Shown here: positions 1 through 64,000 of the stretch, one piece after another
How positions within the stretch are numbered: the first letter of the stretch is position 1
Layout: each line of letters begins with the position of its first letter
Source: Eledone cirrhosa
Taxonomy: Eukaryota
DNA length: 64,000 nt
Direction of reading: 5' to 3'
NCBI GenBank assembly: GCA_964016885.1
Contig: OZ024748.1
Coordinates: 34,844,001-34,908,000 of the forward strand
Notes under the pieces: generated by a model
Told to the model about the DNA's origin: nothing
Seen by the model: only the letters and a program-made list of their open reading frames with translations
Database searches by the model: none
Made by a program: the position numbers and the translations under genes

Positions 1-884
1 GATATTGTTGTTGCTGTTGTTGTCGTGGAAGCGGTTGTTGATGTTGGTGGCGGTGGTGTGGTGATATTTGTTCTGATAGTTTTGGTATTGGAGTTGTTTA
101 TACCTGAGTCCCGATTCAGTAGCCCTATGATGAAAAGCGCTCCAGCAGTGGCCATCTCATCTTGCTACGAGATACGTATGTTTTAAACTACGGTAACTAA
201 TGTGCCCAGTTTTTCAAGATGAAATATAAAAATTCTTGAAAGTTTAAAGGACTTAGGAAGGTTGTTGTTGCTTTACCGCTTCTTTTTAGAGCCGGTTGCT
301 GTCGAAACCTCTGGTATCGTTAGAGACCGAACAACATCCCACCTTAGAAAGAAGTCCTGGGAGTGGAGTGGTTGATGCAACGGGTGTCGCTGGCTGCTCT
401 CCGTGGCGAAACTTTCGTCAGTTTGTCCCCCCCCCCTCACACACTCTCTCAGGCACACAACTTGTGTGAGTCTGTGTGTGTGTATGAGTGTGTAAGAATG
501 TGTGCATACTTGAGAAAGTGTGATATATATATATTGAAAGGATATATACATATATGGTGGCTGCCAACTCGTTTTCGAGTACGGCCACTACTTCATATCC
601 ATGTAGGAGAACCCCTACTGATGCGCTGAACGAGTGTGACTTTTTAGTCCCGCCAGCGACTTGAAAATTCTGGTACAAACACTGCACTTGTGACAATTAT
701 TGACACATATTGCTGGGCCCATGGTACCATGTCACGACAAGTGCAGAGAGATCTCCAGATATATAGCAATGCCTGTGCCGTGAAGCTTTTATAGTGAGCA
801 AAGGCACTGCACAAAGCCAGTCCAACTCTCTTAACCAAGATGATATTTACCAAAAAGAAGAACAAGTCAACATCATTGGATACC

Positions 885-1905
<1,021 letters not shown>

Positions 1906-1929
1906 TACTGAAACTCTGTGATTGTGTGC

Positions 1930-2714
1930 AATTCCCCCTCTCTCACTAGACCACCAACTTCACACCCTCTCTCTATATCTCACTCGCTCTTACAATTCCC
2001 CCTCTCTCAGTAGCCCACCAAAATTCTCTACCCGCTCTCTATATTCCATTACATACCTCACTTTCTTTCACTCTTTTAATTCTCCCTCTTTTACTAGAGC
2101 AACAGATTCTCTCTCCTTCTATATACCTCACTCACTTTCACAATTTCCCCTCTCTCACTAAACCAACAAAATCTCTCCCCCTTACTTTATACCACTACAT
2201 ACCTCACTTTCTCACAATTCCCTCTCTCTCACTAGGCCACCAATCAATCTCCTCCTCTCTATATCCTACTACATACCACACTCTCTCACTCTCTTAATTT
2301 CCCCTTACTCCCTCTCTCTCTATCCTACTACATATCTCACTCTCTCCCACTCTCTTAATTCCCCCTTTCTCACTAAACCAACAAATTCTCTCCCGCTGTA
2401 TCTCACTACATACAACACACTCTCTCACAATTCCCCCTATCTTAGTAGACCACAAAATTCTCTCCCCCTCTTTATATTCCACTACATACTTCACTCTTTC
2501 ACTCTCTTAACTCCTCCTCTATCACTAGGCTAATAAACTCTCACCTCTCTCTATAACCCACTACATAAATCACTCTCTCTCACAATTGCCCCTCCCTCAC
2601 TAGACCACCAAATTCTCTCCCCTCTCTATGTCTGCTACACAGAACTCTCTTCCAATGCTGCTCTCTATATTTGATATGCAACACCATCTCCCAACCCCAC
2701 TATATCAATTACCA
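1930..2714. repeat. Degenerate C/T-rich minisatellite (motifs ccctctctcactagaccacc, tccactacatacctcac)
   Basis: Recurring diverged motifs; related sequence resumes at 8402-8560 after the LINE. Confidence 0.7.
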
Positions 2715-2916
2715 CTTGATATAGACGTGAATTACTTCACTCCGGATTTTTACGGATTATTGTCAAAAAAACTGTGAGTTCATTGATCAATTTAATAGCA
2801 TTGTTTAGTTTAACCCCTTGTCTGGGCTTTCAGACGTTGAGTCAACTAATTTTCGCCCCTTTCTGGGGCGAAATTTTCATTTTCATCTCAAAACTGTGTA
2901 GACTTGGTAGTCAGCA

Positions 2917-3963
2917 ATGGATGCCATTTCCACCTCGCACACTGTCGTGAGTGCCACGCCCACTAAGAAAAGTGGTGGAGGGAAGGTAGGAGTACAAAGC
3001 TTGCAGCCTTCTCCTCTCGCATTATCGAAAAACGTTGAAAATATTGAAACCACGAAACCAAACCCGGTAAATAATACCAGCACCAACAACAAGAACAATG
3101 ACAATAACACCACAACCAACAACTGTAACACCAAGGAAAACAAGAACAATATTACCAACAGTGACAGCAACAGCAGCAACAAAAAAGACAACAACACCAA
3201 AACAACATTCGCACAGACTGTAAAAAAAAACGAACTATACACGCCAATAGACATAACAAATGCTAAACAACTATTACAAGACGCAAAACAATTCGTGACT
3301 TTTGGCGAAAACGGTGCTTTTAGCATCAATTCTCCACAGGAATTACGTAGAGAGGCTGTCCTGAAAACCACAGTTTTCAGGACAATATCAAACGAAACAA
3401 GAAAACCAGCTCAATTATCACAAAATGAAATTGAGCTGGTTCTAAAAGATGCAATGAAGGACTTAACCTTCATACAAAAAGGTAAACTGTTTGGTAGCAT
3501 TTCGGTGCTAATGAACAACCAGTCAACAGCACAAAAGTACTCGGTATCACCCATTGTGTCCCCCCGCTTCACCTTTTTCCCCACATACAGGGGGAAAAGG
3601 ACACAAAGAATAAAAAGAATGAGTATCACACCAAATGTAAATATTTGGTGGAGACTATGTGGAATCATTTACTTTGATGAAGACAAGATAATTTCAATAG
3701 GAAAGTCCTCCGGAGGTGTATTTGGTGGGACCAGCGTAGAAGTTCTGGTGCAAATGAGCCCAGAACGAATAGCGAATATCCCACAACGCGTGCCTCTGGA
3801 CGGGCTAACTTATATAAACATTTCAGTGGAGGGAAGGCGGCCGTCATGTTACCACTGCTTAAGCAGGGGTCACCTGAGGGCTGCCTGTCCTCAATTAACG
3901 AGTCAAAAAAAGGGCTCTTCTGCCAACCCCGAACACAACAACACAACAACCACCACCACCACC

Positions 3964-3996
<33 letters not shown>

Positions 3997-4749
3997 CGGA
4001 AAACTAACAACACAAAACACTGTTCCACCCAACCCCTCCCCACCTAAAACAAATACAAAAGCAACCACAACAAAACCCCAAAATATACCCCTCCCCAACA
4101 ACACGGAAGAGGACTCCGTATCAATGTCCCCCAGTGACGACGAGGGAGAACCCTTTCAACAGGTGAAAAGGAAAAAAAAAGACACCACATTAACAAAAAT
4201 GCTACAAACACACAACCACCAGCACAAACAGAACAAACAGAACAAACAAAAAAACCCACCCCTCCCCAAAACATAACACATACTACAAAACGCAAACACG
4301 CACAAGAACAACAAACAAAAACAAACACAACACAACAAAAACTCTATACATACATTAACAAGAACAATAAAACGTTGATGAAAGCAATAGAAAATAACCC
4401 TTCGGTGGAAACCGAAGGGATCACTTTCACCTACGCAGCGAACAAACCACACCTAATGATGATTAGGGTCCCAACGAAAACCTATGTAACTTTGGAAAAG
4501 AACCATCCAATGCATGTGGGGACCAACTGCACCAAACCACTTAACAGCGTCCTATTGAGATGTTTCTCCACCCCCACACCAGACACCCACACCCCACCAA
4601 ACACCCAAATCCCACCACACACTGATGTCCCCAACCCACCACAAACCACCACCCCACTAAACAACCCTTCCAACACCCCCATGGAAATTGTGCAGCCTGG
4701 TCCCCAGGAGACGAAGAGGTTAGTAATTTCCTTTCCTCTTCCTTTTTAA
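2917..4749 (+). pseudogene. LINE ORF1 (gag-like nucleic-acid-binding protein), frame broken after the (ACC/ACA)n tract
   Basis: ORF 2917-4047 with VEGRRPSCYHCLSRGHLRAAC (CX2CX4HX4C); probable continuation 4375-4749 ends 15 nt before the ORF2 ATG. Confidence 0.75.
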
Positions 4750-4764
4750 CTCTTCAGCACCAAC

Positions 4765-7700
4765 ATGGCCAATATAAGAGTTGGATGTGTGAATGCACGC
4801 GGCCTGGGGATGTCCTGGAAACAGGGCAAACTCTTAAATGACCTCAGGTCGAGCAGAGTGGATGTAATGGTTATTTGCGAGTCCAGGATCAGCAGCGAGC
4901 GCCAACTGGTCCCCATCTTCGACGACTTTGAGATCTACGCATCTCTCTGTCAACCGGGGGGGGGTGTCGTTCTGCTGCGAAAATACCTGTGTCTCGCCAC
5001 ACAGAAGGTACACCTGGACCCGGAGGGTCGACTGGTGGTTTTAGACGTCGGCAGTGGTGAAGGTGGAGCTTTCAGGCTGGTGGCAGCGTATGCCCCATCT
5101 GGGACACCGCGACCGGACTTCTTCCGACGCCTGGAGAATTTCCTGGGAACGTCTCGCTCCTTGCTTTTAGTGGGGGACTGGAATGGTATCCTGGATGCAC
5201 GTTGGGACTATGTAGGGGCATGTCCTGATAGAGGGGGGTGTAACAGCCTCAAACGATTAACCGGCCGATTTGATCTGGCCGATAGATATCGACTAGATTT
5301 TCCGACTGTGCCACTGTGGACGTGGACTAATCTCAGCGGAACATCTAGGTCGTACCTAGATAGGTTCCTAGTTAGAAATAAGGATAGGGACATATTAAGC
5401 TGTCCACGAATGTTCATGGTTGACTATTCGGATCACAAGTTGGTGACCGGAGTGGTCAACCTTGATAGAACTCATAGACAGGGACCCGGTTACTGGAAGC
5501 TAAACTTGTCTTTACCGACAAACAAAGCTTACAGTGAGCGGATTAGCACACTAGTTAAGCAGCGTTTGACAGCAGGTGGTGGGGCTCTCTCAAGAGAGAA
5601 ATTAGAATAGAATCGATAGGTTTTAGTCGGGAATTAGCATCAGATAGGAATAGAACTGAAAGGGAATTAACAAATAGAGTAGAAGAGGCGATTAGGAGTG
5701 GCAACGTGGCCGGCGTGCTGGCGTCAAGAACGGCCCTAGACCAGTTCTTTGATGCGAAGCACGAGGGCTGCGTTGTCAGGAGTAAAATACGTGCTCTGGG
5801 TAACGAAGGAGCCAAAGCTGTTAGCTGGGCCCGAGTGACAGAGGCAAAAAGTGGAAACAAGTCCACGATTCGGTCTTTGAAGGACCAGGATGGACGCGTG
5901 ATCCTTGAACCTGAGCGGATTAGCGCAGCCTTTCAACGGCGCTTTGCACGACTGTTCGGGAGGGGCGGCGGGCCGTGTGGGGCCATGGATTTTGGTCCAG
6001 ACCTCGACGGTCTGGCGCGGCTCTCGGACGGGGAGGCGAAGTCCTGCGAGAGGCCGATTTCAGCCGCTGAAATAGGGGAAGCGCTGAGCCAATGCGGCAA
6101 ACGCAAATCTCCGGGTCTCGATGGTCTACCATACGAACTTTATGTAGCGATGCCGGGCTTGTTCTCCGGTCTCCTCGAGGCGGTCTACTGCAACTGGCAA
6201 CAGAACGGGAGAATTCCCAGTTCTGTGACCAAGGGCGTAGTCACGCTGGTGAGGAAGGACGAGAACAAGAGAGATGACATAGATAACTTCAGGCCCATAA
6301 CTCTGCTAAACACAGAGTTAAAGATGTTGGCCAAGGTGTTAGCGAAGAGGTTGGCGCTTGTCGTCAGGAACCTGGTGGGAGAAGCGCAGACATGCGCAAT
6401 CCCGTCCAGGTCCATAGACGACAACCTCCACCTCATGCGATACATCGTAGAGAGAGTAGGGAACGAACCCGGCTTTGGTGGGGCCCTGATCAACTTGGAT
6501 CAATCTAAGGCGTTCGATAGGGTTGACCATCGGTACCTGGATGCGGTGCTCGCGGCGGCAGGCTTCGGACCCGTTTTCAGGGGCTGGATTGCTGCAATGC
6601 ACATCAGCAACACTTGCTTGAGGGTCAATGTGAACGGCTACCTCTCGGAGCCGTTCCAAATCACGCGATTCATCCGACAGGGATGCCCTCTCTCCTCCCT
6701 CCTGTATGTGCTGGCTCTCGAGCCACTACTGCGGAAGCTGGAGCTGTTGCAGGGTATCCCCTTGGAACCGGGATTGCGGAAAGCGGTGTCAGCCTACGCC
6801 GATGACGTGACAGTGCGCCTCGGAAATCGGGCAGATCGGCATCTTACTGGAGGAATATAAAAGGTTCACAGGAGCGAAGCTGAACCGGGACAAGTCCGTC
6901 GGTTTGCAACTCGGGACGTGGAGGGGCAAACCGATGCCCTCCGACGGCATCGTCGGACGCTGGACGGAGGGACCGGTGAAGCTGCTCGGGGTCTGGTTCG
7001 GACCGGACCTCCAGGTGGAGAAAAGCTGGGACGAGGTAACGGGCAAGGTGTTTGCACTCGCCCAGAAGTGGGCCGAGTGCAAACTATCCCTGAAATGTCG
7101 AGCGGAGGTGGCGAACGCTTATATAGCGTCCGTTATCTACTACCGCTTGACCGGCGTGCCTTGCCCAGAGAAAACACTCGCCAAAATGGAGCGCGCGCTC
7201 TTCCGATTTCTTTGGAAGAAGAGGGCTCCTTTGGTGAGAAGATCCATCTGCTGTCAATACCCTTCGAACGGTGGGCTGGGGTTGCCGTGGCTGACGATGC
7301 GTAGACACGCATTAAGGCTACGGCACCTCCAGGTATTTTCTCACCGGTCAGCCGGTGTGGGCCCTGTTTGTGAGGCGAGCCTTTCCGAGACTCGTCTCAC
7401 TCACCGAGCTGCAATCCTGGGTCAAGCAAAGACCGAGAAAAGTGGGCGACTGGCACATTGAATGTGCACAGGCGCTCACGGCCCTCTGGCAAGCGGATCC
7501 GGTAATCAGTGGAGACTCAACCTCAACATTCTATAGAGGGTTGGTGCGCAGTAAGTGCGACGACGCTCTCGGAGAGGCTCTTGGCATAGATGAGCTGGCC
7601 AGTCTGTTCGGTAGGACGTTTGGCCCGGGACCGATGGACAACTTCCAAAAGTCCCTGGCTTGGCAATGTTACCGAGGAACTCTACCAGTTCGAGACAAGC

Positions 7701-8161
7701 TCTACAGACACGGGAGCCCGGGTAGGGACCCCTCGAAGAAGATCTGTCCGAGATACGTGCGTGACGAGGAAACCGTCGCACACGCATTCGTACACTGCCC
7801 GGGCGTTGCTGACCTGTGGGGCTATGTGGAACGACTACTGTCGCGGGTGGGACCAATCCGGTTGACCACCGAGTCCATTATTGCGATCAAACCTCCTCCC
7901 CCTTTCAAAAACGAAGGAGAGGCGCTTTTCCTCTGTGTGATAGCTATGGCGAAAGAAGTTGTATGGTGGACAAGGTTGAAAGGGCTGAGGTCAGACACCT
8001 TTCTCTCCGGCCAACAACTGGTCTTTTTTTTCAAGTACCACTTTAGAAGAAGGATCAGAATGGAGAGAGAGGTGCTCTACCCCAGCAAGTTTTATGAAAG
8101 GTGGGTGAAAGTAGCGAGAATGGCCCGAGTGAATGGGCCTTCTCTCTATATCAGCCTGTAG
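4765..8161 (+). pseudogene. LINE ORF2 (AP endonuclease + reverse transcriptase + zinc-binding tail) with about three frameshifts
   Basis: APE motifs NARGL, GDWN, SYLDRF, SDHK; RT motifs KSPGLDG, FRPITLLN, LDQSKAFDRV, RQGCPLS, YADD; tail CPRY..ETVAHAFVHC; frame changes near 5580, 6830 and 7350. Confidence 0.9.
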
Positions 8162-8401
8162 GTGAGAGAGGAGAAGAATGAGAAGAGGAAGGAAGCACCC
8201 GCTCTTTGTGCTCCTGAAGAGGAGGTTGCACATTTTTTCGGGGGGGTGTGCGACCCATGTCAACGCCCCTCCCTATTGAGGACATCGATTGTTAAATTTA
8301 ATTTGTTATATGTTTTTTACACGTCTTTTTAAATGTATGTAAACTCCCCCCTTTGTATTTGTCCCAATCTTTGATGCCCTGGTGGCAAATAAATAGAAAT
8401 T

Positions 8402-8560
8402 TATATCAATTACCAGCAAACTCTCCCCCTCTCTATAGCTACTACACGGAACTCTCTTGCAACCCCCCTCTATATCTATTAACATCAAACTCTCCCCCTC
8501 TGTATATCTGCTGCATGGAACTCTCTTACCAACGCCCCTCTCTATATCAATAACCATCAA
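8402..8560. repeat. Continuation of the C/T-rich minisatellite downstream of the LINE
   Basis: Motifs aaactctccccctct, gaactctctt and tatatcaat match the 2600-2714 flank. Confidence 0.6.
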
Positions 8561-8569
8561 TATATATAT

Positions 8570-10345
8570 GTGTTGGAGAGGAGGCACTGATAGAGAAGAT
8601 CAGAAGTGTGGAGAGAGCGGTTGACAGGTCTGGGTGTAAGAGAGCTGGATGATCATCAACGAGATCACAAGGAGGAAGAGAAGGTGTTCGAGTCAAATCC
8701 AGGGAACAGGGCCCGAGGATAGGAAGAGGAAATGACTAGACCATTTTAGGACACTACTAGGAGAGCCACCCTCCACAGCCCAGAGCACTGGGGAGATCAG
8801 GCGGCTGTTTGAAGAACTGGATATAGAGACAGAGCCCTTTACCAGAGAGGAGCTTCAGAGAGCCAAGAAGAGGATCAATGAGAGTAAGGCTCATGGAGAA
8901 GATGGAGTGGTATCAGAGGTGATGAAGAGGTATGATTTTGATGATATCATTCTGGGGTTCTGTAACCAGGCACTGGAGAAAGGAGTTGCCCCAAATCAGT
9001 GGAAGATCAGTAACATCGTCCCAGTGCCAAAGAGGGGAGATCTTTCTAACACCAAAAACTACAGTGGGACCTCACTGACGTCACTTGTGGCAAAGACCCT
9101 CAACAGGATGATTCTTAACAGAATCCAGCCTGAGATAGAGAAGAAGCTCAGAGACAACCAGAACGGCTTCAGAGAGGGAAGATCAACCACCAGTCACATC
9201 CTGATGCTGAGGAGGATATTAGAGGGAGATAGAGCAAAGTGCCTTCCTGCGGTCATGGTTTTCATTGACTTTAGGAAGGCCTTTGATTCTGTGGACCGTC
9301 ACTGCCTGATGAAGATCTTACAGGCTTATGGAAACCCCAAGAAGATAGTGGACCTGATATCATTGCTCTACACCAACACCAAAGCCCAAGTCATTACACC
9401 TGATGGGATGACAGAGTTCTTTAAGATACTGGCTGGAGTGCTCCAGGGAGATACATTGGCTCCCTACCTTTTTATCATCGTAGTGGACTATTGTATGCGC
9501 CTTGCACTGGAGAAACACCAGGACTCTCGCTTTACTGTAGCACCAGCTCAGAGCAGGAGAGTTAAGGCGAAAAGGATATCAGATGCTGAATTTGCCGACG
9601 ACATAGTTTTGGTGACAAATACAGTGAAGGAGGCAGAGGATTTGATGCAGGAGGTTGAGACTGTGTCGATGAGTGTGGGGCTGAGAATGAATGAGACTAA
9701 AACAAATATCTGGTAGAGAATGTTGAGAAGCCAGAAGGGATCACTAATGTAGGCGAGAAGCCGCTAGAATTGGTTGAGGACTTCCTGTATTTGGGAGCAA
9801 AGATTGGGAATACGGAAGATGATGTGGTTGAGAGAAAGAGCAAAGCCTGGGCGGCATGCCACAACTTGAGATCGGTGTGGAAGTCGGACCTACGTAAAGA
9901 CCTGAAAATCCGCCTCTTCATTGCTGTAGTGGAGTCTGTGCTGCTGTACGGGTCTGAGACTTGGATACTGACCAAGAAACTCACTCAAATGGTGGATGGG
10001 TGCTACACGAGAATGCTGAGGATGGCTCTGAACATTAATCAGTATACACTGAGGATGAAAAACTCAGAGGTATATGGGAACCTTCCAAAAGTCAGCTCAA
10101 AAGTGACACAGGGGAGACTGGGGTTAGCTGGACATTCTCGCCGATATCCAGAGTTGACATTGTACTCAGTGCTCCTGTGAGAGCCCCTACATGGACACAC
10201 TGGAAGAGGAAGACCAAGGTTAACGTATGTTGATGCCCTAAGGACAGACACTGGTCTGTTGGAGACGCAGGACATGGCAGCGATAATGAGGGACAGAGAC
10301 CGCTGGAGACAACTCGTCCATGGATCTCGGAAATTTTACCCGCCC

Positions 10346-10355
<10 letters not shown>
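8570..10355 (+). mobile_element. 5'-truncated RTE-like LINE (reverse transcriptase region), frameshifted
   Basis: ORFs 8907-9716 and 9770-10180 with QNGFREGRST, FIDFRKAFDSV, GVLQGDTLAPYLF, FADD, YLG, LLYGSETW; GRGRP-like coding then an A-tail running into (AT)n. Confidence 0.9.
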
Positions 10356-10377
<22 letters not shown>

Positions 10378-10709
10378 TACACGTGTATAAAAATATATAC
10401 ACATATACATATATATATATATATATGTGTGTGTCTGTGTGTGTATGTGTGTGTGTACGAGTAAGTGTGTATGTAAGTATATGTGACTGGCTGTCTATAT
10501 GACTATATAGCCGTCATCAATTGTCCTCCTATATAAACCATATTCCTATATACACGACGTGTCTCAATTCCAAGTCTTTCAGATATTACATTGTATTTAT
10601 TGTCATCGCAATAAAAGAAATAATGAGTTATGGGTTTTTTATAGTTTGTATATGTGTGTATGTATGTATACACACACATATATATATGTGGGTGTATGTG
10701 TGTGTGTAT

Positions 10710-10767
<58 letters not shown>

Positions 10768-11683
10768 CAATATATACACACACATATATATATACACAGA
10801 CACACACACACACATATATATATATACACTTATATATACACACACATATATATATATACACAGACACACACACACATATATACATATATATATATAGTAA
10901 TAATAATAAATTTGAAGACTAAAACGTATATATACACAGACACACATATATATATATATATTTATATATATATACACCTATATATACACAGACACACGCA
11001 TATATATATATATACACCTATTTACACACACACATATATACACACATATATATATATATATATGCACCTATTTACACACACATATATCTACACACACACA
11101 TATATATATATATTATATTGTATATATTTATGTCAATCTAATATATATCTACACTTGTTTTTTTACCTGTCTTTCGTGTTGTTGTTTCCTTGTCAATTTT
11201 GCAAATATATATATGGGGCGGGTATGTGTGTGGGTGGGGTGGGGGTATGCGTGTGGGGAGGTCTCTGTGTGTGTATATGTGTGGGGTGTGTGTGTGTGTG
11301 ATGTGTGTGGAGGGGTGTATATGTTTGTGGGGGGGTATGTGTGTGGGGGTTTGTGTGTGGGGTGTGTATATGTGTGTGTAGGGTGTGTGTGTGGGGGTGT
11401 GGGTGTATGGATGTGTGGGGGGTATATGTTGGTGTGTGTGTGTGTGTGTGTGTGTGTTGAGAAGATAGAGAAACAGACAGAGAGAAGCGATTCTGAAATA
11501 AAGTGTTATCAACATATATTTCTCAATATGGCGGCTTCCTTTCAGGCTGTTTAATCTCCAACAAATACCAACAATCTTTTATTTCTTCATTTTCTTTTGT
11601 ATTTCATTGTTTTGTTTTTATTTTGAAGGTGGAGGGGGTGGTGTGCATATATCTGTAGACGGTGTGTATATATATGTAGGGGT

Positions 11684-11733
<50 letters not shown>

Positions 11734-12245
11734 GGGGAGGTGTATATATATATATGTAGGGGTGGTTTATATATGTAGGTGTGGTGTGTATATATCGGTA
11801 GGGGTGGTGTGTATATATATGTAGATGGTGTGTGTATATATGTAGGGATGGTGTATATATCGGTAGACGGTGTGTATATATATGTAGGGGTGGTGTATAT
11901 ATATCTGTAGACGGTGTATATATATCGGTAGACGGTGTGTATATATATGTAGGGGTGGTGTGTATATCTGTAGGGGTGGTGTATATTTATGTAGATGGTG
12001 TGTATATATCTGTAGATGGTGTGTATATATATGTAGATGGTGTGTATATATATGTAGGGGTGGTGTGTATATATCTGTAGACGGTATGTATATATCTGTA
12101 GGGGTGGTGTATATATATCGGTAGATGGTGTGTATATATATGTAGGGGTGGTGTATATATATATTATATAACTGTAGGTGTGGTGTATATATATATATAT
12201 TATATAACTGTAGGTGTGGTGTATATATATATATATATATTATAT
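10356..12245. repeat. Microsatellite/low-complexity region, including a tgtag(ggg/at/ac)ggtgtgtatatat minisatellite at about 11640-12160
   Basis: Direct inspection; short unique stretches are interspersed. Confidence 0.8.
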
Positions 12246-13449
12246 AATGAAAAATTGAACAGGGACAGAACAGAGAGGCAGTACGATAAATGTTTATTAA
12301 ATTCACGCTCAGGAGAGTGGGGGGTAGGTGGGGGACGACATTTTGGGCATAAGCCCTTCTTCGGGTGAGAAGTGTGTGGGAACAGAGTTCAAAAGGTGTG
12401 TAGGAGAGTGGTGGAGAGACATATAGCGAAAGGAAACGGTGCGAATGAAAAATTAACAAATAAAGACAAAAATATAATAAATAATAAATAAAAATAAAGC
12501 ATGATCAAAATACAAGGAATGAGAAAATTTAAAAATAAAGGCATGATCAAAATAAACTGAAATTAAAAGGGGGGTAAACAGGTGGTGGAAGGGTGTGGGG
12601 TGAGTAGGGGTGGTGGCGGGTGGAGTGGGGAGAGGGAGACGGGGTGTCCGAGCAGGGAGGGCTGAAGGTGGTGTGTGTGGTTAGGTGTGCGTGTGTGTGT
12701 GTGTGTGTGTGTATGTGAAAGTGAGGGTTGGGGGAAGAACGGGGTTGCATGTTCAGGAAGGTGTGGGGGGGTCGGAGGGTCTGTGCGTGTGTGGATAGGG
12801 GGGGGAGAGGAATCAGGGGGCTGAGGGTGTAAATATGTGGTGGGAAGCACGTGTGTGTAGTTTAAGCGTGTTGTGGGTGTGGGTGGCGTGTGGATAAAAA
12901 AATGTTTTGGGGTGTGTGTGGGTGAGTTATATAGGTGATGGTGTAAGAGGATGGTTGAAAAGTTGGTAAGTTACACGGATGTATGGAGATTTTGGTTAGA
13001 AGTCAATAACGCGTGTGGGTAATCCAAGAAGCGGTGGTCGGAAGAGGAGAGATGTGGGGTGCGCGCGCAACAGGAAGTGGTCAGCAGTGGAAGTGCTGTG
13101 GTCAGTTGGTGCTGAGACAGTGGTCGGAAGGGCATAGCAGCAGTCGGCGGAATGGTAGGGGGGCGAGGATGGGTAGGTGTGAGAGTTGGAGTGAGGAGGG
13201 GGGGGGGGGTATTAGTAGGGGTGTTAGTGGGATGAGTGAGTGTGGAGCGGGGAGAGAAGGGTGTGTGTGGTTCTATGGAGGGAGTGTGGTGTACTGGTGT
13301 GTGTGTAGTTTGGTGAAGAGGTGTTAGTGGGTGTTAGTATACGGGAGGTGGGGAGGGGTGGAATGCAGGTGTGAGTGGGGGTTAGTGGGGGTAGGGTGTG
13401 TAGAGTTGGTGGTGTACGAGGGTGTGTGGGTACGTGTGCGTGGGGTTGG

Positions 13450-14030
13450 ATAACTGTAGGTGTGGTGTATATATATTATATAACTGTAGGTGTGGTGTAT
13501 ATATATATATATTATACTGTAGGTGTTGTATATATATATATATTATATAACTGTAGGTGTGGTGTATATATATTATATAATTGTAGGTGTGGTGTATATA
13601 TATATATTTATAACTGTAGGTGTGGTGTATATATATATATATATTATATAACTGTAGGTGTGGTGTATATATATATATTTATAACTGTAGGTGTGGTGTA
13701 TATATATATATATATTTATAACTGTAGGTGTGGTGTATATATATATATATTTATAACTCTAGGTGTGGTGTATATATATATATATTTATAACTGTAGGTG
13801 TGGTGTATATATATATATTTATAACTCTAGGTGTGGTGTATATATATATATATTATATAACTGTAGGTGTGGTGTATATATATATATATATTATATAACT
13901 GTAGGTGTGGTGTATATATATATATATATATTATATAACTGTAGGTGTGGTGTATATATATATATTATATAACTGTAGGTTTGATGTATATATATATATA
14001 TATATATTATATAACTGTAGGTGTAGTGTA
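13450..14030. repeat. Minisatellite ataactgtaggtgtggtg(ta)n with variable (TA) spacer
   Basis: Roughly 17 copies; the same unit occurs at about 12165-12245. Confidence 0.9.
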
Positions 14031-14045
14031 TCTTATATGTTTCAG

Positions 14046-14149
14046 TCACTTTACTCCATCAAATATATTTTACAAACACTACCAAGATGGTGCAATATTT
14101 TGTCGAAGACCTATCAGCCATAGCTGAGATATTCCAATGGAGGCCATAG
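14046..14149 (+). CDS. Putative terminal coding exon of an unidentified gene (..TLLHQIYFTNTTKMVQYFVEDLSAIAEIFQWRP*)
   Basis: Acceptor-like tgtttcag ending at 14045, protein-like open frame to TAG 14147-14149, AATAAA near 14853; no homolog recognised. Confidence 0.3.
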
Positions 14150-14676
14150 AAGGCCTATCAGCCATAGGTGAGATGTTCCAATGGAGGCCATAGAAGGCCT
14201 ATCAGCCATAGCTGAGATATTCCAATGGAGGCCATAGAAAACCTATCAGCCATAGCTAAGATGTTCCAATGGAGGTCATAGAAGGCCTATCAGCCATAGC
14301 TGAGATATTCCAATGGAGGCCATAGAAGACCTATCAGCCATAGCTGAGATATTCCAATGGAGGCCATAGAAGACCTATCAGCCATAGCTGAGATATTCCA
14401 ATGGAGGCCATAGAAGGCCTATCAGCCATAGCTGAGATGTTCCAATGGAGGTCATAGAAGACCTATCAGCCATAGCTGAGATATTCCAATGGAGGCCATA
14501 GAAGACCTATCAACCATAGCTGAGATGTTCCAATGGAGGCCATAGAAGGCCTATCAGCCATAGCTGAGATGTTCCAATAGGGGCCATAGAAGGCCTATCA
14601 GCCATAGCTGAGATGTTCCAATGGAGGCCATAGAAGACCTATCAGCCATAGCTGAGATGTTCCAATGGAGGCCATA
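14105..14676. repeat. 44-bp tandem repeat, about 13 copies (gaagacctatcagccatagctgagatattccaatggaggccata)
   Basis: Period 44 measured between cctatcagcc at 14110 and 14154. Confidence 0.95.
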
Positions 14677-14937
14677 AAAGAATATTTAACTTCTCGACAT
14701 CTGTTCTTGTTGTGCTTCATCTTTTTATTAATTTTGTTTCTTTTCCTTTCTATTTCTGTGTCTTTCATTTATTGTTTGCTTTGCAAGGAGTATTAGATAC
14801 CTTTCTCAGTCTGCCATCGCCTACCAGCTTTTCACGTACGTTTGACTTGGTTAAATAAATAAACTAGATAGAGAGGTCTCCATACTTCTTACCTTGTCTT
14901 GACTGACATTTCATAAAGATTTTGTTTGTTCACTTTT

Positions 14938-15090
14938 TCTTTCTTCAGACTATGGTAGGGCTGTGAGTTCTCCCAAAATAAACCCTATCTTTCTTCAGAC
15001 TGTGATAAGGCTGTGAGTTCTCCTAAAACGAGCCCTGTCTTTCTTCAGAGTGAGGTAGGGCTTTGAGTTCTTCCAAAACGAGCCATGTCT
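14938..15090. repeat. 50-bp tandem repeat, 3 diverged copies
   Basis: ttcttcaga recurs at 14941, 14991 and 15041. Confidence 0.85.
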
Positions 15091-15107
15091 CAAATCTCAG
15101 GCATCAC

Positions 15108-15121
15108 GTTTCCATGACAAC
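15108..15121. promoter_or_regulatory. RFX X-box-like motif GTTTCCATGACAAC
   Basis: Close to the X-box palindrome GTTGCCATGGCAAC; function unproven. Confidence 0.35.
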
Positions 15122-15870
15122 AGATTTGAGAACTTTTTCCAGAAAATACTGATATTTGCCGACACAGATGATCAGTAGTTCCCTCTCACATCTCTCTCTC
15201 CCCCTCTTTCTCCCCCTCGCGCTCTCTCTCTCCCTCTCCCTCTCTCTCTCATAACACTACGTCTCTCTGAAACTCCTACTTTTTTCTAAATAAACAATCC
15301 AAACTATTGAATATATTCTCACTTTGTATTTTATCTGAAAGTCACAGATTGGTTTATAATTCGTTGAATCGACTAAATGGAAATGATAGCAATTGTGATT
15401 TATCGCTAATATACGTTGACTTGTCAAATTCTAAAGTAAAATTCAATTTCTTTACTTCAATCTCATGTCAAAAGACATTTCATGTATTTCTCGTTCCTTC
15501 TACATTATTGGAGAGTAGAATTTTAATAGAATTTCTTGTTCAACTTCATTATCAAACATTGTTCTCACAATTACACGACATGCTGACCAAGAAGGTGACT
15601 CAGTCATTTCATTTCCCGTCGTTTCTGTGATACGATAAACATCAATATGAACTTTAATCAATCGAGACTTTTACTCTATTTTTTCTTTCTTTTCAAAATG
15701 ACTCACATTTTTTCTTCGTTGCAAGTTTGGCTTGACTCGGTGTTTTAATGTCTTTTCAGTGTACTGGGAACCATGGAATTATTTCCTAGCTGCTGTGTTT
15801 CACAGAACCATAGAATACGGTATAGAGTAATCTTTCTCTGTTGACATGTAAACCTTGGAAATTTCATTCG

Positions 15871-16506
15871 GTTTTGGTGGGGCCTCAGTTGAACTAGGCC
15901 GTCAAGCTGAGCTAGTAATACAGCTAATGTGTAGGTTTTGGTGGGGCCTCAGTTGAACTAGGCCGTCAAGCTGAGCTAGTAATACAGCTAATGTGTAGGT
16001 TTTGGTGGGGCCTCAGTTGAACTAGGCCGTCAAGCTGAGCTAGTAATACAGCTAATGTGTAGGTTTTGGTGGGGCCTCAGTTGAACTAGGCCGTCAAGCT
16101 GAGCTAGTAATACAGCTAATGTGTAGGTTTTGGTGGGGCCTCAGTTGAACTAGGCCGTCAAGCTGAGCTAGTAATACAGCTAATGTGTAGGTTTTGGTGG
16201 GGCCTCAGTTGAACTAGGCCGTCAAGCTGAGCTAGTAATACAGCTAATGTGTAGGTTTTGGTGGGGCCTCAGTTGAACTAGGCCGTCAAGCTGAGCTAGT
16301 AATACAGCTAATGTGTAGGTTTTGGTGGGGCCTCAGTTGAACTAGGCCGTCAAGCTGAGCTAGTAATACAGCTAATGTGTAGGTTTTGGTGGGGTCTCAG
16401 TTGAACTAGGCCGTCAAGCTGAGCTAGTAATACAGCTAATGTGTAGGTTTTGGTGGGGCCTCAGTTGAACTAGGCCGTCAAGCTGAGCTAGTAATACAGC
16501 TAATGT
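15871..16506. repeat. 64-bp tandem repeat, about 10 near-identical copies
   Basis: Unit gttttggtggggcctcagttgaactaggccgtcaagctgagctagtaatacagctaatgtgtag; copies differ only by occasional single-base changes. Confidence 0.97.
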
Positions 16507-16784
16507 CATCACTTTAAAGATTATCAATATTTCTATATTCTGACATACACCACCTTTTGTTGAAGGAATGTGTTAATAGCGAACATTCTTTTCACATCAA
16601 ATGAATTACATACTAAGGTATTATAAAAACCTACAGGTAAAATGTCGCTATCATTGTTAGTATTATTCCTATCAATTTGAATTTAGTGTTGTATTCTCTT
16701 AATGTTTAGCTTAGTTGTTTACTTGACTGTAATCTCTGAAATAATAACCTAGTTTTAAAATGGGGAGGATCTATCAGACATTGT

Positions 16785-16880
16785 AGGTATTTAGTTGCGT
16801 ATCTTTATGTTCTGAGTTCGAATCCTGAATGTGAGTTCTAAGCTCGACTTTGTCTTTTATCTCCAATATTGATATAATGC
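16785..16880 (+). mobile_element. Degenerate tRNA-derived SINE head
   Basis: B-box-like ctgagttcgaatcc followed by tcgactttgtcttttatc; related copies on - at about 30655-30730 and 32135-32205. Confidence 0.5.
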
Positions 16881-17419
16881 CCTTCTCTAAATTTGGCGCT
16901 TTGTGCCCATATATGGAACTTGGACCAAAGGCAAACATTCGAAATTTAAACCATGTGCAATTGTTTGGAATCTGTAGTCAAATACCCAGGTTTGAAATTT
17001 GAGGTCTGTGACAACGTTTGAAATTAATGTGAAACAAAAAGGAGAGAAACACATAATCAAGATTAAAATACCGCAAGGCATTCGATCCAATATTCTAACG
17101 ACTCTGTCAATTCACTTCCTTACAACGTAGTCCCCTCCAACAATAACAACGTAGTCCCCCTCCCTAACAACACCCTCTCCCCCATAACAACAACAACAAA
17201 CAACCATTTCTCCCCCTTCCCCTACAAAACTTGTGCGAATATCTGTTTCTGTGTGTATGTATGTGTTTGTGTATATGTGTATGTATGTGTATGATGCTGT
17301 GCGTGCGTATGTGTGTATGTATATATATGTATGTATGTAATGTATGTATATGTATGTATGTATGTGTATGTATGTGTATGTATGTAGTTGTATATATGTG
17401 TCTCTATGTGTATGTATGT

Positions 17420-17640
17420 ACATGATATGTATGTATATGCAAAACTATATTCAACAAGCCTACATTATATGTATGTATATACGCAATATTATATTCAACA
17501 AGCCTACATTATATGTATATGTATATGTATGTGTATGTATATGCAATATTTTATTCAACCAGCCTACATTATATGTATGTATATGTATGTGTATGTGTAT
17601 GCAATACTATATACAACAAGCCTACATTATATGTATGCGT
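17420..17640. repeat. Minisatellite atattcaacaagcctacattatatgtat.. (4 copies) in (TATG)n
   Basis: Direct inspection. Confidence 0.75.
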
Positions 17641-17829
17641 GTGTACATGTATGTGTCTGTATATACAATACTGTATACAACAATATATTTTTCAGTGTTT
17701 ACAATAAAAACAAATTCCTGTATTTTTCTTTTAAAATTAATAAAATATAATAGAAATAACAAAAATAAAAAACATTTATCTCCGATGTTCTTTCGCTTCT
17801 TAACTTTACAGTATGTATATATATATATA

Positions 17830-17868
17830 TACACATATATATATATACATATATACATATATGCATAC

Positions 17869-17899
<31 letters not shown>

Positions 17900-17951
17900 T
17901 ACATATATATTTACACACACACACACACACATATATATACATATACACACA

Positions 17952-18002
<51 letters not shown>

Positions 18003-18060
18003 ACATGAATGAATACATACATATATGAACTCATAAACACACACACACACACACACGCAC

Positions 18061-18091
<31 letters not shown>

Positions 18092-18176
18092 TGTATATAT
18101 AAAAATAAAACGGGAAATGTGAGTAAACCTGTTTGAATTTTGAAAAAATAAACAGGAAAATGTATATGGAAAAATA

Positions 18177-18232
<56 letters not shown>

Positions 18233-18317
18233 TATTTTTCCATATACATTTTCCTGTTTATTTTTTCAAAATTCAAACAGGTTTACTCACATTTCCCGTT
18301 TTATTTTTATATATACA

Positions 18318-18348
<31 letters not shown>

Positions 18349-18406
18349 GTGCGTGTGTGTGTGTGTGTGTGTTTATGAGTTCATATATGTATGTATTCAT
18401 TCATGT

Positions 18407-18451
<45 letters not shown>

Positions 18452-18503
18452 TGTGTGTATATGTATATATATGTGTGTGTGTGTGTGTGTAAATATATAT
18501 GTA

Positions 18504-18541
<38 letters not shown>

Positions 18542-18575
18542 CATATATGTATATATGTATATATATATATGTGTG
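17830..18575. repeat. Large palindrome, arms about 370 bp, centred on an (AT)n tract at 18204/18205
   Basis: Unique sequence 18090-18178 is mirrored exactly at 18231-18320; ORFs 18031..18276(-) and 18133..18378(+) are identical. Confidence 0.95.
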
Positions 18576-18803
18576 TGTATGAAATTGTATGTATATATAA
18601 ATATATATATATGTGTCTCTATGTGTGTGTGTAAATATATATGTATATATGTATATATATATATATATGTATGTATGTGTATATATATGTGTCTGTGTGT
18701 GTGTGTGTGTGAAATTGTATGTGTATATATATATATGTATATACACACATGTAAAAATTATCTCCTGTGATTGTTTATTTATATGTTAATCAATTTCTAG
18801 TTG

Positions 18804-18935
<132 letters not shown>

Positions 18936-19233
18936 CTCATCATATATAATAACCACATATACATATTTACAGTCAAACTCATATTTTTTTGTTCATCAAG
19001 GAATTACATTCGTGGGAAATCAAATCTGTGCACTGATATCACGTGACCAGGGCTGTTCTTTTTTCTTCCAAAATTTATCGGAATATTCTTTACCAATTAT
19101 AGCTATCTCCCTATAAGGGACATTGACTGTAGATTTGGTAAAAGTTATATATATTATTTATATATATATATATATTTAGAGAGAGATACGCCACCTACAC
19201 GCAGACATACCCATAATTATATATATGTATATA

Positions 19234-19305
<72 letters not shown>

Positions 19306-19429
19306 GGTGTTGGATGCTTAAAGCGTCCGTATGCGGTAGGTCGTGTGAGCAGAGTATGATATCACAGAAAAAAAGAGAATCAGTGGTGCGGCGATTGGAA
19401 TTTATTGGACATATTACAATCGTTTCTCT

Positions 19430-19675
19430 GGCGACCAACTCGAGGCACGATCGATGTGATGATCGAACCTGACTCTGAAAATCGCAAGGTCCTCAGATAC
19501 GTCTTGATTCTACGAAGCAGATTTTCCTATGTCCTTTTACATCGATATACTTCGCCTGTCGATGTAAAAGGACATTAGGAAAATCTGCTTCGTAGAATCA
19601 AGACGTATCTGAGGACCTTGCGATTTTCAGAGTCAGGTTCGATCATCACATCGATCGTGCCTCGAGCTGGTCGCC
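19430..19675. repeat. Near-perfect inverted repeat, arms about 116 bp, 13-nt loop
   Basis: 19430-19545 is the reverse complement of 19559-19675 apart from one mismatch and one 1-nt indel seen. Confidence 0.95.
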
Positions 19676-19677
19676 TT

Positions 19678-20137
19678 TGTGGTGGTGGTGGTGGTGGTGG
19701 TGGTGGTGGTGGTGGTGGTGGTGGTGGTTGTGGTGATGGTGGTGGTGGTTGTGGTGGTGGTGGTGTGTGATGAGGGGGAGGTGTGTGTGGAGGGGGGGGG
19801 GGGGGGGGGGGGGGGTAGTTTCTGTTGCTGCTTTTGTGGTGGTGGTGGTGGTGGTGGTGGTGGTGTGGTGGTTCGTGGTGATGGTGGGGGAGGTGGTGGT
19901 GGTGGTGGTGTTGGTGGTGGTGGTGGTGGTTGTGGTGATGGTGGTGGTGGTTGTGGTGGTGGTGGTGTGTGATGGGGTGTGTGGGGGGGGGGGGGGGGGT
20001 AGTTTCTGTTGCTGCCTTTGTGGTGGTGGTGGTGGTGGTGGTGGTTGTGGTGATGGTTGTGGTGATGGTGGTAGTGGTAGTGGTGGTGGTGGAGGTGGTG
20101 GTGGTGGTGGTGGTGGTGGTGGTGGTGGTGGTGGTGA
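19678..20137. repeat. (GGT)n region with a duplicated poly-G + tagtttctgttgctgc block
   Basis: Direct inspection. Confidence 0.85.
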
Positions 20138-20646
20138 TGTTGTACTTGTACAACATAAAACTGTTTCGCGAATCTTTCAATCTAAATTGAAATCGAAATA
20201 TCAAACTACATATGTGTATGTGTGTGTGCTTGTGTGTGTGTACTTGTGTATATATATGTGTGTGTGTGTCTGGAATTGGTTATGTATGTGTATGTATTTG
20301 TCTGTGTATATATGCTAAAGTAGAAACACACATACACACATACATACAGACAGACAGACCGACAGATAACTAACTAGATAGATAGATAATTAGATAGAGA
20401 GATAGATAGATAGAGGGAGAGAGAGGGGGGAGAGGGAGAGAGAGGGGGAAGAGGGGGAGAGGAGAGAGAGAAGGAGAGGGAGAGATATACAGAGATAGAG
20501 AGAGTTAAAGATAATAGCTGTATGTCCCAGGGCACACAATTGTGTTTATGAAAGACGGAATTTAATAAAATGAAAATACTTAATGACACCGTTTATTTGA
20601 AGTAGAAAATGATAGGGGGGGGGGGGTAATATCTTCATTGTAGTTG

Positions 20647-20910
20647 ATCATCATCATCATCATCATGACCATCATCATCATCATCATGAACATCATCATC
20701 ACCATCATCATCATCATCACTGTCATCATCAACATCATTACTATCATCATAATCATCACCACCATCATCACCACCACCACCACCACCATCACCATTATCA
20801 CCACTATCATCATCACCATCATCACATGACCAACATCATCACCATCACCATCATTACCACTACCACCAACATCATCATCACCATCTATACCATTATCACC
20901 ACCACCACCA
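20647..20910. repeat. (CAT/CAC)n trinucleotide repeat
   Basis: Direct inspection. Confidence 0.85.
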
Positions 20911-21251
20911 ACTTTAGCATTCATTTAAAATTACTATAATGAATTATTACTTGGTTTAATTCTCTCTCTAAAACTATTTTTGTATCATTTAATGTTTTTA
21001 TTAATGTTGGTAAAATATTGATATAGGTTTCAACTAAAACATATTTGAGGAAACACATTAGTTCATAAGATGAGCTTTATAAACTAGGGGAGATAACACG
21101 GGATCTGTAGAATAGCATTACCTCCCTTGACTGCACTCTTTTTCTACAGTGAAACAGATTAAACACGAAGAAATGTCAATTACAAACTTCACATTGTCTA
21201 AACTAACAGATTAATTAATTAAATATATGATCAATTGATTATTAAAATAGC

Positions 21252-21554
21252 ATGCCGTTCGGGATGAAGCCTGTGTGTTCTTCATGTAAGTCGACATCTT
21301 CGACAATGTGGCGGAAGGGAAACCAAGGCGAGATCCTTTGTAATTCTTGTGGTATGAAAAGCTGCAACAAAGAAAACCCGGACGGTTCCGCTGGGAACTC
21401 GACCAATTCCAGTAAAAACTCTTCTCATTCTTTGTCTGCTGGCCCTGTTCTTAGGAAAAGTTCCCGAATTCGTCCGACCAAAAATCGGATACAAACAACA
21501 TCGAAATCCCTCGGAACGAAAGGCAAAAGTCGGAGAAATATCTTCAAAAAAACG
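21252..21554 (+). CDS. GATAD1: GATA zinc finger domain-containing protein 1, coding exon 1
   Basis: MPFGMKPVCSSC..WRK..ILCNSC GATA-type finger and TKGKSRRNIFK match GATAD1; GT donor at 21555. Confidence 0.92.
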
Positions 21555-22254
21555 GTCTGTGTTTTGTTTATGATGTTATTAATTACAATATTGTTGTTAT
21601 ATAGATAAATATGATGGTTAATGATGTTGTTATTGTTGATGTTCTGTGAATTCTGTTAGAGTGTTGACCGAAATGTTTTGTTATAGTTAGTTACGGTGTT
21701 GTTATTGTAGTTGCAGTTGTTATTGTTGTTGCCCAGATCAACCTTGATCGGTTCTGCCTATGATCAATGACGTAGTCGTAACTATCCCTCCGTTTTATAA
21801 GAGAATATTGTGTGGTTCGAAGGAGATTTGACTTCTATTTCTAGAAACGACTACGACGAGAATATTTACTCGTTTCAAGGCCGGTGGTGTGATTCTTAGA
21901 AAGATATGAAGCCTTGTTTTATGGCCGATTATATTATTGTTGTTGATGACAGTGATTAAAGTATGTTCTTGTTGTTGCTATAGTAGTTGCTGATGGTAGT
22001 TTTATATTAAAATGTTATCTAAAGAAGTCGGTGTACTGTCAAAGATGCTGTTGTTTAGCCCCAGGTCACTTCTAATCGAACAGACGTATGATGACAAGAC
22101 ATACCAGATGTGACCATCACATCATTTTCGTATTTTAAATACGGTGTATCTAGGATCACCTCATGTAATGTGTTTTAAGACTAGGGTGCAATTTGAATGA
22201 TATTTGGCTGTTGTTTCTAGCAGTTCTAATAAACTATGTAAGGTGGTAGTGCCA

Positions 22255-22460
22255 TGAAAAGAAGGCTCCCAGTACACACTGTAAAGTGGTTGACATTAGA
22301 AAAGGCATCCAACCATAGAAAACCAAACCAAAAGAGAAACTTATGAGCAAGACTTGGACATCTAACCTGTCCAACTTCGGGTGACAGAGCCCGCCTAAAC
22401 CATGCACGCATGGAAAATAGATGTTAAATAGTGATGATGTTGGTGATGATGATGATGATG
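22255..22460 (+). mobile_element. SINE 3' portion with (GAT)n tail
   Basis: cactgtaaagtggttgacattagaaaaggcatcc..catggaaa..gatgatg shared with copies at 25654 and 28880. Confidence 0.65.
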
Positions 22461-22576
22461 TAGTTTGTGTTTATGTATGTGATGCATGTATGTATTTGCT
22501 ATGTTGTATATATGTCTATATAATGTGGTGTATGCATATATTTATTTAATGTCTGTGATCCTCTCTAATCTTCCAG

Positions 22577-22639
22577 CACCCAATCAAAGCCCCTACAGCG
22601 GTATCAACTATTGTGTCAGGGGACAGTGTCTTCTATAAT
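22577..22639 (+). CDS. GATAD1: GATAD1 coding exon 2 (HPIKAPTAVSTIVSGDSVFYN)
   Basis: ttccag acceptor and gtaagt donor, 63 nt in phase 0; matches the conserved PIKAP..VSTI motif. Confidence 0.92.
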
Positions 22640-22699
22640 GTAAGTTAAACCTTTCGTTACAGTTAGCTTTCAGTCTAGTTGAAAAGTTTGAAGGATTCA

Positions 22700-23397
22700 A
22701 TATGAAGGGCTGTCTACTTTAAAGGGATCCTTCACATTTCAGTATGATGGGCTGTCTACTTTAAAAGGGATCCTTCACATTTCAGTATGAAGAGCTGTCT
22801 ACTTTAAAAGGGACCCCTTCACATTTCAGTATGAAGGGCTGTCTACTTTAAAAGAGTTCCCTCAACATTTCAGTATGAAGGGCTGTGTACTTTAGAAGGG
22901 ACCTCTTCATATTTCAGTATGAAGGGCTGTCTACTTTAAAAGGGATCCCTTCACATTTCAGTATGAAGGGCTGTCTACTTTAAAAGGGTCCCTTCACATT
23001 TCAGTATGAAGGGCTGTCTACTTTAAAAGGGATCCCTTCACAATTCAGTATGAAGGGCTATCTACTTTAAAAGGAATCGCTCCACAATTTAGTATGAAGG
23101 GCTGACTACTTTAAAAGGGATCTCTCCACATTTCAGTATGAAGGACTGTCTACTTTAAAAGGGACCCCTTCACATTTCAGTATGAAGGGCTGTGTACTTT
23201 AGAAGGGATCCCTTCATATTTCAGTATGAAGGGCTGTCTACTTTGAAAGGAGGTCCCTTCACAATTCATTATGAAGGGATGGCTACTTTAAAAGGGATCC
23301 CTTCACAATTCAGTATGAAGGGCTGTCTACTTTGAAAGGAGGTCCATTCACAATTCAGTATGAAGAGTTGTCTACTTTAAAAGGGATCTCTCCACAC
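22700..23397. repeat. About 44-bp tandem repeat, about 16 copies (cagtatgaagggctgtctactttaaaagggatcccttcacattt)
   Basis: Period 44 between 22871 and 22915; internal palindrome aagggatccctt. Confidence 0.95.
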
Positions 23398-23779
23398 AGT
23401 AAATTTTTGTTTCTATATATTATTTAGTCTGATATTTAGCTACAAGTCTCCCTGCTTTTAGAATAAGTAAACTGTATCCTTGTGTCACAAGAGGCAACTT
23501 AGTGTTAGTCTCAGCAGCCAGCCATGTAACATTGGATAGAAAGTTCCATTAAACCAAAGACATCAAGAAAAGACAAATATAAAAACAAGAACAACAAGAA
23601 AAAGAAAAGATTTTAGCCCATAGCCTTTCCAGGTCGTTCTGTGGCTTGATTGCGTCTGAAAAACTGATCGTCTATACCCAGGATATGGGGAAGTTAAATG
23701 TGGTCAGGTGTAGGTATATAGCAATGTGTATATCTAGATGTATGGGTATGGAACAGTGTAGAGTCTTAACTACTAAAGC

Positions 23780-24060
23780 ATCAAGTTGATGGACCAGGTG
23801 ATGAAAGTTGCTGGAAGTGTTATAGTACAACTAATTAGGGACAGAATCAAGTTAAATAAGGTTCAGTTTGGTTTTATACCAAGTAGAGAAACTACCGATC
23901 TCTTCTGTAAGACAACTACAGAAGAGATCCATAGCTAAGTGTAAGCCACTGTACCTAGCATTTGTAGATCTGGAGAAGGTCTTCAACAAGGTGCCCTGCT
24001 TTGTAATCTGGTGGGCCTTAGGAAGTTAAGTGTAGACGAATGGCCAAGGAAACCAAGGTA
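23780..24060 (+). mobile_element. Decayed RTE-type RT fragment
   Basis: Encodes QFGF.., KPLYLAFVDLEK.FNKVP, IWWAL in broken frames, like the copy at 27400-27600. Confidence 0.7.
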
Positions 24061-24134
24061 AGCACTGGCCTGATGAGTCTTGGGGCTTATGACAGACTTT
24101 TTAATTGCGGCTGCATCATTCAACAATAATATTT

Positions 24135-24316
24135 TGTCTAAATTATATTTATTTTTTCTCTAGGGTCTGTTGTCTAGATTAATCTTTCTCTAGTGTCTGT
24201 AGTCTAAATTATATATAATTGTATTTTTTCTAGGGTTTGTTGTCTAAATGATATATAATTATATTTTCTCTAGTGCCTGTTGTCTAAATTATATTTATAT
24301 ATTCTCTAGGGTCTGT
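24135..24316 (+). repeat. 30-40-bp tandem repeat containing the exon-3 splice acceptor (5 copies)
   Basis: tt(c)tctag followed by ggtctgt-like sequence, TAG at 24161, 24191, 24231, 24271 and 24307. Confidence 0.85.
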
Positions 24317-24493
24317 ACTACCAGGTGGGGGATATAGTGTCCCTCCTTGATGATGATGGCCAGTCTGTATACTATGCCCAACTACGAGGTTTGTTACAAG
24401 ATCAATACAATGAGAAAAGTGCAGTTATATCTTGGCTGCTTCCTACACAGTCCAGCCCCAAAAATAGATTTGATCCCAGCACATATATCTTAG
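24310..24493 (+). CDS. GATAD1: GATAD1 coding exon 3
   Basis: GLYYQVGDIVSLLDDDGQSVYYAQLRGLLQDQYNEKSAVISWLLPT..FDPSTYIL; ag/gt boundaries, ends in phase 1. Confidence 0.95.
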
Positions 24494-24946
24494 GTAATTC
24501 CTTTTCTTTATTATTTGTGTTTTATTTTATGGATTATATCAATCTCTCTCTCTCGGTATATATATAGTAAGAGAGAGATTGAATGACTGAGATATGTAAA
24601 TATATATATATATAGAGAGAGAGGCAGATAACAGTTTGCCTGCTCACCTCGCCTAACCTGATTAGATGCTTTTTTTTTTGTTGCCTTCCAACCTCTTTTT
24701 CTTCTAGCTTGACTCTGATACATAGAGACTGACATTCCTTTTCCAACAAGCATGAAACTAATAAGTCTCTGTGTAATTATTGTATCTCTCTGTTGTCTTT
24801 TTTAATCTTGAATATATAATCTACTGAACCACCTAATATTATAAATATATATAGAAATGAATTAGGAAATGTAATCACTGTTATATGTATTATGTTTATT
24901 AATCTATACCTGAAAACTAATAACATATTTAACACAGTATTACTAA

Positions 24947-25095
24947 TCATCATCATTTTTACATCCACTTTTTCCTGCATGCAAGGGTGAGGCAGGTCCT
25001 CTTCAGCACAGCATCTCCATTTGTTACTGTCCTTCATCATCTCCTCTGTGAGCTTCAGCGATCTGAGTCAGCTCTCACCACTTCCGCCCATGTTG
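24947..25095 (-). mobile_element. 3' end of an RTE-type LINE with (ATG)n tail
   Basis: Reverse strand encodes TWAEVVRAD and LTEEMMKDSNKWR pieces, then cacccttgcatgcaggaaaaagtggatgtaaaaatgatgatg. Confidence 0.65.
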
Positions 25096-25149
25096 TTGAG
25101 CTCAAAATTACTAATATATATATATATATATATACACCTATATATATAT

Positions 25150-28100
25150 ATACTGGAGAGTCTGAAAAATCTGGACACTCAATGACAATGTCAAAGATAA
25201 AGATAGATTCACCTCATGTTGCCGGACGAGAATGCAAGGACTCCTCTTTATTTCGGCCGCGGATGGCTAACATAACCCCATCTCCCTCCTCCCTCCCTGC
25301 GCCTCATCCTTCCCACCCACCAAACGCAATCCAAAACTTCAGAGTTGGTACCATGAATGTAGACACTTTAAAAGGTCGCTCTAACGAGGTTGTAGAGATG
25401 CTTGAACGTAAGGAAGTTGATGCTTGTTGTGTCCAAGAGACTAGGTGGAGGGGTGGGTCTGCTAGATTCATTGTGGGTAAAAAACGATGCTATAAACTTT
25501 TCTGGGTGGGAAATGACAAATGGGCTGGGTGGAGTAGGAATTATGTTAGCAGAAAAATGGGTAGATAAGATAATAGACGTAAATAGAGTGAACGACAGAA
25601 TATCTAAAATAAGACTTGCCCTAAATAGAACTACTGTGACAATAATATCCGCATAGTGGTTAGAGCATTGGGCTTGCAATCGAAAGGTTGTGAGTTCAAT
25701 TCTCAGACCGGGTGATGTGTTTTTTCCTTGAGCAAGACACTTTATTTCACGTTGCTCCAGTTTACTCAGCTGTAGAAATGAGATGATAGGGACTGGGGTC
25801 CCTATCATTCCACTGTAAAGTGGTTGTGGAAGAGCCACGGCAAAAGAGCAACCAGCCCACACTGTAAAGTGGCTGTGTAGGCGCCATGGCAAAAAAGCAC
25901 CCAGCACTCACTGTAAATGAGGTTGGTGTTAGGAAGGGCATCCAGCTGTAGAAATCAAGCCAGAATCAGTTCCCGTTGCACCCTTGCAAGCAGGGAAAAA
26001 CGGACATAAAATGATGATGATGATGATGATATGCACCCCAATCCGGACTGCCTGGCGTTATAAAAGATAGATTCTATGAGTCGCTAATGCTCACTACCTC
26101 CCAAATAACCGACAGTGACTACATAATTATTGCTGGTGACCTAAATGGTCATGTTGGACAACATTGTGACTGCTATGACGGAATCCATGGAGGCTATGGG
26201 TTTGGTACTAGAAATGAGGAAGGCTCCAGAATCCTGGAATTCTGTAATGCAAATAACCTAACCATCTGTAACACAAACTTCAAAAAACAAGACAATCACT
26301 TGATCACCTATAGATCAGGGGAACACACAAGCCAGGTAGATTATATCCTTACCAGAAGACGTGACAGAGTGCCCGTTGTAAACACTAAATCCCTCCCCCA
26401 TGAAGAATGCACCTCCTAACATAGCCTCATAGTTAGCGACCTCATAGTCAGGACGAGACGTACTTGACAACAGAGGAGGACAACCCTAAGGAGAAGAATA
26501 TGGAAGTTAAAGGACCCCACAGCCAATAACAAATTTAAAAGCATATTACTTGATGCTTTTGACAGTCAGGAAGAGCGATTAGAGACGTACAATATAGAGG
26601 AACTGTGGGAATTCCTGAAGGTTAACCTGCTGAAGGCGACAGATGAAATCTGTGGCTGGAGCAGACCTATAGGCAGGAGGAGAGTAACATGATGGTGGAA
26701 CAGTAAGGTGGAGGAGTCGATCAGGGCCAAAAAGCAGGCTTGGAAAGTATGGCGGGATGGGGGAAGTAGAGAACACTATCAAGTGGCCAGGAGGGAAGCT
26801 AGGAGACAAGTGTACTCTGCAAGAAGGAAAGCAGAGAAAAGAAAGTTCAAGCATTTTCTACAACACGAGGACCAAAAATGTGAGGTGTTCAGGATTGCTA
26901 GGCAATCTGTCAAGGAAAACCGTGATATTGTCGGGGAGAAGTGTGTCCGTAATGATGATGGTGTACTTGCCATCACTGATGCTGATAAGAAGGTAGCTTG
27001 GAAGTGTCACTACAAGAGGCTACTAAATGAGGAGAATAAGTTGGACAAAGACAGTCTCCCCCACATCGATCCAATAGAGGGACCAGCAGTGCAAGTTGAA
27101 GGTAGTATAATAAGTAAGGCAATCAAAGATATGAAGACAGGCAAGGCAGCTGGGCCTTCGGAGATAGTTGCTGAAATGCTGAAAGCATCTGGAATGGTGG
27201 GACACACTATGGTCACCCGGATAGTAAACCAAGTCATACAGAACGGGGTCATACCAAATGACTGGCGTAGCAGCATCATCATTAACTGCGACAAGGGTAA
27301 AGGAGATGCACTAGATAGAGGAAACTATAGAGGCATTAAATTAATTGACCAGGTCATGAAACGTCACAGAAAGAGTTATAGCGCAACTAATCAGAGAGCG
27401 AATTGATCTAGATGAAATGCAGTTTGGGTGTGTGTCAGGTAAAAGTACCACAGATGCCCTTTTCCTTGTATACAACTACAGGAGAAGTACCTAGCTAAAA
27501 GTAAACCCCTATACTTAGCTTTTGTTGACTTGGAGAAAGCATTTAACAGAGTCCCCCGTGCCATTATCTGGTGGGCCCTTAGAAAACTAGAGGTTGATGA
27601 ATGGCTTGTGAGAGCTATACAAGCCATGTATAAAGAAACAGTCAGCAAGGTTAGAATTAACAACGAATATTGTGAAGAATTTAGCGTAAAAGTTGGTGTT
27701 CATCAGGGCTCTGTCCTTAGCCACCTCCTATTTATTATTGCCCTTCAGGCTATAACAGAGGAGTTCAAGACCATGGGAACGTCTCTATACAGGTGATCTA
27801 ACGCTCATAGCTGAATTGATGGCTGAACTAGAGAAGAAATTCCAAACATGGAAGCATGGCCTAGAATCAAAAGGGTTTAAAGTTAACTTGTCTAAGACTA
27901 AAGTTCTAGTATGTAGGAAGGAAAATAGAGCACAGGTCCCCTCTGGGAAATGGCCATGCTCAGTGTGTAGGAAAGGAGTAGGCAGAAATTCCATTTTATG
28001 TCCCAAATACAAAGTATGGGTGCATAAAAGATGTAGTGGGATCACAGGTAAGCTATCTAAGAACGTAGATTTTATATGTGGCCGGTGCTCAGGTGAAATA

Positions 28101-28740
28101 AGTAGCAAGCGCCCACAGGATACTAGCTCCTTCTATTGCCCAGATGGGTCTTTAGAAATAGTGAACACCTTCCGTTACCTGGGTGACAAAATTAGCAGTG
28201 GTGGAGGGTGCTCAGAAAGTAGAGTACAGTAGCTAGAATCAGAACGGGATGGAAAAAGTTCAGAGAGTTTATACCACTATTGGCCACTAAAGATTTCTCT
28301 CTAAAAATGAAAGGCAGGCTGTATGATGCCTGCATACGAACAACAATGTTACATGGCAGTGAGACCTGGGCATTGTGTGCAGACTGGAGAGGAACAAAGC
28401 ATGCATGCTCCGCTGGATGTGTAATAGTAATATATGTGAACAGCAAAGTATAAATGGACTAAGTGAGAAATTAGGTATAAGAGGGATCATATGCTGTTTA
28501 CTCGAGAGAAGACTATGTTGGTATGGCCACGTGATGCGCATGAAAGACGACAGCTGTATAAAAAAGTGCAGGGCGATCAAAATTGATGGAAGTTACGGAG
28601 TAGGCTGACCCAGAATAACCTGGGATAATTTGATAAATTCCGACCTTACACCTCTCGAAGACAATGTCACTGGACTGAGATCTTTGGCGCTACGCAGTAA
28701 TACAGAAAACCCGCCTTGCCTAAGTACAAAGCGAAACCTA
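25150..28740 (+). mobile_element. Near full-length decayed RTE-clade LINE in GATAD1 intron 3 (APE + RT + Cys-rich insert)
   Basis: RVGTMNV, CVQETRW, AGDLNGHVG, SQVDYIL, NYRGIKL, FVDLEKAF, GVHQGSVLS, FRYLG; many stops and frameshifts; ends approximate. Confidence 0.9.
25654..26029 (+). mobile_element. tRNA-derived SINE nested in the LINE endonuclease domain
   Basis: A-box-like tagtggttagagc, B-box-like gagttcaattc, (ATG)n tail; interrupts the IISA|YAPQ motif. Confidence 0.85.
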
Positions 28741-28879
28741 GTCAGTAGGCACCTCTTAATCAAATATACACCCATCCCCACCCCCATCAACACCACCACT
28801 TTCTCTGTAAAGTTATGTTGGTACCACAACATCCAGTCCTAAATAAATGAGGTCGTGTAGGTGTCACGACAAAAAAAAA

Positions 28880-29100
28880 CACAGTCCACGCTGTAATGTG
28901 GTCATGTAGGTAACACGCTAAAAACCTCCCAGTCCACACTGAAAACGTGGTTGGTGTTAGGAATGGCATCCAGCTGTAGAAAACCTGCCAGACAGTCCCA
29001 TACGAGTGAGACGACCAATCTTGCCTCAAGTGGGACAATTCCTGTCTAAACCCATGCTAGCATGGAAGATAGACGTTAAACAATGATGATGGTGATGACA
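28880..29100 (+). mobile_element. SINE 3' portion with (GAT)n tail
   Basis: gtggttggtgttaggaatggcatccagctgtagaaa..ccatgctagcatggaa..gacgttaaacaatgatgatg. Confidence 0.7.
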
Positions 29101-29218
29101 TTTCTACAATTAAGTATTAGCAAATGAGTTGATCTAAATTTGTGTACAATATAAACTGGAGTAGATGTAATATTTATGGCTGATTCTTTTAACTTAGGTT
29201 TTCTCTCCACTGTTACAG

Positions 29219-29481
29219 GACCAGAAGAAGACTTACCTCGTAAGCTGGAGTTTATGGAATTTGTATGTCACGCTCCATCGGATTACTACAAGTGTTTCAA
29301 GCAACCTTACCCATGCATAACAAACACACCTGAACTCAGCTATGTTTGGAGTCCCTTCCAACCTTGTATTCGTATTGTGCCATCAAAAGATGAGATATTT
29401 GGCACTAAACATTGTCCAAAAAAGACTGAGAAGTTGAAACCAGATAAAAAAGACAAACACACTGATAAAGAAACTAATTAG
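29219..29481 (+). CDS. GATAD1: GATAD1 coding exon 4 (terminal)
   Basis: GPEEDLPRKLEFMEFVCHAPSDYYK matches the GATAD1 C-terminal motif; ttacag acceptor in the correct phase; spliced CDS is 813 nt. Confidence 0.95.
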
Positions 29482-30430
29482 ATTAATTAAGAGAAATAAA
29501 GAATTCATTGATTTTTTTTTTTAATTTTTGGTAAAATTCCTGAGTTTGTTTCTTTTAATTTATATTTAGGCTGTGTGACACTTTGCACAAATGTCTTCTA
29601 TTATACCTTGTGAGTGGAATTTGGTAGATGGCGACTGTAGAAGTCAGTCATATATATATATAGAATTATCTTATACATATCACTGAAGGGTCGATATAAT
29701 ATTGTTCTCTAGGGATATACACAACCGCTAGCAACTTAAACATAAGGAGCCTGACCAAAATCCCTGACTGCAAAAACAGTCTGTGAATTGAAAAATAAAT
29801 AAGTCAGACCACTTCAATAAATTGTGATGGTCATCGTTATCAGATCAAATTCTTCAACTTGAATTGGAGAATAAATCAAAACATGTCAATAGATCGATAT
29901 GGTCATTACCAGAACAAATTCGTCATCAGATTGTGTGTGTCTATGTTTATGACTGAAACCAGTAAAAGAATATTATATCAAATTGTGTTTATTTACATGT
30001 GTATTGGTATATTTGTATATAAATATTTATAAAATGCACCCAGTACACTCTGTAAAATGGTTGGTGATACGAGTTTGTAGCTGTAGAATCAATGACAAAT
30101 CCAGAAAATATGGGAGTTAAGTACCTCTAATTAAATGGATGATAAATGATATGGCACTTGTGCGTATGGGCAGATAAATATCCATGAATTTCAGTGTGTG
30201 CATACATGCATAATTGTAAATATGTGCACTTTATTTCATTTTAATTTTTGTTAAAATATATGAGGATCAATTGCATTGCTACCTGATGTGAAGTGTGTGT
30301 GTTTATATACAGATGTACCTAATCATGCATGCTTGTGTGTGAATATGTTTACATATACCTGGATAATTGTTTAGTCATTTGAAGTCAAGAAAAGATACTT
30401 TTGTAAAAATAATGCAACCAATGACCAGGT

Positions 30431-30571
30431 AGTGGTGTTAAACTGGGTGACAGATTAAGTCTACCACTCAAGGACTAGATGGTTGTATTAAACTAGGTGA
30501 CAGATTAAGTCTACCACTCAAGGACTAGATGGTTGTATTAAACTAGGTGACAGATTAAGTCTACCACTCAA
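30431..30571. repeat. 50-bp tandem repeat, about 3 copies
   Basis: aaactaggtgacagattaagtctaccactcaag recurs every 50 nt. Confidence 0.9.
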
Positions 30572-31450
30572 GTAGGCCACAGCAAAATTTGCGCTCAGAA
30601 TGAAAAGAGGCAGTAGAAATATAGCAAGGCATCTCATCCAACAATCTACAGTCCTGGACTGGTATTTTATTTTATTGATCCCCAAAAGGATGAAAGGCAA
30701 AGTTGATCTTGGTGAGATTTTGAACTCAGTGTGCTGTGAATTTCAAGCCCAGTGTAAGTTTTGGTAGATAAGTTACATGTGACTTTTCCCACCTGCTTTT
30801 TTTAGTAGAAAAAAAATGACATATATACAATTATACGTGGAATATAATTTCCAATATCAATTATGTAAATTATACAGAAATACATCTTAAAGAACTATAG
30901 AATTTATTTTTAACTTCATAAAAATGTTTTTAAATGCATCTTTTCACTTTTTGTGTTCATGTTCATTAAAAGTTTCAAGTAGTTCTAACTTCAAATTTAT
31001 CAGTTGTATATCATAATTAGTCTTTTTTACTTTTTAATTGTTTAATGAAAGATGGAAGGGTAGTGCATGACTTCCAGGATTAGTGAGGGAAGGACTGGAG
31101 GGAATAGGGAGGGGAGGAAGGTCATACTTAAACCATTGATCTGGTGGACTGTACCAGATATCTTTATCTTAGAAGTACTTACCTTATCTCTTAACATCCT
31201 TATTTTATATATAAATGACTTCGACAAGTCCAGATTCTTTAATTTTACAACAAAATTATTTTCAAAGATACAAAAAACGCTAAAATTCTAAAAATTATTT
31301 TTCTTTTCAATCAGAAATTGAGGGTCAATTAAAAACTTAGTGAACTTCCATGAACTCTTGATACTTGAATTGTTTTATGGGACAGAGACAGAGAGTGCTA
31401 TTTTGGATGGGTAGTGGGGGCTATTTTTTATGGATTGAGGATGGGATCTT

Positions 31451-31578
31451 TTATCTGGGTGTTTTGTAGATTTTTGAAGATCTTTCATTTCTCTTGTGGA
31501 ATATTTTCTTACAATATTCATAAGAACTAATCATTATGGCACAAGCAGGAGCAACTTTCACAAGGCGTGGCACCAACC
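31451..31578 (-). CDS. SLC25A40: Mitochondrial carrier SLC25A39/40-like, terminal exon
   Basis: [21 protein letters not shown]; tttcctag acceptor; TAA stop. Confidence 0.9.
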
Positions 31579-32409
31579 CTAGGAAAATAAAAATAATAAA
31601 TAAAACAATAAAACACGCATATTTATAAAGGGAAGAGTATAGTCGATACAATCAACCCTAATATAAAACTGGTATTTAATTCATCAACTACATAAAACTA
31701 AATACTAACACATATTTAGTTTAATTTTAACATTAAATAGTGATTTATAATATAAGAGGAACAGGGCCACAATTGTTCAGGATAGGTACATCATCATCAT
31801 CATCATTTAACATCTGTTTTCCCTGCTAGCAAGGGTTGGATGTGTTATCATAGGGTCAGTACTAGGTGGAGCTACTGACCTTTCAGAAGTTTTGGGTGTC
31901 TGTACCTTACATTCCTGCACTCTGAGTACTTGGGCAATCCTGCATGTCACCAAATGTTCCTGCATTCTCCTGATGTTATAACAGCACTAAGAAATATGTC
32001 ATGTCTTTAACATAATTGAGGAGTCTTCCCGACCCTTTTTTTGGCAGGTTTTCTACAGCTGATTGTTCTATCAGCAACCACTTTACAGAGTATACTGGCT
32101 GAGTACATTTTATTTTATTAACATCATTGGTTGACTGGTGTATTATTCTAGTCCCAGGAGGGGATGAAAAACAATATTAAACTTTGGCAGGATTTGAACT
32201 CAGAATGTAAAGGATTATTGAAACACCACAATTCATTTATTCCAACTCTAAACATTCTGCCAATATTGACCAATGTTCCAAAACAATGTTTACATTCCTA
32301 AAAGAACCTTAAAGGAGCCAGCAGGTAAAAATTGGGGATCAAATGAGGAAGAAGAAAGTTTTGAAATTCCAAAATATTTATAAAATAAAAACAAAAAAGT
32401 ATATTTTAC

Positions 32410-32487
32410 CTGTAAATAATGACTGGAATCCTTGACTTCTGTAAAGTTGTTTTATCAAAGACCACGTAGATGTAGACATTTTGGGAC
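32410..32487 (-). CDS. SLC25A40: SLC25A39/40-like internal exon (PKMSTSTWSLIKQLYRSQGFQSLFT)
   Basis: ag/gt boundaries with phases matching both neighbours. Confidence 0.85.
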
Positions 32488-32742
32488 CTAGCAATGGTAA
32501 TCAACAAGAGTCACTTTATAACTTGTAGATATAACATCTCATAATATATTTGGTTAGAGGGCATCAGTGATAATACTAGGGTGGATCAGGAAGGGATATG
32601 TACCCTACGCATTACATATTGGGGGGATGAGGAGGCATTTCATGATTTAGGTTTTTATTTAAAATATGCTTTTCAGGAGAAATGTAACAATACCATAACT
32701 GTATGGCACTGGCAGAGCCAACTGTTATGTTGACAATGTCTA

Positions 32743-32788
32743 TGTCAACATATCAGTTGACATCTTTATGTCAACTGATATGTTGACA
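32743..32788. repeat. Perfect 21-bp stem with a 4-nt loop, intronic
   Basis: tgtcaacatatcagttgacat-cttt-atgtcaactgatatgttgaca. Confidence 0.9.
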
Positions 32789-32861
32789 ATGTATACAACA
32801 ATGATGACACAGAATATTCAACATTCAATAAAATATTGAGAATATAAAACAAACAACTTAC

Positions 32862-32940
32862 ATCCAGGCTGGTGGAGACCAAAACTAATTTGCCGATGTG
32901 TTTTAATGACATCAAAGGGCAACGTACAGACAGCAGCAAT
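32862..32940 (-). CDS. SLC25A40: SLC25A39/40-like internal exon (IAAVCTLPFDVIKTHRQISFGLHQPG)
   Basis: Carrier signature PxDxxKT; ctcctttag acceptor and gtaagt donor. Confidence 0.92.
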
Positions 32941-33142
32941 CTAAAGGAGTAGATACATGTTTCATGATACCAATTAGATAGAATGAAAAAATGGTAATTA
33001 ACCACACACACATCCACAGATTACTATAGTCAACCAAGATACATATATTCTGTTACATATATGGAGTCACACCATCAGCAAATATCTGGTGTTATTTTTA
33101 CACCTCTGTATCTACATCTTAAACATATATATATATATAGCC

Positions 33143-33189
<47 letters not shown>

Positions 33190-33251
33190 CATCAAAATGA
33201 CGAGCTGTGTTGTTGCAATTAAGTATATTGAAAAAATTAAAGTTATGGGCG

Positions 33252-33794
33252 AAATAGAGGATTATCCGTCATCAGTTGTCTACTAGGAATCAGGTATTTC
33301 TTCGCGTTAGAGACAAGATACCTCAGCCTAGGACAAAACAATAACTAAAATAAGTTATTGGGTTAAAAGAAGGGGGGGGGGGGGGCACATGTAAACAGAC
33401 AGGAATGGTGAAGCAACGTAAAGAGAGGGAAATTAGGAAAAATATCAAGTCAACAACTCATTTCGAACATAAGAACGGACGAATTTTGATGAGAGACAAA
33501 AGACAGCATCTTGACCATAGCAGTGTTAGCGAGAAGAGTGCTGGACGATGTTTGTCTCTCATCAAAATTCGTCTGTTCTTATGTTCGAAATGAGTTGTTC
33601 ACTTGATATTTTTCCTAATTTTCCTCTCTTTACATTGCTTCACCCTTCCTGTCTGTTTACATGTAGCTCCCCCCTTTCTTTTAACCCAATAACTTATTTT
33701 AGTTATTGTTTGCCCTAGGCTGAGGTATCTTGTCTCTAACGCAAAGAAATACCTGATTCCTAGCAGACAACTGATGACGGATAATCCTCTATTT
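33252..33794. mobile_element. Foldback/MITE-like long inverted repeat (arms about 245 bp, 50-nt spacer) between (TA)n tracts
   Basis: 33252-33500 is the reverse complement of 33551-33794 with scattered, mostly transition, differences. Confidence 0.7.
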
Positions 33795-33949
33795 ATAAAT
33801 ATATATATATATATGGTTGATAATATAAAGAACCAGTGAAGTACTGGAGTCATTTAATTAACTTTCCCCTCCCCAAAAACTGTTGGCCTTCTTCCTAAAA
33901 TAGAAGCTATTACCATTTCAACAGTGTTATAAAGGTAAGCCATACTTAC

Positions 33950-34059
33950 AGAACCAGCAATGCCACCAGATATTAAAGTTTCATGGAACTCAATCTCATT
34001 GGAGACTTTTTTCAACAGAATTCTTGCCTTGATTGCTTCATAACCAAACCAGTATATAC
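33950..34059 (-). CDS. SLC25A40: SLC25A39/40-like internal exon (GIYWFGYEAIKARILLKKVSNEIEFHETLISGGIAGS)
   Basis: Conserved YWF.YE motif; ag/gtaagt boundaries in phase. Confidence 0.92.
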
Positions 34060-34389
34060 CTGTAATGGATTAGATAATATATTTATACCTGTAGTTAATT
34101 AGACAATACCTGTAAAGAAATAGGTGGTATCTGTAGAACATTGGATAATATCTAGAAAACATTTAAGTTTTCTGATGACAAACCAAAATACAGTTGGAAA
34201 GTATTTAATATTGATACCAATTCACCCTCACCTGAGAATCACATTAATAAAACACACCTGAAATAACCCATATGGTGGACTGATAACTTCATAAATGTTG
34301 GTAAGAGAGAGATAGTGTGGAAGAGATAGTGAGAAATAGAGTGGGAGAGAGTATGTTTAGTGGAGATAAATAAAAAGAAGTCAACTGAC

Positions 34390-34563
34390 CTGAAAATGGA
34401 ACATCTCTGAACAAAGTGGGTCCTAACCCTCTCCATAGTGACGCAATACCTCTCTGAGAAACTTCAGTTTTGATAAAACCTCCTATCATAGAATAACTGA
34501 AGTTGGACGACTGCAGTTGGGTTCTTACTAATTCTAAAGGACTTATCACAGTTGCAGCCCAAA
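34390..34563 (-). CDS. SLC25A40: SLC25A39/40-like internal exon (VWAATVISPLELVRTQLQS..LWRGLGPTLFRDVPFS)
   Basis: Family-typical SPLELxRT and RDVPFS motifs; splice sites in phase. Confidence 0.95.
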
Positions 34564-34614
34564 CTGGAACAGAGACACACAGACATATAAATAGAAAGGA
34601 TGTCATTGATAGAG

Positions 34615-35497
34615 TTGTGGTGGTGGTGGTGATGGTAGTGGTGGTAGGGGTAGTGGTAGTATTGGTGGTGGTGGTGGTGGTGATGTTGGTAGTGGTGGTA
34701 GTATTGGTGGTGGTGGTGATGGTGGTATTGGTAGTATTGGTGGTGATGGTGGTGGTGGTAGTATTGGTGGTGGTGGTAGTGGTAGTATTGGTGGTAGTGG
34801 TAGTATTGGTGGTGGTGGTAGTAGTATTGGTGGTGGTGGTAGTATTGGTGGTGGTGGTGGTAGTAGTATTGGTGGTAGTGGTAGTAGTATTGGTGGTGGT
34901 GGTGGTGGTAGTATTGTTGGTGGTGGTAGTAGTATTGGTGGTGGTGGTGGTGGTGGTGGTAGTAGTATTGGTGGTGGTGGTGGTGGTAGTATTGGTGGTG
35001 GTGGTGGTAGTAGTATTGGTGGTGGTGGTGGTAGTAGTATTGGTGGTGGTGGTAGTAGTAGTATTGGTGGTGGTCGTAATATTGGTGGTGGTAGTGGTAG
35101 TAGTATTGGTGGTGGTGTTAGTATCGGTGGTGGTGGTAGTAGTGGTGGTGGTGGTGGTAGTAGTAGTAGTAGTACTGGTGGTGGTGGTAGTATTGGTAGT
35201 AGTGGTGGTGATGGTCGTGGTGGTGGTATTGGTAGTATTGGTGGTGATGGTGGTGGTAGTATTGGTGGTGATGGTGGTAGTATTGGTGGTGGTGGTGATG
35301 GTGGTGGTAGTATTGGTGGTGGTGATGGTGATGGTGGTGGTAGTATTGGTGGTGATGGTAATGGTAGTATTGGTGGTGGTGGTGGTAGTATTGGTGGTGA
35401 TGGTGGTAGTGGTGGTGATGGTGATAGTGATAGTATTGATGATGGTGGTTGTAGTATTGGTAGTAAAGTTGGTGGATATGTGGTAGTAGTAGTAGTA
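34615..35497. repeat. (GGT/GTA)n compound trinucleotide repeat filling an intron
   Basis: Direct inspection; gives a spurious poly-Val ORF. Confidence 0.92.
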
Positions 35498-35515
35498 TCA
35501 GTTCCTTCTACTCAC

Positions 35516-35643
35516 CTCTAGCTATTGTTCCAGCCACCATTGGTTTCCATAAATCACTGGAGTGCCATGGTCTGTACTTTAAATATGACTTTAACTGTTC
35601 ATAACATGTGAAGTAAATAACTGTAGCTGGTACTGCCATCACT
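35516..35643 (-). CDS. SLC25A40: SLC25A39/40-like internal exon (VMAVPATVIYFTCYEQLKSYLKYRPWHSSDLWKPMVAGTIAR); earlier exons lie beyond the window
   Basis: VMAVPATVIYFTCY matches SLC25A40; tttacag acceptor and gtgagt donor. Confidence 0.93.
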
Positions 35644-35651
35644 CTGTAAAT

Positions 35652-38600
35652 AGGAGTTAGATGGATGGTATACAGGGGTTAGATGGATGGTAGACAGGAG
35701 TTACATGGATGGTAGACAGGAGTAAGATGGATGGTATACAGGGGTTAGATGGATGGTAGACAGGAGTTACATGGATGGTAGACAGGGGTTAGATGGATGG
35801 TAGACTAGTTACATGGATGGTAGACAGGAGTAAGATGGATGGTAGACAGTAGTTACATGAATGGTAGTCAGGGGTTAGATGGATGGTAGACAGTAGTTAC
35901 ATGGATGGTAGGCAAGAGTAAGATGGATGGTATACAGGGGTTAGATGGATGGTAGACAGTAGTTACATGGATGGTAGACAGGAGTAAGATGGATGGTATA
36001 CAGGGGTTAGATGGATGGTAGACAGTAGTTACATGGATGGTAGGCAAGAGTAAGATGGATGGTATACAGGGGTTAGATGGATGGTAGACAGTAGTTACAT
36101 GGATGGTAGACAGGAGTAAGATGGATGGTATACAGGGGTTAGATGGATGGTAGACAGTAGTTACATGGATGGTAGACAGGAGTAAGATGGATGGTATACA
36201 GGGGTTAGATGGATGGTAGACAGTAGTTACATGGATGGTAGGCAAGAGTAAGATGGATGGTATACAGGGGTTAGATGGATGGTAGACAGTAGTTACATGG
36301 ATGGTAGACAGGAGTAAGATGGATGGTATACAGGGGTTAGATGGATGGTAGACAGTAGTTACATGGATGGTAGGCAAGAGTAAGATGGATGGTATACAGG
36401 GGTTAGATGGATGGTAGACAGTAGTTACATGAATGGTAGTCAGGGGTTAGATGGATGGTAGACAGTAGTTACATGGATGGTAGGCAGGAGTAAGATGGAT
36501 GGTAGACAGGGGTTAGATGGATGGTAGACAGTAGTTACATGGATGGTATACAGGGGTTAGATGGATGGTAGATAGGAGTTACATGGATGGTAGACAGGGG
36601 TTAGATGGATGGTAGACAGGGGTTAGATGGATGGTAGACAGTAGTTACATGGATGGTAGACAGGAGTAAGATGGATGGTAGACAGGGGTTAGATGGATGG
36701 TAGACAGTAGTTACATGGATGGTAGACAGGGGTTAGATGAATGGTAGACAGGGGTTAGATGGATGGTAGACAGGAGTACCATGGATGGTCGACAGGAGTT
36801 AGATGGATGGTAGACATGGGTTAGATGGATGGTAGACAGTAGTTACATGGATGGTAGACAGGAGTAAGATGGATGGTAGACAGGGGTTAGATGGATGGTA
36901 GACAGTAGTTACATGTATGGGAGACAGGAGTTAGATGGATGGTAGACATGGGTTAGATGGATGGTAGACAGTAGTTACATGGATGGTAGACAGGAGTAAG
37001 ATGGATGGTATACAGGGGTTAGATGGATGGTATACAGGGGTTAGATGGATGGTAGACAGGAGTTACATGGATGGTAGACAGGAGTTAGATGGATGGTAGA
37101 CAGTAGTTAATGGATGGTATACAGGAGTAAGATGAATGGTATACAGGGGTTAGATGGATGGTAGACAGGAGTTACATGGATGGTAGACAGGAGTTACATG
37201 GATGGTAGACAAGAGTTAGATGGATGGTAGACAGGGGTTAGATGGATGGTAGACAGTAGTTACATAGATTGTAGACAGGAATAACATGGATGGTCGACAG
37301 GAGTTACATGGATGGTACACAGGAGTTAGATGGATGGTAGACAGGAGTTACATGGATGGTAGACAGGAGTTAGATGGATGGTAGGCAGGAGTAAGATGGA
37401 TGATACACAGGAGTTACATGGATGGTAGACAGGAGTAACATGGATGGTAAACAGGAGTTACATGGATGGTAGACAGTAGTAAGATGGATCGTAGACAGGA
37501 GTTACATGGATGGTGGACAGGAGTTACATGGATGGTAGACAGGAGTTACATGGATGGTAGACAGGAGTAACATGGATGATACACAGGAGTTACATGGATG
37601 GTAGGCAGGAATTACATGGATGGTAAACAGGAGTTACATGGATGGTGGACAGGAGTTACATGGATGGTAGCCAGGAGTAAGATGGATGGTGGACAGGAGT
37701 AACATGGATGGTAGACAGGAGTTACATGGATGGTAGACAGTAGTAACATGGATTGTAGCCAGGAGTAAGATGGTTGGTAGGCAGGAGTAACATGGATGGT
37801 AGACAGTAGATACATGGATGGTAGACAGTAGATACATGGATGGTAGACAGGAGTAACATGGGTGGTTGACAGGAGTAACATGGATGGTGGTCAGGAGTAA
37901 CATAGGTGGTAGACAGGAGTAAGATAGATGATAGACAGGAGTTACATGGATGGTAGACAGGAGTAAGATGGATGGTAGACAGGAGTAACATGGATGGTAG
38001 ACAGTAGATACATGGATGGTAGACAGTAGATACATGGATGGTAGACAAGAGTAACATGGATGGTAGACAGGAGTAAGATGGGTGGTAGACAGGAATTACA
38101 TAGATGGTGTACAGGAGTAACATGGATGGTATACAGGAGTAACGTAGAGGGTAAACAGGAGTTACATGGATGGTAGACAGGAGTTAGATGGATGGTAGAC
38201 AGGAGTTACATGGATGGTGGACATGAGTTACATGTATGGTGGACAGGAGTCACATGGATGGTGGACAGGAGTTACATGGATGGTAGACAGGAGTAAGTTG
38301 GATGGTAGACTGGAGTTACATGGATGGTAGACAGGAGTTACATGGATGGTGGACAGGAGTTACATGGATGGTGGACAGGAGTTACATGGATGGTAGTCAG
38401 GAGTAACATGGATGGTAGACAGGAGTAAGTTGGATGGTAGACTGGAGTTACATGGATGGTAGACAGGAGTTACATGGATGGTGGACAGGAGTTACATGGA
38501 TGGTGGACAGGAGTTACATGGATGGTAGTCAGGAGTAACATGGATGGTAGACAGGAGTAAGTTGGATGGTAGACTGGAGTTACATGGATGGTGGACAGGA

Positions 38601-41600
38601 GTAACATGGATGGCAGTCAGGAGTAAGATGGATGGTAGACAGGAGTTACATGGATGGTAGACAGGAGTAACATGGATGGTAGACAGGAGTTACATGGATG
38701 GTAGACAGGGGTTAGATGGATGGTAGACAGGAGTTACATGGATGGTAGACAGGAGTAACATGGATGGTAGACAGGAGTTAGATGGATGGTAGACAGAAGT
38801 TACATGGATGGTAGACAGGAGTTACATGGATGGTAGACAGGAGTAACATGGATGGTAGACAGGAGTAACATGGATGGTAGACAGGAGTTACATGGATGGT
38901 GGACAGGAGTAACGTTGATGGTAACCAGTTGTTACATGGATGGTAGACAGGAGTAAGATGGATGGCAGACAGGAGTAAGATGGATGGCAGACAGGAGTAA
39001 CATGGATGGTAGACAGGTGTAAGATGGATGATAGACAGGAGTTACATGGATGGTAGACAGGAGTTACATGGATGGTGGACAGTAGTAACATGGATGACAG
39101 CCAGGTGTTACAAGGATGGTAGATAGGAGTAAGATGGATGGTAGACAGGAGTTACATGGATGGTAGACAGGAATTACATGGATGAGAGACAGGAGTAACA
39201 TGGATGGTGGACAGGAGTTACATGGATGGTAGACAGTAGTAACATGGATGGTAGACAAGAGTAACATGGATGGTAGACAGGACTTACATGGATCGTAGAC
39301 AGGATTTACATGGATGGTAAACAGGAGTAACATGGATGGTGGACAGGAGTAGCATGGATAGACAGGAGTTACATGGATGGTGGACAGGAGTAACATGGAT
39401 GGTAGACAGGAGTAAGATGGATGGTAGACAGTAGTAAGATGGATGGTAGACAGGTGTAAGATGGATGATAGACAGGAGTTACATGGATGGTAGACAGGAG
39501 TTACATGGATGGTGGACAGTAGTAACATGGATGACAGCCAGGTGTTACAAGGATGGTAGACAGCAGTTACATGGATGGTAGACAGGAGTTACATGGATGG
39601 TAGACAGGAGTAAGATGGATGGTAGACAGGAGTAAGATGGATGGTAGACAGGGGTTACATGGATGGTAGACAGGAGTTACATGGATGGTAGACAAGAGTA
39701 ACATTGATGGTAGCCAGGAGTAAGTTGGGTGGTAGACAGGAGTTACATGGATGGTAGACAGGAGTAAAATGGATGGTAGACAGGAGTTACATGGATGGTA
39801 GACAGGAGTTACATGGATGGTGAGAAGTTACATGGATGGTGAGCAGGAGTTACATGGATGGTGAGCAGGAGTTAGATGGATGGTAGGCAGGAGTAAGTTG
39901 GGTGGTAGACAGGAGTTAGATGAATGGTAGACAGGAGTTAGATGAATGGTAGACAGGAGTTAGATGAATGGTAGACAGGAGTTAGATGAATGGTAGACAG
40001 GAGTTAGATGGATGGTAGGCAGGAGTTAGATGGATGGCAGACAGGAGTTACATGGATGGTAGGCTGGAGTTACATGGATGGTAGGCTGGAGTTACATGGA
40101 TGGTAGACAGGAGTTACATGGATGGTAGGCAGGAGTAACATGGATGGTAGTCAGGAGTTACATGGATGGTAGGCAGGAGTAACATGGATGGTAGACAGGA
40201 GTTACATGGATGGTAGACAGGAGTAAGATGGATGGTAGACAGTAATTACATGGATGGTAGACAGGAGTTACATGGATCGTAGACAGGAGTTAGATGGATG
40301 GTAGACAGGAGTTAGATGGATGGTAGTCAGGAGTTAGATGGATGGTAGACAGGAGTTAGATGGATGGTAGGCAGGAGTTAGATGAATGGTAGACAGGAGT
40401 TAGATGGATGGTAGACAGGAGTTACATGGATGGTAGACAGGAGTTAGATGGATGGTAGACAGGAGTTACATGGATGGTAGACAGGAGTTACATGGATGGT
40501 AGACAGTAGTAAGATGGATGGTAGACAGGAGTAAGATGAATGGTAGACAGGAGTAAGATGGATGGTAGACAGGAGTAAGATGGATGGTAGACAGGAGTTA
40601 CATGGATGGTAGACAGGAGTAACATGGATGGTAGACAGGAGTAACATGGATGGTGGACAGGAGTTTATGGATGGTAGACAGGAGTTACATGGATGGTAGA
40701 CAATAGTTACATGGATGGTGGGCAGGAGTAACGTGGATGGTAGACAGGAGTTAGATGGATGGTAGACAGGAGTTAGATGGATGGTAGACAAGAGTTACAT
40801 GGATGGTAGACAGTAGTAAGATGGATGATAGACAGGAGTTACATGGATGATAGACAGGAGTTACATGGATGGTAGACAGTAGTAAGATGGATGGTAGACA
40901 GGAGTAAGATGAATGGTAGACAGGAGTAACATGGATGGTAGACAATAGTTACATGGATGGTAGACAGGAGTTAGATGGATGGTAGACAGGAGTTACATGG
41001 ATGGTAGACAGGAGTAAGATGGATGGTAAACAGGAGTTACATGGATGGTAGACAGGAGTTACATGGATGGTGGACAGGAGTTAGACGGATGGTAGAAAGG
41101 AGTTACATGGATGGTAGACAGGTGTTAGATGGATGGTAGGCAGGAGTTAGATGGATGGTAGACAGGAGTTACATGGATGGTAGACAGGAGTTAGATGGAT
41201 GGTAGACAGGAGTTAGATGGATGGTAGACAGGAGTAAGATGGATGGTAGACAGGAGTTACATGGATGGTAGACAGGAGTTACATGGATGGTAGACAGGAG
41301 TAACGTAGAGGGTAAACAGGAGTTACATGGATGGTAGACAGGAGTAACATGGATGGTAGACAGGAGTAACATGGATGGTAGACAGGAGTAAGATGGGTGG
41401 TTGACAGGAGTAACATGGATGGTGGTCAGGAGTAACATGGTTGGTAGACAGGAATTACATGGATGGTGGACAGGAGTAACATGGATGGTAGACAGGAGTT
41501 ACATGGATGGTATACAGGAGTAAGTTGGATGGTAGACAGGAGTTACATGGATGGTAGTCAGGAGTAAGATGGATGGTAGACAGGAGTTACATGAATGGTA

Positions 41601-44600
41601 GACAGGAGTTACATGGATGGTAGACAGGAGTTACATGGATGGTAGACAAGAGTTACATGGATGGTAGACAGGATTTACATGGATGGTGGTCAGGAGTAAC
41701 ATGGATGGTGGTCAGGAGTAACATGGATGGTAGACAGGAGTTACATGGATGGTAGACAGTAGTAACATGGATTGTAGACAGTAGTAACACGGATGGTACA
41801 CAGGAGTTACATGGATGGTAGACAGGAGTTACATGGATGGTGGTCAGGAGTAACATGAATGGTAGGCAGGAGTTACATGGATGGTAGACAGGAGTAAGAT
41901 GGATGGTAGACAGGAGTTACATGGATGGTAGACAGGAGTTAGATGGATGGTGGACAGGAGTAAGTTGGGTGGTAGACAGGTGTTATAAGGATGGTAGACA
42001 GGAGTTACATGGATGGTAGACAGGAGTAAGATGGATGGTGGACAGGAGTAAGTTGGGTGGTAGACAGGAGTTACATGGATGGTAGACAGGAGTTACATGG
42101 ATGGTAGACAGGAGTTAGATGGATGGTAGACAGGAGTTAGATGGATGGTAGCAGGAGTAAGATGGGTGGTAGACAGGAGTAAGATGGGTGGTAGACAGGA
42201 GTTACATGGGTGGTAGACAGGAGTTACATGGATGGTAGACAGGAGTTACATGGATGGTAGACAGGAGTTAGATGGATGGTAGACAGGAGTTACATGGATG
42301 GTAGGCAGGAGTTACATGGATGGTAGACAGGAGTAAGATGGATGGTAGACAGGAGTTACATGGATGGTAGACAGGAGTTAGATGGATGGTAGACAGGAGT
42401 AAGATGTATGGTGGACAGGAGTAAGATGGATGGTAGACAGGAGTAAGATGGATGGTAAACAGGAGTTACATGGATGGTAGACAGGAGTTACATGGATGGT
42501 GGGCAGGAGGGACAGTAGTAACATGGATGGTTGATAGGAGTAACATGTATGGTAGACAGGAGTAACATGGATGCTAGACAGGAGTAAGATGGATGGTAGA
42601 CAGGGGTTACATGGATGGTAGTAAGGAGTAACATGGATGGTAGAGTGAATTTTGATGGATGGTAAACTGGAGTTACATGGATGGTAGACTGGAGTTACAT
42701 GGATTGTAAACAGGAGTTACATGGATGGTGGACAGGAGTAACATGGATGGTAGACAAGAGTAACATGGATGGTGGACAGAAGTAACATGGATGGTGGACA
42801 GAAGTAACATGGATGGTGGACAGAAGTAACATGGATGGTGGACAGGAGTACCATGGATGGTAGGCAGGAATTACAGGGATGGTGGACAGGAGTACCATGG
42901 ATGGTAGGCAGGAATTACATGGATGGTGGACAGGAGTTACATGGATGGTAGGCAGGAGTAAGATGGATGGTAAACAGGAGGTACATGGATGGTAGACAGA
43001 AGTAAGATGGATGGTAAACAGGAGTTACATGGATGGTAGACAGGAGTACCATGGATGGTAGGCAGGAATTACATGGATGGTGGACAGGAGTTACATGGAT
43101 GGTAGACAGGAGTTACATGGATGGTAGACAGGAGTAAGATGGATGGTGGACAGGAGTAACATGGATGGTAGACAGGAGTTACATGGATGGTAGACAGTAG
43201 AAACATGGATGGTACACAGGAGTTACATGGATGGTAGACAGGAGTTACATGGATGGTGGTCAGGAGTAACATGGATGGTAGACAGGAGTTACATGGATGG
43301 TAGACAGGAGTAAGATGGATGGTAGACAGGAGTTACATGGATGGTAGACAGGAGTTAGATGGATGGTAGACAGGAGTAAGATGGATGGTGGACAGGAGTA
43401 AGTTGGGTGGTAGACAGGTGTTATAAGGATGGTAGACAGGAGTTACATGGATGGTAGACAGGAGTTACATGGATGGTAGACAGGAGTTAGATGGATGGTA
43501 GACAGGAGTTACATGGATGGTAGACAGGAGTTACATGGGTGGTAGACAGGAGTTACATGGGTGGTAGACAGGAGTAAGATGGATGGTAGACAGGAGTTAC
43601 ATGGATGGTAGACAGGAGTTAGATGGATGGTAGACAGGAGTAAGATGTATGGTGGACAGGAGTAAGATGGATGGTAGACAGGAGTAAGATGGATGGTAAA
43701 CAGGAGTTACATGGATGGTAGACAGGAGTTACATGGATGGTGGGCAGGAGGGACAGTAGTAACATGGATGGTTGATAGGAGTAACATGTATGGTAGACAG
43801 GAGTAACATGGATGCTAGACAGGAGTAAGATGGATGGTAGACAGGGGTTACATGGATGGTAGTAAGGAGTAACATGGATGGTAGAGTGAATTTTGATGGA
43901 TGGTAAACTGGAGTTACATGGATGGTAGACTGGAGTTACATGGATGGTAAACAGGAGTTACATGGATGGTGGACAGGAGTAACATGGATGGTAGACAAGA
44001 GTAACATGGATGGTGGACAGAAGTAACATGGATGGTGGACAGAAGTAACATGGATGGTGGACAGGAGTACCATGGATGGTAGGCAGGAATTACATGGATG
44101 GTGGACAGGAGTACCATGGATGGTAGGCAGGAATTACATGGATGGTGGACAGGAGTTACATGAATGGTAGGCAGGAGTAAGATGGATGGTAAACAGGAGT
44201 TACATGGATGGTAGACAGAAGTAAGATGGATGGTAAACAGGAGTTACATGGATGGTAGACAGGAGTACCATGGATGGTAGGCAGGAATTACATGGATGGT
44301 GGACAGGAGTTACATGGATGGTAGACAGGAGTAAGATGGATGGTAGACAGGAGTTACATGGATGGTAGACAGGGGTTACATGGATGGTAGACAGGAGTAA
44401 CATGGATGGTAGACAGGAGTTACATGGATGGTGGACAGGAGTAACGTGGATGGTAAACAGTTGTTACATGGATGGTAGACAGGAGTAAGATGGATGGTAG
44501 ATAGGAGTTATATGGATGGTAGACAGGAGTAAGATGGATGGTAGATAGGAGTTATATGGATGGTAGACAGGAGTTACATGGATGGTGGACAGTAGTAACA

Positions 44601-47600
44601 TGGATGGTAGACGGGAGTTACATGGATGGTGGACAGTAGTAACATGGATGGTAGACAGGAGTAAGATGGATGGTAGACAGGAGTTACATGGATGGTAGAC
44701 AGGAGTTAGATGTATGGTGGACAGGAGTAAGATGGATGGTAGACAGGAGTTACATGGATGGTAGACAGGATTTACATGGATGGTGGACAGGAGTAAAATA
44801 GATGGTGGACAGGAGTTACATGGATGGTAGACAGGACTAACATGGATGGTAGACAAGAGTTACATGGATGGTAGACAGGATTTACATGGATGGTGGACAG
44901 GAGTAAAATAGATGGTGGACAGGAGTTACATAGATGGTTGAGAGGAGTTACATGGATGGTAGACAGGAGTAGACATGGATGATAGACAGGAGTTACATGG
45001 ATGGTAGACAAGAGTAACATGGATGGTAGACAGGAGTTACATGGATCGTAGACAGGATTTACATGGATGGTAAACAGGAGTAACATGGATGGTGGACAGG
45101 AGTAAGTTGGATGGTAGACAGGAGTTACTTGTATGGTGGACAGGAGGGACAGGAGTAACATGGATGCTACACAGGAGTTACAGGGATGGTGGACAGTAGT
45201 AACATGGATGACAGCCAGGTGTTACAAGGATGGTAGAAAGTAGTAAGATGGATGGTAGACAGGAGTTACATGGATGGTAGACAGGTATTACATGGATGGT
45301 AGACAGGAGTTACATGGATGGTAGACAGGAGTTACATGGATGGTAGACAGGAGTAAGATGGATGGTAGGCAGGAGTAAGCTGGATGGTAGGCATGAGTTA
45401 CATGGATGGTAGGCAGGAGTTACATGGATGGTAGGCAGGAGTTACATGGATGGTAGGCAGGAGTTAGATGGATGTTAGACAGGATTTACATGGATGGTAG
45501 ACAGGAGTAACATGGATGGTAGACAGTAATTACATGGATGGTAGACAGGAGTTACATGGATGGTAGACAGGAGTTAGATGGATGGTAGACAGTAGTAAGA
45601 TGGATGGTAGTCAGGGGTTAGATGGATGGTAGTCAGGGGTTAGATGGATGGTGGACAGGGGTTAGATGGATGGTAGACAGGAGTAACGTGGATGGTAGAC
45701 AGGAGTAACGTGGATGGTAGACAGGAGTTACATGGATGGTAGACAGGAGTAAGATGGATGGTAGATAGGAGTTATATGGATGGTAGACAGGAGTTACATG
45801 GATGGTGGACAGTAGTAACATGGATGGTAGACAGGAGTTACATGGATGGTGGACAGTAGTAACATGGCTGGTAGACAACAGTAACATGGATGGTAGACAG
45901 GAGTAACATGGATGGTAGACAGGAGTTACATGGATGGTAGACAGGAGTAACATGGATGGTAGACAGGAGTTACATGGATGGTAGACAGGATTTACATGGA
46001 TGGTGGACAGGAGTAAAATAGATGGTGGACAGGAGTTACATAGATGGTTGACAGGAGTTACATGGATGGTAGACAGGAGTAGACATGGATGATAGACAGG
46101 AGTTACATGGATGGTAGACAAGAGTAACATGGATGGTAGACAGGAGTTACTTGTATGGTGGACAGGAGTAACATGGATGCTACACAGGAGTTACAGGGAT
46201 GGTAGACAGGAGTTACAGGGATGGTGGACAGTAGTAACATGGATGACAGCCAGGTGTTACAAGGATGGTAGAAAGTAGTAAGATGGATGGTAGACAGGAG
46301 TTACATGGATGGTAGACAGGTATTACATGGATGGTAGACAGGAGTTACATGGATGGTAGACAGGAGTTACATGGATGGTAGACAGGAGTTAGATGGATGG
46401 TAGGCAGGAGTTAGATGGATGGTAGGCAGGAGTTAGATGGATGGTAGACAGGAGTTACATGGATGGTAGACAGGAGTTAGATGGATGGTAGACAGGAGTT
46501 AGATGGATGGTAGACAGGAGTAAGATGGATGGTAGACAGGAGTTACATGGATGGTAGACAGGAGTTACATGGATGGTAGACAGGAGTAACGTAGAGGGTA
46601 AACAGGAGTTACATGGATGGTAGACAGGAGTAACATGGATGGTAGACAGGAGTAAGATGGATGGTAGACAGGAGTAAGATGGGTGTTTGACAGGAGTAAC
46701 ATGGATGGTGGTCAGGAGTAACATTGTTGGTAGACAGGAATTACATGGATGGTGGACAGGAGTAACATGTATGGTAGACAGGAGTTACATGGATGGTATA
46801 CAGGAGTAAGTTGGATGGTAGACAGGAGTTACATGGATGGTAGTCAGGAGTAAGATGGATGGTAGACAGGAGTTACATGAATGGTAGACAGGAGTTACAT
46901 GGATGGTAGACAGGAGTTACATGGATGGTAGAAAAGAGTTACATGGATGGTAGACAGGATTTACATGGATGGTGGACAGGAGTAACATGGATTGTAAACA
47001 GGAGTTACATGGATGGTAAACTGGAGTTACATGGATGGTAGACTGGAGTTACATGGATTGTAAACAGGAGTTACATGGATGGTGGACAGGAGAAACATGG
47101 ATGGTAGACAAGAGTAACATGGATGGTGGGCAGAAGTAACATGGATGGTGGACAGAAGTAACATGGATGGTGGACAGGAGTACCATGGATGGTAGACAGG
47201 AGTAAGATGGATGGTGGACAGGAGTAACATGGATGGTAGACAGGAGTTACATGGATGGTAGACAGTAGTAACATGGATTGTAGACAGTAGTAACATGGAT
47301 GGTACACAGGAGTTACATGGATGGTAGACAGGAGTTACATGGATGGTGGTCAGGAGTAACATGGATGGTAGACAGGAGTTACATGGATGGTAGACAGGAG
47401 TAAGATGGATGGTAGACAGGAGTTACATGGATGGTAGACAGGAGTTAGATGGATGGTAGACAGGAGTAAGATGGATGGTGGACAGGAGTAAGTTGGGTGG
47501 TAGACAGGTGTTATAAGGATGGTAGACAGGAGTTACATTGATGGTAGCAGGAGTAAGATGGGTGGTAGACAGGAGTAAGATGGGTGGTAGACAGGAGTTA

Positions 47601-50600
47601 CATGGGTGGTAGACAGGAGTTACATGGATGGTAGACAGGAGTTAGATGGATGGTAGACAGGAGTTACATGGATGGTAGACAGGAGTTACATGGGTGGTAG
47701 ACAGGAGTTACATGGGTGGTAGACAGGAGTAAGATGGATGGTAGACAGGAGTTACATGGATGGTAGACAGGAGTTAGATGGATGGTAGACAGGAGTAAGA
47801 TGTATGGTGGACAGGAGTAAGATGGATGGTAGACAGGAGTAAGATGGATGGTAAACAGGAGTTACATGGATGGTAGACAGGAGTTACATGGATGGTGGGC
47901 AGGAGGGACAGTAGTAACATGGATGGTTGATAGGAGTAACATGTATGGTAGACAGGAGTAACATGGATGCTAGGCAGGAGTAAGATGGATGGTAGACAGG
48001 GGTTACATGGATGGTAGTAAGGAGTAACATGGATGGTAGAGTGAATTTTGATGGATGGTAAACTGGAGTTACATGGATGGTAGACTGGAGTTACATGGAT
48101 GGTAAACAGGAGTTACATGGATGGTGGACAGGAGTAACATGGATGGTAGACAAGAGTAACATGGATGGTGGACAGAAGTAACATGGATGGTGGACAGAAG
48201 TAACATGGATGGTGGACAGGAGTACCATGGATGGTAGGCAGGAATTACATGGATGGTGGACAGGAGTACCATGGATGGTAGGCAGGAATTACATGGATGG
48301 TGGACAGGAGTTACATGAATGGTAGGCAGGAGTAAGATGGATGGTAAACAGGAGTTACATGGATGGTAGACAGAAGTAAGATGGGTGGTAGACAGGAGTA
48401 CCATGGATGGTAGGCAGGAATTACATGGATGGTGGACAGGAGTTACATGGATGGTAGACAGGAGTAAGATGGATGGTAGACAGGAGTTACATGGATGGTA
48501 GACAGGGGTGACATGGATGGTAGGCAGGAGTAACATGGATGGTAGACAGGAGTTACATGGATGGTGGACAGGAGTAACGTGGATGGTAAACAGTTGTTAC
48601 ATGGATGGTAGACAGGAGTAAGATGGATGGTAGATAGGAGTTATATGGATGGTAGACAGGAGTAAGATGGATGGTAGATAGGAGTTATATGGATGGTAGA
48701 CAGGAGTTACATGGATGGTGGACAGTAGTAACATGGATGGTAGACAGGAGTTACATGGATGGTGGACAGTAGTAACATGGATGGTAGACAGGAGTAAGAT
48801 GGATGGTAGACACGAGTTACATGGATGGTAGACAGGAGTTAGATGGATGGTAGACAGGAGTAAGATGTATGGTGGACAGGAGTAAGATGGATGGTAGACA
48901 GGAGTTACATGGATGGTAGACAGGATTTACATGGATGGTGGACAGGAGTAAAATAGATGGTGGACAGGAGTTACATGGATGGTAGACAGGAGTAACATGG
49001 ATGGTAGACAGGAGTTACATGGATGGTAGACAGGATTTACATGGATGGTAGACAGGATTTACATGGATGGTGGACAGGAGTAAAATAGATGGTGGACAGG
49101 AGTTACATAGATGGTTGAGAGGAGTTACATGGATGGTAGACAGGAGTAGACATGGATGATAGACAGGAGTTACATGGATGGTAGACAAGAGTAACATGGA
49201 TGGTAGACAGGAGTTACATGGATCGTAGACAGGATTTACATGGATGGTAAACAGGAGTAACATGGATGGTGGACAGGAGTAAGTTGGATGGTAGACAGGA
49301 GTTACTTGTATGGTGGACAGGAGGGACAGGAGTAACATGGATGCTACACAGGAGTTACAGGGATGGTGGACAGTAGTAACATGGATGACAGCCAGGTGTT
49401 ACAAGGATGGTAGAAGTAGTAAGATGGATGGTAGACAGGAGTTACATGGATGGTAGACAGGTATTACATGGATGGTAGACAGGGGTTACATGGATGGTAG
49501 ACAGGAGTAACATGGATGGTAGACAGGAGTTACATGGATGGTGGACAGGAGTAACGTGGATGGTAAACAGTTGTTACATGGATGGTAGACAGGAGTTAGA
49601 TGGATGGTAGACAGGAGTTAGATGGATGGTAGACAAGAGTTACATGGATGGTAGACAGTAGTAAGATGGATGATAGACAGGAGTTACATGGATGATAGAC
49701 AGGAGTTACATGGATGGTAGACAGTAGTAAGATGGATGGTAGACAGGAGTAAGATGAATGGTAGACGGGAGTAACATGGATGGTAGACAGGAGTTACATG
49801 GATGGTAGACAATAGTTACATGGATGGTAGACAGGAGTTAGATGGATGGTAGACAGGAGTTACATGGATGGTAGACAGTAATAAGATGGATGATAGACAG
49901 GAGTTACATGGATGGTAGACAGGAGTTACATGCATGGTGGACAGGAGTTAGACGGATGGTAGAAAGGAGTTACATGGATGGTAGACAGGTGTTAGATGGA
50001 TGGTAGGCAGGAGTTAGATGGATGGTAGGCAGGAGTTAGATGGATGGTAGACAGGAGTTACATGGATGGTAGACAGGAGTTAGATGGATGGTAGACAGGA
50101 GTTAGATGGATGGTAGACAGGAGTAAGATGGATGGTAGACAGGAGTTACATGGATGGTAGACAGGAGTTACATGGATGGTAGACAGGAGTAACGTAGAGG
50201 GTAAACAGGAGTTACATGGATGGTAGACAGGAGTAACATGGATGGTAGACAGGAGTAACATGGATGGTAGACAGGAGTAAGATGGGTGGTTGACAGGAGT
50301 AACATGAATGGTGGTCAGGAGTAACATGGTTGGTAGACAGGAATTACATGGATGGTGGACAGGAGTAACATGGATGGTAGACAGGAGTTACATGGATGGT
50401 ATACAGGAGTAAGTTGGATGGTAGACAGGAGTTACATGGATGGTAGTCAGGAGTAAGATGGATGGTAGACAGGAGTTACATGAATGGTAGACAGGAGTTA
50501 CATGGATGGTAGACAGGAGTTACATGGATGGTAGACAAGAGTTACATGGATGGTAGACAAGAGTTACATGGATGGTAGACAGGATTTACATGGATGGTGG

Positions 50601-53600
50601 TCAGGAGTAACATGGATGGTAGACAGGAGTTACATGGATGGTAGACAGTAGTAACATGGATTGTAGACAGTAGTAACATGGATGGTACACAGGAGTTACA
50701 TGGATGGTAGACAGGAGTTACATGGATGGTGGTCAGGAGTAACATGAATGGTAGACAGGAGTTACATGGATGGTAGACAGGAGTAAGATGGATGGTAGAC
50801 AGGAGTTACATGGATGGTAGACAGGAGTTAGATGGATGGTAGACAGGAGTAAGATGGGTGGTAGACAGGAGTTACATGGGTGGTAGACAGGAGTTACATG
50901 GATGGTAGACAGGAGTTACATGGATGGTAGACAGGAGTTAGATGGATGGTAGACAGGAGTTACATGGATGGTAGACAGGAGTAAGATGGATGGTAGACAG
51001 GAGTTACATGGATGGTAGACAGGAGTTAGATGGATGGTAGACAGGAGTAAGATGTATGGTGGACAGGAGTAAGATGGATGGTAGACAGGAGTAAGATGGA
51101 TGGTAAACGGGAGTTACATGGATGGTAGACAGGAGTTACATGGATGGTGGGCAGGAGGGACAGTAGTAACATGGATGGTTGATAGGAGTAACATGTATGG
51201 TAGACAGGAGTAACATGGATGCTAGACAGGAGTAAGATGGATGGTAGACAGGGGTTACATGGATGGTAGTAAGGAGTAACATGGATGGTAGAGTGAATTT
51301 TGATGGATGGTAAACTGGAGTTACATGGATGGTAGACTGGAGTTACATGGATTGTAAACAGGAGTTACATGGATGGTGGACAGGAGTAACATGGATGGTA
51401 GACAAGAGTAACATGGATGGTGGACAGAAGTAACATGGATGGTGGACAGAAGTAACATGGATGGTGGACAGGAGTACCATGGATGGTAGGCAGGAATTAC
51501 ATGGATGGTGGACAGGAGTTACATGGATGGTAGGCAGGAGTAAGATGGATGGTAAACAGGAGTTACATGGATGGTAGACAGAAGTAAGATGGATGGTAAA
51601 CAGGAGTTACATGGATGGTAGACAGGAGTACCATGGATGGTAGGCAGGAATTACATGGATGGTGGACAGGAGTTACATGGATGGTAGGCAGGAGTTACAT
51701 GGATGGTAGACAGGAGTAAGATGGATGGTGGACAGGAGTAACATGGATGGTAGACAGGAGTTACATGGATGGTAGACAGTAGTAACATGGATTGTAGACA
51801 GTAGTAACATGGATGGTACACAGGAGTTACATGGATGGTAGACAGGAGTTACATGGATGGTGGTCAGGAGTAACATGGATGGTAGACAGGAGTTACATGG
51901 ATGGTAGACAGGAGTAAGATGGATGGTAGACAGGAGTTACATGGATGGTAGACAGGAGTTAGATGGATGGTAGACAGGAGTAAGATGGATGGTGGACAGG
52001 AGTAAGTTGGGTGGTAGACAGGTGTTATAAGGATGGTAGACAGGAGTTACATGGATGGTAGCAGGAGTAAGATGGGTGGTAGACAGGAGTTACATGGGTG
52101 GTAGACAGGAGTTACATGGATGGTAGACAGGAGTTACATGGATGGTAGACAGGAGTTAGATGGATGGTAGACAGGAGTTACATGGATGGTAGACAGGAGT
52201 TACATGGGTGGTAGACAGGAGTTACATGGGTGGTAGACAGGAGTAAGATGGATGGTAGACAGGAGTTACATGGATGGTAGACAGGAGTTAGATGGATGGT
52301 AGACAGGAGTAAGATGTATGGTGGACAGGAGTAAGATGGATGGTAGACAGGAGTAAGATGGATGGTAAACAGGAGTTACATGGATGGTAGACAGGAGTTA
52401 CATGGATGGTGGGCAGGAGGGACAGTAGTAACATGGATGGTAGTAAGGAGTAACATGGATGGTAGAGTGAATTTTGATGGATGGTAAACTGGAGTTACAT
52501 GGATGGTAGACTGGAGTTACATGGATGGTAAACAGGAGTTACATGGATGGTGGACAGGAGTAACATGGATGGTAGACAAGAGTAACATGGATGGTGGACA
52601 GAAGTAACATGGATGGTGGACAGGAGTACCATGGATGGTAGGCAGGAATTACATGGATGGTGGACAGGAGTACCATGGATGGTAGGCAGGAATTACATGG
52701 ATGGTGGACAGAGTTACATGAATGGTAGGCAGGAGTAAGATGGATGGTAAACAGGAGTTACATGGATGGTAGACAGAAGTAAGATGGATGGTAAACAGGA
52801 GTTACATGGATGGTAGACAGGAGTACCATGGATGGTAGGCAGGAATTACATGGATGGTGGACAGGAGTTACATGGATGGTAGACAGGAGTAAGATGGATG
52901 GTAGACAGGAGTTACATGGATGGTAGACAGGGGTTACATGGATGGTAGACAGGAGTAACATGGATGGTAGACAGGAGTTACATGGATGGTGGACAGGAGT
53001 AACGTGGATGGTAAACAGTTGTTACATGGATGGTAGACAGGAGTAACATGGATGGTAGATAGGAGTTATATGGATGGTAGACAGGAGTAAGATGGATGGT
53101 AGATAGGAGTTATATGGATGGTAGACAGGAGTTACATGGATGGTGGACAGTAGTAACATGGATGGTGGACAGGAGTTACACGGATGGTGGACAGTAGTAA
53201 CATGGATGGTAGACAGGAGTTACATGGATGGTGGACAGTAGTAACATGGATGGTAGACAGGAGTAAGATGGATGGTAGACAGGAGTTACATGGATGGTAG
53301 ACAGGAGTTAGATGGATGGTGGACAGGAGTAAGATGGATGGTAGACAGGAGTTACATGGATGGTAGACAGGATTTACATGGATGGTGGACAGGAGTAAAA
53401 TAGATGGTGGACAGGAGTTACATGGATGGTAGACAGGAGTAACATGGATGGTAGACAGGAGTTACATGGATGGTAGACAGGATTTACATGGATGGTGGAC
53501 AGGAGTAAAATAGATGGTGGACAGGAGTTACATAGATGGTTGAGAGGAGTTACATGGATGGTAGACAGGAGTAGACATGGATGATAGACAGGAGTTACAT

Positions 53601-56600
53601 GGATGGTAGACAAGAGTAACATGGATGGTAGACAGGAGTTACATGGATCGTAGACAGGATTTACATGGATGGTAAACAGGAGTAACATGGATGGTGGACA
53701 GGAGTAAGTTGGATGGTAGACAGGAGTTACTTGTATGGTGGACAGGAGGGACAGGAGTAACATGGATGCTACACAGGAGTTACAGGGATGGTGGACAGTA
53801 GTAACATGGATGACAGCCAGGTGTTACAAGGATGGTAGAAAGTAGTAAGATGGATGGTAGACAGGAGTTACATGGATGGTAGACAGGTATTACATGGATG
53901 GTAGACAGGAGTTACATGGATGGTAGACAGGAGTTACATGGATGGTAGACAGGAGTAAGATGGATGGTAGGCAGGAGTAAGCTGGATGGTAGGCAGGAGT
54001 AAGCTGGATGGTAGGCAGGAGTTACATGGATGGTAGGCAGGAGTTACATGGATGGTAGGCAGGAGTTACATGGATGGTAGGCAGGAGTTAGATGGATGTT
54101 AGACAGGAGTTACATGGATGGTAGACAGGAGTAACATGGATGGTAGACAGTAATTACATGGATGGTAGACAGGAGTTACATGGATGGTAGACAGGAGTTA
54201 GATGGATGGTAGACAGGAGTTATATGGATGGTAGCCAGGAGTTAGATGGATGGTAGACAGTAGTAAGATGGATGGTAGACAGTAGTAAGATGGATGGTAG
54301 TCGGGGGTTAGATGGATGGTGGACAGGGGTTAGATGGATGGTAGACAGGAGTAAGATGGATGGTAGACAGTAGTAAGATGGATGGTAGTCAGGGGTTAGA
54401 TGGATGGTAGTCAGGGGTTAGATGGATGGTGGACAGGGGTTAGATGGATGGTAGACAGGAGTAACGTGGATGGTAGACAGGAGTAACGTGGATGGTAGAC
54501 AGGAGTTACATGGATGGTAGACAGGAGTAAGATGGATGGTAGATAGGAGTTATATGGATGGTAGACAGGAGTTACATGGATGGTGGACAGTAGTAACATG
54601 GATGGTAGACAGGAGTTACATGGATGGTAGACAACAGTAACATGGATGGTAGACAGGAGTAACATGGATGGTAGACAGGAGTTACATGGATGGTAGACAG
54701 GAGCAACATGGATGGTAGACAGGAGTTACATGGATGGTAGACAGGATTTACATGGATGGTGGACAGGAGTAAAATAGATGGTGGACAGGAGTTACATAGA
54801 TGGTTGACAGGAGTTACATGGATGGTAGACAGGAGTAGACATGGATGATAGACAGGAGTTACATGGATGGTAGACAAGAGTAACATGGATGATAGACAGG
54901 AGTTACATGGATCGTAGACAGGATTTACATGGATGGTAAACAGGAGTAACATGGATGGTGGACAGGAGTAAGTTGGATGGTAGACAGGAGTTACTTGTAT
55001 GGTGGACAGGAGGGACAAGAGTAACATGGATGCTACACAGGAGTTACAGGGATGGTAGACAGGAGTTACAGGGATGGTGGACAGTAGTAACATGGATGAC
55101 AGCCAGGTGTTACAAGGATGGTAGAAAGTAGTAAGATGGATGGTAGACAGGAGTTACATGGATGGTAGACAGGTATTACATGGATGGTAGACAGGAGTTA
55201 CATGGATGGTAGACAGGAGTTACATGGATGGTAGACAGGAGTTAGATGGATGGTAGGCAGGAGTTAGATGGATGGTAGGCAGGAGTTAGATGGATGGTAG
55301 ACAGGAGTTACATGGATGGTAGACAGGAGTTAGATGGATGGTAGACAGGAGTTAGATGGATGGTAGACAGGAGTAAGATGGATGGTAGACAGGAGTTACA
55401 TGGATGGTAGACAGGATTACATGGATGGTAGACAGGAGTAACGTAGAGGGTAAACAGGAGTTACATGGATGGTAGACAGGAGTAAGATGGGTGGTTGACA
55501 GGAGTAACATGGATGGTGGTCAGGAGTAACATGGTTGGTAGACAGGAATTACATGGATGGTGGACAGGAGTAACATGGATGGTAGACAGGAGTTACATGG
55601 ATGGTATACAGGAGTAAGTTGGATGGTAGACAGGAGTTACATGGAGGGTAGTCAGGAGTAAGATGGATGGTAGACAGGAGTTACATGAATGGTAGACAGG
55701 AGTTACATGGATGGTAGACAGGAGTTACATGGGTGGTAGACAGGAGTTACATGGATGGTAGACAGGAGTTACATGGATGGTAGACAGGAGTTAGATGGAT
55801 GGTAGACAGGAGTTACATGGATGGTAGACAGGAGTTACATGGATGGTAGACAGGAGTAAGATGGATGGTAGACAGGAGTTACATGGATGGTAGACAGGAG
55901 TTAGATGGATGGTAGACAGGAGTAAGATGTATGGTGGACAGGAGTAAGATGGATGGTAGACAGGAGTAAGATGGATGGTAAACAGGAGTTACATGGATGG
56001 TAGACAGGAGTTACATGGATGGTGGGCAGGAGGGACAGTAGTAACATGGATGGTTGATAGGAGTAACATGTATGGTAGACAGGAGTAACATGGATGCTAG
56101 ACAGGAGTAAGATGGATGGTAGACAGGGGTTACATGGATGGTAGTAAGGAGTAACATGGATGGTAGAGTGAATTTTGATGGATGGTAAACTGGAGTTACA
56201 TGGATGGTAGACTGGAGTTACATGGATTGTAAACAGGAGTTACATGGATGGTGGACAGGAGAAACATGGATGGTAGACAAGAGTAACATGGATGGTGGGC
56301 AGAAGTAACATGGATGGTGGACAGAAGTAACATGGATGGTGGACAGGAGTACCATGGATGGTAGACAGGAGTAAGATGGATGGTGGACAGGAGTACCATG
56401 GATGGTAGACAGGAGTAAGATGGATGGTGGACAGGAGTAACATGGATGGTAGACAGGAGTTACATGGATGGTAGACAGTAGTAACATGGATTGTAGACAG
56501 TAGTAACATGGATGGTACACAGGAGTTACATGGATGGTAGACAGGAGTTACATGGATGGTGGTCAGGAGTAACATGGATGGTAGACAGGAGTTACATGGA

Positions 56601-59600
56601 TGGTAGACAGGAGTAAGATGGATGGTGGACAGGAGTAAGTTGGGTGGTAGACAGGTGTTATAAGGATGGTAGACAGGAGTTACATGGATGGTAGCAGGAG
56701 TAAGATGGGTGGTAGACAGGAGTAAGATGGGTGGTAGACAGGAGTTACATGGATGGTAGACAGGAGTTACATGGATGGTAGGAGTTACATGGATGGTAGA
56801 CAGGAGTTACATGGATGGTAGACAGGAGTTACATGGATGGTAGACAGGAGTTAGATGGATGGTAGACAGGAGTTACATGGATGGTAGCAGGAGTAAGATG
56901 GGTGGTAGACAGGAGTTACATGGATGGTAGACAGGAGTTACATGGGTGGTAGACAGGAGTTACATGGATGGTAGACAGGAGTTACATGAATGGTAGACAG
57001 GAGTTAGATGGATGGTAGGCAGGAGTTACATGGATGGTAGACAGGAGTTACATGGGTGGTAGACAGGAGTTACATGGGTGGTAGACAGGAGTAAGATGGA
57101 TGGTAGACAGGAGTTACATGGATGGTAGACAGGAGTTAGATGGATGGTAGACAGGAGTAAGATGTATGGTGGACAGGAGTAAGATGGATGGTAAACAGGA
57201 GTTACATGGATGGTAGACAGGAGTTACATGGATGGTGGGCAGGAGGGACAGTAGTAACATGGATGGTTGATAGGAGTAACATGTATGGTAGACAGGAGTA
57301 ACATGGATGCTAGACAGGAGTAAGATGGATGGTAGACAGGGGTTACATGGATGGTAGTAAGGAGTAACATGGATGGTAGAGTGAATTTTGGTGGATGGTA
57401 AACTGGAGTTACATGGATGGTAGACTGGAGTTACATGGATGGTAAACAGGTGTTACATGGATGGTGGACAGGAGTAACATGGATGGTAGACAAGAGTAAC
57501 ATGGATGGTGGACAGAAGTAACGTGGATGGTGGACAGAAGTAACATGGATGGTGGACAGGAGTACCATGGATGGTAGGCAGGAATTACATGGATGGTGGA
57601 CAGGAGTACCATGGATGGTAGGCAGGAATTACATGGATGGTGGACAGGAGTTACATGAATGGTAGGCAGGAGTAAGATGGATGGTAAACAGGAGTTACAT
57701 GGATGGTAGACAGGAGTACCATGGATGGTAGGCAGGAATTACATGGATGGTGGACAGGAGTTACATGGATGGTAGACAGGAGTAAGATGGATGGTAGACA
57801 GGAGTTACATGGATGGTAGACAGGGGTTACATGGATGGTAGACAGGAGTAACATGGATGGTAGACAGGAGTTACATGGATGGTGGACAGGAGTAACGTGG
57901 ATGGTAAACAGTTGTTACATGGATGGTAGACAGGAGTAAGATGGATGGTAGATAGGAGTTATATGGATGGTAGACAGGAGTAAGATGGATGGTAGATAGG
58001 AGTTATATGGATGGTAGACAGGAGTTACATGGATGGTGGACAGTAGTAACATGGATGGTAGACAGGAGTTACATGGATGGTGGACAGTAGTAACATGGAT
58101 GGTAGACAGGAGTAAGATGGATGGTAGGCAGGAGTTACATGGATGGTAGACAGGAGTTAGATGGATGGTAGACAGGAGTAAGATGTATGGTGGACAGGAG
58201 TAAGATGGATGGTAGACAGGAGTTACATGGATGGTAGACAGGATTTACATGGATGGTGGACAGGAGTAAAATAGATGGTGGACAGGAGTTACATGGATGG
58301 TAGACAGGAGTAACATGGATGGTAGACAGGAGTTACATGGATGGTAGACAGGATTTACATGGATGGTGGACAGGAGTAAAATAGATGGTGGACAGGAGTT
58401 ACATAGATGGTTGAGAGGAGTTACATGGATGGTAGACAGGAGTAGACATGGATGATAGACAGGAGTTACATGGATGGTAGACAGGAGTTACATGGATGGT
58501 AGACAGGATTTACATGGATGGTGGACAGGAGTAAAATAGATGGTGGACAGGAGTTACATAGATGGTTGAGAGGAGTTACATGGATGGTAGACAGGAGTAG
58601 ACATGGATGATAGACAGGAGTTACATGGATGGTAGACAAGAGTAACATGGATGGTAGACAGGAGTTACATGGATCGTAGACGGGATTTACATGGATGGTA
58701 AACAGGAGTAACATGGATGGTGGACAGGAGTAAGTTGGATGGTAGACAGGAGTTACTTGTATGGTGGACAGGAGGGACAGGACTAACATGGATGCTACAC
58801 AGGAGTTACAGGGATGGTGGACAGTAGTAACATGGATGACAGCCAGGTGTTACAAGGATGGTAGAAAGTAGTAAGATGGATGGTAGACAGGAGTTACATG
58901 GATGGTAGACAGGTATTACATGGATGGTAAACTGGAGTTACATGGATGGTAGTCAGGAGTTACATGGATGGTAGACAGGAGTAAGATGGATGGTAGGCAG
59001 GAGTAAGCTGGATGGTAGGCAGGAGTTACATGGATGGTAGGCAGGAGTTACATGGATGGTAGACAAGAGTTACATGGATGGTGGGCAGGAGTTAGATGGA
59101 TGGTAGACAGGAGTTATATGGATGGTAGGCAGGAGTTAGATGGATGTTAGACAGGAGTTACATGGATGGTAGACTGGAGTAACATGGATGGTAGACAGTA
59201 ATTACATGGATGGTAGACAGGAGTTAGATGGATGGTAGACAGGAGTTAGATGGATGGTAGACAGGAGTTATATGGATGGTAGCCAGGAGTTAGATGGATG
59301 GTAGACAGGAGTAAGATGGATGGTAGACAGTAGTAAGATGGATGGTAGTCAGGGGTTAGATGGATGGTAGTCAGGGGTTAGATGGATGGTGGACAGGGGT
59401 TAGATGGATGGTAGACAGGAGTAACGTGGATGGTAGACAGGAGTAACGTGGATGGTAGACAGGAGTTACATGGATGGTAGACAAGAGTAAGATGGATCGT
59501 AGATAGGAGTTATATGGATGGTAGACAGGAGTTACATGGATGGTGGACAGTAGTAACATGGATGGTAGACAGGAGTTACATGGATGGTGGACAGTAGTAA

Positions 59601-62600
59601 CATGGATGGTAGACAGGAGTTACATGGCTGGTAGACAACAGTAACATGGATGGTAGACAGGAGTAACATGGATGGTAGACAGGAGTTACATGGATGGTAG
59701 ACAGGAGTAACATGGATGGTAGACAGGAGTTACATGGATGGTAGACAGGATTTACATGGATGGTGGACAGGAGTAAAATAGATGGTGGACAGGAGTTACA
59801 TAGATGGTTGACAGGAGTTACATGGATGGTGGACAGGAGTTACATAGATGGTTGACAGGAGTTACATGGATGGTAGACAGGAGTAGACATGGATGATAGA
59901 CAGGAGTTACATGGATGGTAGACAAGAGTAACATGGATGGTAGACAGGAGTTACATGGATCGTAGACAGGATTTACATGGATGGTAAACAGGAGTAACAT
60001 GGATGGTGGACAGGAGTAAGTTGGATGGTAGACAGGAGTTACTTGTATGGTGGACAGGAGGGACAGGAGTAACATGGATGCTACACAGGAGTTACAGGGA
60101 TGGTAGACAGGAGTTGCAGGGATGGTGGACAGTAGTAACATGGATGACAGCCAGGTGTTACAAGGATGGTAGAAAGTAGTAAGATGGATGGTAGACAGGA
60201 GTTACATGGATGGTAGACAGGTATTACATGGATGGTAGACAGGAGTTACATGGATGGTAGACAGGAGTTACATGGATGGTAGACAGGAGTTAGATGGATG
60301 GTAGGCAGGAGTTAGATGGATGGTAGGCAGGAGTTAGATGGATGGTAGACAGGAGTTACATGGATGGTAGACAGGAGTTAGATGGATGGTAGACAGGAGT
60401 TAGATGGATGGTAGACAGGAGTAAGATGGATGGTAGACAGGAGTTACATGGATGGTAGACAGGAGTTACATGGATGGTAGACAGGAGTAACGTAGAGGGT
60501 AAACAGGAGTTACATGGATGGTAGACAGGAGTAACATGGATGGTAGACAGGAGTAACATGGATGGTAGACAGGAGTAAGATGGGTGGTTGACAGGAGTAA
60601 CATGGATGGTGGTCAGGAGTAACATGGTTGGTAGACAGGAATTACATGGATGGTGGACAGGAGTAACATGGATGGTAGACAGGAGTTACATGGATGGTAT
60701 ACAGGAGTAAGTTGGATGGTAGACAGGAGTTACATGGATGGTAGTCAGGAGTAAGATGGATGGTAGACAGGAGTTACATGAATGGTAGACAGGAGTTACA
60801 TGGATGGTAGACAGGAGTTACATGGATGGTAGACAAGAGTTACATGGATGGTAGACAGGATTTACATGGATGGTGGACAGGAGTAACATGGATGGTAGAC
60901 AGGAGTTACATGGATGGTAGACAGTAGTAACATGGATTGTAGACAGTAATAACATGGATGGTACACAGGAGTTACATGGATGGTAGACAGGAGTTACATG
61001 GATGGTGGTCAGGAGTAACATGGATGGTAGACAGGAGTTACATGGATGGTAGACAGGAGTAAGATGGATGGTAAACAGGAGTTACATGGATGGTAGACAG
61101 GAGTTAGATGGATGGTAGACAGGAGTAAGATGGATGGTGGACAGGAGTAAGTTGGGTGGTAGACAGGTGTTATAAGGATGGTAGGCAGGAGTTACATGGA
61201 TGGTAGACAGGAGTAAGATGGGTGGTAGACAGGAGTAAGATGGGTGGTAGGCAGGAGTTACATGGGTGGTAGACAGGAGTTACATGGATGGTAGACAGGA
61301 GTTACATGGATGGTAGACAGGAGTTAGATGGATGGTAGACAGGAGTTACATGGATGGTAGACAGGAGTTACATGGATGGTAGACAGGAGTAAGATGGATG
61401 GTAGACAGGAGTTACATGGATGGTAGACAGGAGTTAGATGGATGGTAGACAGGAGTAAGATGTATGGTGGACAGGAGTAAGATGGATGGTAGACAGGAGT
61501 AAGATGGATGGTAAACAGGAGTTACATGGATGGTAGACAGGAGTTACATGGATGGTGGGCAGGAGGGACAATAGTAACATGGATGGTTGATAGGAGTAAC
61601 ATGTATGGTAGACAGGAGTAACATGGATGCTAGACAGGAGTAAGATGGATGGTAGACAGGGGTTACATGGATGGTAGTAAGGAGTAACATGGATGGTAGA
61701 GTGAATTTTGATGGATGGTAAACTGGAGTTACATGGATGGTAGACTGGAGTTACATGGATGGTAAACAGGAGTTACATGGATGGTGGACAGGAGAAACAT
61801 GGATGGTAGACAAGAGTAACATGGATGGTGGACAGAAGTAACATGGATGGTGGACAGAAGTAACATGGATGGTGGACAGGAGTACCATGGATGGTAGGCA
61901 GGAATTACTTGGATGGTGGACAGGAGTTACATGGATGGTAGACAGGAGTAAGATGGATGGTAGACAGTAGTAACATGGATTGTAGACAGTAGTAACATGG
62001 ATGGTACACAGGAGTTACATGGATGGTAGACAGGAGTTACATGGATGGTAGACAGGAGTTACATGGATGGTAGACAGGAGTAAGATGGATGGTAGACAGG
62101 AGTTACATGGATGGTAGACAGGAGTTAGATGGATGGTAGACAGGAGTAAGATGGATGGTGGACAGGAGTAAGTTGGGTGGTAGACAGGTGTTATAAGGAT
62201 GGTAGACAGGAGTTACATGGATGGTAGACAGAAGTAAGATGGATGGTAAACAGGAGTTACATGGATGGTAGACAGGAGTACCATGGATGGTAGGCAGGAA
62301 TTACATGGATGGTGGACAGGAGTTACATGGATGGTAGACAGGAGTAAGATGGATGGTGGACAGGAGTACCATGGATGGTAGACAGGAGTAAGATGGATGG
62401 TGGACAGGAGTAACATGGATGGTAGACAGGAGTTACATGGATGGTAGACAGTAGTAACATGGATTGTAGACAGTAGTAACATGGATGGTACACAGGAGTT
62501 ACATGGATGGTAGACAGGAGTTACATGGATGGTGGTCAGGAGTAACATGGATGGTAGACAGGAGTTACATGGATGGTAGACAGGAGTAAGATGGATGGTA

Positions 62601-64000
62601 GACAGGAGTTACATGGATGGTAGACAGGAGTTAGATGGATGGTAGACAGGAGTAAGATGGATGGTGGACAGGAGTAAGTTGGGTGGTAGACAGGTGTTAT
62701 AAGGATGGTAGACAGGAGTTACATGGATGGTAGCAGGAGTAAGATGGGTGGTAGACAGGAGTAAGATGGGTGGTAGACAGGAGTTACATGGATGGTAGAC
62801 AGGAGTTACATGGATGGTAGGAGTTACATGGATGGTAGACAGGAGTTACATGGATGGTAGACAGGAGTTACATGGATGGTAGACAGGAGTTAGATGGATG
62901 GTAGACAGGAGTTACATGGATGGTAGCAGGAGTAAGATGGGTGGTAGACAGGAGTTACATGGATGGTAGACAGGAGTTACATGGGTGGTAGACAGGAGTT
63001 ACATGGATGGTAGACAGGAGTTACATGAATGGTAGACAGGAGTTAGATGGATGGTAGGCAGGAGTTAGATGGATGGTAGACAGGAGTTACATGGGTGGTA
63101 GACAGGAGTTACATGGGTGGTAGACAGGAGTAAGATGGATGGTAGACAGGAGTTACATGGATGGTAGACAGGAGTTAGATGGATGGTAGACAGGAGTAAG
63201 ATGTATGGTGGACAGGAGTAAGATGGATGGTAAACAGGAGTTACATGGATGGTAGACAGGAGTTACATGGATGGTGGGCAGGAGGGACAGTAGTAACATG
63301 GATGGTTGATAGGAGTAACATGTATGGTAGACAGGAGTAACATGGATGCTAGACAGGAGTAAGATGGATGGTAGACAGGGGTTACATGGATGGTAGTAAG
63401 GAGTAACATGGATGGTAGAGTGAATTTTGGTGGATGGTAAACTGGAGTTACATGGATGGTAGACTGGAGTTACATGGATGGTAAACAGGAGTTACATGGA
63501 TGGTGGACAGGAGTAACATGGATGGTAGACAAGAGTAACATGGATGGTGGACAGAAGTAACGTGGATGGTGGACAGAAGTAACATGGATGGTGGACAGGA
63601 GTACCATGGATGGTAGGCAGGAATTACATGGATGGTGGACAGGAGTACCATGGATGGTAGGCAGGAATTACATGGATGGTGGACAGGAGTTACATGGATG
63701 GTAGACAGGAGTTACATGAATGGTGGACAGGAGTTACATGGATGGTAGACAGGAGTACCATGGATGGTAGGCAGGAATTACATGGATGGTGGACAGGAGT
63801 TACATGGATGGTAGACAGGAGTAAGATGGATGGTAGACAGGAGTTACATGGATGGTAGACAGGGGTTACATGGATGGTAGACAGGAGTAACATGGATGGT
63901 AGACAGGAGTTACATGGATGGTGGACAGGAGTAACGTGGATGGTAAACAGTTGTTACATGGATGGTAGACAGGAGTAAGATGGATGGTAGATAGGAGTTA
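35652..64000. repeat. 22-bp satellite array (consensus acaggagttacatggatggtag), more than 28 kb, about 1300 units, intronic in the SLC25A40-like gene
   Basis: Continuous 22-nt periodicity to the window end, with recurring variant blocks. Confidence 0.98.

Follow-up and report, generated by a model that had tools for sequence, protein, structure and literature searches.

A locus-specific 22-nt minisatellite fills intron 3 of an octopod SLC25A39/40 gene and likely arose from its branch-point zone

How can an exon be spliced when the intron before it consists, up to a few bases from the acceptor, of a giant tandem repeat, and where did such a repeat come from? This question is raised by a window of 64,000 nucleotides from the octopod Eledone cirrhosa (assembly GCA_964016885.1, contig OZ024748.1, positions 34,844,001 to 34,908,000). 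A sequence-only reading of this window had proposed that the branch-point region of an intron was amplified and is tolerated because it creates no competing acceptor. Beyond the window end, we use extended positions, i.e., the contig position minus 34,844,000.

The array and its host gene

The gene and the repeat are arranged as follows.

31451..35643, minus strand: coding exons 4-9 of SLC25A39/40, by homology
35516..35643, minus strand: coding exon 4, whose 128 nt are not divisible by three; strong donor of 10.2 bits
35644..64000 in the window, with its donor at extended position 89,518, minus strand: coding intron 3, 53,875 nt, GT...AG
35646..64000 in the window and onward to extended position 89,143, minus strand: 22-nt minisatellite array, about 1,284 units in the window
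Extended 89,144-89,187: 44-nt tail of a dispersed repeat, SINE-like in our reading, directly 5' of the first unit of the array
Extended 89,519-89,586, minus strand: coding exon 3, 68 nt, donor of 7.8 bits
Extended 93,127-89,519, outside the window, minus strand: coding exons 1-3, by homology

Exon borders were placed by protein homology, which gives a gene of 9 coding exons and 345 amino acids, with GT-AG borders and no internal stops. The protein is identical to Octopus bimaculoides protein P0001 in 304 of 349 aligned columns, and PF00153 (Mito_carr) is found on three exons, one of which scores above the curated cut-off. Judged by this homology, the host is an SLC25A39/40 mitochondrial carrier. 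The gene is single-copy, no second copy having been found in the assembly, and it contains the intact SLC25A40-like exon recognized previously. Array sequence makes up 99.3% of intron 3; the remainder is about 0.4 kb, comparable to the other introns of the gene, which span 330-2,577 nt. Among 120 homologues, no isoform gap bore on the position of intron 3. Some of these gaps coincided with the borders of other exons (after residues 91, 214, and 277-303).

Full units start at 35652, continue through the window end and run for another 25 kb. The complete array has about 2,420 parsed units over about 53.5 kb, so that the amplification of about 1300-fold estimated earlier was too low. The units are arranged head-to-tail, 2,337 of the 2,420 lack indels, and they differ from the consensus by 1.78 mismatches on average. 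Array turnover is active, since 69% of the array sits in exact duplicates of at least 200 nt; it also includes a near-perfect tandem duplication of 4.65 kb. Across the 3-Gb assembly, all 486 exact matches to the unit and 1,216 of the 1,217 degenerate ones lie within this array. Hence, the repeat is a locus-specific minisatellite, and not a satellite common at unrelated loci.

An array of this kind could be an assembly artefact, or mark a dying gene, and the near-perfect 4.65-kb duplication is what such an error might look like. However, short-read contigs cross the junction between exon and array with zero differences and enter the array from both ends at single-copy depth, and one unit variant has a depth ratio of 13-22 times, consistent with its 19 assembled copies. 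These data come from three read sets of one sample, which is possibly the source of the assembly itself. Together with the intact reading frame of a single-copy gene, they make this explanation extremely unlikely.

The array contains neither AATAAA nor ATTAAA, which rules out premature polyadenylation from these signals. It has 4,934 YCAY motifs, which we take to be Nova-type sites (92 per kb, against 18 per kb in ordinary introns).

The acceptor and the candidate branch points

The end of the intron and the splice-like motifs of the array are located as follows.

35644..35651, minus strand: last 8 intron bases, acceptor AG at 35645-35644
35656..35660, minus strand: CTAAC of the last full unit, with its A at -14 (35657)
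35678..35682, minus strand: CTAAC of the second-last full unit, with its A at -36 (35679)
35652..37200, minus strand: about 70 exon-proximal units that form a subfamily and have variants of their own at unit positions 3, 19, and 20
39281..39289, minus strand: donor-like unit variant of 9.8 bits, above the 7.8 bits of the authentic donor

As noted in the sequence-only reading, the array starts about 8 nt from the exon, and the adenosines at -36 and -14 lie inside units. Because the exon begins only these 8 nt after the last full unit, any branch point in a conventional location must, by position, fall inside a repeat unit. A branch adenosine needs a minimum spacing from the acceptor AG, and the one at -14 is probably too near to serve. 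The best candidate, predicted from its position, is the adenosine at -36. The AG-exclusion zone upstream of the acceptor is 159 nt long, with the first AG at -162, whereas the median in 84 control introns is 42.5 nt. This exceeds the 150 nt used to recognize exons with distant branch points (Gooding 2006), but their other sign, a branch point at the 5' end of the zone with no good candidate near the AG, is absent here given the two CTAAC. No masking hairpin was found at the acceptor, where the RNA folds less well than its shuffles (z=+1.97).

Splice sites were scored with a simple matrix trained on 84 inferred introns, the remainder of 91 myosin introns after 7 of low margin had been set aside; the myosin gene m4, which has repeated exons, was excluded from the inference. 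By this matrix, the authentic acceptor scores 6.4 bits and all 120 AGs of the array score lower (maximum 3.6).

The CTAAC highlighted earlier occurs 246 times in the 2,420 units (about 10% of them), so the motif is present in number but is not what most units carry: the commonest forms are GTAAC, CTTAC, or GTTAC. The recognition motif of SF1 is of the ACTAAC type. Neither ACTAAC nor TACTAAC occurs in the 2,420 units, and the absence of the former weakens the idea that the transcript carries SF1/U2 decoys. The enrichment of CTAAC towards the exon was borne out: the motif is present in 30 of the 70 units of the exon-proximal subfamily, whereas stretches of 70 units in the rest of the array have a median of 5 and at most 22.

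Weak donor-like sites (1,058) far outnumber acceptor-like ones in the array, and the closest AG upstream of the variant at 39281..39289 is about 780 nt away. We rejected recursive splicing, since the array lacks any AG|GT ratchet point: it has no AGGT, whereas about 181 are found in an equal length of ordinary intron.

The relation between unit and acceptor bears on the origin of the repeat. The six bases before the acceptor AG are in register with positions 1-6 of the unit, are identical to it at four of them, and carry a T-run that most internal units lack. The register thus reaches base -3, and the consensus includes neither the acceptor AG nor exon sequence. Of the 22 phases in which an AG can be set into the unit, the one after position 6 gives the CTAAC variant its best acceptor score and the consensus unit its second-best. 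That the branch-point zone was amplified, as first proposed, is therefore likely from the register down to -3, but not proven: the terminal match is of 4 bases out of 6, a level that 20 of 173 real acceptors reach by chance.

The seed may instead have been elsewhere in the intron, e.g., beside the tail of the dispersed repeat, the array having reached the acceptor by expansion and deletion and the branch point being secondary. The first unit does follow the SINE-like tail directly, the terminal match is weak, and minisatellite ends in this genome are found near acceptors no more often than expected by chance: within 30 nt, we counted 1 against 1.06 expected (39 arrays in 173 introns, all with profile scores of at least 15). 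Within 100 nt, there were 6 at acceptors against 3.5 expected, and the same 6 at donors. Yet the terminal phase is that of the best acceptor-region score, and as nothing but array lies between the tail and the AG, seed and branch zone would nearly coincide anyway. The unit shows no significant similarity to that dispersed repeat (p=0.49), and we rejected a derivation of the unit from the tail on this ground. We regard a seed elsewhere as quite unlikely.

Under the origin that we favor, the 22 nt immediately upstream of the acceptor AG would have been duplicated in tandem and would have grown to 53.5 kb by unequal exchange, a process that was likely neutral. The unit would be free of AG either because its seed sat in an AG-free zone or from plain composition, and units that acquired an AG would not have been purged. 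Exon 4 would be spliced by ordinary exon definition: its strong donor and the sole acceptor combining a T-run with an AG would anchor U2AF and U2 on the last units, with the adenosine at -36 used as the branch point and the upstream copies ignored owing to their weak AGs. We consider this account, i.e., an array seeded in the branch zone, grown neutrally, spliced ordinarily and free of AG by inheritance or composition, to be probably correct, with seed, neutrality, branch position and splicing all inferred from the sequence.

AG content and the question of selection

The near absence of AG from the transcribed strand is real: in the 28.3 kb of array inside the window, there are 60 on the minus strand and 3,764 on the plus strand. 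However, the comparisons with shuffled units and with a mutation model, suggested earlier as a check, did not clearly reveal avoidance. AG scarcity on the transcribed strand needs nothing beyond chance, since a shuffled unit lacks AG with a probability of 0.57; in six ordinary introns of the gene, 38% of 22-mers lack it. AG is also not the rarest dinucleotide on the minus strand, where observed-to-expected ratios are 0.12 for AG, 0.10 for GA, and 0.05 for CG. Substitutions that make an AG are at 0.70 of expectation by count (118 against 169), as compared with 0.52 for those making GA and 0.20 for those making CG. Counted as distinct unit types, there are 25 against 31.3 expected (Poisson p=0.15). 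Unit positions 14 and 16, which have balanced polymorphisms, were excluded from this test. Hence, AG-making variants are not clearly depleted.

The claim that the array is tolerated for lack of competing acceptors also fails. Of its 120 AGs, 102 are YAGs, and 101 of these are preceded, at -18 to -40, by a branch-like adenosine. Moreover, introns elsewhere in this genome hold giant arrays rich in AG, which suggests that the absence of AG here was likely inherited from the seed. Two of the 43 control genes hold between them six such arrays in their introns, which measure 10-81 kb, have 21-206 AG per kb and lie between collinear myosin exons; the splicing of the control genes is, like that of SLC25A39/40, predicted. 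The arrays of 38-81 kb bear an AG in every unit. In the largest (81 kb), 1,471 of the 7,467 AGs score at least as high as the acceptor of SLC25A39/40 intron 3, and one AG-rich giant array stops 26 or 65 nt short of an acceptor. Among 58 control minisatellites in the 43 genes, sense AG is below antisense in 28 and above it in 29 (p=0.96). Pooling all 1,063 control arrays gives 8,811 AGs in sense against 16,151 in antisense, and the sense strand of intragenic control DNA has a general AG deficit (55,414 AG against 65,013 CT).

Selection could nevertheless have shaped the array by avoidance of AG, with the exon-proximal units selected for CTAAC. The lower rate of AG-making substitutions and the CTAAC enrichment near the exon agree with this, as does the AG-free consensus of three kb-scale arrays very near an acceptor (this one and those of 20 nt and 24 nt). 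In fixed windows, which replaced a post hoc window of 2,660 nt, the last 2, 5, and 7 kb have 1, 7, and 8 AGs, respectively, where other windows have medians of 5, 12, and 16. At equal transversion load, the exon-proximal 7 kb have 0.025 AG per unit and the remainder 0.053, and none of the 395 other 7-kb windows is equally poor. However, the 0.5 and 1 kb next to the exon, on which selection ought to act most strongly, are ordinary (62% and 26% of other windows have as few AGs) and include the AG at -162, while a stretch of 2,488 nt without AG lies away from the exon. The depletion of GA and CG exceeds that of AG, and the abundance of YAGs and the AG-rich giant arrays of other introns are not expected from avoidance. 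The edges of an array may also escape homogenization neutrally, as do those of the amphioxus mirage clusters (PMC3087553). The modest exon-proximal polarity, with CTAAC up and AG halved among units that are not independent, could reflect selection, but we judge it unlikely that AG avoidance explains the array.

We hold it very unlikely that the amplified zone became a functional splicing element, with its proximal edge under selection and its 53-kb body, with its YCAY motifs and about 1,000 weak donor-like sites, acting as a protein scaffold on nascent RNA that controls the inclusion of exon 4. This frame-shifting exon of a glutathione-transporter gene might then be regulated, e.g., in neurons, and the locus would be one instance of intron gigantism reached throughout octopod genomes by way of locus-specific minisatellites of 10-80 kb.

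Significance and comparison with known systems

If the intron is spliced as predicted, it offers a natural experiment, with about 2,400 branch-like motifs and 102 YAGs before one real acceptor. Lariat mapping would reveal whether the choice of the branch point is anchored by the acceptor; the textbook answer is expected and the surprise would be limited. The wider point may matter more: ordinary genes of this octopod have locus-specific intronic minisatellites of 10-81 kb, which contribute to intron gigantism and which short-read assemblies would collapse. Our literature search, of partial coverage, returned no paper on this, and no precedent for a giant minisatellite seeded in a branch zone.

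Several known systems share some of these features, as far as the available parts of the reports describe them. One is the 37-bp VNTR in intron 7 of human F7, which grew from a splice signal, as the octopod array likely did, and has left numerous silent copies of that signal next to the real one (Borensztajn 2006, PMC1557585). That VNTR repeats a donor and spans the exon boundary (PMC1557585). In the octopod array, what is repeated about 2,420 times is a probable branch zone, and the unit stops at -3, with neither AG nor exon. The amphioxus mirages (Adh3 and globin genes) are minisatellite-like duplications at intron ends, for which the sections available report no splicing interference (PMC3087553). 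They also span the intron-exon boundary and, in the globin cases, have few units (3-6 in BflGb6), while the octopod array is exon-free and far longer. A human AG-less repeat produces an AG-exclusion zone of 369 nt with a branch candidate at -17, the mouse orthologue having 31 nt (Gooding 2006, PMC1431707). As here, a long AG exclusion results merely from an AG-less repeat and the branch candidate is normally placed, but that repeat is far smaller and its derivation from a branch zone is not stated in the available text.

In Drosophila, the Y-loop genes kl-3 and kl-5 have gigantic introns filled with satellites, as octopod intron 3 is filled (about 99%) with a tandem repeat (Fingerhut 2019, PMC6508621). 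In those testis genes, the simple satellites extend over megabases and dedicated RNA-binding proteins are involved, unlike the octopod case, in which a locus-specific 22-mer occupies 54 kb of a single-copy mitochondrial carrier gene. Finally, splicing-associated tandem repeats near human splice sites can alter splicing, and in one case inserts containing TNA are predicted to preserve it (PMC10078293). They are short, polymorphic and of measured effect, while the octopod array is known from sequence. Taken together, the octopod array comes nearest to splice-boundary minisatellites and to the AG-less repeats that precede human acceptors, and it belongs to a known kind, of which it is an extreme case.

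The host gene and its third intron

The array lies in a SLC25A39/40 gene transcribed from the minus strand, which has nine exons with GT-AG borders and 345 codons without internal stop. Three exons match the Pfam profile Mito_carr, one of them above the curated cut-off. The closest named relative of the protein is Octopus bimaculoides SLC25A40, which identifies the host as an octopod, and 304 of 349 columns are identical to the protein of this species. A search of the own genome gave no second copy of the gene, the remaining matches being 28-32% identical. The array makes up 99.3% of the 53,875 nt of intron 3; without it the intron would have about 0.4 kb, and the seven other introns have 330-2,577 nt. 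The acceptor of intron 3 (35645-35642, minus strand) reads CAG/AG, and the second AG, 2 nt further on, would cause a frameshift if it were used. The same gene holds a second AG-free repeat in intron 4 (34613-35465), which is mostly (ACC/ACT)n on the transcribed strand and results in a 609-nt AG-free zone.

In Tandem Repeats Finder the 22-nt array spans 35652 up to the window end, and the adjoining stretches extend it to position 89,143 (the numbering continues past the window end). The window itself corresponds to G000:C8:34844001-34908000 (G000, this assembly; C8, the contig). This confirms the presence of an array next to the acceptor of exon 4 (35643-35516, minus strand), with the last full unit 8 nt from the exon. 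A wrap-around parse gave 2,420 units, 2,337 of them without indels, with on average 1.78 mismatches per unit relative to the consensus. Contigs of reads from three runs of one sample, possibly the source data of the assembly, crossed the exon-array junction without differences and also entered the far end of the array. For a variant with 19 assembled copies, depth was 13-22 times that of single-copy sequence in the two runs where this variant is listed. Because contigs cross the junction and this depth fits the copy number, the array is probably real and of about its assembled length. Other elements occur in the window.

Other features of the window
4750-8161 (+): non-LTR retrotransposon remnant; endonuclease, reverse transcriptase, zf-RVT; split over several frames
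8736-10180 (+): non-LTR retrotransposon remnant; reverse transcriptase, DUF6451; split over several frames
14105-14681: minisatellite, 13 copies of a 44-mer
15870-16506: minisatellite, 10 copies of a 64-mer, 99% identical
22696-23396: minisatellite, 16 copies of a 44-mer
27756-28232 (+): open frame with a PHD-finger match slightly below the Pfam cut-off

Origin and growth of the repeat

The repeat is specific to this locus: of the matches in the assembly, the array contains all 486 exact ones to the unit and 1,216 of the 1,217 to a degenerate pattern. Hence, this is not a satellite common at unrelated loci, a case that the sequence-only reading had set against itself. The first six of the nucleotides between the last full unit and the exon align with unit positions 1-6 (4/6 identical) and are followed by AG, a match that is weak alone because 20 of 173 unrelated acceptors match equally well. 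When the unit is taken as an acceptor region, the phase at position 6 is the best of 22 for the CTAAC variant and the second best for the consensus. The other end of the array directly follows a 44-nt tail of a dispersed repeat, whose similarity to the unit is not significant (p=0.49). The seed would have been the approximately 22 nt between this tail and the AG, and the array was thus likely seeded from the branch zone. In the stretch 89,135-89,195 the tail is flanked by two similar words of 7-8 nt, a weak trace of a possible decayed target-site duplication. Growth by unequal exchange is indicated, since exact duplicates at least 200 nt long cover 69% of the array, which also contains a 4.65-kb tandem duplication.

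AG content and splice-site competition

The part of the array inside the window has 60 AG on the minus strand and 3,764 on the plus strand; minus-strand AGs number 120 over the full array (65 CAG, 37 TAG, and 18 AAG). With two G in the unit, 57% of its shuffled versions contain no AG. The ratios of observed to composition-expected counts are lower for GA (0.10) and CG (0.05) than for AG (0.12). We counted 118 AG-creating substitutions where the same changes at other positions predict 169, which gives a ratio of 0.70 (GA 0.52, CG 0.20); distinct AG-creating unit types number 25 against 31.3 expected (p=0.15). The AG deficit is not special.

Splice sites were inferred in myosin and kinesin genes of this genome, and a matrix built on 84 of the 91 myosin introns served for scoring. 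At 6.4 bits, the authentic acceptor is at the 14th percentile of real sites, and all 120 AGs of the array score below it (maximum 3.6), whereas about 71 AGs of at least 6.4 bits are expected in an ordinary intron of equal length. The top pseudo-exon reaches 9.3 against 16.6 for exon 4, and 58 of 119 pseudo-exons attain the 5th percentile of real exons, versus about 368 in an equal-length ordinary intron. Weak donor-like sites are enriched: 1,058 of them reach or exceed the 5th percentile of real donors, and a site at 39287 outscores the real donor. Decoy acceptors do exist in the array, because 101 of its 102 YAGs are preceded by a branch-like adenosine between -18 and -40.

Control genes of the same genome (1,054,510 nt within 43 genes, 24% tandem repeat) contain further arrays.

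Control arrays and loci (G000, this assembly; C, contig)
G000:C6 ~99,966,300-100,003,900: 37.7-kb array in an intron of a myosin IX-like gene; 45-mer, 838 units with roughly one TAG per unit
G000:C3:913483-1195001: myosin gene with motor-domain exons over ~314 kb; different locus-specific intronic minisatellites
G000:C22 ~7,742,400-7,743,980: kinesin; 1.6-kb array of a 21-mer that includes CTAAC and CTGAC; its end lies 20 nt upstream of the acceptor
G000:C17 ~12,845,100-12,847,450: kinesin; 2.3-kb array of an AG-free 39-mer; its end lies 24 nt upstream of a 62-nt exon (found separately from the 173-intron set)

The C6 array has 806 AGs and stops 26 or 65 nt before the next predicted exon; AG was lost from its last unit. 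The C3 minisatellites measure 81.0, 41.4, 19.3, 14.3, 10.1, 9.0, and 5.3 kb, the five largest lying between collinear exons (inferred by homology) with 43-206 AG per kb. The 81-kb array, a 40-mer, has 7,467 AGs, 1,471 of which equal or exceed the score of the SLC25A39/40 intron 3 acceptor, and many of its units have a strong acceptor-like site. The SLC25A39/40 array is cleaner than an ordinary intron, but cleanliness is not a requirement. The proposal that an amplified branch zone is tolerated for lack of competing acceptors is partly supported: its seeding is likely, whereas tolerance through AG avoidance is not supported.

Across 58 control minisatellites, sense AG is below antisense in 28 and above in 29 (p=0.96), and 6 have units that lack AG in the sense orientation, 8 in the antisense one; pooled intragenic DNA has a general sense AG deficit (55,414 AG vs 65,013 CT). 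Arrays that cover the branch window, as in 14/173 introns, the C22 one among them, are not rare, and the proximity of minisatellites to acceptors is at chance level in these introns. Although extreme, the SLC25A39/40 array is an ordinary intronic minisatellite, and giant ones recur in this genome. The C22 array is its small parallel. In a kinesin at G000:C14 ~40,495,100-40,497,450, a 2.3-kb 18-mer array lies mid-intron with the acceptor-like word TTTACAG on the sense strand in many of its ~130 units. Many control introns have tandem arrays of related 46-50-nt units in both orientations, a family probably seeded from one dispersed repeat.

Branch point, exon-proximal edge and known systems

Branch points usually lie 18-40 nt from the acceptor. 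Gooding 2006 (PMC1431707) puts the conventional limit at 40 nt. Whatever the origin of the array, a branch point at the usual distance must fall within a unit. The CTAAC adenosines are at -14 and -36, as the sequence-only reading had placed them, and the A at -36 is the most likely predicted branch point. The array has 246 CTAAC and no ACTAAC, which we take to be the SF1 motif, although SF1/U2 decoys had been suggested. It has 4,934 YCAY sites, presumably Nova motifs, at five times the ordinary density; if the array soaks up any protein, YCAY binders would be the better candidate.

Could selection have shaped the array, by AG avoidance and by CTAAC near the exon? Of the last 70 units, 30 contain CTAAC (elsewhere the median is 5 and the maximum 22), the last 7 kb have half the AG per unit of the remainder at equal transversion load, the lowest of all against 395 other windows, and the consensus units of the three kb-scale arrays nearest acceptors (8, 20, and 24 nt) are all AG-free. 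However, the last 0.5-1 kb is unremarkable for AG, an AG is present at -162, and the CTAAC enrichment reaches 1.5 kb past where a branch point could act. Units share ancestry, and homogenisation is known to spare array edges, as PMC3087553 reports. We regard selection as unlikely, and still more improbable a regulatory role in which the edge is tuned and the body scaffolds proteins on nascent RNA to control exon 4 inclusion.

Minisatellites seeded on splice signals have already been described. The human F7 VNTR contains repeated copies of a donor, which are silent (PMC1557585), and amphioxus mirages repeat either boundary with splicing undisturbed (PMC3087553). Mirages span the exon-intron boundary, whereas the SLC25A39/40 array does not, yet it would work like one. 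No report of a giant array seeded on a branch zone was found in the literature searched, whose coverage was partial. A human acceptor has a 369-nt AG-free zone caused by an AG-less repeat, with a normal branch candidate (PMC1431707), and in Drosophila the introns of Y-loop genes are filled with satellites on a larger scale (PMC6508621).
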